The notes under the pieces are model-generated. The model made no database searches, had not been told where the DNA came from, and was given only the letters and a program-made list of their open reading frames with translations. Below, in pieces: positions 1 through 64,000 of a DNA stretch of 64,000 nt. The stretch covers positions 111,031 through 175,030 of the forward strand of contig CAWHXP010000006.1 of NCBI GenBank assembly GCA_963833425.1, given 5' to 3'. The stretch's first letter is position 1. Every line of letters starts with the position of its first letter. This stretch comes from an uncultured Methanosarcinaceae archaeon. GTDB lineage: Archaea; Halobacteriota; Methanosarcinia; Methanosarcinales; Methanosarcinaceae. A program made the translations under genes and the position numbers.

Positions 1-709
1 CGATTCCCTGGATTTCCACTTCCACAATATCCATCCGCTGTAGTTCTCCAACTCCTGAAGGCGTTCCTGTTGTAATTATATCTCCTACTTCAAGGGTCAT
101 TATTTCAGTTATGAATTCAATGAGGTAAGGAATATCAAAAATAAGATTTGAGGTACTGGATTCCTGTTTGGTTTCCCCATTTACCCTGCAAGCAATTTTT
201 GCAGCCTTAACATCCAGCTCTTCTGGAGATGCCAGATAAGGCCCGAATGCTGCAAAGGTATCAAAACTTTTTGCCCTTGTCCACTGCCCATCCTTTTGCT
301 GGAGATCCCGTGCAGTCACATCGTTAAAACAAGTATACCCCGCGATTACGTCCTCAGCCTTTGAAGCTGAAATATTCTTACAACGCTTACCTATAACAAC
401 TGCAAGTTCTGCCTCGTAATCTATTCTTGAACTGGATGCCGGATAAATGATCTTGTCTTCATGCCCGATAACTGATGACGGCGGCTTTAAAAAAAGGACC
501 GGAGTTTCCGGTATTTCCATGGAAAGCTCTCTGGCATGATCTAGGTAATTAAGGCCAACGCATACAATTTTCGACGGAGATGCAGGAGGCAGGACACGAA
601 GCTCCGAAAGTTCGAAGATCCCTATATGAAGATCTCCTTTAGGGTATACGCGTCCGTGGTCTATTTCGCCATAAAAAATCTCATCTCCGAATCGGAACTT
701 GCCAATCAT
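1..709 (-). CDS. Fumarylacetoacetate hydrolase family protein (runs off the window start)
   Basis: Manual translation from ATG at 709: MIGKFRFGDEIFYGE...PSKIVCVGLNYLDHA...DYEAELAVVIG...FNDVTARDLQ...WTRAKSFDTF...GDIITTGTPSGVG; not in the ORF track because it is open at the edge. Confidence 0.9.
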   Translation of the reverse strand, partial: MIGKFRFGDEIFYGEIDHGRVYPKGDLHIGIFELSELRVLPPASPSKIVCVGLNYLDHARELSMEIPETPVLFLKPPSSVIGHEDKIIYPASSSRIDYEAELAVVIGKRCKNISASKAEDVIAGYTCFNDVTARDLQQKDGQWTRAKSFDTFAAFGPYLASPEELDVKAAKIACRVNGETKQESSTSNLIFDIPYLIEFITEIMTLEVGDIITTGTPSGVGELQRMDIVEVEIQGI

Positions 710-775
710 ATCCTCAAATCCCTCTACTTTTTTAAATATCTTCGCCTGCTCTTTTTTTATAGAATATATCGAAAC

Positions 776-1555
776 TTAAATTTTAACTCTTCGGCCACTG
801 GCATCCCGTTCATATCTTCCAAGTTCAGAATCAAGGATCTGCAAGCCTGAAAAAACAGGTCCGTCCTTGCAAACCCTTAACCCTGACCTATCTATGCAAC
901 ATGCTCCGCAGATTCCGATGCCACATTTGAAATAGCGGTGTAGGCTGAATTCAACTTTTTCAAGAATTTTTTTATCCTTAATAAGCCTGAAGATAGACAC
1001 CATCATTAATTCCTTGCCACAAATAGCAATCTTGTCATAGGCCGAAAAATCGAGCCCCTTAAGAACATCGGTCACAAATCCCTTTATACCTTTTGAGCCG
1101 TCATCAGTAGAAGTATAAACCTTTCCTGCTCCTAAAAAGCGTTTTTCAAAAATCAGTTCATCTGCACTTCTGGCTCCAAGGATCGTATGTACTTCAGAGC
1201 CAGCGGCATAAGCTGCTTCTGCATAAGGAGAAAGAGGAGCGGCTCCGACACCACCTGCAATAATTAAAATTTTTTCATTCTTAGAAGGAAGAGAAAAGCC
1301 TCTCCCAAAAGGTCCCCGAAGTCCAAATGAGTCTCCTTCCTTCAGCTCAAAAAGCTTTGAGGTTGTCTCCCCCACTTTCAGAACAGTTATAGAATTTGTC
1401 CTGGAGAGCCCCATGGGTACCTCATCTACGCCTCTTACCCAAACCATTAAGAACTGGCCCGGTTCCATAGTTTCAAAATTAAGATCAAAGAAAAATGTCC
1501 TGACAGAAGGAGATTCTTCAGTTATTTGTAGTATTGTGGCATTAAGGGGAAGCAT
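776..1555 (-). CDS. pyrK: Dihydroorotate dehydrogenase electron transfer subunit
   Basis: FAD/NAD-binding motifs (RGPFG, AGGVG) and C-terminal CGIGICGAC...C [2Fe-2S] motif; abuts pyrD. Confidence 0.93.
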   Translation of the reverse strand: MLPLNATILQITEESPSVRTFFFDLNFETMEPGQFLMVWVRGVDEVPMGLSRTNSITVLKVGETTSKLFELKEGDSFGLRGPFGRGFSLPSKNEKILIIAGGVGAAPLSPYAEAAYAAGSEVHTILGARSADELIFEKRFLGAGKVYTSTDDGSKGIKGFVTDVLKGLDFSAYDKIAICGKELMMVSIFRLIKDKKILEKVEFSLHRYFKCGIGICGACCIDRSGLRVCKDGPVFSGLQILDSELGRYERDASGRRVKI

Positions 1556-2460
1556 CAGACCATCTCATGAGAAAGTCCTATTAATTTTTTTACATTTGAA
1601 TAACTTTTCCTCTGCAAAAAAGCTTTGATCCCTTTATTAATTTCAGAAAATATATCAATCCTTTCGTACACTGCAGATCCAACCTGTACAGCTGCTGCAC
1701 CTGCCATCATCATTTCTACAGCATCCTGCCAACAAGATACCCCTCCTACTCCTATTACAGGAATTTTGAGAGTAGTATAAAGGTCATAGATACATTTGAC
1801 AGCTACAGGCTTGACAGCCTTTCCTGAGAGCCCTCCTGAACGATTTCCAAGAATAGGATAGCCGGATTCTATATCAATAGCCATTCCTTTTAAGGTGTTT
1901 ATTGCAACAACAGCATCCGCACCCCCCGATTCAGCTGCATTCCCTATACACGTAATATCAGAAACATTCGGAGTAAGCTTAACCCACACAGGCACGTTCA
2001 CGATATCTTTCACTGCAGCTGTGATTGCTTCTACAAGGCATGGGTCAGAGCCAACAGCAGCCCCGTATCCCTCGGAATGAGGGCAGCTCACATTAAGTTC
2101 GAAAGCATCGGGTTTGCCGGGAAGCAAACCTTCTGCAATTTCCATAAATTCAACTACAGTTCCGCCGAAGATGCTCGCAATTACCGGAACCCCAGAATAC
2201 TTTTTTGCAATTTTGAGTTCCTGCAAGAAGTCCGGATAGGAAGGATTTGGGAGTCCCATAGCATTCAAAAAACCACACTCAAGCTGAACAATGGTTGGAT
2301 TTTGATGTCCTTTTTTAGGCATAAAACCTATCGATTTTGTCACAACCGCGTCTGCTCCTCCCTCAAGTGCAACCCTGCACAGAGATGCTCCTGTTGTGCC
2401 AAGAATGCCAGCTGCAAGGATGGTCGGATGTTTCATTTTGAGTCCAGTAAGAGTATACAT
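1555..2460 (-). CDS. pyrD: Dihydroorotate dehydrogenase 1B catalytic subunit
   Basis: NAMGLPNP, ELNVSCPH, VKLTPN, GGLSG motifs; likely start is MYTLTG at 2460 (ORF extends to 2514). Confidence 0.95.
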   Translation of the reverse strand: MYTLTGLKMKHPTILAAGILGTTGASLCRVALEGGADAVVTKSIGFMPKKGHQNPTIVQLECGFLNAMGLPNPSYPDFLQELKIAKKYSGVPVIASIFGGTVVEFMEIAEGLLPGKPDAFELNVSCPHSEGYGAAVGSDPCLVEAITAAVKDIVNVPVWVKLTPNVSDITCIGNAAESGGADAVVAINTLKGMAIDIESGYPILGNRSGGLSGKAVKPVAVKCIYDLYTTLKIPVIGVGGVSCWQDAVEMMMAGAAAVQVGSAVYERIDIFSEINKGIKAFLQRKSYSNVKKLIGLSHEMV

Positions 2461-2494
2461 TATAATTCCTTTCCTGATCTTGCAAGTTATATCT

Positions 2495-3445
2495 TTAGTC
2501 GCATGAATCTTCAAAGTCGTACAAATCTCTTGAAAGCTGTAAGAGGGCTTCTTCAGCTAATTTTTTGCCGCCCATCTGCACAAGTCTTTGTCCAAGTTCC
2601 CTGGCTTTTTCGATACCTTCAGACATGGGGATAAACTCATCTATTTTGACAGTCTCTTGCCCGTTTAGGGAGAGAACCTCAGCTCGGACACCGATTTGTT
2701 TTCCACAAGGTGTAATTTCGGCGTAGGAACCTAAGGGAGTAGTACAGCCCCCTCCAAGTTCTGAAATCAGGATACGCTCGATTTCAGTAACAATCCTGCT
2801 TTCTGGATGATCAAGTTTAGAAGCGGCAATTTCAGCTTCAGTGCCTGCCTTTGTTACTACTGCAACAGTACCCTGATTAGGAGGGGGGCAAAAGAGTTCA
2901 GGGGACAGAATTTCCCCTTCAACCTCCCAGCCCAAGCGTTCGAGCCCAGCTTTTGCAAGCATTATACCGTCGTATTGTCCTTCCCTGAGCTTCCTGAGTC
3001 TTGTATCGATATTGCCCCTTAAGTCCTGAATGATCAGATCAGGCCTGTAGCGCTTTATTTGAGCAGCCCTTCTCAGAGAACTGGTCCCTATAATAGCCTG
3101 CTCGGATAGTTCGTCAAGTATAGTCCCATCATAAGTGAGAAGAACATCAAACGGCGTATCACGCTTCAGAACTGCAGCTGTCGAGAGTAAAGGCGAGCGA
3201 ACTGTAGGGATGTCTTTCATAGAATGGACAGCTATGTCTATTTGTTCTGCCAGAATAACATCATCCAGCTCTCTGACAAAAGCCCCAACTCCACTTGAAA
3301 CGGCGTGCAGAGGGCGGTCAGTAAATATATCTCCCCTAGTACGTATAATCTTTAAGCTAGTTTCAAAACCCAGGTTTTTCAAGAGGTGGGCAACTTTCTC
3401 TGCCTGTGCAATAGCAAGCTTGCTGCCCCGTGTACCTATGATCAT
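2495..3445 (-). CDS. hemC: Hydroxymethylbilane synthase (porphobilinogen deaminase)
   Basis: IGTRGSKLA, AVHSMKD, GTSSLRR, RGNIDTRL, GGGC motifs. Confidence 0.96.
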   Translation of the reverse strand: MIIGTRGSKLAIAQAEKVAHLLKNLGFETSLKIIRTRGDIFTDRPLHAVSSGVGAFVRELDDVILAEQIDIAVHSMKDIPTVRSPLLSTAAVLKRDTPFDVLLTYDGTILDELSEQAIIGTSSLRRAAQIKRYRPDLIIQDLRGNIDTRLRKLREGQYDGIMLAKAGLERLGWEVEGEILSPELFCPPPNQGTVAVVTKAGTEAEIAASKLDHPESRIVTEIERILISELGGGCTTPLGSYAEITPCGKQIGVRAEVLSLNGQETVKIDEFIPMSEGIEKARELGQRLVQMGGKKLAEEALLQLSRDLYDFEDSCD

Positions 3446-3460
3446 TTAGAATCCTCTTTT

Positions 3461-4753
3461 TCAAAGACGCGAATCGATTAAGAGATTTTCAGAATATACT
3501 TCGAGGGTGTTTTCGATATCTGCTTCACTATGAGCTGCAGAGATGAAATTAGTCTCATACTGAGAGGGAGGAAGGAAAACTCCACTTGTAAGCATCCGAT
3601 GGAAAAAAGCAAGGTAACCATCCTTATCACATTTTAGGGCCTCCTGATAGTTATGAGGTTCCGCTCCGAAAAAAATCTTGAACATGGAGGCGACCCCACA
3701 AACATTATAATGAAGACCTAAATCTTCAATAATTTTTGAGAGAGAATCCCTTAGGTAATTGCCTGTTGAATTTAGTTTCTCATGGATATTTTCCTGCTTG
3801 AGATAATCAAGTATTGCAATACCAGCAGCCATCGAACACGGGCTTCCGCTGAAAGTTCCTGCCTGGTAGATAGCCCCGGACGGGGAAATCGTTTCCATAA
3901 TTTCCCGACGGCCTCCAAAAACCCCTATAGGTAAGCCTCCACCTATGACCTTCCCCAAAGTGGTTATATCCGGAATGACGCCAAAGTATTCCTGTGCCCC
4001 CCCCATTGCAAGCCTAAACCCTGTAATAACCTCATCAAAAATAAGAAGTACGTCATTTTCCAGGGTGAGTTCCCTAAGTTCCTCAAGATACCCAATCATA
4101 GGGAGAATAGGACCCACATTCCCAAGTACGGGTTCTATTATCACTGCAGCTAGATCGTCCTTATTTTTTTCTACAAGTCCAGCCATTGTTTCAATATCAT
4201 TATAAGGAGCCTGAAGGGTATATTTTGTAAAACCGTTAGGGATCCCAAGGGAATCAGGCTCTCCCATGGTTGTAGCTCCAGAACCTGCTTTTACTAGAAC
4301 CGCATCATGCGCACCATGAAATCCACCTTCTATTTTGACAAATTTATTTCTGCCTGTAAAGCCGCGAGCAAGGCGAAGGGCACTCATGGTTGCTTCGGTC
4401 CCTGTAGAAACAAAACGAAGCATATCAATACTTGGATAGTACCCTATAATCTTCTCTGCCAACGTTACTTCAAGCTCTATGGGAGTCCCATAAAGCCAGC
4501 CTTTATCCAACTGGGATTTAATGGTTTCCTTTATTACAGGATGATTATGCCCAAGTATCAAAGGACCGTAGGCCATGCAGTAATCAATATACTCATTACC
4601 ATCAATGTCTCTTATTTTGGAACCATCAGCTGAAGCTGTATAGAAAGGATAAGGCTTAATTGCACGCACAGGACTGCTGACCCCACCAGGAATAAGTATC
4701 TTTGCTTTCTCGTACATCTGTCTGGATTTCTCAAATATTAGCTCAGATATCAT
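3461..4753 (-). CDS. hemL: Glutamate-1-semialdehyde 2,1-aminomutase
   Basis: [37 protein letters not shown]. Confidence 0.97.
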
Positions 4754-6696
4754 GAATTCTCACCCTATTGGACTGAAAATTTTCAAAGTTATGAGTTATA
4801 AATTAAAAGAAAAGTTTTAATTCCTACTAAAATTGGTTTGTGGCCTAGAATCATTTATTAAATTTGAAAAACGAGTATTTCTTTCATTTTTTGAAGAATG
4901 TATAGATAGTCTAATGTTTATTATTTTCAACAACTCATGAACACTACCTTAAATTATCATACTGAATTATTAAACTGAAATCTGGATTTGCTGAATTTTA
5001 AAGTAAAGGCAGTTTTACTTCTTTTCTGTATTTCTATTTCTATCTTTCGAAAAGAGCAACCTATTATTATAGTTTTCATTTAAATTGATTACAATTATAA
5101 AAAATTATATTCATGCAAACACCTTAAAAATATCTTATTGAACAAAAGATTTCTTTTATTCACTTGATTGGTGCGTAAGGAGCAACAGAATACTAAAGTT
5201 CAACAGAAGTTAGAGAGTATTTTGATAAGCACCTAAATTTTGTCATATATTTATAAATGTAAATAGTATAAAAACTCATGAAATCAGATGTTTATTGAAA
5301 TTCATATATGCGTTGTACATACATCTAGAAATTGGCTATAAATTACTCACTTGAAAATACAACCTACATTCAGAATACAGATATTATGGATTTAATGTTT
5401 TCATAATCCTTTTTTAAAAATTCTGTAAAGACTTATTGAGCTTAGAGATAGCTAACCTATGATTCGGATCTCACAAAGTATAGACTTAATTAATCATATT
5501 ACAATAGGAATAGTGAGGAAATAATATGTTTTCCCAGCAAAAAAATTGATTCAATGATAATACAAAAAAGTTATCTGCCGGAAGTAGGGTGAAGAACCCT
5601 TAAGTATCGATTCGTAATATATTATTTTGCGAATATTATTTTCAATATGCGCATAATGGCATCTCTTAATCAATTTTGCTTCCATCTCAATGAGAGGTTA
5701 TAACGTACCTACTTCGATAAATGAAAAAGCGAACATTCTCTACACTCGAAATTTAATCATGAAAACATAATCATTGAATGAAGGGAGAATTTGAACGCTC
5801 TCTGATTCATATAAAAAAAGACTCAAATAAAAGATAAAATAAAATTTGCGGTTGCGTACCCTCGCTACAAACAACTGGTAAATGCTCAACCACAATTCTG
5901 TATATAAGAGAATTGTTCGAAATCAAATATTTCCATTTTGATTACATGTTTCTTTTTCTTCCTGGCCCCCTGATTTCCAACATAGCTTTTAATTAAATCA
6001 GAATTTGTATCGTCAACCACAATTCCAATACAAACCCTATAATTCAACAATTCGCATCTATAATCTTTTTTGAGCTCAGATTATTTTAAAGATCCTCTTG
6101 CTGTGAGATATTTAATAATCTGTATCACTATGAAGGAAAATATATTGATTCGTAGCCGACGAAAATATATACATCACCACCAATACAATTGCATAAAACT
6201 CAAAACAGTGCCTTTTACTAACCTTAAAATCATATATTTCAAATGGTTTGTTATATCATTGTGTAATAGAAATTTGTCATTGATACTCACACAAGAGAAA
6301 CATATGATATTCTTTTTATAAATATAATGGTTTACTGAATGTAATTTCATTTTTACAGTACAAACGTAGCCTAAAATATAATATTAGTTAGTATAACAAC
6401 GGCTCTATTGAAAGTTTTCATCTCCTCAGCAAGCTGATTAGTATTCGACTGGGATAAAGTCTTCAGTTTTCTAGTCGGATGAAGACTTCATTACATTTCT
6501 TTTAAAAAGTATCCAGCTGAAATGGCAGAATATTAATATTACTTTATTAATATGACTTTTCAAGTTTCAATTTCACTAACTTTCGGTAAAATTAAATTCC
6601 ACCCTATCCATCGTCATATACGATTATTAATTTCTAATATCATTAATTTGCAAACATCATTAAATTTTGACTTGTATTAATATAAAGTATTAATTT

Positions 6697-7749
6697 ATGA
6701 TTACCATGACAAATGCACCAAGGCTTATTGCATGGGAACTAACTGCAGGTTGTAACCTTAACTGCGTACACTGCAGAGGAGCTTCCACTTCTTCAGTTCC
6801 AGCAGATGAACTCACGACTGATGAAGCTAAACATTTCATTGATGAAGTTTCAGGACTTGGGAAACCAATTCTTATCTTGAGTGGAGGCGAGCCTCTCACC
6901 AGACCTGACGTTTTTGAGATCGCATTGTATGGTACAGATTCTGGATTTCGCATCGTGCTAGCAACAAACGGAACTCTTCTCACCCCTGAGATTGTGGGGA
7001 AATTAAAAGAAGCTGGGGTTCAGCGTCTCAGTATAAGTATCGATGGGGCAGCTGCAATATCTCATGATGAATTTCGAGGCAGGCCCGGAGCTTTTGAGAG
7101 AACGCTTGCAGGTATTGAAGTCCTTAGGAAAGCAAATTTTCCTTTCCAAATCAACACAATGATTTCAAATCGCAACCTTGAAGAAATCCCAAGAACCTTT
7201 GAGCTTGCAAAAAAGCTAGGTGCAGTTGCATATCATCTATTTTTCCTTGTGCCCACAGGAAGGGGAGAAGACTCCGATGAAGTCTCCCCCGAAGATTACG
7301 AACGTGTTCTGCACTGGCTCTATGATATGCAGAAAAAGTCCAAAATTTTATTGAAAGCAACCTGTGCCCCACATTATTTCAGGGTTATGCATCAACGGGC
7401 AAAAAAGGAAGGAATCGAAATATCGACGAATATTCACGGTTACGAATCAATGACAAAAGGCTGCCTTGGAGGGACTAGTTTCTGTTTCGTTTCCAGCATA
7501 GGTGATGTCTACCCCTGTGGCTACTTACCAGTACTTGCTGGCAATATCAGGAAGCAACCTTTCAGAGATATTTGGAAAAATTCAGAGGTCTTCAGAAAAC
7601 TAAGGGCCTCAGAAGAACTGAAGGGTAAATGCGGCATCTGTGAATATAAAAAAGTATGTTCCGGCTGCAGAGCAAGAGCATATGCAGCTACAGGTGATTA
7701 TCTTGATGAAGAGCCCTACTGCATTTATATTCCTGGAAAAAATAAGTGA
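6697..7749 (+). CDS. ahbD: AdoMet-dependent heme b synthase (radical SAM/SPASM)
   Basis: CxxxCxxC (CNLNCVHC), Cys-rich SPASM tail, first gene of the ahbA/B-sirC-hemA cluster. Confidence 0.85.
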   Translation: MITMTNAPRLIAWELTAGCNLNCVHCRGASTSSVPADELTTDEAKHFIDEVSGLGKPILILSGGEPLTRPDVFEIALYGTDSGFRIVLATNGTLLTPEIVGKLKEAGVQRLSISIDGAAAISHDEFRGRPGAFERTLAGIEVLRKANFPFQINTMISNRNLEEIPRTFELAKKLGAVAYHLFFLVPTGRGEDSDEVSPEDYERVLHWLYDMQKKSKILLKATCAPHYFRVMHQRAKKEGIEISTNIHGYESMTKGCLGGTSFCFVSSIGDVYPCGYLPVLAGNIRKQPFRDIWKNSEVFRKLRASEELKGKCGICEYKKVCSGCRARAYAATGDYLDEEPYCIYIPGKNK

Positions 7750-7754
7750 TATAG

Positions 7755-8303
7755 ATGATTGAACTTGAAGATTACAATAGCCGGCTCCAGCAAAAGAAGA
7801 CCGATTTCACCTTTAAGATGGAACCTTATGGCGAAGAAATTCCTGAATTTGAAATTGATGAGACTGATAAGAGAATTCTGAATCTGGTACAACAGGAAGT
7901 TCCTTTAGAAGTCGAGCCTTTTGAAGAATTAGGTAAAATGCTAAATCTTTCTGAAACCGAGATTCTTGAAAGGCTGCGCAAACTCAATAGTAAAGGAGCG
8001 GTAAGGCGGATAGGACCTATCCTCAGCACTAGGAATATGGGTGGAGTGAGTACTCTTGTGGCACTGAAGGTATCAGAAACTCGGATTGAGGAAGTTGCAA
8101 ATTTCATTAATGAGTACCCTGAAGTTTCCCATAATTACCTCCGAAGTGCTGCAAAGTATAATCTCTGGTTTACAATTTCTGCTCCTGATAAAGATAGACT
8201 TGAAGATATAATTTCCGATATTCGAGAAAAAACTGGCTGTCCACTATTAAACCTCCCTACAAAGCGTCTTTTCAAGATAAATGTAAAGTTTGATATCAGG
8301 TGA
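7755..8303 (+). CDS. ahbA: Siroheme decarboxylase subunit alpha
   Basis: AsnC/Lrp-like fold with VSHNYLR and YNLWFT motifs. Confidence 0.9.
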
Positions 8304-8309
8304 AAAAAG

Positions 8310-8768
8310 ATGGATAAAACGGATGTAGAAATACTTAAACTTGTCCAGGATGGGATACCGCTAATTCATTCTCCGTTCAGGCATCTTGCTACTGAACTTG
8401 GGACAAGTGAACAGGAAGTTGTTGAGAGGCTTAAAAACCTCCAGAAAGCTGGGAAAATCCGACGTTTTGCAGCTTCAATAGGTCATAGGGCAATAGGAAT
8501 CACATCCAATGCTATGTGTGTCTGGAACGTTCCCAACGAGCGAATAGAAAAGGTAGGAGCAATAATGGCAGAATTTTCGGAAGTTACTCACTGCTATGAG
8601 CGCCCGCGCTATCCTGACTGGCCGTATAATCTTTTCACTATGGTCCATTCATATACTCATGAAGATTGTGAAAGATTAGCTTTTAGGATTTCAGAAGCTA
8701 CCGGAATTAAGGAATATACTCTATTCTTCAGTGAACGGGAATTTAAGAAAACAGGTGTCAAGCTGTGA
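8310..8768 (+). CDS. ahbB: Siroheme decarboxylase subunit beta
   Basis: VTHCYERP..PDWPYNLFTMVH and EFKKT motifs. Confidence 0.92.
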   Translation: MDKTDVEILKLVQDGIPLIHSPFRHLATELGTSEQEVVERLKNLQKAGKIRRFAASIGHRAIGITSNAMCVWNVPNERIEKVGAIMAEFSEVTHCYERPRYPDWPYNLFTMVHSYTHEDCERLAFRISEATGIKEYTLFFSEREFKKTGVKL

Positions 8769-8792
8769 AGTAATATCTTTAAATATTTTTTT

Positions 8793-9482
8793 ATGAGGTT
8801 TTTGAAATTGGCTGAAAAAAAAACTTTTCTTCCTCTCATGATTGATCTTTCTGGCAGAAAGATTGTCATCTTTGGAGGTGGCTCGGTTGGGGAACGCAAA
8901 GCCGAACTTTTCTGTGGATGTGCAGATACTCTTATTGTAAGTCTTGAATTTTCCCAGCGGTTGCAGGAACTTGAAACCGCAGGACAAGTTCGACTTGTCA
9001 GACTTGATATTCTAACAGCTTCAGATTTTGAACTCCAGAAAATCATATCTGGAGCTTTAATCGTCATTCCTGCAACTAACGATTTGAAACTTAACCAAAA
9101 AATCACTGATATCGCACTTGAAAGCGATATTTTGATAAATCAGGTAAATTCTTTAGGTAGTGTTGTAATTCCTTCAGTCATAAAAAGAGGAGACCTTATA
9201 ATAGGGATTTCGACCCTTGGACACAGCCCTGCTGTCTCCAAATATACCCGCAGACAGATAGAAAACCTGATAACTCCTGCATATTTCGATATGATTCAGC
9301 TTCAGAAAGAACTCAGAAACTACCTCAAAAAGCATATAGCAGAGCAAAAAAAGAGGAAAGAAATCCTTTGGAATATCCTGGAAAGCGAGATTGTTTGGAA
9401 AGGATTTAATGAATCTTATGAAAAAGCAGCTGAAGAGGCATACTATATAATTTCACATTATCTCGAAGATTCCGACCAGTAG
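8793..9482 (+). CDS. sirC: Precorrin-2 dehydrogenase / sirohydrochlorin ferrochelatase (SirC/CysG-N type)
   Basis: LPLMIDL, GGGSVGERK Rossmann motif, ISTLGHSPA. Confidence 0.88.
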   Translation: MRFLKLAEKKTFLPLMIDLSGRKIVIFGGGSVGERKAELFCGCADTLIVSLEFSQRLQELETAGQVRLVRLDILTASDFELQKIISGALIVIPATNDLKLNQKITDIALESDILINQVNSLGSVVIPSVIKRGDLIIGISTLGHSPAVSKYTRRQIENLITPAYFDMIQLQKELRNYLKKHIAEQKKRKEILWNILESEIVWKGFNESYEKAAEEAYYIISHYLEDSDQ

Positions 9483-9536
9483 AGCTTGGTAGGAGATGCA
9501 GAACTTTTCAAAATAAATGATTACTCCATAAATAGA

Positions 9537-9664
9537 AATGTTCATAAATAAATTATTTACGAATAAAAAGTCCATAAAAAAATTATTCTGCATACTAGAA
9601 TGTTCATAAATGAATTATTCTGCAGACAAAATGTTCATGAACATAATTCTTTTGCAAATAGAAA
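9537..9664. repeat. Four imperfect 31-bp tandem repeats between sirC and hemA
   Basis: Units start at 9537, 9568, 9599 and 9630; consensus about AATGTTCATAAATAAATTATTCTGCA. Confidence 0.75.
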
Positions 9665-9764
9665 TTTCTTTGATGAAAAAAGGCTAAAGATTCCTAACAA
9701 AGTTTAATTTACATCCTTATTTAAATATTCTATTTCCCGTGTTTATCCTATATGGAGGCCCTCT

Positions 9765-11078
9765 GTGACAGAAATATCAAGTATGGTTATATCCCATAAA
9801 AAAGCAAAAGTTGAGGAAATGGAATCAGCTTGGCACGGTGATCTGGACAGTATGCTCCATAACCTGTACAAGCATGAGTTTGTTCACGAGTGTGTTGTCT
9901 TGAAAACCTGTAACCGTGTTGAAATCTACGTTGTTTCCCCTAAAAGCAGCAGTGTACTTTTTTCTTTTGCAAAGAAAATGGGAGCTTCCACACACATCAT
10001 CGAATTTTACGGGCACGAGGAATCCCTGGAACATTTGCTAAGACTTGCAGGAGGCCTTGAATCAATGATAGTAGGGGAGGACCAAATCCTTGGCCAGATG
10101 AAGGACCTTTACGCCTATTCTAAAAAAGCTGGAACTACTGGGAAAATAATGGATACTGCCTTTGAAAAGGCTATTCAGGTTGGAAAACGAATTCGAAATG
10201 AAACCAAAATAAACAAAGGTTCGATTTCCATAGGTTCTGCTGCTGTGGATCTGGCAGAGGATATTCTCGAAGGGCTCACAGGAAAATCCGTACTCGTGAT
10301 AGGTGCAGGAGAGATAGGAATTCTTGTTGCAAAGGCTCTGGCTGAAAAAGATATAGAAGCAATATACATTGCTAACCGCACATTCCAGAAAGCTGAAGAA
10401 ATCGCGTATGAACTTGGAGGGCATGCAGTCAGACTTGATGATGTCAAAACATACCTTAAAGATGCTGATGTTGTAATCAGTGGTACTGGCGCTCCACATT
10501 ACATTCTTACTAGGGAAATTGTTGAAAAAGCTATAGAGAACAGAAGCCGTAAACTCCTCCTTATCGACATAGCAAATCCCAGGGACATCGAGGAGTCTGT
10601 TGTTGAACTTGAGAACGTCGAACTGTGCAATATAGACAATCTTAGGGTTATCAGCGAAAAGACTCTTAAAATGCGAAAAGAGGAAGCTAAAAAAGCCGAG
10701 GCTATAATTCAGGACGAAATCAAACTTCTAAATCTCCAGTATAAACGCCAGAGAGCCGACCGTCTTCTTGCTGATCTTTATAGACAGGTGTATGATGTCA
10801 GAATAAGAGAAAGACAAAAAGCAGTAAACAAACTTTGCGCCTATCATACTATCGGAGAGATTGAAACCGAGGTTCTTGATGATCTTACTCATTCAATTGT
10901 TAACAAAATTTTGGCCGAGCCTACCAAAGTCCTGCGCCAGGCCGCAGAACTCGGAAACGAAGAGTTTCTCGATGTGGTTTCAAGGGTTTTCTGCCTCGAA
11001 AAGCATCAGTCAAGGATTGAAAAAATAAAACAAAGTTGTGGAAATGAGTTAAATCGGGTCTCAGAAAAAGGTAATTAA
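9765..11078 (+). CDS. hemA: Glutamyl-tRNA reductase
   Basis: TCNRVEIY, GLESMIVGEDQILGQ, GAGEIG, DIANPRDI; GTG start with GGAGG upstream. Confidence 0.97.
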   Translation: MTEISSMVISHKKAKVEEMESAWHGDLDSMLHNLYKHEFVHECVVLKTCNRVEIYVVSPKSSSVLFSFAKKMGASTHIIEFYGHEESLEHLLRLAGGLESMIVGEDQILGQMKDLYAYSKKAGTTGKIMDTAFEKAIQVGKRIRNETKINKGSISIGSAAVDLAEDILEGLTGKSVLVIGAGEIGILVAKALAEKDIEAIYIANRTFQKAEEIAYELGGHAVRLDDVKTYLKDADVVISGTGAPHYILTREIVEKAIENRSRKLLLIDIANPRDIEESVVELENVELCNIDNLRVISEKTLKMRKEEAKKAEAIIQDEIKLLNLQYKRQRADRLLADLYRQVYDVRIRERQKAVNKLCAYHTIGEIETEVLDDLTHSIVNKILAEPTKVLRQAAELGNEEFLDVVSRVFCLEKHQSRIEKIKQSCGNELNRVSEKGN

Positions 11079-11378
11079 AGAAAAAATAGGAGATTTTTTA
11101 ATTTATTCTGAGATCACAAAAATATGCCACAAATCTCACTTTCAACTGATTGTAATCAATCAAAAAGCCCAAAAAAACAATTAAATGTCGCATTATTAAG
11201 GTTGGTGTTTTTAATGACGAGTTCCCAGTGTAGCGAATGTTTGTATTTTCATAAACTAAGGCTGATACTCTCTAGCTAACCTCAATTAAATTCGGAATAG
11301 AATCAAACTGGGATACAACATTATGTATATTTTTAGAGTAGCATCAACCAAAGGATGGAAAAATACAAAAATATCTAT

Positions 11379-11687
11379 TCAACACACAGAGTCGTGCATA
11401 GCAATTCCAGTCTCTGTAAGACGATACATTCCGTCTTCAAATTTAAGGAATCCTTCTTTGAGTAGGAAATCCATATGAAACTTAAAGAAAAAATCGTTTA
11501 ATCCTGAATCTTCCATTAACTTCTTTTCATCCTTCCCAAATATCCCAATTATTCTAATAAGCTTTCTTCTTGCAGGATTTATAGAAACTTTTTCCATCAT
11601 TACATGCTCTAGTTTGATAGCTTCGCCTTCAGTAGGTTCCACTTTCTTGCAAAAATAATCCTCAAGTTCGTCTATATTCTCGTCCAA
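11379..11687 (-). CDS. Small winged-helix-like hypothetical protein
   Basis: NPARRKL...FHMDFLLKEGFL...YRLTETG resembles wHTH. Confidence 0.65.
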   Translation of the reverse strand: MDENIDELEDYFCKKVEPTEGEAIKLEHVMMEKVSINPARRKLIRIIGIFGKDEKKLMEDSGLNDFFFKFHMDFLLKEGFLKFEDGMYRLTETGIAMHDSVC

Positions 11688-12923
11688 GTCAAAACTCCAT
11701 CTTTTTTGATATCGAAACCATATTTTTCGAAAAGTTTCGAAGAAGATTAGTGTAATTGCTCTTTTCTATTTAAGTAGCATATTTGATTATTTGAAGTTAT
11801 CAATTAATAAATACTATTCGAGGGATGATAGGATAACCACTGCGAACAGAAAAACTATAATTCGCCTTTTAACTTTGGAAGAGAGAGATATGATACATTT
11901 GATTTTGTTCTATTAACCGATAACTGCACATATTCTATTATCTCACGCTTTATAAATTGATTATTAGGACAGCTGCTTCTTCACTTGGGAAAGTATCGAT
12001 TTAAATAAAAGAAACTAAAATATGAAGCAACTCCCGCTACAAAATTGATAGTCTTCTTGCATGAGAATTCCCTAACCGATGACTATTGGATTTATATTAC
12101 AATTAGATATTATATATAAATTTTGATAAATTCATTCTCAGGGCACTTTTTTTAGTTACAACTTAAAAACTCAATACGATATTGCAGCAACATTTTCGGT
12201 AAAACAGTGCCATTTTCAGATTTTACAGTGAATTTTGATAGATTTTCTACTCTTCAAGTAATAAAATAGCAGTGTTTTGAATAGCAATGTTTTGGCTTTT
12301 TGTTGCCTAGCTGATTTTAATAAAATCGATTTATTTTTCAAAAAATTAAGTAAAAATATTCATTTATTTCGACTGAAACTGAGAAAACATATATCATAAA
12401 GTAAAATGTGTGCATCAGTGAATACAAGATAAACAGAAACTATGTCGGCATAATAATCGGCTCTTCACACAGGTATATTTTACAGAATTGTTGGTATGCT
12501 TTCATAATATGATATATTAAAAAGTTTACTCAAAAGTCAAAATCTGACATTCAAGCAAGTCAACATTAGAATTTCAAGGAAGATAATAGGATTCCCGAAG
12601 AAAATAAATTGTTTAGTAAGTCAAAGGATTCTCTATGCACACATTTCAATTTCTTTAGAGAATATAGAGGATTAACATACATGATGAAAAAGACTTAAAT
12701 GTAAAAATACACCTACAAGAGAAACAGGAACTACTGAATAAAAATATATTTTAAAGAATTGCTAACATTCAGGTGTTTCAAAGCATCAATCTTATAAAAA
12801 CGAATGACCAAAAACTTCATTTAACATGTAATTTTCCCTCTGAAGGAGGAAAGATCGTAATCATTACAATGAGATCTGGATAGTTACCTACATTATTTCT
12901 TTATTCCTAAAGAAATTTGTTGA

Positions 12924-13409
12924 TCAGGTATCAAAGTTAATCTTTAGTACCTCACATTGCGGCATATTCTTAATTCGCACACCCTCCAATGTTCCTGTTA
13001 CTTCCAGGCTATCAAATTCACTTGAACCACATAGTATATCTTGATTAGGGTGCGTGCCAGGTGCGATGTTGCAGCTTAGAACAGTCTTTTTACCAGCAGA
13101 CACTACGATTGGAAGCCTTGCTGATGCAGGATGGTTCTTCGGAAGGACTATTAATGGTGACCTGATTTCCCGAATCATGAAGAGAATGCACTTAAGCCCT
13201 TTCTCAGTATTCCTCTCTATCGAAAGCGCAGAAGCGACAATTAGATCATGGGGCTCTAGTCCGAGTACAATTTCTTCGCTTTCAGTTTCCAGAAAGAACT
13301 GTCCACAATGACCTACTTTCACAATAGCCACAGTTCCTGCCGTGCCGCGCAGAAGAAGCATTTCACTTTCCTTCAGTGGAATGTCTTTAAAAGAGGTCGA
13401 TTTTTTCAT
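12924..13409 (-). CDS. Hypothetical protein
   Basis: 161-aa ORF with protein-like composition, co-oriented and 33 bp downstream of the small Zn-ribbon ORF. Confidence 0.7.
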   Translation of the reverse strand: MKKSTSFKDIPLKESEMLLLRGTAGTVAIVKVGHCGQFFLETESEEIVLGLEPHDLIVASALSIERNTEKGLKCILFMIREIRSPLIVLPKNHPASARLPIVVSAGKKTVLSCNIAPGTHPNQDILCGSSEFDSLEVTGTLEGVRIKNMPQCEVLKINFDT

Positions 13410-13441
13410 ATTAAAAATAAGTATCTAAAAAATCCAGTCGA

Positions 13442-13600
13442 TTAATTGGATTCTACTACATTTTGAGACTGGCAAGACGGACACTTCACATTCTTGCCAA
13501 TACCTTTGAACTTATTTCCACAATCTTTGCATACATAATCTTTAACAGGCAATTTTTCTTCCATATCGACATCAAACGCGTCTCCAACACTACACATCAT
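13442..13600 (-). CDS. Small zinc-ribbon protein (52 aa), missing from the ORF track
   Basis: Manual translation MMCSVGDAFDVDMEEKLPVKDYVCKDCGNKFKGIGKNVKCPSCQSQNVVESN*; two CxxC motifs; GAGGT RBS just upstream. Confidence 0.8.
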   Translation of the reverse strand: MMCSVGDAFDVDMEEKLPVKDYVCKDCGNKFKGIGKNVKCPSCQSQNVVESN

Positions 13601-14246
13601 TATTACCTCATGGTCTTATCAAGGAGCTTATTAAATTATATAATCTTCATATAATTACTTATAATTCTCCAATTAATACCTTTCCATACCTCCTAGCAAT
13701 TTATGACCTCAGTTCTCACATCATGGAAATCATTCCTGCAGAAATATTGTGACGATGGACATTTTTTTATTAATCTCTTTGATCGTTATAACTTCGTCAC
13801 CCAAAAGATGAGTAAATTTTTTGATAATTTTTTTGGCCACGGTACGCACACGTCCCTCATAAATACTGGATCCTTGTACATATTCTTCGACAATATATGA
13901 GTCATCATAGTGTTTTACTGCTCTAATTAATACCCTTATCAACCATATAACATAAAATCTACCGAATACTAATAGAGACCGATATAATTGCTCGTCAATT
14001 TTTATCCGGTTGATATTATCTAAGACACTCTTAATGAATTCTCTACGACTTTTCCAAATTTCAGTATACTGAACCTATCTCTTTAGCATATAATGACTCA
14101 AACATTCACCACTAAACACAGAAACGTCCACAAATATAGAACATTGTGCCACGATTAACTCTATATCCGTTTCTTTCACTAAAAAATTCAGAGTCAATGG
14201 TTATATTGACAAATCTTCCGTTCTATTATTTTCACTGATGAGAAGG

Positions 14247-14815
14247 TTTTAAGGTAAAATCTATATATTCAAGAAAGTTAGATATATTCATAATTGGATG
14301 GCTTAAAAATAATTCATTTAGTTTCTTCAAAAATAGCAGGATACTTTTCTTTTAATGGTATGCGTAGCTCTTCATCTAATTTTGCAGCATGAAGTGTTTT
14401 CACTTTTGAAAGCTGGTAGAGTGATAAATGCTGAACTCCTTGAATGTCAGCTCTTCAATTTTAGCCTCTTTAAAGTTCGCCCGTATAAAATAAGTCCATT
14501 TAAGATTAGCCTTTGAAAATCAGCTACTTCAAGGAGCTGACATTAATTGGACTTATTTTATACGGGCGAACTTTAAAGAGGCTAAAATTGAAGGAGCTGT
14601 ACTTGAGGGAGCTAATCTTTTAGGAGCTCAGCATTTATCACTCTACCAGCTTTCAAAAGTGAAAACACTTCATGCTGCAAAATTAGATGAAGAGCTACGC
14701 ATACCATTAAAAGAAAAGTATCCTGCTATTTTTGAAGAAACTAAATGAATTATTTTTAAGCCATCCAATTATGAATATATCTAACTTTCTTGAATATATA
14801 GATTTTACCTTAAAA
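14247..14815. repeat. Long inverted duplication (fold-back palindrome)
   Basis: ~14247-14433 is the reverse complement of ~14628-14815; ~14449-14498 matches ~14548-14598. Confidence 0.93.
14530..14748 (+). pseudogene. 3' fragment of a pentapeptide-repeat protein gene
   Basis: Reads ...IRANFKEAKIEGAVLEGANLLGAQHLSLYQLSKVKTLHAAKLDEELRIPLKEKYPAIFEETK*; A(N/D)LxG pentapeptides; no 5' end. Confidence 0.8.
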
Positions 14816-15091
14816 TCTCTGCATCAATTAAACATAACCTCTGCTTTTTGTGGTGAAGAAAAGGGATACAAAGTGATTCAGAGTTTACAGAATTTTCTGT
14901 ACACCGCCAGTTTCTGATAAAGTGTCTTCAAAATACTTTTTATAGTCAGCACTCTAAATAGAACATATTAAATACTATTAAATGTCCAGTGCCTTACCGG
15001 ATATAAGCAATTTGTTGAAATCCGAGGTCAGTTGAAATTTTATATATTTTAGCATGCGATTAATTTGGACAAAATATAAAGAATGAAATAA

Positions 15092-15421
15092 ATGTTGAGA
15101 CAATCATCTAGTAGAATGAAAAAGGTACTTGCGATTTTGCTGGCAGTCCTTTTTGTAGTATCTTTTACAGCTGTAGCAGCTAGTACTCGCTATGGTGGAT
15201 ATGGCCACCGAAGGTTGATATGGTTTGGGTCCCGGATGGAGCTATGGTACTGTACTGGTTGTGTATGCGTGAACGGTAATTGGATTTGCCCCTCATACGT
15301 CGGAATGCCACACACGATGCAAGCTTCGGCAGCTGCAGCTCTAGCTCCAAGTCCAAATGTTGCAGGACTAACTATATTTCCAGAAACATCATCAACATCG
15401 ACAAATTCTTCAAGTCACTAA
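15092..15421 (+). CDS. Small secreted hypothetical protein (possibly degenerate)
   Basis: Signal peptide MKKVLAILLAVLFVVSFTAVAAS, Cys-rich centre, Ser/Thr tail. Confidence 0.55.
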   Translation: MLRQSSSRMKKVLAILLAVLFVVSFTAVAASTRYGGYGHRRLIWFGSRMELWYCTGCVCVNGNWICPSYVGMPHTMQASAAAALAPSPNVAGLTIFPETSSTSTNSSSH

Positions 15422-17664
15422 TTGAAGCAATGTCAATAATATCCCCTTTAGTCATCGTTTAGAATTTCGATAAAAAAGCATGAGAATTATGAGAAACGAA
15501 CTCATTTAAAATTCGAAGCTTTTAAAGTAACTATTAAATTAGATTAAGCCACATGTATTATATATATATAGATATATTCAAACTTAACATTTTATGTATT
15601 CTATTCATTTCTTGACTCAGTTCCAAAATCCAATGATAAAATAAGTGTAATACCATAACAAGCCGTCTTCTATTATCTTGTTAATGTTATTTTCAGAATA
15701 GTTTTAAATTTTATCGCCAATTTTTTAGTTCCCCTTTGGTGTGGCAAAGGTATCTGTTTCAATGCATGGAAATGCAAGAGTTCATTATACTGAATGACTT
15801 ATCATGAGAATATAACTAGTTAATATGAATGACTTAATTAGATCCAAATTGAGAAGTTAATTAATGGAATTAAATGTTAGGAGAAATAATTTATAGAGCT
15901 ATAACATACTAACACATGTAAATATTTATAATTGTTATTTGACATCATTATGTAATCATTTATTCTGGCTTTTTAGACTCTTATTTTCAAGGAAAGTGAA
16001 ACGACATGATACCCAAAAGAGGCCAAAATGAAAGCCAGATTTCGTATTTAAAGAGACAAAGTTTAAAAAAGCACATTGAAATTTTAATCCTATATACTTT
16101 ATTAATCTTTATACTCAACTTATTCTGTAATTTTCAAAATAGGCACGTGTGTCCCGGGAAAAATAGATGCATTTCAGTGATAAGAACACTTTGGTATGCG
16201 TTAATAGCTATATTCAATCCAAGTCTTACAAAATTAACACATGATTACTTAATTATTCTATTCCTATGAAATACCATTGTCACCTTTTCAATGGCGTTTA
16301 ATCAAATCGTCTCATGCTTATTGTCTATTGTTGTAGACATCTATATGGCACACACTCTACTACGGATATACGCATTTATTTATGGAGCAGCTGGAGTAGA
16401 TGTACTTATAAAAAGTCGAGTGAATAATAATGATTTATAATTAGTAGCCAAACTCGGGTTTGCGTTTTCACCGTTTCACTTTGCACATTCTTTTTGGATA
16501 ATTTTAGAGCAATCAGTATAGAGTGGATACCCTGTTAGCTCATTACTTAATTAAAATATTTAAATAATGGATATTCGAAACAGTTTTTTGGGGAATATTC
16601 TTTATTCTTGTAGCTGTTAGCGATCTTCAATACATGGTGTTATAGGAGTTTTTGTAATGTTATTATTTTCGTATGAAATCTACACTTTTTAAGAAATGAA
16701 AAAAAGATTGCAAAGAAAGATTAGCACAAATATTTTATAAACAATCATTATTTGGGGCAATTTCACTATTTGGTCTAATCCCCCTCACAATAGAAAATAT
16801 TCAAATAGGCATGTTCAGTGAAAACTTTTTAAAATTAAACCCTTCTCGAGTTGTTCATTTCTCAACTTATTTACGGAGTTTTTTCCTTCCATTTTTTTAC
16901 ATCCGACATTTGGGAGTTTACAAACAGGATTTTTGACAACAATTTATCTGTAAACATATATGTGGGTACGACTTTTATTGGATACGCTGTCATCTTACTC
17001 TTTTTATTCGCGACTCGTAGACTAAAAGAAAACAAATCTGTAAAATTTTGGTCAATTTCTGCATTGCTTTTTTCGTTACTCAGTCTTGTTCCACTTCTTC
17101 ACTTAAAAGGTAGCAAATAGTTAGCAGTGTCCTGTACCACTATTCTCTTCCATTTTTTGCCTTGTAATATTATTCAATCTCTGGATACTTATATGCCGAT
17201 TTCCAACTAATAATTTCAGTAAAAGGACATATTTATTGCCCTCAGCTATCATTTTTGCCATGATTTATCGATTGATTTATTTCGTTTTCCCATAAAATTG
17301 AATTTAAGTCAAGGAAATTAATATTTTATTGTTTTGCATGATTAGGGAAAAAAGGACGATCAAAAATGGTAAAAAGTCTCATAATATCAATGAAATTTGA
17401 TAGGCAAAGAAATATGGGCATCTAGCTCGATTAATATACCTATTTAATTATATAACTTGTAATTTGCACTCAATATTTTAGTGTGGACTGTGCATAATTT
17501 TTACTTTAGAGCTCTATAGTACTAAAGGAGGTCCTTACAAAAATGGAATTTAAAGTAAGTATAAATTTTTTCCGCGAGACTATTAAGGAAAAAAAAAATG
17601 ATCACATAAATAAAAATTTCCTTGAATTAAAATATATCTGATCTATTGTAGAGGAGCATTTAGT

Positions 17665-19056
17665 CTAAAAATCAAAAAGTGAACTCTGACATTTAGAGTT
17701 TTCTATTTTTTCATTTTCAAATTCTTCGTTCTTTTTTTCAAAATATTTATCATTTTTTTTCACAGGTTTTATTTTTTCCAGGTTCGAAGACAAGATCTGA
17801 TCTATTTGTTGGGCTTGCACTTCTTTTGAGTATTTTGAGTTTTTTTCTTTTTTGGATCCCTCTTTAATGCCTGACTCAGAATTTTTCGCTTTAAGGTTTT
17901 CAGGCAATTCCAGCCAGCCGTAGTGCCCTCCTCCACCTGGATGAATTATAACATTGCCTTTTCTAAAAGCAAGTATCGCATTTACTATCCGTTCGTCCAC
18001 TATTTTTAGGGCCTCAGGTTCTGAATGAATAAGAGCTTCAACCTCGTTTCCAAAATGTTCTACAAGAATATTCCAGGCAGTTTTTACACCTTTTGTCTGG
18101 ACACTTGAATGGCCAAGAGCCATCTGGATTATCTCTGCAAGAGGAATCAAATGGAGGTAAGGGGAGCGATGGCCAGGGTGCCTGGGCTCTTTAAAATCTG
18201 CGAGTTCTTTGACACGATCTAGAACCCCTTTCTTTATGATGCCTCTACATATCTGGCAGCGCCATTTATGCTCGACAGCTTCAGGTAGTGAATACTGGGT
18301 GAAACACTTAATACAGGCTGAACGGTTGTATTTCCCTTCTTCAGGAAAGAACCCTACATTCAGAATAGCTCTGTATCCCTGTTCTCTGAGGATTGCTTTT
18401 TTCAGGCCATCAAAAGTAATTTCCGGAACATCAAATTGCGTGAACTCCCTGGCAAGTTTATTGGTTGAAGGAGAATGTGCATCAGAATTTGAAAGAAAAG
18501 TAAGTCTATTCAACTCTTCAATTCTATCTGCATAGTCACTATCTGCACTCAGGCCAAGCTCTAGAAAAGAAACGTAATCTGTCATATGGCCATAACAGCT
18601 CTGCAAACTGTCGTGGTAGCCATAAAGTGCTTTCCAGGGAGTAAATGCATGGCAAGGACCTATTAGAGCTCCAAGGTCTTTTGCGATTTCTGCAATTTCG
18701 GTACCATTCAGATTTATAGTGGGACGTCCATCGGCTTCAAGATTCCCAAAGGTCGAAATGCGTTCTGCAAGGTCTTCAGCTTTAGAAATCGAAGGTAAAA
18801 TCATAAGGTGGTGTACACCTTTATTATCTTCTATCTCGGTAGTAGGAATGAAATAAATACCTTCGATGCGGATCTCTTCATTTGAAATGGAAACCCGTTT
18901 TATTTCTTCGAGCCATTTCGGATGAATACAGTCCGCAGTACCGAGCAATTCCATTCCTTTTTTTGAAGCTTCCCTGGCAATCGTTGGAAGTTCCATTTTC
19001 CTTGAAGATGCCATTGAGTACTTTGAATGGAGATGGAGGTCCGTATTGACTTTCAT
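17665..19056 (-). CDS. PHP-family endonuclease Q-like protein (TIGR00375 type)
   Basis: DLHLHSKYS, HAFTPW, ELGLSADS, NSDAHS, GKY, CxxC...CxxC, PGGGGHYG. Confidence 0.88.
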   Translation of the reverse strand: MKVNTDLHLHSKYSMASSRKMELPTIAREASKKGMELLGTADCIHPKWLEEIKRVSISNEEIRIEGIYFIPTTEIEDNKGVHHLMILPSISKAEDLAERISTFGNLEADGRPTINLNGTEIAEIAKDLGALIGPCHAFTPWKALYGYHDSLQSCYGHMTDYVSFLELGLSADSDYADRIEELNRLTFLSNSDAHSPSTNKLAREFTQFDVPEITFDGLKKAILREQGYRAILNVGFFPEEGKYNRSACIKCFTQYSLPEAVEHKWRCQICRGIIKKGVLDRVKELADFKEPRHPGHRSPYLHLIPLAEIIQMALGHSSVQTKGVKTAWNILVEHFGNEVEALIHSEPEALKIVDERIVNAILAFRKGNVIIHPGGGGHYGWLELPENLKAKNSESGIKEGSKKEKNSKYSKEVQAQQIDQILSSNLEKIKPVKKNDKYFEKKNEEFENEKIENSKCQSSLFDF

Positions 19057-19119
19057 TTACTCCCTTTACCAAAAATTCTACTTTTTCAGTTTATTTTTTC
19101 CCATTTTTTTTACTGGCTA

Positions 19120-19890
19120 TCATCCGATATATCGCAGGTCGTCTTCGGTAGGTTTAACTCCCTGGAAGCTCGATTGCTCTTCTTTTTCTTTCAGCTTTTC
19201 CATGATGCTTTCCATTTCCTCGGCTTTTTTCGTGAGCGAGTCCATGTTTACTTTGATCTCAAAGATTTTACAAATTAATTTTAAAAGAAACTGGGCACTT
19301 TTAGGATCCATTAGATATCCAGGTGTCATGCCCATAAGGCAGGCTGCATCAATGCCACGCATCCTGCTGAAAGCTATCAGCAAGCCCGAAGCGCCCACAA
19401 TTCCCCCGCTTGGTTCGAATTCCCTGAACTCTACCCCATACTTTTTGATCTCTTCGATCATTTTAGTATCGTTCGCGACTCCTAGGACTGTTTCTTCAGA
19501 GGCGAGTTTGCCTGTGGGATAACCTCCTAGCGTATAAATTCTTGAAACTTTAAATTCCTCTGCAACATCAAGGTAAAGAGAGCATAGTTCATAGTGTCCC
19601 TGTGAGGTGGTGCTCTGATGATCTCCTACAAGGAAAAGGACATCGTTTCCATTTGCTTTCCCGTGGTATATCATATTGCTTACCAAACGGACAGTGCAAT
19701 CTTTATTAACTAGTACCTGAGGTGGGAAATGTGGAGAATAAACCTCCATAATCTTTTCAGCCTCAAGTTCGTCTACCAGATGCTCTGCCACTAGCTTACC
19801 TACAAGTCCTACTCCTGGAAGTCCGACTAACATCACGGGTTTTTTGATTTCAAGGTCATGTTTCAGGCGGACAAGTGTACTTTTTTGCAT
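19120..19890 (-). CDS. Proteasome assembly chaperone (PAC2) family protein
   Basis: GLPGVGLVGK, FPPQV, GIVGASGLL, C-terminal DLRYIG; conserved position after nop10. Confidence 0.9.
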   Translation of the reverse strand: MQKSTLVRLKHDLEIKKPVMLVGLPGVGLVGKLVAEHLVDELEAEKIMEVYSPHFPPQVLVNKDCTVRLVSNMIYHGKANGNDVLFLVGDHQSTTSQGHYELCSLYLDVAEEFKVSRIYTLGGYPTGKLASEETVLGVANDTKMIEEIKKYGVEFREFEPSGGIVGASGLLIAFSRMRGIDAACLMGMTPGYLMDPKSAQFLLKLICKIFEIKVNMDSLTKKAEEMESIMEKLKEKEEQSSFQGVKPTEDDLRYIG

Positions 19891-20054
19891 AAAATTCCTG
19901 ATCCTTTCTTTGCTAGTCTGCGGTACCTACCATAAGAGTCCTGTGGAGAAAAGCGAGCCGGAATTACAGGTGAGGTTTCTTTCTCACAAACCGAACATTT
20001 TTCCCTTAAAGTGTACCTGCCGCATTTTTTGCATTTGCGGATCCTTTGTCCCAA
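19863..20054 (-). CDS. nop10: H/ACA RNP protein Nop10
   Basis: KCKKCGRYTL...C..C...PARFSPQDSYGRYRR. Confidence 0.93.
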   Translation of the reverse strand: MGQRIRKCKKCGRYTLREKCSVCEKETSPVIPARFSPQDSYGRYRRLAKKGSGILCKKVHLSA

Positions 20055-20060
20055 AGAGCA

Positions 20061-20876
20061 TCACGCCTTTGTTGATTCGATGTGCCGTTTAAAAGTCCCA
20101 TGTCCACCAAGTTTGGATATCGTATCGACTGCTGTCTGGGCAGATTTTTTCAGGACTGATTCGGCTTTCTTATAATCCGGAGCTATTACCTTAATTCTAT
20201 ATCTAGGAGCTCCTGTATAACTCACTTCTAGCCTTACGTCTTTTCCATCCACCTCACTTATAGAATTTGCAGCACTTAGAGCTTTTTTTATAACCTCTAT
20301 TCCATTTGGAAGGTTGCAGGTCAGATCCACATAACCTGCAATATCTACAAATGGGAGTTTGATATTTTCCCCTGCGATCTTGATTATACTCTTCAGGTGT
20401 TTCTTATTTATTTTGATTCCTTTGAAGGCTATTTCTCCTTCGACAGCAGCTTCTTCAAAGGCTGAATATGCACTTCCAAATTCATCTACAAGTTTTTCAT
20501 TCAATGCGTGTAGGTTATTTTCATCGACCTTTGTCTCTTCAGCTACGAACTGTAGCCATTTGGCGGCTTTTTGTTCATTTTTCCATTCCTGTATTTTAGC
20601 GCGCCTTTGATGCTCGTTAACGTCTTTTAATGACAGATCTATGTGGCCGCGAGAAGGGTCCACGTTTAGAACCTTGCAGACGATTTTCTGGCCTTCCCTC
20701 ACGTAGTCCCTTACGTACTTGACCCAGCCTGCTTTAATTTCGGAGATGTGGATAAATCCCTCTCTTCCCTCGAATTCCTCAAGCTCTACATAAGCTCCGA
20801 AATCCGTCACGTTCTTTACAGTACATACAACAAACTCTCCGACTTCTGGCCAGTTATCGTTTCCCATTCGCACCAC
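20061..20876 (-). CDS. eif2a: Translation initiation factor 2 alpha subunit (aIF2-alpha)
   Basis: S1 domain WPEVGEFVVCTV...GFIHISEI, GAPRYRI. Confidence 0.96.
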   Translation of the reverse strand: MVRMGNDNWPEVGEFVVCTVKNVTDFGAYVELEEFEGREGFIHISEIKAGWVKYVRDYVREGQKIVCKVLNVDPSRGHIDLSLKDVNEHQRRAKIQEWKNEQKAAKWLQFVAEETKVDENNLHALNEKLVDEFGSAYSAFEEAAVEGEIAFKGIKINKKHLKSIIKIAGENIKLPFVDIAGYVDLTCNLPNGIEVIKKALSAANSISEVDGKDVRLEVSYTGAPRYRIKVIAPDYKKAESVLKKSAQTAVDTISKLGGHGTFKRHIESTKA

Positions 20877-20937
20877 TTCTCAAGTTTCGTCTTAAATTAC
20901 TCTCTATTACTTCTGTAAAATGCTTTTAAGTATCCCT

Positions 20938-21441
<504 letters not shown>

Positions 21442-21824
21442 TTATGTAGAACATCTTTCCGGTTTTTGCAGAAAAGCATTATTATATATAATTATTTAAT
21501 ACAGTGTTAAACATGGTATTTTATTTCGAGAAAGCTCTTGCCTGGGAAGTTTTTGATTCGATAAACTTAAAATTTTTTAAAATATTTTGTGTCCTTAACA
21601 TCACGATTGTCAGTCTTGTATCGAAGACAATGTCAGAGCATGCTAACAAGGTTAAGTTACACAGATATAGCTACACATATATATAGTAATGCTATTTCCT
21701 AAATATACTAATAATATTTTTGAAGTTTTCCCCTCTATCTATCATATATGAATTAACATTTTAGGACTTCTGACCTACCTACTTTCTTTCTCCTAAAGTT
21801 AGAATGACTGCAAGCTTTTGACTA

Positions 21825-22532
21825 TTAATTTTTTCCTAAATTTTGCTGGTCAGTAATCAGTTTGGCTGCATTTCTTTTAATCAGCCCTGTTGCATTGAGC
21901 TGCGGCAAAACAACAACATCTTCAGCACTGACAATATAATTTCTTCCATCTGCACCTGTGAAAGTAGGCAAGTCTCTCAGTATTCGGACAACAACATAAT
22001 CCCTATTTATACTTTTTTTTCTTGGCTCTGCTCCTGTTTCTTTATCAGCTTCATTTGTGGGTATCTCTCTTCTAACCTCAATTTCTCCCCGGATGCTGGG
22101 ATAAACCTGCCTTTCTGATATACTTTTTTGCTTGAATGCAATCTTTTCTACACCAGGATACAGGATAGGACCTAGAAGTTCCATTTTCGCAGTCTCAATT
22201 CCCTGGAGCACCTGGTCATAAAGCCTTTTTTCCGCGGGAAGCAATTTTTCAATATCCTTTGAGATAGGTTTATCTGCGTGAGATTGATTAGTCGCCCTTG
22301 TAATAACTTTTCCTATTCGTTTCATGAAGATAGTCTCAAGGTCGGAAAGTGCTTGTTCGTGCTCATCATGAAGCATCTTAGACTCCGGAGAACGGGAATT
22401 TTCGAGTTTAGATATATCTTTTTCAAGATCCCGGATATATTTCTCAGCTTCCAAGTAAAAATCAGCCGGAATGGCCTTCAATATCTGGTTTTTTTCCTTA
22501 TACAAGATCTGGCTGATTTCTTCTATATCCAT
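21825..22532 (-). CDS. GINS subunit (Gins51-type)
   Basis: Directly downstream of priS; C-terminal VRILRDLPTFTGADGRNY..AEDVVVLP..NA B-domain. Confidence 0.8.
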   Translation of the reverse strand: MDIEEISQILYKEKNQILKAIPADFYLEAEKYIRDLEKDISKLENSRSPESKMLHDEHEQALSDLETIFMKRIGKVITRATNQSHADKPISKDIEKLLPAEKRLYDQVLQGIETAKMELLGPILYPGVEKIAFKQKSISERQVYPSIRGEIEVRREIPTNEADKETGAEPRKKSINRDYVVVRILRDLPTFTGADGRNYIVSAEDVVVLPQLNATGLIKRNAAKLITDQQNLGKN

Positions 22533-23742
22533 ACTCTGCAACACCTCTGCAAATCAAATATATTGCCGCGTACTCAGGAACTTCTTGCATTCCCTCTTTT
22601 ACCCTTAAATCCTTACCTTTTAACTGTATCGAAAAAGGATTTGAGACAAATATTTTTACTGGTCTCTCCCCAAAGACAATAGCATCACTAAGCGGATCAA
22701 ACTTCTCTAGCTCAGATAAAGCAAGTTTCTTAACCAGCATCCCAGATCCACCGTGTAGGGAACCAGGCACCCTGATCAAACGCTTAATATCTGCAGTAAC
22801 AGGTTCATCAACGGCTACTCCAAATCCTTGCAGGAAATCTTCAATCGACTCTCGCATAAAATTGGCAGCAATACCCTTAAAGTTTCTGACATCAAAGTCA
22901 AGTCTTCCTCTCTCCAGAATATCCTTTAAACCATTTTCGCTATTTGTAACATTAATTAATTTTTTTATTGTAGTATCTCCAATCTTCTCACACCTGCGAA
23001 GCTCAGGAAACATATCTTTTTTGTATCTTTTTTTACATTCAGCTTTCATATAATCCGTCAGGTAGAGTGCAATCCTCTTTCCCCATCCTGAATCATATCC
23101 TACAAGAGTGGACTTAATTGGAACTTTTTTTATCCCTTTGAAAGTCTTTGATCCAATCCCAAATTCCCCATCCATTGCAACATCTCTGAATAGGTATTTG
23201 AAATCTAGATCTTTGCCGCTTATATAATTTACAATTTCTCTTCTTTCTGCACCCCCTAGAGTCAGGATTTTCGGGCTTATAACATGGATATGATATCCTC
23301 TGCCCCCAGAAAATACTAACTCAATCTCCTGTTCAGAAAATCCAAAATCTTCTAAAATAAAATCCATAAGCTTAAAAGTTTCCTTTTTCACAAGCTCCAT
23401 CATATCCGAATAATTTTTAGGGGCATTTGGCAAGTGATCTGCATCAAGGTCAAAAATCAACTCTGCTCCAAGCCAGATCTTTTCGTTCATTTTTCTGGCA
23501 TCAGGGTATTCATAGTACGCAGTCGAATTGTAAACATGTGCAGGGGTCATACTATATAGATAATCAAGAACATCCCCAGGCGAGCTGAAGGACTTATGCC
23601 TATACATCATCTTTTCAGGAACGCTATCATAGAAGATAAAAGCCCATTCTCTGTTAGGCAGGTGGTCAGGTAGACCTATCTCGGCATTTTTGTAATAATT
23701 ATGAAAGCGGGATTTTACAAAATTAGTGGTTCGAATGTCCAT
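22498..23742 (-). CDS. priS: DNA primase catalytic (small) subunit
   Basis: REWAF, ELIFDLDADHL, FSGGRGYH, DEPVTADIKRLIRVPGSLHG. Confidence 0.96.
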   Translation of the reverse strand: MDIRTTNFVKSRFHNYYKNAEIGLPDHLPNREWAFIFYDSVPEKMMYRHKSFSSPGDVLDYLYSMTPAHVYNSTAYYEYPDARKMNEKIWLGAELIFDLDADHLPNAPKNYSDMMELVKKETFKLMDFILEDFGFSEQEIELVFSGGRGYHIHVISPKILTLGGAERREIVNYISGKDLDFKYLFRDVAMDGEFGIGSKTFKGIKKVPIKSTLVGYDSGWGKRIALYLTDYMKAECKKRYKKDMFPELRRCEKIGDTTIKKLINVTNSENGLKDILERGRLDFDVRNFKGIAANFMRESIEDFLQGFGVAVDEPVTADIKRLIRVPGSLHGGSGMLVKKLALSELEKFDPLSDAIVFGERPVKIFVSNPFSIQLKGKDLRVKEGMQEVPEYAAIYLICRGVAEYGYRRNQPDLV

Positions 23743-24566
23743 GTTTTCAGAGCTTTGTGAATTATTGAATCTTCGAATTAAGGTTTTAGTTCAAGGTTTT
23801 TTTGATACGATAGATCAAGTCATACTTTACTTTTGTTTATATGAATCTTTTTTAGTAACTGTTAAGCCTGGAAAAAACAATATCAATAACCAACTTTACT
23901 AAAATTCAATTAGCAAATTTTGGTGGGCTAGTTATATTTAACTGTCGGCTATTGATCATGTCTTTTATTTTCCATCATTTGTTAATCAGAAATATCTATT
24001 GAGTCAAAAGATGTACAATCAAACTTATTTTGAGTAAGCTTAACAATAAAATATTTAAAATAATTCAACAATCGATTAAGAATCAGATAAATTCATTGTA
24101 TTTTACTGAGATGGATATCTATTTTTAATCCAAGATACATGTAAAGTAAGGTTTAAAATCTTTGACCTAAAAATAGGAAATACTGTAGAAGGATTTCTAG
24201 CTATTGTCCAAAAAATAAAAAAAATATCCCTGTCAACAATAATTAAAACAAATGAAATTTTTTGAATTAAAGGCGCAAACAAATTAAAGTACTTTTATTT
24301 TTTATACCCACATTAAGAAAATTTCATGTTCGTTTTTGAAGAAATTTGACTTCTTGATAAATCGAATGATACTCTATTGTGTACACTTTAACGTCGATAT
24401 AGATCACAATAGAATTAGAATATTAAGATGAAAAAAGACTATATGAGAGCACACATCTGTAAGAGAGTATGGAATTACAGATTTAAAGTAAAAGTCAAGA
24501 GATCTACTGACATTCAGATCTATTAAAAAATTAATTATGTTAATATATGACAACAAAAATTTCCAT

Positions 24567-25037
24567 TCACAACAAATTTTCAGCTATATATTCAAAAATT
24601 GTATGTTCACAATAAAGACAGTTGAGAACCACTCCTTCTTCTGCCGATTGGAGTACGGAAAACTTCGATTTTATGGGCTCACTGCTGTTAGAAATACAGT
24701 TTGAATTAATGCAGCGAACAACGCCCTCAACATAGGAAGGCAGGACGACATCATTTTTTTGAACTACTTCAAAATCCCTAATAATATTGATGGTGGCTCG
24801 CGGAGAGATCAGAGCAATCCTGTTCAACTCTTCGACATTGAGTTCCTTACCCTCTACTTTCACAACATCTTTTTTGCCTCTAGCTCCTGGAGCATTCATT
24901 ACAAAACTAATAGTTGCCCGAAAAGCGCTAGAGATTCCAAGTATGCGCAGGACATTTAATGCCTGTCCTGCCTTTATGTGATCGATGACTGTTCCATTTT
25001 CGATCGCCTGGACCTTCAAGTCACGTTTTTCTTTCAT
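24567..25037 (-). CDS. pyrI: Aspartate carbamoyltransferase regulatory chain
   Basis: IENGTVIDHI, CxNxNCISN, CxYC. Confidence 0.97.
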   Translation of the reverse strand: MKEKRDLKVQAIENGTVIDHIKAGQALNVLRILGISSAFRATISFVMNAPGARGKKDVVKVEGKELNVEELNRIALISPRATINIIRDFEVVQKNDVVLPSYVEGVVRCINSNCISNSSEPIKSKFSVLQSAEEGVVLNCLYCEHTIFEYIAENLL

Positions 25038-25969
25038 TCAACCACTCCCATGGCAAGAGCAAGAAGTGCCATCCTAATTGGAACCCCATAGAAAGCCTGC
25101 TGGAAGTAACATGCATGTGGAGTTGCATCTACTGCAGTGGAAATTTCATTGACTCGCGGAAGAGGGTGAAGAATCTTAAGGTTAGAATTCACATTTTTAA
25201 GTAGACTGCCTGTAACCTTCAGCCTGTGTTTTACCTTTTCATATTCTTCAGGGTCAAGAAAACGCTCCCTTTGAACTCTTGTCATGTAGAGTACATCTAT
25301 ATCTCCAATTATTTCCTCAAGAGAATTTGTTTCTTTTACCTTTATCTTATGCTTTTGAAGATCCTTGATTATTTCGGAAGGCAAACTGAGCTCTGGAGGC
25401 GAAACAAAAGTCATTTCAGCCCCGTAGAGGGAAAGGGCATGGCAAAGGGAATGGACAGTTCTCCCGTATTTCAAATCCCCGGCCATGGCAATTCTCAGGC
25501 TCTCAAGATGGCTTTCCCTGCGGATAGTATAAAGGTCGAGGAAGGTCTGTGTAGGGTGATGGACAGAACCATCTCCACCATTGATCACCGGAACGCTGGA
25601 AAATTCAGACGCCATCCTTGAAGATCCATCAAGAGGATGGCGCAATACTATAAGATCGGCATAGTTACTGATCACGCGAATGGTATCGGCAAGATTTTCC
25701 CCTTTCATAACAGAACTTGCCTCTACAGAACCCAGATTTAAAACATGTCCTCCAAGCCTTTGAGTAGCAACTTCAAAAGACAGCCGGGTCCTTGTACTTG
25801 GTTCAAAAAAAAGAAGGGCAACGATTTTTCCATCCAGCAGCTTAGATCTGTTTTCACCTCTAGCTACAGACTCAAGATTTTCTGCAATATCCAGAACGTA
25901 GTCGATTTCTTTGCGCGAGAAATCCTTCATTGAGATGACGTGTCGGTTCTTAAATGACATCCTGATCAA
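25034..25969 (-). CDS. pyrB: Aspartate carbamoyltransferase catalytic chain
   Basis: FFEPSTRTRLSF, HPTQ, GDLKYGRTVHS, HPLPR. Confidence 0.97.
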   Translation of the reverse strand: MIRMSFKNRHVISMKDFSRKEIDYVLDIAENLESVARGENRSKLLDGKIVALLFFEPSTRTRLSFEVATQRLGGHVLNLGSVEASSVMKGENLADTIRVISNYADLIVLRHPLDGSSRMASEFSSVPVINGGDGSVHHPTQTFLDLYTIRRESHLESLRIAMAGDLKYGRTVHSLCHALSLYGAEMTFVSPPELSLPSEIIKDLQKHKIKVKETNSLEEIIGDIDVLYMTRVQRERFLDPEEYEKVKHRLKVTGSLLKNVNSNLKILHPLPRVNEISTAVDATPHACYFQQAFYGVPIRMALLALAMGVVE

Positions 25970-26696
25970 TAAATGGTTCTCAAAGATATAACCTTTGCTC
26001 CATAAATTTTCTAGATCAGTATGGATGCAATTGAATCCATCTCTGCATCCACTTTAGGGAACGGATTTAGCTTAATTATTTTCTAAACTTGAACCAAAAT
26101 TTTGTATTCTTAAACTTAGTTTGAAAGTACAAATTTCAAAGTACATATAATTTAAATAATTAGTTATTTAATTGTCTAAAATAAATTTTTCGCAGTACTT
26201 CATATGAACCATGTGATATCTTATTTGAGATACACAATGATTTTGATGGAATGGTTACATTTTGTAGTGCAAAAGTAGATTAAAATATAAATCAGTTAGT
26301 CAATGACGGTTCTAGGAAATTGTCCATCCACGTATCATACTGTGGGTATTCGACTGAAATAATCACTTTTGACAAATCATCACAAATAGCACAAACTTGC
26401 AATATGAGGAGGGGATTTTCATGTCAGTATATTTGCCTATAAGGTATAAATATGTTAATGCCAATATCACATTATTTCTTCCTGTGTTTTTCGTTGCTCC
26501 CTTTACCAGCAAAGGTTCTTACTGAGTAGATAATTGTGCATTACAGTACATTTCGATAAATTTTTGGTTTTCAAGAATTATTTTTTTATATCATTTTATA
26601 AGAATATGATAAAATAAGGTTTATCGAAATACTCGGTGTATCGAGATAGCTTCCATTGTCTAAGCTTCTATGACTTGTTCGAGATAAAAAAATTAG

Positions 26697-27552
26697 GGTT
26701 CCGTTGCAAAAACTTCAAAAAAATATGTAAATCTATAAGTAATTAATAAAAATCAAAATATTCAAGGAAAATGTACTAATATTATAAAACTATACCAAAT
26801 AATTGATTAATGTATTTGACTTCATTAAGAGCAGAGTAATTTAGATCGATTACTTGTCCTTTTTTGATCATATTTATAGCTTCAATTCCTTTTAAAGTCT
26901 TATTAGCAGATCGAAAAGACTGAAATCCTAACATTGGATTAACGATTCTCTTTATAGATCTGTGACCTTGTTCTATGATGTTATTCAAATACTTGATTTG
27001 TCGAATGCCTAAGTTTTTAGGTAGTATTTTATCAATTTTTAGTTTATCTATAGCAGGTGGATAAGCTGGATTCTTATCAACGGTTATTAATCTTGGAATT
27101 TGATTATGATTAGAACTTAAAGCTTTCTTAAAGAATCTCTTCGATGCCTTTCTATCTAGTTTTGAACTTAACATGAAATCAATTGTATCTCCATTTGAGT
27201 CAACTGCTCGATAAAAATAGTCCCATTTACCTTTTACTTTGATATAGGTTTCAGCAACTCTCCACGAATCATTTGTTGGTCTTAAATGTCTTCTTATCTT
27301 CTTTTCTATTTCAGGGGAATATTGATGTACCCATCTCATGATTGTTGTATGGTCGACTTTTACTCCCCTTTCTGCCATCATTTCCTTTAAATTTCTATAA
27401 CTTAATGCATATTTTAAGTACCATCTTACATTTAATAGGATAATTTTCCCTTATATAATGCTTCCATTTAAAGGAATTAGATAGCATGTTACTATCTTTG
27501 GTTTTCTTTTTATTCTATTGTATCAGTAGAAAGGATTTTTTGCAACGGAACC
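26697..27552 (-). mobile_element. IS6-family insertion sequence, complete ends, inactive transposase
   Basis: TIRs GGTTCCGTTGCAAAAA / TTTTTGCAACGGAACC; 8-bp direct repeat AAAATTAG at 26689-26696 and 27553-27560. Confidence 0.93.
26782..27487 (-). pseudogene. IS6-family transposase, frameshifted
   Basis: Starts MLSNSFKWKHY, frameshifts near 27450, then IILLNVRWYLKYALSYRNLKEMMAERG..., YRAVD, VDKNPAY; WRVAETY lacks the usual catalytic D. Confidence 0.88.
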
Positions 27553-27688
27553 AAAATTAGTGTATTGTTTATAAATAATTTATATAAATGAATTCGTTGA
27601 AATAAGAATTATTTACAATATTCCATTTGCTATTGCTTTATAACCAGAAAAAAGATTCATATTGAATAAACATGTAGATTTCCAAACA

Positions 27689-27877
27689 TTTATATAATAT
27701 AATTTCTAACACAATGTTTGATGACAGAATAATACTGGCATCTGATCAGGCATCATTCCCAAGATAATTTCTCACACACCAACCCAAATACCATTATCCA
27801 TATTCCAGAATCTATGATAAAATCTTAACTTCCCACAAAACGAATTCAATTTCTGGAATGATGCCATATCTTTTTTA
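27689..27877 (+). ncRNA. Candidate stand-alone small RNA
   Basis: TTTATATA at 27689, 11-bp inverted repeat GGCATCATTCC (27749)/GGAATGATGCC (27855), T-tract after 27870; no ORF. Confidence 0.35.
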
Positions 27878-28182
27878 TAATCGCGATTTCCAATTTTGCT
27901 TCCAAAGATCCTACACTGGACAGCTGTAAATAGGGGTATAAATTTGTTTACCTATTTGCCCACTATAATTCATTGAGAGTCAGATTAATTTTTAACTTAC
28001 TGTTGTATTGAGAAAATCGATGGCATTCTTGCGTATATCTATGGAAAGTAAGAAAATATAATTATTACTACCAAATAAGACGGAAGAATAATATATTAAA
28101 GAAAAACTTATCCTGAAACTGAATATACTGTGCATTATTTTCAAATCAATATATTTATAATATAAACCTCTGATTATTTCTC

Positions 28183-29229
28183 ATGATAGATCCTGTTAAC
28201 AATTTTAAAATCCCTCAGAAATGGATCTCCCTAACCAAGCTGTCCAGAGTAGAGCTTGAAGCAAAAATAGCATCCGGGATGATTGTTATCCTGAGTGACG
28301 GGGCTATTCTCAAAAGAGGGTATACTACAGGAACCACAGCAAGTGCCGCTGCGAAAGCCGCGGTCCTTTCCATCAAGAAAACTATTAACAACGTATCAGT
28401 TCCAACTCCTGTGGGCCTAAGAGCTTATATCGATATAAGAGAGTCCTCCCAAGGGCGTGCAGTAGCAAAAAAGATACCTAATGACCACGAATCCGACATT
28501 ACGAGGGGTCTTGAATTTGTGGGTGAAGCCAGAGAAGCAAAGGAAATTAGAATTCTTGGAGGAAAAGGTATAGGGATTGTAAGAAGGGATGGACTCCCGG
28601 TTCCAAGAGACCAGCCTGCAATTAACCCCATACCCATGGATCAAATTCGATCTGCAGTACTTGAAGCGGTAGAGGAACTTGGCCTACAGGGAGCTGAAGT
28701 CATAATCTCCATCCCTGAAGGAGAAATGGTTGGAAAGAAAACTCTGAACAGTAGGATCGGAGTAGAAGGTGGTATTTCAATTCTTGGAAGTACAGGTTTT
28801 GTTGAACCCTGGAATGACCATCTCGGAGAGATGAAAGGAGATCTCATTCGCCGCACTGACAGAGTAGTTCTGACTACTGGTCGAATAGGTCTGCGTTACT
28901 CTCATATGATCTTTCCTTGTCATACCGTAGTAATGATAGGAAGCAGGATATCTGAAGGGCTTAAATCCGCTTCAGGAGATGTAATTATTTGTGGACTTCC
29001 TGGTCTTATCCTCAAATGGGGAAATCCTGAGCTTCTCAAGGACTGTGAGTACTCAACTGTTGTTGAAATGCTTGAGAAAGCCCCTAAACATGCGCGCTTA
29101 AAAGAAGCCTTTGAAATAGCAGTGGAGAAAGGAAAAGGCGCGAGAGTTGTGGTAATTGACAGAAAAGGAACTGTTCTCATGGACAGCAAGAGTAAATTTA
29201 AACCAGGCAAAAGAGAAGAAAAATTATGA
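28183..29229 (+). CDS. cbiD: Cobalt-precorrin-5B C1-methyltransferase
   Basis: [46 protein letters not shown]. Confidence 0.95.
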
Positions 29230-29813
29230 AAATTGTAGGAGTCGGTGTTGGGCCCGGCATGATTACAGAAGAAGGGATAAAGGCAATAAGAGAGGCTTTA
29301 GTGGTTTATGGTTCAAAAAGAGCACTTGAAATTGCGCAGGAGCATATAGTATGTGAAGCAAAAATAATTAAGAACTATAAGTCGCTCCATTTACTGCCTT
29401 CATATGCAGTTGTCTTATCCACAGGAGATCCTATGTTTTCAGGACTTGGGCAGTTTGCAGGTAAAGAGGATACAGTTATTCCTGGGATTTCCTCAATACA
29501 AGTAGCTTGTGCTCGTAATAAAGTGAATCTAACAAACTTATGTGCGATTACAGTTCATGGTAGAGGCTTTGAACTGGCAAAAGCCGAACTGATCCTGGAA
29601 TTAAAGAATGGAAGAAATATTTTCCTACTCCCGGAAGAGAAATTTGGTTCCCGTGAGGTTGCAGAAATTCTTAAAGAGCTGGAATTGGAAGCTGAGCTTT
29701 ATACATGTGAAAAACTCGGTTATCCTGAAGAAAGGATCTCAAAAGGCACTCCTGAAAATCCGCCTATTTCAAAAACAATTCTCTATGGGTTGCTTGTCGT
29801 GCAAAAAAGATAA
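29226..29813 (+). CDS. cbiE: Cobalt-precorrin-7 C5-methyltransferase
   Basis: [38 protein letters not shown]; overlaps cbiD stop. Confidence 0.88.
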
Positions 29814-30329
29814 ATTTTATTTGAACAAGTAAAAATTATGGATAATTATAATTGCGTGGTCTAGATAAGCTATTTGAGTTAGAGGAAGTGTATTTGACCT
29901 GCATCATGGAAATGATCAATTGTTTACTACCACGAAAATAAAATTTTTTTATATAAAATCTCAATTATATATGTAGGCGCATAAATGAAATATTACTGAC
30001 TCATAAAAATCGGCGGTTTATCGTAATTCTCTTTCGTTGACTTACGAATTAATTACTGAGAATTTCAATTAATATGTATGAATTTGAGCATTGATAAGTT
30101 TAAAATCTTAACATAACTATCCAAATAGCCTTTTAAGTGAATACACAATTTTTCCTCTGAAGAGGAAAATTGGATGCAAAACAAATTGGTTTAATTGTTA
30201 ATGAAGTATGAAAGAATTCTTGATCTATCTCTATGTGATAAAACTTGTTCTGCTATCATATTAGAGCAGAAAAAGAATTTTCTGTAATTTAGGGAATTTG
30301 AAAATGTGATTCTGGAAAAGTTACTCATT

Positions 30330-31245
30330 CATCCTTAATCCATGTATCGAAATTTTCTTGAACTTAATGTTTCTCCTAATTTTCTTTTAACTTTAGAAAA
30401 TATTATCCCCACAATATTTCTTTGATTATATTTAATTTTGTCAAATACCAGATTCAATTGTTTTCTATATTTTCCCCTTATTTTCTTCCTTTTTTTCTCT
30501 CTTACAGGTATAATTAAATCTGCTTTGATTTATTCTCTAATAATAGAATGTATTTTTTCTGAATCTTACCCATTATCCGTTGCATAACAATCAGACTTTC
30601 TCATTTTATTTGATTGCCTTATCAAAGCATTTACATGTTTGATTTCATAGTCTGCTTTTTGACTAATTTTCCAGCCCGACATTACCTTTTTACTTGTGTC
30701 TATTGATATTGAAGTTCTCATGGAGCTTCTTCGAAGCTTTCCTGTTCTCCTGGAAGAATAATAACCTGCATATGAACTGTTAAACCCTGTTGCATCAATC
30801 GCTACAACAGAGAAATTATCTCCATATGAGTAAAACAGCTTTAGAATCCTTGACAGAAGAAAGTTAAACAGAGAGGATGGGACCCTGGTTACAAACTTTT
30901 GAAGGGTAGTGAAATGTGAAATCTTATCAAGAGCAAGTTTTTTTATATCGCTCATAAGGTCAATAAGTTCTACAAAATTTTGATAGTCTGCACTAATATA
31001 CTCTTTCAATAAAACCAGTACAAGGAGCTGATGTTGGGTATGAACGTGTTTTAATACATGCAGAATAAAGCTTCAGTCTAGAAGACTGAACCGTTTTCAA
31101 GGCTGGAATCAACAAATTTAATGTACTTACTAAATTTCAATAGTGGATATTTCTTCATTTTTAACAAAAAAATAGAAGAGTATTCTAATGGAATAATTAT
31201 AATAAAGTAGTGTAAAAGTTCAATTTATAGCATTTTTACAGAGCC
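30330..31245 (-). mobile_element. Degenerate IS5-family element (transposase pseudogene)
   Basis: QHQLLVLVLLKEY..., HFTTLQKF, AIDATGF fragments broken by stops and frameshifts; one end reads GGCTCTGTAAAAA from 31245; other end not found. Confidence 0.75.
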
Positions 31246-31614
31246 TTCCAATGAAAGATATATATGTAATATAAAGTTCATGATGAATGAAAATTCTATA
31301 ACAGTTATGAATGTGCTCAACTCTTACAATCCCCATTTCCAGAAAGAATTTAATCACGTTGAAAAGATTATAAACATCACTAGACCAAATAGGACTATCA
31401 AAATATTGTTAATAGTTCTAAGCTGATATTATTTCTCAACGTTTTTTGGATCTTTTTTGCTTTGACATTGGAGCAGATTTGGAACGAGGGCAGGAGTTGA
31501 TGAACGAGTACTAATAAATGGCCCGAAAGCAGCTCCAGTGGGTTATGAATATTTAGTTGTAAGTCTATATCTATTTAGTTATGATGATCAAAAAATAACG
31601 ACAAGCTCAAGTGG

Positions 31615-32151
31615 TTACGAATTTTCACTGTCCATTGTTTGCTGGCCGGTTCCTACCTGATCTGCTTCACGCTCACAAACATAAGCGCCACCATTTGTGT
31701 TCCCGTACCAGCGTTGACCTTCTCCAACCAGATTAAACTTAGTTAGAATTTCTTTTAGAATGTCATTATTATCTGTCATGATTATCTCGACGTTCTGATT
31801 AAGATTCTCTGAAATAACATTCGTTTTTCTATATACCCGTCTTCCAAATTCGTCCGGAAACCTCTTTTCCAATATAAACATGCAAATCCTGCAATCTCCT
31901 GCATCTACTGCTTCTTTTATGCGTTCCAAAAGTGCTTTTGCGGCATTAGCGTTCCGCTTTTGGATAAATTTATAAAAATTAAAATATTTTTCAGAGTTCT
32001 CTGTCTTGCCCCTGTTCATATATTGATTGAATGTTTTATACGTTATTCCTGCAGCTTCGGAAGCAAAAGAATAGGTGAGTCCCAAAGAGATATTTTCACC
32101 AATTCTCTGTTGTATTTCATCGGTTAGTTTACAAGGTCTTGCCATGGTCAC
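31615..32151 (-). CDS. Terminase small subunit-like HTH protein (copy 1, longest)
   Basis: ARPCKLTDEIQQRI...ASEAAGITYKTF...MFILEKRFPDEFGRR resembles the phage TerS pattern GRPxKLT...AGI..T...LER+FP..WGR. Confidence 0.65.
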   Translation of the reverse strand: MTMARPCKLTDEIQQRIGENISLGLTYSFASEAAGITYKTFNQYMNRGKTENSEKYFNFYKFIQKRNANAAKALLERIKEAVDAGDCRICMFILEKRFPDEFGRRVYRKTNVISENLNQNVEIIMTDNNDILKEILTKFNLVGEGQRWYGNTNGGAYVCEREADQVGTGQQTMDSENS

Positions 32152-32512
32152 ACCGTTTTTTATTCAGTATAATTAATATAAGTGGATCTTGTATTTAATA
32201 TTTAGTTTAGTTCTGTTCGCGGTCGGGGTTTGTACATATCAAATCAGAGCCATTCTCCGGCGCTGTGAGCCTATTTTTTGAGTAGGGCAATTTTACTTTG
32301 AACTTAGGATAAAAGTCTCACCAGTTAGCTCAGAATAAGTCGTTTTCCGACCAAATCAAATCCCCATGATTGAAATATCGTTGCACGGTAACTACCTTTA
32401 AGATATTTTTTCATAAAATTTTATTACTTTAAAATGATATATATATTAAGTATTGTTGATAGGAAAAACCTGATAAACCGTGACTATTGTAATATCAAGA
32501 GTAGGAGAAGAG

Positions 32513-32880
32513 CGATTGTGGGGAGATTTAAGGCACTTTCTTGATTGAGTTAAGTTATTCACTTCGGGTGAATTATACGTCTGTTGTAGGGGATGAGAGT
32601 AAGTCATCCATTCATTGTCTGATAAAGGTTTCTGTCTATCATAGTTCATGAAATCGGGACTACATAATTTAATACTAATTACTTTACGTTCGTATAATAT
32701 ATTCAGAAAAGTATATAATTAATTAAATTTAATTTTGTTTAATAAATTTCCCCGTATATCAAATGAATGCAAAATCTAGCTGTAGGCATCCCCTTCGTCT
32801 GCAGCTCATAAGATTACCCTTTTTACATCTAAAATCAGCTGGATCACCTAAGCTAATAATATGAATTTGGATTCCATAAT
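32513..32880 (+). ncRNA. Repeated TATA-hairpin-U-tract element, copy 1 (candidate sRNA locus)
   Basis: TATATAA 32712, stem AGCTGTAG/CTGCAGCT 32778-32806, T-run 32820; homologous to 39119, 46606 and 61968. Confidence 0.45.
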
Positions 32881-33000
32881 CATGGAAAATTATACTAAAA
32901 TATTAAATGAATAAGGGAGATTTTGATTTCCCCACAATTCTTTTAGAACAGGATCGATACAATTTATAACAAATTATTTAACAATTCTTCAGTTAGATAT

Positions 33001-33408
33001 CTACAATTTATCTCCATGACCAATTTTTGAATCGGTCAGCAAAAACAAAGGTTTTACTTCTGTATTACCATCCTTATCGGTTATAGTGCAACCCAATTCA
33101 TGAATAACACCAAGTTGTTGATCAAACTCAGCTATTTGCTCTTGCATTGTTTTTTCGTGTGATGTGAAATATCTATGTTTACCTGTTTTGTCAAAAAATA
33201 CCGGAGTACACAAAAAAGAATGTTTCTCGATTGATGGGTCACAATCTACAATAAGTGCACTTGCGACTTTCCAAAGCTGTATCGTACCTTCTTCCCATTT
33301 ACACCGACGATCTTGGAGATAGTCTTCGTTTAATTTCGGCATCATTTGCAATGCAAATTCTGGACTAATTTCTTGTCTATAGTCGTCAATGAAACTCATT
33401 TTACTCAC
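33001..33408 (-). CDS. Hypothetical protein (element backbone)
   Basis: 135 aa, GGTGA RBS, overlaps the stop of the upstream HTH gene. Confidence 0.65.
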   Translation of the reverse strand: MSKMSFIDDYRQEISPEFALQMMPKLNEDYLQDRRCKWEEGTIQLWKVASALIVDCDPSIEKHSFLCTPVFFDKTGKHRYFTSHEKTMQEQIAEFDQQLGVIHELGCTITDKDGNTEVKPLFLLTDSKIGHGDKL

Positions 33409-33625
33409 CTTTCACTTTCTGCCAACCATAACCGTCGCCTTCAATTTCTATTTTATTTACTTTACCTTCATTTACAAGCTTATAAAGCATGTTTTTAGCA
33501 GTAGACCTGCTACATCCTACTAGGCTCATAATAGTAGCAGTGGACCTGATTCTATCAATTGATAGAGCATTCAGAAACATATCTTCTGTAAATTTCTGTT
33601 GAAATCTTGTTTTACCACCTTTCAT
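33401..33625 (-). CDS. Small winged-HTH DNA-binding protein
   Basis: STATIMSLVGCSRSTAKNMLYKLVNEGKV..IE...GW wHTH pattern. Confidence 0.7.
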   Translation of the reverse strand: MKGGKTRFQQKFTEDMFLNALSIDRIRSTATIMSLVGCSRSTAKNMLYKLVNEGKVNKIEIEGDGYGWQKVKGE

Positions 33626-33820
33626 ATTATTCGATCTACCGCCCGTTAATTTTCAAGAAACTACGCTACTATATACGATTTATTAGTATTTATACTTTTA
33701 TTATCACTTAGTAATGGTAATGGTTATTGATAACATTTTGATGCTTGGATAGCTGGTTATGTAGAAAATTTTGATGAAAGAAATTTGAACGAAGAAATTT
33801 TAAAAATAGAACAGACAAAA

Positions 33821-34144
33821 AATTGATATTCAGGCTAACTCTGTTCGTTATGTATATTTCATATTAGAAGCAAGCCTTCCGCTATTATATTCCCCAAAGT
33901 TCCCAATTATTCCCGTTATTTTCCCATTATATTCCCATTAAAAATAATATAAAAACAATAACAAGGGATTGGAAAATCATAAAATAAGGGGAATTATATT
34001 CCCAAAATAAAAAAATGATATAGGATTTCATAAAGCAATATCTGAAATATTAGAATGTCAAAAAATATAGTTTTTTATTTCTTTCTTGCATTTTCGGGCT
34101 TTTGGGAATAAAATGTCAACTGATTGCGTTTCAATGGGAAAATG
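33821..34144. repeat. Iteron/ori-like element copy 1 (right cluster truncated)
   Basis: TTCCC cluster then ATTAAAAATAATATAAAAACAATAACAAGGG... core shared with copies 2-4; breaks after CAATGGGAAAAT. Confidence 0.85.
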
Positions 34145-34295
34145 AACGTCTTTCGCGTATTGAAACGAAATCTTACCGTGCTTTCGCTTGCTAGGATGAG
34201 AGCTTTAACGACGACAAAACCACAGTGACATACTTTGTCTGATAAAAATATATTTCTCCCCTGAGCATGACTGCTCATTGGAAAAGTATACATGG

Positions 34296-36053
34296 TTATT
34301 CATACCGATGTGGTGGTAGCAGTAGCCAGGTAATTCGCCCCACTTCATGCTCATTGTAAAGTTGACGAATGACAATCTTCTGTGGCGTTTGGTGCAACTC
34401 TGTCGGGATTTGTACAAGCATATGGCTTGCGGCCACAGTCCCGGCTGGCAATTCGATTCGGCCAAGATTATGACTGCCTTGTGGATGCACCGGTATACGC
34501 AAGCGTTGTAGGTTCCCTGGATCCGTTTCCGTGTCCTGGTACTTCTCCATCCGCGAAGGAAGTGGTTCCAGCCCATTGCCAATCCAATGTGGAACTTGCA
34601 GGGCAAGATTGCTTTTCACGGGGAGTTCGGCGTGTGTTTCCAGGGTAAAGGTATGTGGTTGGTCCCAAGCTCCTGTGATGTGAAAGGGCAGAGGAGTGAA
34701 GTTGTTCCAGGGTGGCTTGGGTGAAGGGTGCAGACTCGGAAAGACAACATTGAAATTGCGCCACGTTATGTTATTGTTAGCATAAATATAGTCCACGAAG
34801 TCATTGAAGGTCGCAAAATTCGATGGATTGGGCGCTGGTGCATCGGCATTTCCTACCGTAGCGACGAAACAATAGTGGCCTGCACCGGGAACTCGATCTG
34901 CCGGCCAGATAATACCGGGATCGGAAACTTCAACTACGCTTCCTGCCGGTACGTCCGGATAATATGCGGAGCCGATAAGGTTCCATAGGTTCGGAGTTAC
35001 CAGCGTTGCTGGCGGCGACCAGTAGACCGTTGCAAAGACATTGGATGCATCCGATCCTCGGTTCCAGGCACGCACATAAACGTAATTGGCCTGTCCTGTG
35101 ACGACATTAGTGTCGCTCTCTGTATCGCTGTTGATTGATACTGAGGTTGAGAAGGTCGTCTGAGGATCAGAAACCGGATTGTTTTTTAGGATGATGTCTG
35201 GGCTATCAGATAGAGATCCAGTATGGGACGTACCATCATCGGCAAGGTTGTGGCGGGTAAAGAGAACCGGAACCTGCAGGGGCTTTGCGCCCAGCGGGAA
35301 GGGATCGTCGGTCGGTTCGGGAGACTGACCCAAACTGGTTGGCTGAGATGGCAGACTCGTGCCGGGTGGTATGTAAGTTTCAATCAGCGTCGAAAAATTC
35401 GGCCATGGGTTTTGCACCCCAAGAATCTCGGCGGTTTCGGCGAGAGTGTTTTTCGTTGGGCCCCCAGCTCCGATGATGTCCGGCCAACGCAGTTTCACCT
35501 GATAGGCAAGGTAGTTCAAAAATAGTGATCCGCAACCTATAGAGACATAATCCTGATCGGTATGAAAGACGTTGTCAACCCAGTTCGATCGTGCCGGGTT
35601 TTGCGATGTCGAAACACCATTGAGCCAAGAATCACCTGTGCAAAACAGCCAAGCTCGGTTGGGATAGAGAATCTGGCCACAAACACGCGAGAGAGCTTCG
35701 CCATTGCTCCAAGAGGGAATCCAGCCTTTTGTCTGTTGATTCATAAAGATCTCGGCTTCTTCGGCGGCCACCAACCCAGGCAACCCCAATGGCTCAGTGC
35801 TCAGATTGCAGTAGCAGTAAATATTATTCAAAAGGTCGTTGCTGGCTCCCCCATTACCTGGAACGAGTTGGATCTTGATCGGAAGTGACGATGGCATGAT
35901 ATTGCCGAACAGTTTGCTGAGTCGCGCAAGATCATACTCACAATAATCGAGTACGCCTTGTGCCAACGCAACGCCGTCCGGTTGTCCACTACCGGTAAAA
36001 GAACTGTCATACAAAACAACGAAATTCTTGGTAGTTCCGTAATTTATCATCAT
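34296..36053 (-). CDS. Hypothetical two-domain protein, GC-rich and foreign-looking
   Basis: Intact 585-aa ORF with AAGGAG RBS; C-terminal SPDI...NYVYVRAWNRG...GHYCFVA...NNITWRNF beta-rich module. Confidence 0.8.
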   Translation of the reverse strand: MMINYGTTKNFVVLYDSSFTGSGQPDGVALAQGVLDYCEYDLARLSKLFGNIMPSSLPIKIQLVPGNGGASNDLLNNIYCYCNLSTEPLGLPGLVAAEEAEIFMNQQTKGWIPSWSNGEALSRVCGQILYPNRAWLFCTGDSWLNGVSTSQNPARSNWVDNVFHTDQDYVSIGCGSLFLNYLAYQVKLRWPDIIGAGGPTKNTLAETAEILGVQNPWPNFSTLIETYIPPGTSLPSQPTSLGQSPEPTDDPFPLGAKPLQVPVLFTRHNLADDGTSHTGSLSDSPDIILKNNPVSDPQTTFSTSVSINSDTESDTNVVTGQANYVYVRAWNRGSDASNVFATVYWSPPATLVTPNLWNLIGSAYYPDVPAGSVVEVSDPGIIWPADRVPGAGHYCFVATVGNADAPAPNPSNFATFNDFVDYIYANNNITWRNFNVVFPSLHPSPKPPWNNFTPLPFHITGAWDQPHTFTLETHAELPVKSNLALQVPHWIGNGLEPLPSRMEKYQDTETDPGNLQRLRIPVHPQGSHNLGRIELPAGTVAASHMLVQIPTELHQTPQKIVIRQLYNEHEVGRITWLLLPPHRYE

Positions 36054-36676
36054 GATTGACTCTCCTTGTATCAGAAATTCCGTTACTAGATTGCTAACAG
36101 GCTCGATGTAAATCGCTACCGCAGCATTATTGAGTGGATGATTTCTGCTTAGGTGTGCTCAGCAATTATTTCAGAACACTATTGGATGTCCGTCGAAATA
36201 CACAAAATTCACTGATTTGTGAAAAAAGTATAATTTTTAATCTATATAAATAGTAGTTCCGATTTTGCTGTATTTCCAAAGAACTGGTAGCCCACTTTCA
36301 TAGAGTTTATATTATATTAATAAACTATAATTATATCTATGGAAAAAGGATCCAAAGCACCGTTTACTGAAGTTGCTTTCCAATTGCAGAAATTATCTTA
36401 ATGCCACTACCATTTGCTGTTGCATACACTTCATTGGTTACATTACCGGAAAAGAATAGTACTGCCCGGAGTGACAGGGAAAAATCTTGTGTAGATAGAT
36501 GTTGTTGTAACACTTTGACCTGGATTAAGACTAGTAATTTCGGGTATGGAGAGATTGAAGGCATTTTGCTGAGTCTCATCGGGTATATTGAAGTCTAAAA
36601 CGAACCGATCGAAAAGATTGAAGAATAATGGTAGCATTTTATTCAGAATTTTTTTTCTTATTATTAGATCAAAATA

Positions 36677-37175
36677 ATGAATTATAATTTTCAACCCATG
36701 AGCGTCTTTAATTTGAGATTTCACATAACAAAAATGGCATACTGCCAATCTAGTTTAAATAAGTTAAATCACACTATAAATAGAAAAATGAGATATCTTA
36801 GGCTTTATGATTGTTCGTTTATGTCTATTTCTTATTGCAATTGTGTCTTCCGTTATTATATTCCCAATAGTTCCCAATTATTCCCGCTATTTTCCCATTA
36901 TATTCCCATTAAAAATAATATAAAAACAATAACAAGGGGATTAAAATCATAAAAAAAAGGTGGATTATTTTCCCAAAATAAAAAAATGATATAGGATTTC
37001 ATAAAGTAATATCCAAAATATTAGAATGTCAAAAAGTGTAATTTTCTATTTCTTTCTTGCATTTTGGGGGTTTTGGGAACAAAATGCCAACTGATTACGT
37101 TTTAATGGGAAAATAATGGGAATATTTTGGAAAAAAAGGGAAAATTGGGGAATAAAATAATCAGTTGCCGTTGTG
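36677..37175. repeat. Iteron/ori-like element copy 2
   Basis: TTCCC at 36861/71/81/92/36903; GGGAA(-like) at 37107/18/28/38/48; AT-rich core between. Confidence 0.88.
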
Positions 37176-37181
37176 CATAGA

Positions 37182-37260
37182 TCAAGTATCCTTCAGGAAG
37201 ATAAATTCCTTATCAAATAAGGACCATAAATTAAACTTTGATGTATCTATGCTGAACTTA
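37182..37260 (-). pseudogene. Extreme 3' remnant of the rep-like gene
   Basis: Reads KFSIDTSKFNLWSLFDKEFIFLKDT*, matching the ends of 47625..47948 and 56109..56333. Confidence 0.8.
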
Positions 37261-37874
37261 GTGGGATAAATGGTTTAGACCGTATCTTTGGTAGATGATT
37301 TTGGTGACCGTGGTGAGTATGGCAGCTGTCGTGATAGATCCCATGACATAGACAATGGCGGATTATGTGGATTTGTAGGTCGTATTGATTTATTTGATTG
37401 TCTTTCATTAATTATATACATTTTATTTCTATCATTAGATTTTATTCGGAATTATTTGGCATTTTTACTGACTAAATCTAATTAATTTTGGGATTTACTT
37501 GGTAATTTATAGCCAAGCTTGGTAATTGTTTGATCTAAAATTGAAACACATTGATCTTTATGCTTTAAGTCAATCAGGCCAATTTTTAACAGAAGCGATA
37601 ATCAAAGGACTTGGGTTAGTCCAGACTATGCAGGAAGCAACCAATAACAGTAATGAGAAATTATATCTATTAGCGCTGCAAGAAGCCAGGATCAGAGAGC
37701 CGTAAGGCAAAGCAAAATCAAAGATAACGTATAAATGTCAAAGATAATGATGAACTCTAATAAGCGAGAATAGATGCTGAGAACTCCAATCAAAGTACTT
37801 CACGGCCAGATGAGCATTAAGGATGAACACCTGCACACCAATGACGAGCAGGTAGAAAAGCTAAATGAGAACAT

Positions 37875-38795
37875 TCAGTTATCTGTTTCGAAACTTATCA
37901 TAATTACTGAAAATAATATCAAAATAGCACCAATAATTTGCCAAAATTTAAGTGATTCTTGTAGAACTAAAGCCCCCATTAATAAAACGCTAATTGGTTC
38001 GACCAGTAACAATATTCCAGCTTGTGATGCTTTTAATCGTTCTAATCCTTTATTAAGGAGGACATAAGGTAAAAATGTAGCAATAACACTTAAACCAACT
38101 AATAAAATCAATGCATTAGAAGGTAATGTAGTTCTAAAATTTATAATAAGTTTTTCACTTGTAATTAGTTTTATTATTAACCAACTGGGAAATAGCCACA
38201 TCAATGCAGGAATAAATGACCAAAATGTTGTTGCTACAAAACTATATTCCTTTTTAACTCCTACATAACGACCTGAAATTATATATGAAGCATAGAAAAA
38301 ACCATTTAGAATTGCTAGAAAATAACCTATAAGTTGTTTATTTGCAACTGTATTGATCATCCATATTTGCAAAATCAATGCAACTCCAATAAGTGACAGA
38401 AAAGCTGACGTTAATCGTGTAAATGTGATTTTCTCATCTAAAATATATTTGCTCAATATTATTACAAAAAAAGGCTGGGTGTATGTCAAAAAGACTGCTT
38501 CACTTGCTAAAATTCCCAGTGATATTGAAGATAAATATGTCAAATGCGACATTGTTATAAAAAAACCAAAACAAATAAAAGTAGAAACATCTGTTTTTTT
38601 TAACTTAATTAATTTATATCCATTAAATATCAATATTAAACATAATAATATTAGTATAGAAATGGCTAGCCTAAAAAAAACTTGTTGAAATGATGACACT
38701 TCAAATAGGCGCAAAAATACTGAGAATATTGGAATCGTCCCAAAAAGGAAACCACTCAACAAAATTTCTATTCTGCTATTATTTTTAGAGTTCAT
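37875..38795 (-). CDS. EamA/DMT family transporter
   Basis: About 10 hydrophobic segments in two EamA repeats; QPFFV, EKIT, VEPIS, GAILIL. Confidence 0.9.
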   Translation of the reverse strand: MNSKNNSRIEILLSGFLFGTIPIFSVFLRLFEVSSFQQVFFRLAISILILLCLILIFNGYKLIKLKKTDVSTFICFGFFITMSHLTYLSSISLGILASEAVFLTYTQPFFVIILSKYILDEKITFTRLTSAFLSLIGVALILQIWMINTVANKQLIGYFLAILNGFFYASYIISGRYVGVKKEYSFVATTFWSFIPALMWLFPSWLIIKLITSEKLIINFRTTLPSNALILLVGLSVIATFLPYVLLNKGLERLKASQAGILLLVEPISVLLMGALVLQESLKFWQIIGAILILFSVIMISFETDN

Positions 38796-39118
38796 TTAAT
38801 CTTCCAAATATTATTATAATATTTGTTTAAATTATTACTTACAAGATTTATTAATTCTACTAGATGTGGGATTTAGATCCTATTTGAAAAATCATAATAA
38901 TTAATCAGTCTTGTTTGTCTACACAAAGTTGCAGGAATCTCTGACCAACTAAGCAAATAGGCTGCCGAACAAGTCGATGGTTACCTATGCTACCGTTCGG
39001 TAATGAATATTTAAAAGAAACGAGAATCAAATTAGAGTATGAATTTCAAGAGCTAATTTGAGATCATATGCTTAAATACATACTTAAATAAAAGTAATAT
39101 TATAAAATGTATGAAGAT

Positions 39119-39470
39119 CGATTGTGGGGAGATTTAAGGCACTTTTTCGAGTGAGCTAGGGCATTAACTTAAAATTAATTATTAGCATGTTGTAGGGCCT
39201 GAGATTAATTTATTTATTGAATAGTATTAAACAGCTACCTTATGTTGTAATTGCGAGATATGGAACATGTAATTTAAATTACTAATTAGTTTAAGGTTCA
39301 CTATTTAGAGTATGTGGAAAAAATATATAATAAATTAAATTTAGTCCTAATTCAAAGGTCTACCCTCCCTTCAACCAATCCTTCTATGGACTGCAGGCAC
39401 TGATTTACTTGCAGTTCATAAAGATCAACTTTTTAAATATTCCTGATCAGGATAAATCCTTAAAGTCCGT
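39119..39470 (+). ncRNA. Repeated TATA-hairpin-U-tract element, copy 2
   Basis: Shares CGATTGTGGGGAGATTTAAGGCACTTT with 32513; TATATAA 39324; stem 39390-39415; T-run 39430. Confidence 0.45.
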
Positions 39471-39901
39471 ATAAATCTGTTTCTGCTTATTTTTGTAGTA
39501 TTAATGTTGGAGATATAGTAGGAACCTACAGCGTCTCATTATTGAAGTGTAGAACCCTGTAAAAGCTATCAGGGAAACAACCAATTTTCAGGGAGACGTT
39601 TTCACAAAACCTGTTGCTAAAGCAATGATTGCAATCACTCCAAACGCAGTTCGAAAAAGGAGAGCAAAGCCACCTACATTTTCTTCCAGAAACAATATTT
39701 TGAGATCCGTCGGATAAACCCCCTTATAATTCGTCCTATTCATATATTATATATCACTTATACAGTGTCTATAATGTATAGTGTTATTCTGTTTTGATAT
39801 GTTCCTGCTCTGTTTGTATTAGGTCTATCAAGAAGAAATGATTATAGGGTTACTTAGGGCATTTTCTAGAGATTTTCTTTCGATAGTTGCATATATTTTG
39901 T

Positions 39902-40963
39902 TCATGAACCGATGTTTTTGGCCTCTTTAAGGTTTTTTTCCTTCAAAGCTTGCTTTATTGGAGGGGTAATAAGGGGCTTTTCTTTGATCAATCCATCGGG
40001 TTTGTAGTAGAGTATCATCAGCATTATCATTCCAAACAATATATATTCAAGCCAGGTGGCTTCGAAAGGTAGCTGGAGTATGCTCCTGATCTCAAATTTA
40101 TATACAGTTAGGGAGACCTTTGTGAGAACAAAAAAGAGTACTCCCAGTGCTACACCCTTATTATTTCCCCTGCCTCCTAAAAGAACCATGAGGAATGGAA
40201 AAAATGTCCATTCAACCCTGGAGAAAGTGGAAGCTATAACATTCATGCTGTAAAAGGAATACAGTGCTCCAGCTAGTGCTGCTATGCTCGAACCCAGAGC
40301 TGCAGTCTTCATTCTGAGAACAAGAATATCCTTGCCAAAAGCCCGAACGACGTCTTCGTTTTCCCTCATTGCCTTCAAAAGCCTGCCGTAGGGTGAGGTG
40401 AGAATTTTGTCTACAAAAAGATAAACTATTAGCGCTGTACCAAAGATCAGAAGTGTAACATAAATGATCCGCCACTCTCCTGGTATCCATGCTAATACAT
40501 TAGGAACGCTTACACCATAATAGCCCCCTATTATGGAGGTATCGTAATTTGAGACTTGATATAGAACCTCACTCATTGCAAGTAGAGCAATTGAAAGGTA
40601 CTCATTTTTTAGTTTTGCGCTAGGAAGGATGAAAAGAATACCCGCCATAGCGCCTATAAAAGCAGCTAACAGAAGAGAGAGTACAAGAATGCACATTCCC
40701 AAAAGCGGATTGTGGGAAATCATCGTATTCATGGTGCTCTTAACAATTCCGCTTGCTTCTACAATTTCTCCATCTAAGCCCAAAAGGAGCATGAGAACAT
40801 GATTCATAACATACCCAACAGTTATGGCTCCGATAAGAACAGCCATAGCTCTACCAAAATTGGGAATGCCAGCGTAACCATACTCAACATTCAGGCTGAG
40901 TGCAACTATGAGGTATATGGAGAACCATAGTACTATATCTAAGAAGAAGTATGCCATCTCCAC
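39902..40963 (-). CDS. Branched-chain amino acid ABC transporter permease (LivM-like)
   Basis: SLNVEYGYAGIPNFG, SPYGRLLKAMRENE, YKPDGL. Confidence 0.9.
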   Translation of the reverse strand: MEMAYFFLDIVLWFSIYLIVALSLNVEYGYAGIPNFGRAMAVLIGAITVGYVMNHVLMLLLGLDGEIVEASGIVKSTMNTMISHNPLLGMCILVLSLLLAAFIGAMAGILFILPSAKLKNEYLSIALLAMSEVLYQVSNYDTSIIGGYYGVSVPNVLAWIPGEWRIIYVTLLIFGTALIVYLFVDKILTSPYGRLLKAMRENEDVVRAFGKDILVLRMKTAALGSSIAALAGALYSFYSMNVIASTFSRVEWTFFPFLMVLLGGRGNNKGVALGVLFFVLTKVSLTVYKFEIRSILQLPFEATWLEYILFGMIMLMILYYKPDGLIKEKPLITPPIKQALKEKNLKEAKNIGS

Positions 40964-41874
40964 TTTTTATTCCTCCATATACTCAGCCCTGCAATTCCCA
41001 TGGGAGCGATTATTAAAGTTATCACGAGCATAATAAGGGAAACCACTTTGCTATATACCAGAATACCAGATCCTAAAAAAGTTGATAGATAAAAAGTTAC
41101 AAGCGATTCCGACATTCCTATAATATACCCTCCAGCCAAGGCACCGTAGATGCTACTCAAACCGCCCACGACGCTTGCCGCAAAAATGGAGACTATTATT
41201 ATTGTTCCAGTTAAAGGTTCTATCTCTTGACGGAAAGGCAACATGCTCCCCGCAACGGCGGCTAAGGAGCCGGAGAGGAACCAGGAAAACAGGCGGGTAT
41301 GCTCTACATTCACCCCCATTATTTCAGCCAGAGTTGGATTTTCCATAGAAGCCCGCAAAGCTATGCCGAATTTCGTTCTGTAAAGGAGCAAAAACAAGGC
41401 TAGAAGTAGCAATAAAATTATAAAACTTGAAATAACAAGTACTGCTTCTATACCAAAGAGTTTGAAATCGATGGGCGTGAAAATGAACTTTGTCGTTGCC
41501 ATTCGAGTGATGCTACCCAATGTTTCAGAGTATGCACCAAGTATGCCGATAAATATTATATCTACAGCCAGGGTGGCAATCATAAGCATGACCACTGTCG
41601 CCTCTTTTTTTATCATTGGTTTGATAATCAGTACGTAGATCCCCACTCCAATCACACCTCCGAAAATGAAGGAGAGGGGGAGGGAGTAATAAGGATGCAC
41701 CCCTAATATACGCCACAAAGTCAAGGAGAGATATGAACCGAATACGGCCATACTTCCTTGTGCAAAATTGGGTATGCCTGTGGTGATATAAGTGATCGTT
41801 AAACCTATGCTCAAAAGAACTAGAAGGTTTGAGTAAACAACTGCTCCTTCTAAAACGGCCATGTTATCCCCCAC
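40939..41874 (-). CDS. Branched-chain amino acid ABC transporter permease (LivH-like)
   Basis: SIGLTITY...NFAQG, TKFGIALRASMENPTLAEIMGVN, VVGGLSSIYGA. Confidence 0.9.
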   Translation of the reverse strand: MGDNMAVLEGAVVYSNLLVLLSIGLTITYITTGIPNFAQGSMAVFGSYLSLTLWRILGVHPYYSLPLSFIFGGVIGVGIYVLIIKPMIKKEATVVMLMIATLAVDIIFIGILGAYSETLGSITRMATTKFIFTPIDFKLFGIEAVLVISSFIILLLLLALFLLLYRTKFGIALRASMENPTLAEIMGVNVEHTRLFSWFLSGSLAAVAGSMLPFRQEIEPLTGTIIIVSIFAASVVGGLSSIYGALAGGYIIGMSESLVTFYLSTFLGSGILVYSKVVSLIMLVITLIIAPMGIAGLSIWRNKKWRWHTSS

Positions 41875-42254
41875 ACATTAAAGTATATAAAATTGTCTTA
41901 TGGTTTAGAAAATAAATATTTACACTTCAATAATTTTTTCGTTTATAGTAAATTCACAAATTAATTCATTTATATTCGATTAAGACATAAAATACTAAAA
42001 AATGTTATTTTTATGCTAAGTATATCTACCATTCAAGTTAAAAAATAACCACACTTGGTATTCAAAGTTGTGCATAAAATTCATTAACCTATGACAAATG
42101 CAAATCGATTACACATTTGAGCAACATATCTGGCATATAACTTGATTTATAACGTGAAAATATTTTTTTGTGCTTACCATGAAGATGAAAAAATTTAGTT
42201 ATGGGACTATAGATAAGAAGAGCTAAAGTATAAAAAAGTGAGGATGTATAGAAT

Positions 42255-43523
42255 ATGAGAGGATGGTTTAAGTTTGCTGCAGCGGTGATAGCTACTGTAC
42301 TCATCGCTGGTTGTGTGCAGCCGGGAGAAAAAGCTCCTACGAAAGCTGAGGTCGAGGTTCCACTTGGTGTACTTATGGATCTTTCTGGACCGCTGACCAC
42401 ACATGGTGAGGACATTAAAAACACGGTTACAATTGCCGCTGAAGATATAAATAAAAAATTTGAAAAGGATGGAAAACCGTATAGGGTCAAGCTCTATGTT
42501 GAGGATACAAAGGCTGATCCAAAAATAGCCCTGGATAAGATCATGGCGTTGCATACACAGGGCGTGAAGCTTATCGTTGGACCACAGAGCAGTGGGGAAG
42601 TAAAGAATATTATCGGATATGTCGGATCGAACAAGATAATTGTAGCTTCTCCCTCCTCAACTGCAGAAACGAAGTATCTAGGTGTGACAGCGCCAGATGA
42701 GAAGAAGTATGTTTTCAGGTTCGTACCTACAGACTCTTTTCAGACTAAAGCTATAGCAAAGCTTGCTCATGAACTGGGTGTTAAGGCGGTAGTTATAACT
42801 TACATTAGCAACGCCTGGGGCAAAGGTCTGGAGGAATTCGGTAAGGAGGAATTTCAAAAGCAAGGAATCGAAGTAAAGAACTCAGTAGGATATCCCGACC
42901 CTACACCTGCGGACTTCACACCATACATAGCCACGATTGAAGGAAATGTAAATGATCTAATGAAAAACTACACCAAAGATCAGATTGCAGTTGTGGCTTT
43001 CAGCTACGAAGAAATTGCTACTATGCTTGCGCAGACGCAAGATAACTCAGTGCTGCTAAACGTCAAGTGGATAGGGTGCGATGGAATAACGAAAAGTAGC
43101 AAGATTGTAGCTGATGTTCCTGGGAAAGCGAACAAGATTAAACTTTACAGCACAGTCTCGGAAACAAGGGGTACAAAAGAATTCGATGATCTGAACAGTA
43201 CTTACCATCAGCGTATTGGCAGCTCGCCCATGAGCTACGGTTTGAATGCTTATGATGCAACATGGATACTGGCTCTATCCTTTGCGCAGGTATACGACAA
43301 ACAGGGTAAGTATAATGATGATGCTATAGCAGAGGCTGTGCCGAAGGTGACGGGTGAATATAGTGCGGGCAAGTATGGCATATATCCTGTGAGTGGCGCG
43401 ATAAAATTAAATGAATATAAAGATAGGATTGGCTTGGAGTATAAAATCTATGCCGTCTCTAATGGAAGCTGGAACGAACGTGGAGCATGGAAGTTTGCTA
43501 CGAATGAAATAAAGTGGAGTTGA
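42255..43523 (+). CDS. ABC transporter substrate-binding lipoprotein (LivK/LivJ-like)
   Basis: Lipobox LIAGC, DLSGPL, FRFVPTDSFQ, AYDA. Confidence 0.9.
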   Translation: MRGWFKFAAAVIATVLIAGCVQPGEKAPTKAEVEVPLGVLMDLSGPLTTHGEDIKNTVTIAAEDINKKFEKDGKPYRVKLYVEDTKADPKIALDKIMALHTQGVKLIVGPQSSGEVKNIIGYVGSNKIIVASPSSTAETKYLGVTAPDEKKYVFRFVPTDSFQTKAIAKLAHELGVKAVVITYISNAWGKGLEEFGKEEFQKQGIEVKNSVGYPDPTPADFTPYIATIEGNVNDLMKNYTKDQIAVVAFSYEEIATMLAQTQDNSVLLNVKWIGCDGITKSSKIVADVPGKANKIKLYSTVSETRGTKEFDDLNSTYHQRIGSSPMSYGLNAYDATWILALSFAQVYDKQGKYNDDAIAEAVPKVTGEYSAGKYGIYPVSGAIKLNEYKDRIGLEYKIYAVSNGSWNERGAWKFATNEIKWS

Positions 43524-43547
43524 TGGAAGCTGGAACGAACATGCAGT

Positions 43548-44321
43548 ATGGAAACGCACCAAGGACTAAATAAAGTCGAATTAACAACTCAAAAACTCAC
43601 AAAACGCTTCGGCGAACTTCAAGCTCTCGATGGGGTGAGTATAGAGATTAAAAATTGCATAACGTTAATAATCGGGCCTAACGGAGGCGGAAAGACCACA
43701 CTTATAAACACGGTTACTGGTTTCCTCAGTGCGGATGAAGGTGAAGTTTTTTTCAGGAAGAGGGAGATAACAGATCTTTCTCCTCACAAAATTTTTAAAC
43801 GTGGCATAGTAAGAACCTTCCAGACCCCCAAACCACTTCTAAAACTTACAGTTATTGAGAATCTGCTTATAGCGGAAGCAAATTATGGGGAAAGCATAAT
43901 TCAGAGCTTAGGTAAAAGCTGGCTTGCGAAAGAAGAGATGCTTGTAAAAAAAGCTTTTTCAGTTCTGGATTTCTTAGGTTTAGAGCACATGTGGAATGAG
44001 TTTGCAATGAACCTGAGTGGAGGGCAGCTAAGGCTTCTTGAGATAGGCAGAGCGCTCATGTGTCAGACGAAGCTTATTATTATGGATGAGCCTATTGCAG
44101 GCATAGCCCCTGATTTGTCCCATGTTATCCTTAAGAAGCTCAGAAAACTTTCAGAGATGGGGATTTCTTTTCTCATAGTGGAGCATCGGTTAGATATAGT
44201 TCTTGAATACGTTGACCATATTTACGTCATGGCAGGAGGAAGAATTATTGCTGAGGGTAGAAGTAAGGATATATTAGAACATCCGGAGGTTATAGAGGTG
44301 TATTTGGGTGCTCAGAGTTGA
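43548..44321 (+). CDS. ABC transporter ATP-binding protein (LivG-like)
   Basis: [30 protein letters not shown]. Confidence 0.92.
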
Positions 44322-45012
44322 GAACTTTTTTGCAGGTTATAAGGAACTGCGCATCCTATTTGATATAAATGCCTTAGTGGAGAAAGGAAAGATTACTACA
44401 ATTGCAGGACCGAATGGCAGTGGAAAAAGTACGTTTTTAAAGTCTGTTTTTGGCCTTGTTACCATCCAGTCGGGCAGAGTTCTTTATAAAAGCGAGGACA
44501 TAACCCTAATTCCACCCCACAAAAAGACCAAGATAGGTATAGCTTACCTCCCACAGGTAGAGAACATTTTTACTAATCTAACAGTTGAAGAAAACCTCAG
44601 AATTGCTGGCTATACTCTTAAAAATGAGGAATACAAGGAGCGGCTGAATTTAGTAAAAGAGATATTTCCTGAGCTAAAAATGAGGTTAAAACAAAATGGA
44701 GGGTCATTAAGTGGTGGCGAGAGACAATTTCTTGCAATAGCCTCAGCTCTTATAAAAAAGGCAGAGCTTCTCATGCTTGATGAACCCACAGCCATGCTTT
44801 CGCCGAGACTTGCAAGTGATACATTCAAAAAAATTTTGGAAATAAAAGAAATGTTTGGACTTACAGTACTTATAGTGGAGCAAAACGTCAAAAAGGCCCT
44901 GGAAATAAGCGATAATGCATACATGCTGATGAATGGAAGGATCGTTTTTGAAGGCAAATCAGAAGAACTACTCAATCATGAAAAATTCGAAAGATTTTGC
45001 ATAGGAATTTAA
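44308..45012 (+). CDS. ABC transporter ATP-binding protein (LivF-like)
   Basis: [24 protein letters not shown]. Confidence 0.92.
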
Positions 45013-45286
45013 CCTAATGGCTATCGGCCGGTTTCAACTCGATAATAACTGTAATTAAGATAGTGATTTTTCCATCATGGAATGAAGACGGTAATTGCGG
45101 CAATTGTGGAGCTTGCGGTGCTTACGACCCAAGCGACAAAAAGAAGTTGCGAAAAGAAAGATGAAATAAGCTGGCTGGTAATTTTTGCACTGGCTTCATT
45201 TGCCTCTTTTTCGTTGGAGAACGGTTTCTTCGGTGGGTATGCCCTCCAGTTTTTTGTCCTTCTATAGTACTTTCTGCTTTCCGTAT

Positions 45287-45369
45287 AGAAAGAGCGTAGG
45301 GAAGTCCCAACGCAACATTGTCACCGATTTGGTGTGTTATTTCTGGAGTTAATTTTGTAGGTCTGCCAT
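45287..45369 (-). pseudogene. terS-like 5' remnant (copy 2)
   Basis: M-(fs)-RPTKLTPEITHQIGDNVALGLPYALS aligns to the N-terminus of 31615..32151; upstream sequence also similar. Confidence 0.75.
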
Positions 45370-45837
45370 AAATTCAACGTTTTTTACTCTTTATAATAAC
45401 TGTCAATGAATGTCGTACTTTATACTTACTTAGTTCTCTTAGACACAACGGCGGGTTTATATATGTCAAATCGTAACAAAGAACAATTCTCAGCCTTTTT
45501 AAGACGTTTTTTTAACTATTATAATGGTATACCGCTGAGAAGGTTGGGCAAAGTCAGAGCTTGAAGCTGTATTATTTACTTTATTATATGCTTCTACTCC
45601 ATAGATAATATAAATCGCTGCCGCTTTACTATGTATCAATGATAGCAGATATTCATCTTTTGCACCTTGCAAATCAGGCGATACATTGTGCAAATCACTA
45701 TCATCTATAGCTGCCTGATTATCTGTAGACAAGATACCTCCATACGTAGAAAGTGACGTGAGATCATGGTTTTTGCTGTGGTAACCATATAGTCATTCTC
45801 ATTAGCCACTGCGGTGTGTCAGCCACACCTACTGCCT

Positions 45838-45943
45838 TCCATTTATTGTAAGTTTGATAGGTTACACCAACATTTTCGGCAGCAAGAGAATATGAAAGTT
45901 CTAAAGCAATATTGTAACCTATTCGTTAGTGTGCGTTTTCATC
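45838..45943 (-). pseudogene. terS-like internal remnant (copy 3)
   Basis: DENAH*RIGYNIALELSYSLAAENVGVTYQTYNKW versus DEIQQRIGENISLGLTYSFASEAAGITYKTFNQY. Confidence 0.7.
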
Positions 45944-46520
45944 ATTTTGGATTGATTTTCAGAGCAATTTTATACTGTTCTTCAGCTTCTTCCAAACGCT
46001 TCGTTTCTGTTAGTAAATTTCCGTAACTACGATGTATATCTGCATCACTTGGGTCGAGATCCAGAGCAAGCTTATACTGTTCTTCAGCTTCTTCCCATCT
46101 CTCCATTTCTGTTAGTGAATCTCCGTAACTACAATGTATATCTGCATCATTTGAGTCGAGATCCAGAGCAAGCTTATACTGTTCTTCAGCTTCTTCGCAT
46201 CGCTCCATTTCTGCTAGTAAATCTCCGTAACTACAATGTATTTCTGCATCATTTGGATTGATTTTCAGAGCAAGTTTAAACTGTTCTTCAGCTTCTTCCC
46301 ATCGCTCCACTTCTACTAGTAAATCTCCATAACTACAATGTATATCTGCATCATTTGGATCGATGTCCAGAGCAAGTTTAAACTGTTCTTCAGCTTCTTC
46401 CCATCGCTCCACTTCTACTAGTAAATCTCCATAACTACAATGTATATCTGCATCATTTGGATTGATTTTCAGAGCAAGTTTAAACTGTTCTTCAGCTTCT
46501 TTTGCATTCTTTTCTTCCAT
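45942..46520 (-). CDS. Tetratricopeptide repeat protein
   Basis: About five near-identical 34-aa (102-bp) repeats: ADIHCSYGDLL.E.ERWEEAEEQ(F/Y)KLAL..DP. Confidence 0.88.
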   Translation of the reverse strand: MEEKNAKEAEEQFKLALKINPNDADIHCSYGDLLVEVERWEEAEEQFKLALDIDPNDADIHCSYGDLLVEVERWEEAEEQFKLALKINPNDAEIHCSYGDLLAEMERCEEAEEQYKLALDLDSNDADIHCSYGDSLTEMERWEEAEEQYKLALDLDPSDADIHRSYGNLLTETKRLEEAEEQYKIALKINPK

Positions 46521-46605
46521 AACAAAATCCTCAGTTTAATTAAATCACTTAATTGATTATTAAGTATCATTTAGAGTAATACAGTGTAATTAAAGTAAGA
46601 CAGTA

Positions 46606-46810
46606 AAGACTACGTAATTCTAATACTAATTAGTTTTGGTCAGTACAATTTAGAATTTATACAAAAAATATATAACTGATTAAATGTTCTATAATTTAAC
46701 GGTTTACCAGTATTTTCAAGCAAACCTACCATCTAACTGCAGGCACTACTCACATGCAGTCACAAATCAACTTTTTGGTATCTAAGATCAGCCGGGTCAT
46801 TTAAATTAAC
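46606..46810 (+). ncRNA. Repeated TATA-hairpin-U-tract element, copy 3
   Basis: TATATAA 46669; stem ACTGCA/TGCAGT 46736-46760; T-run 46772. Confidence 0.45.
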
Positions 46811-47120
46811 AAAAACTAAGTTATTGATGGCTTTCGACGATGTATTGGTTGTTATTTACATGCTCGATGACAAAATTACGATGAAGCAAGCAGTATATTT
46901 TATAGTTAAAATCAGTATTGGCTGTGCATTTTTGGGTATCTTGATAGGAATATTTACTTTGTTTTTCTTAGTGAAACAGAATTAAAATAAGCACCAGAGA
47001 GATTAAACAAGTTCAAAGCACTGATAAAATAAAAATCAGCCCACCGAAATTTGTTCAATTAGTCGCATGAAGGCGACTATTGGGAATGTTTTTCGCGAGC
47101 GGAATAATTGGCTCTTCTAA

Positions 47121-47620
47121 AATATGATTTTCAACCAACTAGAGTCTTCAAATTTGAGATTTCACAGAACCAAAACGGCGTACTGCCAATCTACTTAATT
47201 AAGTTAGATCACAATCATAAAAAGAAAAATGTGATATTCAGACTTTATGATTGTTCGTTCATACTCATTATTTATTACAAGTATGTCTTCTGTTATTTAT
47301 ATTCCCATTAGGTCCAAATTATTCCCACTATTTTCCCATTATATTCCCATTAAAAATAATATAAAAACAATAACTAGGGAATTAAAATCATACAAAAAAG
47401 GGAATTATATTCCCAAAATAAAAAAAATGATATACGATTTTTTTAAAGTAATATCCGAAATATTAGAATGTCAAAAAGTGTAATTTTTTATTTCTTTCTT
47501 GCATTTTCGGAGTTTTGGGAACAAAATGTCAAATGATTGCGTTTCAATGGGAAAATAATGGGAATATTTTGGGATAAATGGGAATATTTGGGGAATAAAA
47601 GAATCATTTGCCTTTGTACC
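47121..47620. repeat. Iteron/ori-like element copy 3
   Basis: Colinear with 36677-37175, including both TTCCC and GGGAA clusters. Confidence 0.88.
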
Positions 47621-47624
47621 CTAA

Positions 47625-47968
47625 TCAGGCGTCGTTCAGGAAGATAAATTCCTTATCAAAGAGTGACCAGTAATCAAACTTTGATTTATCTATGCTGAAC
47701 TTAAAAGCCCTATTTCCACTACTGCTTTTTAGCGTTTCTCCATTTCTCTCATATTTTGTATCTGTTTCTTCTTCCATTTTTAACCCCTTAATCTTGTCAA
47801 GGAGTCCACCGGCTTCTCTGTCTTTCCTACCAACTAAGGCTCTTTTCACGCTTTGATAGTTAATGCCTGTGTGACTTGATATATCATTAATTGTGCATTT
47901 CGCTTTACTCGCTATATATTGGATTATCTGCCTTTCGTTTTCGTTCATTTTTGTTACAGTGTTCTCTG
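47625..47968 (-). pseudogene. 3' remnant of the rep-like gene (C-terminal wHTH)
   Basis: ENTVTKMNENERQIIQYIASKAKCTINDISSHTGINYQSVKRAL...; near-identical to the 56109 region. Confidence 0.75.
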
Positions 47969-48376
47969 ATAGGACTAGGCTATAGACAGGCTCAATGTAA
48001 GGTTTTCATTCGTTGGTAATGATTTTTGTATAATAGTCGCCACAAAATCACTCTTAAAGTCTCTAAAGTAGTTTCCGTGGGCTTTGCAGACAACTGTTTT
48101 TGGTGACCGTTGTGGCTATGTTAGAGATCGTAATAGAGATCATCATATATAGACAATGAAGGTTTATCTGGATTTGTTGGCCATAGCGAATTATTTGATG
48201 ATTACTGCCCTAAAGTTGTAGATTTAATTTATTATATAGTTTTTCCATATACTCTAACTATTATATTAAAAACTATTTGGTATTTTAAAATCACGAAGCT
48301 CAAATATGTTAATTTAATATAGGGAAGCTTTTCATGCTAGTCAATAAATGACTATATCTCAGCCTTACAGCATGCT

Positions 48377-49028
48377 TATAATGCATTCAATAGGAGAACT
48401 TTAACCAACTCCTGAAAATGCCTTGAATCGCCACACAATCAACCTTCTTTTCTTTATTTAATTGGTTTAGGTGGCCCAGGCGCTGATCCAAAATATCGAG
48501 GAATTTCAAGCACTATGAATTCATGACTTTATTTCCGATCTCTTCTGCTACCTCTCTTTCAGCTACAGGTACTGTGACCATAATTTTTCTAGTTGCCCTA
48601 TTTTTGCAGAGTTCAATGGCTGCTCTCATGGTAGAATCCATTGCAATACCATCATCTACAAGTATCACGGTTCTTCCTTTCATATTGCAGGGAATTTCCT
48701 CCTCTGAAAGCTTTTATGTGTCTATCGATCTCTGCAATCTGCTGCTGTTTGATTTTCTCAATATTTTCCTCTGAGAACCAGTAATAAACATTTTCAAAGA
48801 TGAAAGTGCTTCCATTCTCGACTATTGCCCCAAACCCGGCTTCAGAGTTATCCGGAAAAGACAGTTTCTTTGTAATGATGAGGGAAAAATATACTTTAAG
48901 TTCCTTGCAATCTGCAATCCTACTTCCACTCCCCCACGCGGGATAGCAAGAATGAGAGGGTTTTCTGCCTTGTACTTTTCAAGAGCCTCGGCAAGTTTCT
49001 CTCCGGCATCTTTACGATTTTGGAACAT
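48377..49028 (-). pseudogene. Phosphoribosyltransferase family pseudogene
   Basis: MFQNRKDAGEKLA...LAIPRGGV, then frameshifts; PRPP-loop-like VILVDDGIAM.STM..A and VTVPVA fragments downstream. Confidence 0.8.
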
Positions 49029-49635
49029 ACTCCACCTGACATTCGATAATTGCTCCAGTTTTATCATTGCGAATCTGGGTGGTATCTACCTAGATGTTCA
49101 CTGGTTATTTGTTTATGCGAGTGTGTTGTATTTCATCTGCGGCGCTTATTACAGTAGCTGCCATTGAAATTACGACAAGAAATACTACTAAAATGGCTAA
49201 TATATTTTTTATTATGTCAAAGCTTGTTTTCCCATTAAATACGCATTTCTAATTTATTTTTAGAAATGTATGATGCTTTAAATTCTAATCTCATTTATGT
49301 ACTAATAATGTAACCGGCTAAATATTCATTTTTGTAAATATAGTTATTTTAAATTAACTACTTAAAAAGTAATTTCTAAATATAATTTATTTATTAGTAA
49401 CTTTTTTCAAAATTAAACAATAATTTGATAGCAATTATTTTTTTTGAGCAAATAATATATATAAATTTAGACAGGAACATAAAAGGTAAGAACAACCACA
49501 GCAGATTCTCAGGACATTTTAAAAGAACTTTGTAGCAAAAGCAAAAGGATACCGAGTCAATCGGATTTTATAGAACTTTTGGTTCACTGTAGGACGCAAT
49601 TATATGAAAAGTATGATTGGGGTTTGATTTAAAAT

Positions 49636-51231
49636 ATGAATCTTAATATAAAGCCGCTGGTTTCATTGAATAATCCACGTCATTTATGGTTTGTTTTACT
49701 AGCCATATGTCTAGTTAACTTCATGTTCAACTTTTACATTGGTCTGGTCAACGTTACTTTACCCACTATAGCCGAATATTACCATACTGATGTAATGACC
49801 GCCACCTGGATATCTAACATTTATTTGTTAACCCTCACTATTTCTGTAATATTTTTAGGTAGAATTGGTGGCTTATGGAGTCGTAAGAAATTTTTTATGT
49901 TAGGAACGTTGATATGGGTCACTGCCTCATTGCTTTGTTACTTTTCAACATCAGCAGAATCACTTATTATATATAGGGCGATTCAAGGATTTGCAGCAGG
50001 TTGCATGGCATCTGTTTATTACGCTATAATGGATCGCACATTCCCCCATGAAAAATTAGGATTTGCTCTGGGATTCCTGCTTCTAGCATTAGCTGGGGGT
50101 TATGCAATCGGACCACTTGCCGGTGGTTATATTGCAGCGTACATTGGCTGGCAATATATCTTCTTAGCTGTAATCCCATTTGGTTTGGCGAGCTTTATAG
50201 TATATTTAGTTACAGCTCAAAAACCAGAAGCTGATAACGACTTTGAACTTCTAGATAAAAGGCAACAATATAAAAATCAAGACCCTGATTCAAGTGACGC
50301 TTCTATATTCGCCAAAATTATAGATTATAAAGGAGCCATCCTGCAAGCAGGAGCGCTATTTACACTTACTTACGTGTTAATATTAGCACAAAAATTCGGC
50401 TTTAGCACTTATGACATTATGTTGCTAGCATTAGCCACAATTTTTGGACTCTTGTTTGTCTGGGTGGAGTCAAAGCATGAAGAACCTTTATTCAGGTTTA
50501 CAGTCTTCCGTAGCCTCACTTTCTCTGCATATATAACTGGATTACTAGTAAATTACATAATCTTATATATGGCATTCTTCATCTTACCATTTTACTTCCA
50601 AAAGGTTATCGGTATCCCTGTTAACGTTACGGGTATCCTTATAAGTGTAGTATGGTTCTCCTCCACGGTCATATCTCTCATAGCCGGAGGGCTTGCAGAT
50701 AAAATCGGAGTGAAACCACTGGTTATTACAGCAGCCTTGGCTTGTATTGTAAGTACCATTATGATACATAGTTTCCAAACAACTGCCAATTGGTTATACA
50801 TTATACCGTCTTTGATTATTCTAGGATTGGGGTATGGTTTTTATCAGTCTCCTAACAATAAAATGCTACTGTCAGTAACTCCATTAACCTTCAAAACACA
50901 AATTTCGGCGACAATGACTCTAACCAAAAACCTAGGATCAGTTCTAGGTAATGCTTTCGCAGGACTTATAATTGCTACCGCCGTTGCGCAAAGTTCACTT
51001 AGTGGTAAAGTTGGATTATCCGCGAGCCAAGCAGCCAGCTTCCTTACAGGGTTCCAAAGAATCTTCCTATTTGGAGCTATTCTAAGTGTGTTACTTTTGA
51101 TATCCGCCATAGACTTAGAAAAATACGTAGGGAAACATTTATCAAAATATTTTACAGGTCTTAAGGAATACGAAGAAGAGGACGAGCACAAAAAAAATTC
51201 GGAAAAACCCCTACCGAGGGTGATTGAATAA
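49636..51231 (+). CDS. MFS transporter, 14-TM DHA2-like
   Basis: VNVTLPTIA, WISNIYLL, RAIQG, GPLAGG, GWQYIF, SPNN. Confidence 0.9.
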   Translation: MNLNIKPLVSLNNPRHLWFVLLAICLVNFMFNFYIGLVNVTLPTIAEYYHTDVMTATWISNIYLLTLTISVIFLGRIGGLWSRKKFFMLGTLIWVTASLLCYFSTSAESLIIYRAIQGFAAGCMASVYYAIMDRTFPHEKLGFALGFLLLALAGGYAIGPLAGGYIAAYIGWQYIFLAVIPFGLASFIVYLVTAQKPEADNDFELLDKRQQYKNQDPDSSDASIFAKIIDYKGAILQAGALFTLTYVLILAQKFGFSTYDIMLLALATIFGLLFVWVESKHEEPLFRFTVFRSLTFSAYITGLLVNYIILYMAFFILPFYFQKVIGIPVNVTGILISVVWFSSTVISLIAGGLADKIGVKPLVITAALACIVSTIMIHSFQTTANWLYIIPSLIILGLGYGFYQSPNNKMLLSVTPLTFKTQISATMTLTKNLGSVLGNAFAGLIIATAVAQSSLSGKVGLSASQAASFLTGFQRIFLFGAILSVLLLISAIDLEKYVGKHLSKYFTGLKEYEEEDEHKKNSEKPLPRVIE

Positions 51232-52082
51232 TGAATTTAAAAAACAATTATTCGATAATAGGTATAATTGTTTTGGTAGTAATAGCTGTTGTTGTAGGTT
51301 ACTCAGTATTATCTGGTGCCAGTATAACTATTGCTGGATCAACTTCCGTAGCTCCTGTAGCTCAAGCATTAGCTAAAGCTTACATTAGTAATCATCCTGG
51401 TATAAAAATATCGGTAAATGGTGGTGATTCTGGGGTGGGTATAAACAGCGCACGTTCAGGAAGTGTAGATATTGGGACTTCATCACGGGATTTAACTAGT
51501 TCTGAAGCGCAGGGTTTATCACAGTATGTTATTGGACAGGATACTCTTTCGATAATTGTGAACCCATCAAATCCTGTGAATGATCTTTCCCTAGATCAGG
51601 TGGCTGGTATTTATACAGGTAAAATCACTAACTGGAGTCAAGTGGGTGGAAAGAATGGTAATATCGTACCCCAAACCCGAGAAGCTGGATCTGGTACACG
51701 AGCTGATTTTGAAAAATTTATGAATATTAGATCATATGGCACTAACGTTCAAGTGGATACATTTAACTACGGACTTTTACAATCAGTGGTCGTAGTTCCA
51801 GATGCTATTGGATACATAGCCCATGATTATGTGATTAAGGAAGTTAAAGTACTATCAGTGAACAACATCAGCCCTACACAACAAACCGTCCAAAATGGAA
51901 ATTATCCACTTACACGAAAATTGATATTCCTAACTAAAGGAATACCTACTGGAAATGTTAAAGACTTCATCAACTTCTGCCAGAGTCACGAAGGACAAGA
52001 TATAGTGAATAATACAGAATGGAATAATTCAAACAACACTGTCTATAATCCAACCTCAGGAATAGGACCTTCAGGGGGATAA
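51231..52082 (+). CDS. pstS: Phosphate ABC transporter substrate-binding protein
   Basis: AGSTSV, GDSGVGI, SSR, REAGSGTR, AIGY, YPLTR; start overlaps the MFS stop (TAATG). Confidence 0.88.
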   Translation: MNLKNNYSIIGIIVLVVIAVVVGYSVLSGASITIAGSTSVAPVAQALAKAYISNHPGIKISVNGGDSGVGINSARSGSVDIGTSSRDLTSSEAQGLSQYVIGQDTLSIIVNPSNPVNDLSLDQVAGIYTGKITNWSQVGGKNGNIVPQTREAGSGTRADFEKFMNIRSYGTNVQVDTFNYGLLQSVVVVPDAIGYIAHDYVIKEVKVLSVNNISPTQQTVQNGNYPLTRKLIFLTKGIPTGNVKDFINFCQSHEGQDIVNNTEWNNSNNTVYNPTSGIGPSGG

Positions 52083-52181
52083 TTTCCCTTATTATTTTTT
52101 TAACTGGATCACTTATTTAATAAACGAGTGAATCCAGTTAAAAAAAGAAGGTATCTTTCACCTTAAGAACTGTTAAAGTCT

Positions 52182-52471
52182 TCACTGAAACATCTTTCCA
52201 GTTCCACATACATATCCGCTTTTCCCCGCTTCTGCTTCTGTATTCAGACGTCCCAAAAGGGATTTAGACGCATCTACATTATGTTTTTGAATGTGTTGAT
52301 AAAACTGGTAATATTTCCCAGATGTTGAATTTCGTCCTTTCTTGAGCCAGTCGTTTAATGTATGATAGTGATTCCTGCAGCTTCGGAAGCAAGAGCAGAG
52401 GGACATCCTAAAGCAACGTTGTCACCAATTTCCGTGGTTATATTAGGGATCATTTTAATCTGTCTAGCCAT
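52182..52471 (-). pseudogene. terS-like remnant (copy 4)
   Basis: MARQIKMIPNITTEIGDNVALGCPSALASEAAGIT-(fs)-HTLNDWLKKGRNSTSGKYYQFYQHIQKHNVDASKSLLGRLNTEAEAG aligns to copy 1. Confidence 0.8.
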
Positions 52472-53033
52472 GGTTGCACCGTTTTTCACTTCTTTTTAAT
52501 AATATATGATATGCAGTCTTATTCCAAATATTTGCTTATTTATTTGATGCATGATGTAGCTGAGATTTGGATATTTAATCAAAAACAAACGATCAGAGGA
52601 CTTTGTGAGGTATTCTTTTACCAAGTTAATGTTTTCCTATTAGACTATCTATATAAGTCCAATCAGCGACCCAGATTAAGTTATTTTTTAGCCAAAATGA
52701 ATCCCCATGTTTGTATTGCTCCATAACGAGAGGTAGCTTCGAGATATTTTAGATAAATTTTAATTCTTTTAGAATAATATAAATTAAATTTATATGGATA
52801 CTTGTTTAGATTTTTGGATAATTTCCATATTTCTGTATAGTATTTAGTTTTAGCATGTCTATTTAGAATATATGGGGAAAAGATATAATAAATTAAATTA
52901 AGATGTGCATGGCAAAAAATTAATCTAAGAAATTGTGCCGGTAAACTCAATCGATCAGAAATTGCCGCAGAATATTCAGTTTTAATGCTATAATTCACAC
53001 GTTAAATATTCAAACAAATGGAAGTGAACTAAA

Positions 53034-54581
53034 ATGAGTAGCAGACTACGAATTGTGATAATGACAGTATTTATATTAGCTTTTGCTTGCAGTATAAGTG
53101 CAGTCGTTGCAACACCTGAAAGTAGTGATGTATATGTAAATATCCATGGCAGTGATGTCCATGATGGAACCCAAGATGATATCTACGCAACTATTCAAGA
53201 AGGTGATGTATATGTAAATATTCATGGCAGTGACGTCTATGATGGAACCAAAGATGATATCTATGCAGCTATCCAAGAAAGAATAGATAAAGCTCCAGAT
53301 AACCGTACAGTGTATGTAGCTCCCTACGAAACTATTCAAGAAGGAATAGATAAAGCTTCAGATAACGGTACAGTGTATGTAGCACCTGGAACTTACAAAG
53401 GAAAAGGTAACTCTATACTAAAAGTTAAAAAAAATCTTACAATAATTGGATCTAGCTCTGAAAAGACCATACAAGACGGTGGAAATGTTAATGAAGCATT
53501 CATTATATATCCGAATGTAACTGCTACTATTAAGAATTTTATCCTTCGAAATTTTGACCAGGAATTAGGTGGCGCCATCACTGATCTGGGGAACCTTACC
53601 TTAATAAATGTTAAATTAGTAGGTGATACCGCAACCAATGCATCAATTTCTACTAACAATGAGGGTAGCTATCCTACGAAACTCAAAGGTACTTTAACCC
53701 CTATAAATGTAACTTATTTAGGTAATATAAAATCCACTGGTGGAAAATCAGCTGGTTGGAATGCTCATGAATTAACCAAGTTCATCCACGATAAGAGCAA
53801 TTATACTTTCCTAGTTTGCGGTGATTCTAGGAATGACATGGGAAACCTCGCAAGCATGATAAACGTGGCAAACAAGCAGAATGCATTATTCACGGTTTTT
53901 GAGGGTGATATGAGAGATACGACTGATTACCTATATGCATTTAAAAAGATTTACCTACCACCAAGTTCCTACACTCACTTTAACATGCCAATATTATTTA
54001 GCATCGGCAACCATGAAGAATATAATGAAAACGGAACAACAGACAATGCAGAATCCACCTATCATTACATATTTGGTAATGAAAGTTATTACAGTTGGAC
54101 TGAGAGTAATGCTTATTTCATCGAACTTGACAATGATGATGGAAACATCCCTATAAATGAATATGGCTGGTTAAAAGATCAATTAGATAAAAGTACCAAA
54201 TTCAAGTACACTTTTATCTTCATGCACATCCCACTATGGACTCCAGCAGATCAATCACCACACAGCATGAGCGTTAATGATACAAAAACTACCATCGGAG
54301 CAACTACTCTTCAGAAATTGTTTAACAGCTGCCCTAACATTACGATGTTATTCGCTTCTCACATACACAACTCTTACACTGGAAAGTGGGGCTCTACACC
54401 CTTCATTATCAATGGAGATTCAGGAGCACCATCGTACTTAGGCATGACTAATGGTACAGTTACTAACCCAGCACATCGTGATTTCATCAAAGTAACAGTT
54501 ACCGATAGAAAAGTTACCTACGAAAATGTTAGTTATCCCGCAGTAGCGAACAACTATGATTTCATCACACAACCATTATAA
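53034..54581 (+). CDS. Secreted calcineurin-like metallophosphoesterase with adhesin-like N-terminus
   Basis: Signal peptide; GDSR, GD, GNHE, HIP and SHIH metal motifs; N-terminal DVYVN..G.D..DGT...TIQEGID...TVYVAPGTY. Confidence 0.85.
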   Translation: MSSRLRIVIMTVFILAFACSISAVVATPESSDVYVNIHGSDVHDGTQDDIYATIQEGDVYVNIHGSDVYDGTKDDIYAAIQERIDKAPDNRTVYVAPYETIQEGIDKASDNGTVYVAPGTYKGKGNSILKVKKNLTIIGSSSEKTIQDGGNVNEAFIIYPNVTATIKNFILRNFDQELGGAITDLGNLTLINVKLVGDTATNASISTNNEGSYPTKLKGTLTPINVTYLGNIKSTGGKSAGWNAHELTKFIHDKSNYTFLVCGDSRNDMGNLASMINVANKQNALFTVFEGDMRDTTDYLYAFKKIYLPPSSYTHFNMPILFSIGNHEEYNENGTTDNAESTYHYIFGNESYYSWTESNAYFIELDNDDGNIPINEYGWLKDQLDKSTKFKYTFIFMHIPLWTPADQSPHSMSVNDTKTTIGATTLQKLFNSCPNITMLFASHIHNSYTGKWGSTPFIINGDSGAPSYLGMTNGTVTNPAHRDFIKVTVTDRKVTYENVSYPAVANNYDFITQPL

Positions 54582-54997
54582 AAATAATATTATAATTGTC
54601 AGGAGTAAAAATCGTAAACCCTTTAGAAGGTATTCACTTTTCTTTATTCTATTTTTTGAAATCATGATAATAAAAATTGGGTTCATAAATTTCCAAAATG
54701 CTATCAGTATTAAGAAATATTTTTGATCTCTGGCGCACTGAGCTCCTGGAACATATGAAATTAATTTAACTAAATAAAATTATAAATATCAAATATAAAA
54801 AAATATATTATTAAAACTTGGAGATATAATATCCGACTTTAAACTATAAGGCTCATTGTACTTGATTCATATATAATGCTAAGTCATATTATCTATAAAA
54901 ACGTGATAATTCTATTATGTGAGATTTTATTAAGAGTATAAATTAACAGATACGGTAGAGTAGCAATGAAAAAAAGATAATATTTGGAGAGAAAAAC

Positions 54998-55360
54998 ATG
55001 AGTCCGAAGATAAACTCAACAAGTTTCGGTTCGATTACTCTCAATGAAAATTATTTTGAAAATGATATCCTTATCTGCATGAGTGGACAGATAGAAAAGC
55101 GTAAGAAAAAACTTTCTAAAGAAGCCTATGGTACATCCCATAAAATCTCGCTTGCAGAGGCGAAACTCATCTATGAAAAAGGAGCAGATGAAATAATAAT
55201 AGGAACTGGTCAGACTGGTTACGTTGAGCTATCAAAAGAAGCAAGGAAGTTTTTCGAGGAGAAAGGGCTTGAGGTAAAACTCCTTCGCACTCCGAAAGCG
55301 GTCAAACTATGGAACGAAAGTGAGGGAAAGATAATAGCAATGTTTCATGTGACCTGTTGA
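54998..55360 (+). CDS. Mth938-like domain protein
   Basis: FGSITL, GTSH, IIIGTGQ.G, TPKA...WN, FHVTC. Confidence 0.85.
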   Translation: MSPKINSTSFGSITLNENYFENDILICMSGQIEKRKKKLSKEAYGTSHKISLAEAKLIYEKGADEIIIGTGQTGYVELSKEARKFFEEKGLEVKLLRTPKAVKLWNESEGKIIAMFHVTC

Positions 55361-55604
55361 AAATTAGAAATACTTCTGTTTTTAAGTGCCTGGAAAAACA
55401 GTCTTTTCGAAATTTACCATGATCTCCACCGAGTTTTTTGGCCCCTGGAACATTTGGAATTAATTTATCAAAATATTTTGTAGGATGAATGGTGTACCGG
55501 TTATTTTAGTAGTAGCTCTTTTTGTAGTATCAATAGCATCAGCGGCGTTTAGTGCGTACTGTCTATTATGCGCCTTTAGTCACAGTACTTCTGAAAAATA
55601 ATGA

Positions 55605-56105
55605 GATATAATTTTCAACCCATGAACGTCTTTAATTTTGAGATTACACAGAACAAAAAGGCATACTGTCATTCTACTTCATTAAGTTAAATCACAATCA
55701 TAAACAGAGAAAATGAGATATACTAAGCTTTATAATTGTTCGTTCATGTACATTTCTTATTGCAAGTGTGTCTTGCGCTACTATATTCCCATTTATTCCC
55801 AATTTTTCCCGTTATTTTCCCATTATATTCCCATTAAAAAATAATATAAATACAATAACAAGGGAATTAAAATCATCAAAAAAAGGGTAATTATGTTCCC
55901 AAAATAAAAAAATGATATACGATTTTTTTAAAATAATATCCGAAATATTAGAATGTCAAAAAGTGTAATTTTCTATTTCTTTCTTGCATTTTCGGGGTTT
56001 TGGGAATAAAATGTCAACTGATTATGTTTTGATGGGAATAAAATGGGAATATTTTGGGATAAATGGGAATATTTGGAGAATAAAAAAATCAGTTGCCTTT
56101 ATGCC
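55605..56105. repeat. Iteron/ori-like element copy 4
   Basis: Colinear with copies 2 and 3, with both iteron clusters. Confidence 0.88.
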
Positions 56106-56108
56106 CTA

Positions 56109-56870
56109 TTAGGTACCCTTCAAGAAAATAAACTCTTTATCAAATAATGACCAGAAATTAAACTTTGAATTATCTATACTGAATTTGAAAGCCTTCCTTC
56201 CACTACTGCTTATTAGCGTGTCTCCATTTCTCACATAATTTGTATCCGTTTCTTCTTCCATTTTTAACCCTTTGATCTTGTCAAGGAGTCCACCGGCTTC
56301 TCTGTCTTTCCTACCAACTAAGGCTCGTCTCACACTTTGATATTCAATGTCTGTATAACTTGATATGTCATTAATTGTGCATTTCCCTTTACTTGCTATA
56401 TATGAATTATCTGTCTCTCATTTTCGTTCATTTTTGTTACTGTATTTTCTTTTTGAAATTCGAATAATCGTCTTGCTCTTTCAAAGCCTTCAATCTCAGC
56501 TAGTAAATATTCACCGTCTTCAAAGGTTCTCTGCTTCCATTTGAAGGCAGCAAAACCCCGGACCATTAAGGAACATTGGAAATATACGTGAATTACTTGT
56601 ATCCTGAAGGTCTATCCTATCCACATAGGGTATTTTAACCTTAAATAAATTCTGTTTAAGTGCTCCATAAATTCGTCTGCATATAAGTACTTCAGTGTTT
56701 ATCTACTGGCCATTTTCACCGTTCGCAGCTTCGTTTTTTTGTGCATCAAATATCCTTTCTGCTTCTTCTTCTGCCTGCTGGATAAGTTCGGGGCTTAAGT
56801 CCATTTCATCATAGTCTATATTTATGAGATTATCTTTTTGAGCTTCTGGCTCAGGTTTCTTCTGGCTAAC
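56109..56870 (-). pseudogene. Longest remnant of the rep-like gene (helicase/primase-type C-terminal region)
   Basis: Broken frames read ICRRIYGALKQNLFKVKIPYVDRIDLQDTSNSRIFPMF...FAAFKWKQR...LLAEIEGFERARRLFEFQKENTVTKMNENERQI...wHTH; internal deletions; function inferred. Confidence 0.6.
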
Positions 56871-57016
56871 TATCCTGTTTTTTCAACTAGCTCTTTTGAG
56901 TAGCCATATGCTCCAAAATATACCATGTGCCCGGCAGCCAGAAACTCTTTGCCAAAAGCAAGGCAACGATTCGTGTGCCCAAGTCCTTCTCCGCATATAA
57001 GAATTAAAAATTTCAT
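56870..57016 (-). pseudogene. Truncated GT-B glycosyltransferase (MJ1255-like N-terminus)
   Basis: MKFLILICGEGLGHTNRCLAFGKEFLAAGHMVYFGAYGYSKELVEKTG*; sequence then switches to the rep-like remnant. Confidence 0.8.
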
Positions 57017-57674
57017 CTTATCATCTTAGCCTCTAATGCTCTCTATTCTCTCTACAGCTGTCTATTTACTGGATATCCCATAAAATTTATTTTAGGAATC
57101 GACAGGAAGTAAACGTTATATTTTTCAAAAAATGAAAAGAAGATATTGAGGCACTGTTTAATTTATAAAAAAAAGTAGCATAGGATTTTGGGTTTTAGAG
57201 ATGTTCGAACTTTTCTGGTTTGTTCATATATATTTTCAGGTCTGTTCGTATTATTCTTGTCCCAAACTACTAAATGTAATCTAACTATAATGCCCACTTT
57301 TTCTATATATATTTTTCCTATCCATATCTATAAATATATTAAATGTTGTTATTTAATTTGCTAACAATATTTCCCCAGTTTCATTTACATTTCATGTTTA
57401 CTCTTTTCAGGCTAAGCCAAATAAATAACTTATTGAGGCTTTATTTTCACTTTTACCCGATTTCATTCCTTTTCCATTGGTGTTCTTTTTCTAATTTAAA
57501 ATTAGTATCTATATTTTCCATAGAAATCAATTTACTTTTCCAAATTTTAAGTAATTTCAAAAAATATCTTTTCTAATAAAAAAATCTATATATAAATCCT
57601 TCATTCTTTAGATTGAATAAGAATTTTTGAAGTCTTAGATTACAAAAAACTTCTGTATAAAAAGGTAGTGTTTT

Positions 57675-58673
57675 ATGAGAGATGAACCAGGAAACAATAC
57701 AAAAATAACTGTAAGCTCAGAGGTTGCAGAAGCTCTTCGTCATGAAGGATGGAAAAAAATGGATTTACATGTACATTCTTCCTGTTCCTACGATGTTCCT
57801 CCAGTTCAGACAATGCAACCTACGGTTCTTTTTGAAAAAGCAAAGGAGCAAGAACTCAATTTTGTTACTTTTACAGATCATGATACTATCAAAGCATACG
57901 ATCTGCTCGGTTGGGATAGAGAAGGACTGGTTCCTGGTGTTGAGATTACAATTAAAGATCCAGAAAGGACAGGACACACTGTTCACATTAACGTCTTTGA
58001 GCTTGATTCCGAAGAGTTCGGAGATCTTGAGACTATTGCAAGCCAGGAACATGACTTCAAAAGCTTTATTCGTTATCTCAGGACTCATAACATGCCCTAT
58101 ATATATAACCATCCATTCTGGTTTGCTATTGGAGATTACCCAAATTTATGGGCTATACCTGAGCTATTACAGAAGTTTCCTGTTGTCGAATACAACATTC
58201 AGGACCTGACGGAGAAAAACCTCATTACTGAAACACTTGCCAAGAGGTATGGAAAAGGAATTGTTGCAACTACGGACAGTCATACAGGAGGAATGGGAGC
58301 TGTCTATACACTAGCAAAAGGGGATACCTTTAAAGAATGTTTTGAAAACATCAAAAAAGGAAACTCCTATATTGTAGTTGAAGGAGTAACCAACCGACAT
58401 TTGACAAAAGAATTGAGTTCCTGGATCGAGCTTGTTTTTTCTATGGATAGGCAGTTACGAGAAGATTTGAACTTCACTACTAACATCTTGAGTTTTGATA
58501 GAGCAATACGGCTCTTTGCAAACGAGAAGGTTAGAAAATTTCCAAAAATTAACAGCCTTACAAAGCAGTTTTTTCAAAATTTCTCTAAATCTGGGTTTCC
58601 TGCTTACATGTATATGAGATCTGAAAAGCGCCTTGTATCCAAGATAGAGAAGATAATGAACCTGATAGCATGA
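57675..58673 (+). CDS. PHP domain metal-dependent phosphoesterase
   Basis: DLHVHS, TDHD, PGVE, NHP and TDSH motifs. Confidence 0.88.
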   Translation: MRDEPGNNTKITVSSEVAEALRHEGWKKMDLHVHSSCSYDVPPVQTMQPTVLFEKAKEQELNFVTFTDHDTIKAYDLLGWDREGLVPGVEITIKDPERTGHTVHINVFELDSEEFGDLETIASQEHDFKSFIRYLRTHNMPYIYNHPFWFAIGDYPNLWAIPELLQKFPVVEYNIQDLTEKNLITETLAKRYGKGIVATTDSHTGGMGAVYTLAKGDTFKECFENIKKGNSYIVVEGVTNRHLTKELSSWIELVFSMDRQLREDLNFTTNILSFDRAIRLFANEKVRKFPKINSLTKQFFQNFSKSGFPAYMYMRSEKRLVSKIEKIMNLIA

Positions 58674-58879
58674 GATTATTGCAAAAAAAGGCCGGTGGTA
58701 CATTAAGGGGATTAAATTTTGAATATGCCCACCAAGTTCATAGGGGTAACTTTGATTCAGGACTAATACTTCATGGTTACACACATTCTTTTTTTTGCAA
58801 AATCAAGAATTTTTAATTACTTTTGCTCAATTCACCCATCAATACAGGGAACGATAACAGTATTATAAAACGATGTTCT

Positions 58880-59180
58880 CATTCCTTTGATGTACACTGA
58901 CCAGGATAATAATTACGATAATTATAGTATCTGTGACGTCACCGCGAAAAAGAAAGTCCGGATGCAAAAATGAGAATATGAGTAATTAAACTCTTAAATT
59001 TGGAAAGCAGGATTTTGAGGGCGCTGGTAGTTTTTTTGGTTTAAGGATATTAGCTCCATACCTATTAAGACGTTCACAGACTTCTGAATTTTTCAGGCCA
59101 TCAGTTGTTGTTTGGAGTTTTGTCAACATATCGGATGTAGAAATACTCCAGAATTCGAGCTTATTCTCATCATTGACCAA
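58880..59180 (-). pseudogene. P-type ATPase (MgtA-like) N-terminal fragment
   Basis: FWSIS...LQTTTDGL...EVCERLNRYGAN.L cation-ATPase N-terminus, then a frameshift and truncation. Confidence 0.7.
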
Positions 59181-59292
59181 TATGCAGTCCCCTCATTTCT
59201 GTCCCATCACTTATATATATTTTTTAGGTATCCGAAATTTTAGGATTTGACAAGTTCATATCCTTTGCTCTTTATTTCGTACTTTTTATAAT

Positions 59293-60975
59293 TTAAAGGT
59301 AAGCGCGTATAACATAACGGCGCATCATTCTGTGGCTGTTGAAATAATAAGCTATCATGCCTATAGAGTTTTTAATAAGCTGGAACCACTCGTCTTTTCG
59401 ATCATAGTACATAGGGACGATGATATAGTAGAGTTTATTGTAAATGTCGTTAATTTCAGCGATTCTAGTCTCTTCCTCAGAAAAGCTCTCTTGGGGCTGT
59501 GGCCCAATCGCCCAACCCGTTATATTTTCGATCCATCCTTCTATCCACCAGCCGTCGAGCACACTGAAATTCACTACTCCGTTATGAGCAGCCTTCATAC
59601 CGCTTGTACCAGATGCTTCAAAGGGACGGATAGGAGTATCTAACCAGATGTCAACTCCAGAAACCATTTTTGTGGCCAGGTTCATGTTGTAATTTTCCAG
59701 AAAAACAATTTTTATTTCGTTTGTAAGTTCCCCTATATTTTTGAAAATGTTCTTGATAATCTGTTTTCCAACTCCATCACTAGGATGGGCTTTACCTGCA
59801 AAAATAAGCTGAATTTTGCCTCTCTTGTTTACTTTTCTTAGCATCTCAAGGTCGGAGAAAATCAATTCTGCACGCTTATATTCTGTCATACGACGTGCAA
59901 AACCTATCGTGAGGCTTTCGTTATCCATACCCACACTTGTTCTTCTGTTTACCTCATCGATCAATACCTTTTTTGCACTCCAGTGTGCTTCCCATATCTC
60001 AGTTTCTGGGATTACCCCTACTCTCACCAAAAGTTCAGGCTCATTTGCCCAACCAGGGAGGTAGCGATCATAAAGTGTCCTGAAATAAGGAGAAGTCCAT
60101 GTATAAGAATGGACACCGTTAGTGACATACCGGATTTTGTAACCTGGAAAGAGTTCGTTTGAGATCATGCTGTGTCGCTTTGTGACTCCATTTACATAAT
60201 CTGACAGGTTCAGAGCAAAAATGCTTGTATTAAATAGATTCTCTCCGCCAAACTTCCTAAGGATGTCAATATCTTTCTGATCACGGATCAAATCTTCTAC
60301 GAGCTCATAATCGAACTTATCATGCCCTGCTTCCACAGGAGTATGGGTAGTAAAAATACAGAGTTCTTTTACTTTCGTTGAATCTGTGCTATTCTGTCTC
60401 AGAAGTTCCAAGGCAAGCAAGCTTGAATGCCCTTCATTCATATGGTACTTTCTGACCTTGAAACCCAGTGCCTTAAGCATTCTTACTCCACCTATTCCAA
60501 GCACTATTTCTTGCTCGAGTCTGTAACTTAGATCTCCTCCGTAGAGAAAATCCGTAATCCTACGGTCCTCCTGTTCATTACCTTCAACGTCAGTATCGAG
60601 AAAAATTATAGGCACAGAGTCTCCAGTGAGGCTTTTGCAAATATACATCCAGGCTCTGATTTTAACCTCCCTATTCCGAATTTTTACACTTACCACTTCT
60701 GTAAGAATAGTCATGAAAACTGCAGGATTCCACTCTTCAGTATGCTCTATCTGATTTCCAGAAGGATCGAGAATCTGCTTGAAATACCCTCTATTATTTA
60801 TTAGAGTCACTGCAACCAGTGGAACCTTCAAGTCTGCAGCAGAGAGGATAAAATCCCCGGCAAGAACTCCTAATCCTCCAGCATAGGTTGGAATTTCACT
60901 TCGAAGTCCTATTTCCATAGAAAAATACGCGATTTTTTGTCCATCCGCTACTCCCTCAAGAGCATACATTATCAA
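59293..60975 (-). CDS. glgP: Alpha-glucan (glycogen/starch) phosphorylase
   Basis: AYFSMEIG, YAGGLGVLAGD, HMNEGH, TNGVH, FARR, EASGTSGMK PLP-lysine motif. Confidence 0.95.
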   Translation of the reverse strand: MIMYALEGVADGQKIAYFSMEIGLRSEIPTYAGGLGVLAGDFILSAADLKVPLVAVTLINNRGYFKQILDPSGNQIEHTEEWNPAVFMTILTEVVSVKIRNREVKIRAWMYICKSLTGDSVPIIFLDTDVEGNEQEDRRITDFLYGGDLSYRLEQEIVLGIGGVRMLKALGFKVRKYHMNEGHSSLLALELLRQNSTDSTKVKELCIFTTHTPVEAGHDKFDYELVEDLIRDQKDIDILRKFGGENLFNTSIFALNLSDYVNGVTKRHSMISNELFPGYKIRYVTNGVHSYTWTSPYFRTLYDRYLPGWANEPELLVRVGVIPETEIWEAHWSAKKVLIDEVNRRTSVGMDNESLTIGFARRMTEYKRAELIFSDLEMLRKVNKRGKIQLIFAGKAHPSDGVGKQIIKNIFKNIGELTNEIKIVFLENYNMNLATKMVSGVDIWLDTPIRPFEASGTSGMKAAHNGVVNFSVLDGWWIEGWIENITGWAIGPQPQESFSEEETRIAEINDIYNKLYYIIVPMYYDRKDEWFQLIKNSIGMIAYYFNSHRMMRRYVIRAYL

Positions 60976-61967
60976 ATTCCTCTTTTCTTTATTTTAGGTC
61001 ATGTTCTATTATTTGATCATTTTATAACGACGACATGATCAATTTTACATTCAAGTATCATAAGACCAGTTTTCTTGGTAGTTTGCCTCAATCACTCTTT
61101 GGAAAATATTTCCCAAATCCAAAAGGGATTTTTTTAAACTTTAAGTGAATAAAAATTAAGATTAAGAGGATAACGACCTTTAAGGCGCTGACTTAGGAAA
61201 GCACCTCTCTGGTTGATTTTCCTTATAGATCATCTTAAGCATTTTTCCTTGAACTTTTTAATTTCTTACTGGTTTATCGATATGCACCCAAGTTTAATCA
61301 CAATGTTCTGTCCTTTCACACTCAAAAAAAGTTGTTGGATTCCTTTATGAGTCCTGAGGGTTATTCATTAGTTTTTTATAACTTTTTTGTTGTTTTATAC
61401 CCACTCTTTTTAATAAATATCAATAAATTAGCTATCTATCTATATTTATTTTTTTCATATTAATGTATGATCTAAAAGACTGATATATTAATATTTCCTG
61501 CATACACAATATATAACTATATATGTAAATAAAGTATTTATTCAAAATGAGACATGTTATATACAATATAAAACACGTATAAAATAGAAGCTATATTCTG
61601 AAAGAGTTTTAACTTTATTAAGTGATTGATGTGGAGCTCATAGGCATCTGGAACTGATTTAATCTAAACCACGTCAGAAATAGAAAATATCAGAAAAAGA
61701 AATGTTGGATATCAGTAAAATAGCAATCCTTATCCCAAGAAGTTGCTGTCAGGTCCGTGAAATTAGGGCCACTTAAATTTGATACTAATTAGTAAAGTTA
61801 TTGCTATTTTAAAATGGATATATAAATATATAAATATCATGTTCAGATAATATATCAGGATTCTTAAATGCACTATGCCATAGATCCCTAAATAAAATGA
61901 TTTAGTGTAGCTATTGTATCTGAAAGTAAAAATTACCAAGGAGCTCTCCGACAGATAGTCTAACAGT

Positions 61968-62085
61968 CTGCAGGTACATCTTTCCTGCAGCTTATAAGAT
62001 CTACTTTTTTGGTAAGTCATTGATGACCATAAGGCCTCAGTTAGTCATTGCTGTTGTCATTTCAAGGATTTAGATTCCATATCTC
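61968..62085 (+). ncRNA. Core of the repeated hairpin element, copy 4 (outside the array)
   Basis: CTGCAGG/CCTGCAG stem 61968-61990, then CTTATAAGATCTACTTTTTTGGTA; no clear TATA. Confidence 0.35.
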
Positions 62086-62853
62086 TAAGATACCCATGTG
62101 AGATCAGAGAGATTCAGAATCTCAAGGATCGAGAATGACGGCAACCTTTCAAATAAAAAAATTCCTATTTTTCAGATTTTACGCTCGAATTTCATAGAAT
62201 TCTTACCATTCAGGAAATAAAAATCGCAACATTTTGGTTTCTTTTAGTTGTTATACTGATTTGAGTAAAAGCTATGTATTTTCTTCAAATTGAGGTAATA
62301 ATGTCCTCAAATCTTGGCTAAAATGTTTGAGAAATAAAATTTCAAGGCAACGTGGAATTTTTTAAGAAAAATCACAAATCTCAAGAAATTAGTGGGTAGA
62401 TGATTCCATGTATGAAGATCTAATTACATACAGTTATACTAAAATTTAACTTTGAATTTATTATAAATTTGCGACACTGCCAACTTTAACTGAGAAATAA
62501 ATAGCATAAACCTTAAATTGTCTCAATAGTAAAATTGACAATATTATCTGTGCACTTGTCTTTATACTCTATACTCAAATGTGTCAATTCTACCAACTTT
62601 TAACTTTTTACCTACTGGCTAATTCTCATTTAGTCTTTCAGAATATAACTTTGATATTAGATACAATATGTGATAATATATAGTATTTTTTACTTTTACT
62701 AAATACTTTATTCAGATATATGCCTATATAGGATATGATGGGATTATTTATATTTTATAATTATATTGCAGAGTAAATAAAAGTATAGATAACAAACTAA
62801 ATATCAATATATTTATACATATTATGAAATTATTTAAAAGGAGTATATGTAAT

Positions 62854-63734
62854 ATGGCAAAGAAATTTACAAATAATATAATCTTCATATTACTAGCCAT
62901 TGGGCTTATTGTTCTGGGAATTGGATGTAGTTTAGCGGCTCCTGAGCAGAAAGCTACTTCATCTCAAGCACAGAGCATTTCTGTTAAAGGCTCTGATTCA
63001 GTTCTGCCTCTTGCACAGGCTGAAGCGGAAGAATTTTTGAAAGAAAACTCCGGAAAAAGCGTCTCAGTTACTGGAGGCGGATCTGGCGTTGGAATTGCAG
63101 CTCTAATTGATAAGCAAGTAGACATTGCTACTGCATCCAGAAAAATGACAACTGACGAAATCAAAAAGGCTAACGAAAATGGAGTCAACCCATTAAAGAA
63201 TGTAATTGCTTATGACGGCATTACAGTGGTTGTAAATCCCAAGAATCCTGTTTCAAAACTTACCTTAAACCAACTGTGCGGTATCTATGATGGGAGTATC
63301 AGTAACTGGAAGCAAGTTAGTGGTGAGGATAAACCAATTTCCGCGATTTCTAGGGACAGCAGTTCTGGAACTTATGCAGACTTCAAGAACGATGTTTTGC
63401 TCGGGGATGAATACAGACCTGATGCGCTTACACAAGCTACTACGGGAGGCATAGTCAGTGAAGTATCTCAAAACCCTAACGCAATCGGGTACATTGGCTT
63501 TGCATACGTCGATAAAGACATAAAGGTCTTAAGTCTGGATCACGGAAAAGGCCCTGTGTTCCCAACTCCTCAAACCATTCGAAGTGGTGAATACCCACTC
63601 TTTAGAACTCTCCAGATCTATACAGATGGGGAACCAAAAAAGGTACTCTAACAAAAGAATTCAGTGACTTTATGTTCAGCCAGAAAGGGCAGGATATTGT
63701 GAGTAAAGTTGGGTACATCCCACTGAAGAATTAA
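62854..63734 (+). pseudogene. pstS: Phosphate-binding protein PstS, frameshifted near the C-terminus
   Basis: KGSDSV, GGSGVG, RDSSSGTY; frame breaks in the A-run at ~63636-63641; the alternative frame continues GTLTKEFSDFMFSQKGQDIVSKVGYIPLKN*. Confidence 0.85.
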
Positions 63735-63758
63735 AAACTAAAAAATTTCAAAAGGAAA

Positions 63759-63825
63759 ATGTTTTGAACTTCGAAAAGGAAATATCTATTGAAACAGTGC
63801 TTTTCTCAGTCAGCACCTTAAAGAT
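63759..63825 (+). pseudogene. Possible 5' stub of phosphate permease PstC
   Basis: Position right after pstS; reads (L)NFEKEISIETVLFSVSTL and then loses permease character. Confidence 0.4.
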
Positions 63826-64000
63826 TGGTATTCTCCCCTCATATTATTTTTTTAAGTTAGTGCAGCTAATTTTTCTTTTCAACCAATCTCTTCTGAATTT
63901 TTCACGGACGATTCTTATATATTTTCTAGAAGCTAACTTGAATTGGCTGACGTTAGAAGGGCTCATCTATTAGTGCTCTCTACTTCCTAGTTATAATCTA

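Follow-up and report, generated by a model that had tools for sequence, protein, structure and literature searches.

Described satellites and integrative elements

The SaPI map runs from an integrase through divergent small genes, a primase-initiator, an iteron origin and further small genes to terS near the far end; the origin lies directly after rep, and two sets of iterons flank its AT-rich centre. To our knowledge, virus-hijacking satellite islands have not yet been shown in archaea with tailed viruses. The pSSVx/pSSVi and SRCE elements are presented, in the part of the source available, as small plasmid-type replicons with no full virion module, which were proposed or shown to ride helper particles; the SRCE are plasmid-derived satellites of haloarchaeal spindle-shaped viruses (bioRxiv 10.1101/2025.02.15.638363). 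In the available portions of the literature, isolated Methanosarcina viruses are spherical or unconfirmed, a spindle-shaped one comes from metagenomes, and none of these is tailed.

The element described here, from a Methanosarcina chromosome, shares the SaPI gene order in its fuller form. Both are small and have neither virion nor large terminase genes, and both carry extra genes near the ends, for example the PDC-S37/Hhe candidate at locus L003. However, its host is archaeal, its Rep combines a PrimPol with a plasmid-type P-loop domain, and, at about 8.5 kb, its compact form falls below the size of typical PICIs; no repressor was recognised in the Methanosarcina element, whose copies in the window are all dead. 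The pSSVx/pSSVi/SRCE group, as far as the same source portion goes, is also a small plasmid-type replicon without a full virion module, but uses spindle-shaped viruses and carries an AAA+ ATPase and/or a capsid protein; whereas the Methanosarcina family carries TerS instead. Because TerS makes sense only there, its helper would be a tailed (terminase-packaging) virus.

The archaeal cryptic integrated elements (CIEs) and integrative plasmids with primase-helicase initiators (pRN1 ORF904-type, pTN2, thaumarchaeal CIEs such as NitKor-E1) are similar in their tyrosine integrase and PrimPol-helicase-winged-helix initiator. A further likeness, from the accessible sections of the review, is that such elements integrate near tRNA genes and form arrays at one site (PMC6563490). 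NitKor-E1 also has terminase genes without other virion genes; however, its TerS and TerL occur together and the element is read as a virus relic in the portion available, whereas the Methanosarcina TerS occurs by itself, shows conservation under selection and has many copies.

Repeated parts in the window

The window is the whole analysed stretch of 64,000 nucleotides, and 25 kb of it contain what is left of one small integrating element in four or more worn copies. Self-BLAST revealed four origin-like parts, four TerS-like parts (one intact) and five AT-rich cassettes (Table 1), in the invariant order TerS, cassette, origin and rep 3' end and in a single orientation. A previous sequence-only reading had listed four recurring parts in this order and orientation and suggested a self dot-plot of 31-57 kb; the self-BLAST confirmed the repeats, all at or near the positions first assigned. 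The copies are 68-88% identical and are therefore not recent duplicates, in agreement with that reading. Neither an integrase remnant nor a whole rep was found in the window, so the copies here are dead remnants. That reading had also recognised the decay of the backbones. In the window, rep is left as 3' stubs and TerS mostly as fragments or a pseudogene.

Table 1. Features of the repeated region, with positions in the window.
Feature	Position	Strand	Remarks
Left-terminal block, candidate att arm	31391..31624	+	starts AGGACTAT-N13-ATAGTTCT, imperfect inverted motif
TerS-like gene, intact, 178 aa	31615..32151	-	phrog_4102 'terminase small subunit', E=1.7e-20
Repeat H copy 1	32507..32731	+	AT-rich, promoter-like core; folding z = -0.7
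u135, conserved small element gene	33001..33408	-	73 homologues of about 132 aa; adjoins wHTH74 in L006, L007
wHTH74, 74-aa winged-helix protein	33401..33625	-	weak HTH family matches; 89-95% identical in L006, L007
Origin O1	33818..34143	+	left iteron array and AT-rich centre; cut where right array starts
585-aa ORF, between O1 and O2	34296..36053	-	49% GC stretch
Origin O2, complete	36671..37260	+	carries minus-strand rep remnant; tail piece 37296-37398
rep remnant, O2 copy (copy B)	37164-37259	-	Rep residues 720-751 (32 residues kept)
EamA-family transporter	37875..38795	-	Pfam E=1.7e-33; adjoins rep remnant
Repeat H copy 2, longest	39113..39434	+	folding z = 0.0
Branched-chain amino-acid ABC transporter	39902..45012	.	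Pfam; two permeases, binding protein, two ATPases
TerS N-terminal fragment, residues 2-35	45266..45367	-	tblastn E=6e-5; also matched, as DNA, by the 5' regions of TerS in L003 and L005
Second TerS N-terminal fragment, residues 14-46	45827..45925	-	tblastn E=1e-6
TPR-repeat protein	45942..46520	-	102-nt repeat unit, present five to six times
Repeat H copy 3, right half only	46614..46776	+	folding z = -0.4
Origin O3	47120..47600	+	five phased iterons, GGGAATTATATTCCC palindrome, AT-rich centre, inverted iteron array
rep 3' end, copy C	47610..47966	-	residues 632-750 = winged-helix domain; 107-aa ORF at 47625-47948
Repeat H copy 4, inverted	48219..48447	-
MFS transporter and PBP-like binding protein	49636..52082	+	Pfam
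TerS pseudogene	52175..52506	-	two frames
Repeat H copy 5, core only	52838..52902	+
Metallophosphoesterase and DUF498 genes	53034..55360	+	Pfam
Origin O4, complete	55595..56090	+
rep remnant, longest (copy D)	56094..56882	-	residues 523-750 with frameshifts, and residues 316-360
Glycosyltransferase gene, first 48 codons	56870..57016	-	cut at end of rep remnant; right island edge

The iteron element noted previously was found in four copies of 85-88% pairwise identity, with self-BLAST spans of 33818-34143 (truncated), 36671-37260, 47120-47967 and 55595-56450. WTTCCCR has 65 matches in the window where 38.8+-5.7 would be expected, and none of 100 shuffled sequences had as many. Of these matches, 30 fall inside the four origins, which make up about 1.07 kb (1.7%) of the window. 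Within each origin, plus-strand matches precede minus-strand ones, and the phasing is 10-11 nt. The origin core is the most conserved stretch (column majority 0.92-0.99), the values at 47333-47352 being inflated by the 20-mer used for locus retrieval.

Repeat H had been described as a hairpin element. The repeat exists, with further copies; however, the hairpin label was wrong, as folding was no better than that of shuffles in the three copies with z values in Table 1. The conserved core looks like an AT-rich promoter-like cassette. The ORF beside 45838 was rejected as TerS; it encodes the TPR protein, and the 102-nt repeats are unrelated to TerS.

The intervening genes are mostly ordinary cellular transporter and enzyme genes, which lends no support to the proposal that each unit brought its own cargo; for example, the window EamA and the EamA inside the L002 element share only 28% identity. 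TPR genes also adjoin origins in L009 and L001, with only about 20% identity. The block 49597-52898 is syntenic with 11486-14788 of L004 (88% identity), and the metallophosphoesterase and DUF498 genes had no PADLOC match. The 585-aa ORF had no match in Pfam, PHROG, NCBIfam or PADLOC; in the ESM Atlas it scored 0.99 against a cluster of hypothetical proteins from bacteria, and it is likely a foreign insert. Of the small element genes, u135 gave an AlphaFold model of unusable quality (pLDDT 42), and wHTH74 has a dN/dS of 0.09-0.22.

Related loci and the fuller unit

The exact origin 20-mer led to 11 loci, spread over four Methanosarcina(ceae) genomes; it also matched three bacterial genome sites, which were taken as chance. 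TerS or its fragments lie less than 10 kb from the origin in 8 of the 11 loci, on the side opposite rep in most of those eight, and the earlier view of linked parts of one family holds. In the fuller unit, a tyrosine integrase and small ORFs are followed by a Rep of 751 aa, the iteron origin, a pair of small genes and TerS; its compact form measures about 8.5 kb, and inserts lengthen it. For example, L006 has all the parts in order at about 7912-16468. No fully intact unit was seen among the related loci. L009 has intact Rep and TerS with the integrase over three frames; in L006 a frameshift and an in-frame stop break the integrase, and residues 262-569 are missing from Rep; L002 has intact TerS and integrase (405 aa, PHROG_1 at 8.5e-29) and a replaced Rep. 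Some of these breaks are suspected to be assembly errors in the metagenome-assembled genomes.

The Rep of L009 is uninterrupted and contains a PrimPol domain (Pfam 4e-16, PHROG 4.5e-18), a P-loop (Walker A GTSGSGKS, Walker B IIIFSDD) and, at residues 631-675, a winged helix. Mapping by tblastn with this 751-aa protein showed that the rep-like 3' ends reported before are ends of a PrimPol-type Rep. In its middle region, Rep is similar to Rep proteins from small Methanothermobacter plasmids (E=8e-8).

Combining the related genomes gives a fuller element whose PICI-like gene layout is supported. Its tyrosine integrase ends in a C-terminal zinc ribbon; next come a divergent pair and a run of small ORFs, and then an initiator of roughly 750 aa that combines a PrimPol, a P-loop NTPase and, at its C terminus, a winged-helix domain. 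The origin, two inverted phased TTCCC arrays around an AT-rich centre, directly follows the rep stop codon; beyond it come wHTH74, u135, the promoter-like cassette and the TerS-family gene adjoining the terminal att-like site. The integrase might insert the circle at a site resembling the tRNA-Gln 3' end. From domain content and position, the winged-helix end of Rep may bind the iterons, and Rep may prime and unwind its own origin.

The TerS-like protein and its possible role

The phrog_4102 match covers profile positions 9-142 of 166, beyond the helix-turn-helix alone; the terS-like call for the ORF at 31615 stands, and at the level of sequence profiles its membership in the viral TerS family holds. 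A total of 255 homologues were found, and 7551 relatives came up at E<=1e-3 when a profile was searched; all 40 sampled distant relatives matched phrog_4102. The intact TerS had no match in Pfam, in the PDB sequence search or among 50,697 phage and archaeal-virus records, and PADLOC had none for TerS or u135. The structure check proposed earlier gave a divided result. At E<=1e-3 the BFVD fold search matched nine proteins, all from tailed viruses, and those lower-ranking matches that have names are TerS or homeodomain proteins of the phBC6A51 type; whereas the PDB fold search gave no significant match (best E=0.83, three TerS-type entries in the top 10), with a model of mean pLDDT 62.8 that is confident only at residues 10-90. 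The dN/dS of TerS is 0.11-0.30 in 10 of 10 pairs, which indicates purifying selection, past selection in active elements being inseparable from present selection. The window copies are about 68% identical to each other, and the fragments at 45266 and 45827 have 33-34 aa.

Since the element has no virion genes, its own TerS might redirect helper packaging by steering the large terminase of a tailed helper to element DNA, as in SaPI/PICI. By this analogy the packaging role is a tentative proposal, to which we give somewhat less than an even chance. The helper-virus dependence claimed at first found no direct support: we know of no helper virus for these elements, and neither a phage or archaeal-virus match nor a significant match to a solved TerS was obtained.

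Another possibility, which is doubtful but must be taken seriously, is that these are integrative plasmids without a helper virus, and that the TerS-family protein is an HTH DNA-binding factor acting, for example, in regulation, partition or the control of excision. The replication module has a plasmid-like make-up, since the PrimPol/P-loop/winged-helix arrangement recalls pRN1 ORF904 and the middle of Rep matches small Methanothermobacter plasmids. The missing helper and the insignificant similarity to solved TerS structures also agree with plasmids; moreover, some sources call the TerS homologues 'transposase', and several TerS/Rep homologues are on contigs of 7.7-10 kb, a size compatible with episomes. 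However, the viral profile is matched nearly over its full length and by all sampled distant relatives, the fold matches are tailed-virus proteins, and the gene order is that of SaPI. Terminases were also not found in non-viral mobile elements, according to the available part of the review (PMC6563490).

Evolution of the region

Most probably, one family of small Methanosarcina integrative elements left at least four copies in the region, all in the same orientation, each diverged independently and none of them functional. Deletions would have taken the integrase and the 5' rep side from every unit, leaving origins, rep 3' stubs and TerS pieces among ordinary cellular genes and one foreign gene. 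The element family, PICI order, TerS and Rep of the sequence-only reading are supported; its helper, hotspot and cargo stay proposals, and its hairpin is wrong.

A domesticated interference locus, in which origins and rep stubs titrate or block incoming Rep, TerS interferes with virus packaging and the pieces are kept for the host, is unlikely. The rep copies are always 5'-truncated at varied points (residues 316 to 720) with the origin and 3' end retained, the origin core is conserved above its flanks, and the winged-helix ORF of copy C, the first TerS, u135 and wHTH74 are still open. However, the stubs decay too (32 residues survive in copy B, and copy D has frameshifts), the dN/dS values are blind to past versus present selection, the conservation measure is biased by locus retrieval, and PADLOC recognised neither TerS nor u135.

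Segmental duplication or rearrangement within the chromosome, without separate insertions, is likewise improbable. The single orientation of all units, the one terminal site without an integrase remnant, and the promoter-like H copies at several junctions, which could mediate recombination, are consistent with it. The origin tree, however, is star-like (1 of 13 inner branches supported) and the four window origins form no clade, which disfavours duplication in situ; they are as distant from each other as from the copies of other species. The low identity of the TerS copies also argues against it, as does the segment between H and the origin, which has two unrelated forms (u135 and wHTH74 in copy A, unrelated sequence in copy C). 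Remnants of an ordinary tailed provirus that lost its structural genes are very improbable, even though this TerS family is otherwise seen in tailed viruses: 0 of 170 ORFs across the 11 loci and 0 of 40 window ORFs match a large terminase, portal, capsid or tail family. The compact unit spans no more than about 8.5 kb from end to end, and TerS lies at the element end beside the att-like block with no large terminase adjoining.

Repeated integration of the elements at one hotspot is plausible, but the window did not bear out this earlier claim, with a single terminal att-like site at 31391, no integrase remnant and no tRNA gene found. Blocks 80-86% identical to the 31391 block begin at the same motif in L003 (612), L005 (50) and L013. 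The sole hint of a hotspot is the L003 locus, where the terminal block adjoins tRNA-Gln and the motif overlaps its 3' end; tRNA-Gln targeting is based on this one of four left ends and an 8-nt shared core. At the opposite element end, the similarity of L006 and L002 ends within ...TTTAGGACTATAAACTTT. The glycosyltransferase gene is whole (377 aa) in L003, and window positions 56871-57307 correspond to 16466-16907 of L003 at 89.7% identity. The L003 locus also contains the candidate defence helicase-nuclease PDC-S37/Hhe, located between the terminal block and TerS.

Recurring parts of the island

Self-comparison of the window confirmed the reported repeats and restricted them to 31-57 kb (the island), which bears out the sequence-only reading that backbone parts recur over 25 kb. 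The aligned origin-like copies (O1-O4) have a common layout, from left to right: TTCCC-type iterons, the GGGAATTATATTCCC palindrome, an AT-rich centre, and inverted iterons. In the window, the motif WTTCCCR was counted 65 times versus 38.8 ± 5.7 expected, a number reached by none of 100 shuffles, and 30 of these hits lie inside the four origins (1.7% of the window). Within each origin copy all plus-strand hits precede the minus-strand hits, with a spacing of 10-11 nt. The tree of the origins has a star-like shape, with support for 1 of its 13 inner branches, and the four window copies are scattered in it without forming a cluster. This argues against a recent in-situ duplication, in line with the earlier reading that the copies are no recent tandem duplicates. 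All copies in the window are dead; unit A is the best kept of them, and the backbones had been rightly described as decayed.

The AT-rich repeat H is present in five copies in the window, one of them inverted. It had been labelled a hairpin element, and this label was dropped after DNA folding of three copies gave z values of -0.7, 0.0 and -0.4 against shuffled sequence. An assignment to the MITEs was also rejected, as the H copies contain no terminal inverted repeats. The conserved core ...TATTTAGAATATATGGAAAAAATATATAATAAATTAAAT... looks like a putative archaeal promoter, judged by BRE/TATA motifs, and it is repeated as a short cassette several times in the related loci. In two H copies, a CTGCAG...CTGCAG stem with a T-run behind it is conserved downstream of this core; its fold was non-significant (z = -1.6 and -0.8), and it could be the putative end of a small transcript.

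Positions of features in the window and in related loci (L, loci of other genomes retrieved with an origin 20-mer)
Feature	Sequence	Position	Remark
Unit A	window	31391-34143	best-kept copy
Terminal block, start	window	31391
Terminal block, start	L003	612
Terminal block, start	L005	50
TerS-like gene	window	31615-32151	intact ORF, 178 aa
TerS-like N-terminal fragments	window	45266-45367, 45827-45925	short
TerS-like pseudogene	window	52175-52506
Origin O1	window	33818-34143	truncated; 85-88% identity among the four copies
Origin O2	window	36671-37260	complete; identity as O1
Origin O3	window	47120-47967	complete; identity as O1
Origin O4	window	55595-56450	complete; identity as O1
CTGCAG stem and T-run	window	39385-39420, 46735-46760	two H copies
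585-aa ORF	window	34296-36053	49% GC stretch between O1 and O2
EamA gene	window	37875-38795	just upstream of rep 3' stub, same strand
EamA gene	L002	8287-9198	as in window
EamA gene	L003	11116-11700	as in window
IS5-family transposase fragment	window	30566-31009	just left of the island
IS6/IS240-family transposase gene	window	26683-27550	ORF 26782-27381, minus strand
Near-perfect palindrome	window	14226-14837	612 nt, 88%
Coding repeats of metallophosphoesterase	window	53125-53386	tandem, 63-78 nt
Compact unit	L006	~7912-16468	genes mostly on one strand
Divergent ORF pair	L006	13852-14777	beside integrase
18-nt direct repeat	L006	7442, 16427	rejected att candidate
Candidate defence helicase-nuclease	L003	2983-7684	four ORFs
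DHH/DHHA1 phosphoesterase gene	L009	6501-7363	near origin
DHH/DHHA1 phosphoesterase gene	L001	8493-9848	near origin
DHH/DHHA1 phosphoesterase gene	L013	12877-13860	near origin
Family A DNA polymerase fragment	L003	14595-15320	beside element debris
Family A DNA polymerase fragment	L009	15253-15534	beside element debris
Pentapeptide-repeat gene, 3' part	L005	7728-7933	matched by palindrome arms

A fuller element in related loci

An exact origin 20-mer was scanned once across the species-representative genome collection, and 14 loci were retrieved. Eleven of them belong to four metagenome-assembled genomes of Methanosarcina or Methanosarcinaceae; the other three, in bacterial genomes, were taken for chance matches. 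BLAST matched the window parts in the 11 loci, showing that the element parts travel jointly and are linked, not scattered, elsewhere. The terminase small subunit-like (TerS-like) gene or its fragments were found in 8 of the 11 (none in L001, L010 and L014), in most cases on the opposite side of the origin from the initiator gene rep.

The compact unit of L006 consists of an integrase gene, a divergent ORF pair, four small ORFs, a PrimPol gene with a 172-aa ORF, and the origin, followed by the genes for a 74-aa winged-helix protein (wHTH74) and the small element protein u135, an H cassette, and TerS. The C-terminal 107 residues of the 172-aa ORF equal wHTH107, the Rep-end ORF of the window. 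The divergent pair was considered with regard to a master repressor that a helper-virus protein releases, as in SaPI/PICI satellites, and had no Pfam, PHROG or PADLOC match. The structural model of u135 was too poor for use (pLDDT 42). The 18-nt direct repeat was the only one near the ends of this unit; it was rejected as an att site, since it rather resembles a common promoter and start sequence.

L009 carries a whole Rep and a whole TerS, with the integrase spread across three frames. In L006, Rep lacks residues 262-569, TerS is whole, and the integrase has a frameshift and an in-frame stop. L002 has a whole TerS and an intact tyrosine integrase (405 aa, with a C-terminal zinc ribbon), and retains only Rep residues 675-751, an H cassette and an EamA gene substituting for the remainder of rep. 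No locus among those retrieved had Rep, TerS and integrase all verifiably intact, and we suspect that some gene breaks in these metagenome-assembled loci are assembly errors. No integrase remnant was found in the window.

The replication initiator Rep

The PrimPol and winged-helix parts form a single uninterrupted ORF of 751 aa in L009, directly followed by the origin. The PrimPol domain covers residues 5-258 and the winged helix residues 631-675; the middle part contains a Walker A (GTSGSGKS) and a Walker B (IIIFSDD) motif. Similarity to the Rep of ~4.4-kb Methanothermobacter plasmids was found for residues 366-609 (E=8e-8), and a sequence search of Rep against the PDB gave no match. Full-length homologues of 721-757 aa were found in about 15 protein clusters, and NCBI gives Methanosarcina genomes as the source of two of them. 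Some homologues of Rep and of TerS are located on contigs of 7.7-10 kb, which is compatible with active or episomal copies of the element.

By its match to this 751-aa protein, what had been described as rep-like 3' ends in the window proved to be Rep 3' remnants, corresponding to residues 720-751, 632-750, and 523-750 plus 316-360. The gene is cut from its 5' side in L009, L005, L014, L006 and all window remnants (cut points at residues 316, 326, 523, 570, 598, 632, 643, 674, 675, 699, 705 and 720), and the origin and the rep 3' end are retained at every truncation across the loci and the window. Precomputed Pfam labels of the homologues P0139-P0180 show the C-terminal module PF27228 fused to PrimPol or to DnaG-type zf-CHC2/Toprim; the combination with differing primases points to domain swapping in the initiator.

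The TerS-like protein

The TerS-like protein matched phrog_4102 ('terminase small subunit', E=1.7e-20) over residues 3-131, nearly full length, and more weakly phrog_309 and phrog_1482. A profile built on 36 family members retrieved 7551 representatives at E<=1e-3, and 40 of 40 sampled full-length distant relatives also matched phrog_4102. Among 13 listed cluster members of these relatives one is named, as 'hypothetical protein'. The AlphaFold model has a mean pLDDT of 62.8, with only residues 10-90 confident, and comprises a three-helix N-terminal part and long helices. Compared with BFVD, it gave nine matches at E<=1e-3, all tailed-virus proteins, and lower-ranking matches that carry a name are TerS or phBC6A51-type homeodomain proteins.

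However, other searches gave no such support. No Pfam TerS family was matched, and tblastn against 50,697 phage and virus records gave no match. The PDB sequence search returned no TerS-related match; apart from a de novo-designed helical barrel (0.0016), nothing scored below E=0.01. The best PDB fold match was non-significant (E=0.83), with TerS-type entries of Sf6, PaP3 and phBC6A51 in the top 10. The evidence for an assignment to TerS is mixed but mostly favourable.

The dN/dS values of 0.11-0.30 in all 10 pairs of intact copies place the gene under purifying selection, which speaks for a functional protein. No large terminase gene adjoins it in the window or in the 11 loci, which is the expected state of a satellite terS. 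The ORF beside the second short TerS-like fragment was rejected as a further copy; it encodes a TPR protein, and the 102-nt repeats there are those of the TPR (Pfam).

Element ends and formation of the array

At the integrase-side end, the similarity between L006 and L002 breaks off within ...GTTTAGGACTATAAACTTT. The opposite end is marked by a block of ~230 nt starting with AGGACTAT-N13-ATAGTyCT, found in the window, L003 and L005. In L003, the AGGACTA sequence and the 3' acceptor end of a tRNA-Gln gene overlap, which is consistent with integration at tRNA-Gln, as suggested by one of four left ends and an 8-nt core only. No tRNA genes or Rfam families were detected within the window. Just left of the island is a fragment of an IS5-family transposase (NCBIfam E=3e-20, which misses the curated cutoff); it may explain the absent tRNA and left flank.

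At the right edge, the longest rep remnant adjoins a glycosyltransferase gene of which the first 48 codons remain. This gene is whole in L003, where it is also flanked by element debris, so that two species probably have the island in the same neighbourhood. The block of O3, MFS and PBP genes, TerS pseudogene and H is syntenic with L004 (88%), which suggests that part of the mosaic either predates the split of the window and L004 species, or moved as a block. The island has a single orientation and one terminal site, and decay rises with distance from that site; these features agree with insertions in succession at one att and deletions thereafter. Arrays formed by tyrosine-recombinase elements are noted in the available part of a review (PMC6563490).

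The kind of element

In SaPI/PICI satellites, the map consists of int, stl/str, pri-rep, an origin with two iteron sets around an AT-rich region, and then terS. The layout of the element family equals this map. A site-specific integrase at one end is found in the relatives only (intact in L002); an own initiator with an adjacent iteron origin is found in L009, the window having only the 3' stubs; and a packaging gene of the TerS family is present, with no match to large terminase or virion families among the 170 ORFs of the loci. A PICI-like architecture of the family is thus supported by the gene layout of the relatives, but the window itself, proposed to be an array of such satellites, holds decayed remnants. 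Rep would bind the iterons via its winged-helix end, the integrase would target a tRNA-Gln-like site, and TerS would redirect the packaging motor of a helper. Such an element, with integrase, PrimPol-Rep, iteron origin and a small terminase only, would steal the capsids of head-tailed Methanosarcina viruses. We consider this satellite lifestyle plausible, though somewhat short of probable.

The same loci also have the traits of an archaeal integrative plasmid or cryptic integrated element, namely an integrase, a plasmid-type initiator and no virion genes; the tRNA-linked att, a further trait of such elements, is seen at one of four left ends (tRNA-Gln). No helper virus candidate was found, the search of phage records with TerS included. 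In the available part of the review (PMC6563490), terminase is stated not to have been found in non-viral mobile elements. A tailed provirus (Caudoviricetes) finds no support: large terminase, portal, capsid (HK97-type) and tail families were matched by none of 170 ORFs in the 11 loci (22 of at least 70 aa in L006, and 148 non-nested ORFs of at least 90 aa in the other ten) and none of 40 window ORFs, so the prediction that the relatives lack a full virion module held.

In the accessible part of a preprint, the only archaeal satellites described before are pSSVi and pSSVx, with spindle-shaped helpers, and plasmid-derived SRCE satellites of spindle-shaped viruses are proposed (bioRxiv 10.1101/2025.02.15.638363). 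An Asgard virus satellite was proposed in a 2026 preprint. As far as the available parts of the sources state, the isolated Methanosarcina viruses are the spherical MetSV and the unconfirmed MetMV, and a spindle-shaped one comes from metagenomes; CRISPR-based links of Methanosarcinaceae to tailed-virus families have been reported. Full-text searches of the main text of papers gave no description of this TerS/Rep/origin element family. The family is tentatively proposed, at rather less than even confidence, as a PICI-type satellite of tailed viruses, the first in Archaea, whose arrays might persist by interfering with incoming elements or viruses; the parts persisting for this role would be the origins, the DNA-binding stubs of Rep, and TerS.

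Terminase piracy drives much of bacterial gene transfer and anti-phage defence. If true, a TerS-only integrative element in methanogens would bring it to the archaeal domain, and would predict tailed Methanosarcina helper viruses, so far not isolated. Even without a satellite lifestyle, the region shows element decay and interleaving with host transporter genes. Moreover, the origin and Rep pair might be used for Methanosarcina vectors, and the origin 20-mer as a marker for finding mobile islands in Methanosarcina genomes.

Intervening genes and other features

The genes between the repeats are mostly ordinary cellular ones (Pfam), including an EamA transporter, a five-gene branched-chain amino-acid ABC transporter, an MFS transporter, a PBP-type binding protein, a metallophosphoesterase, a DUF498 protein, and phosphoribosyltransferase fragments. 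The 585-aa ORF is the exception and had no family match; it has a look-alike score of 0.99 to a bacterial (Acidobacteriota-labelled) hypothetical protein cluster, and further down the ranking is a look-alike with the name neutral metalloprotease.

The element family does acquire genes. For example, an oxidoreductase, a DHH phosphoesterase and a TPR gene lie between TerS and the origin in L009, and DUF4325 and PIN genes in L002. In L003, a candidate defence helicase-nuclease (PADLOC PDC-S37 E=1e-249, Hhe E=9e-99) sits between the tRNA-Gln-linked terminal block and TerS; none of the window proteins tested had a PADLOC defence match. The EamA gene was rejected as shared cargo, since the window protein is 28% identical to those of L002 and L003, versus 96% between the latter two. 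Its position beside a rep stub in three genomes might be either coincidence or recurrent capture. The TPR gene was also rejected as a backbone gene (~20% identity between window and L009). With these low identities, delivery of the window transporter genes by the elements cannot be asserted, and they may be host genes caught between insertions.

DHH/DHHA1 phosphoesterase genes lie near origins in 3 of the 11 loci. Family A DNA polymerase fragments occur beside element debris in two genomes; this polymerase is presumably unusual for Methanosarcina, and the fragments are probably from another mobile element.

Core chromosomal genes (haem synthesis, primase PriS, GINS, eIF2-alpha, PyrBI and CbiD) make up the left third of the window. 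Both arms of the near-perfect palindrome match the L005 pentapeptide-repeat gene in opposite orientations, so the palindrome resembles a gene end that was duplicated in inverted orientation. In the metallophosphoesterase (515 aa), the N-terminal region is encoded by tandem repeats. The IS6/IS240-family transposase (Pfam E=1.8e-42) shares 95-97% identity with copies in L010 and L014, a closeness that no element part approaches, which indicates a recently active IS common to the window and the L010/L014 genome.
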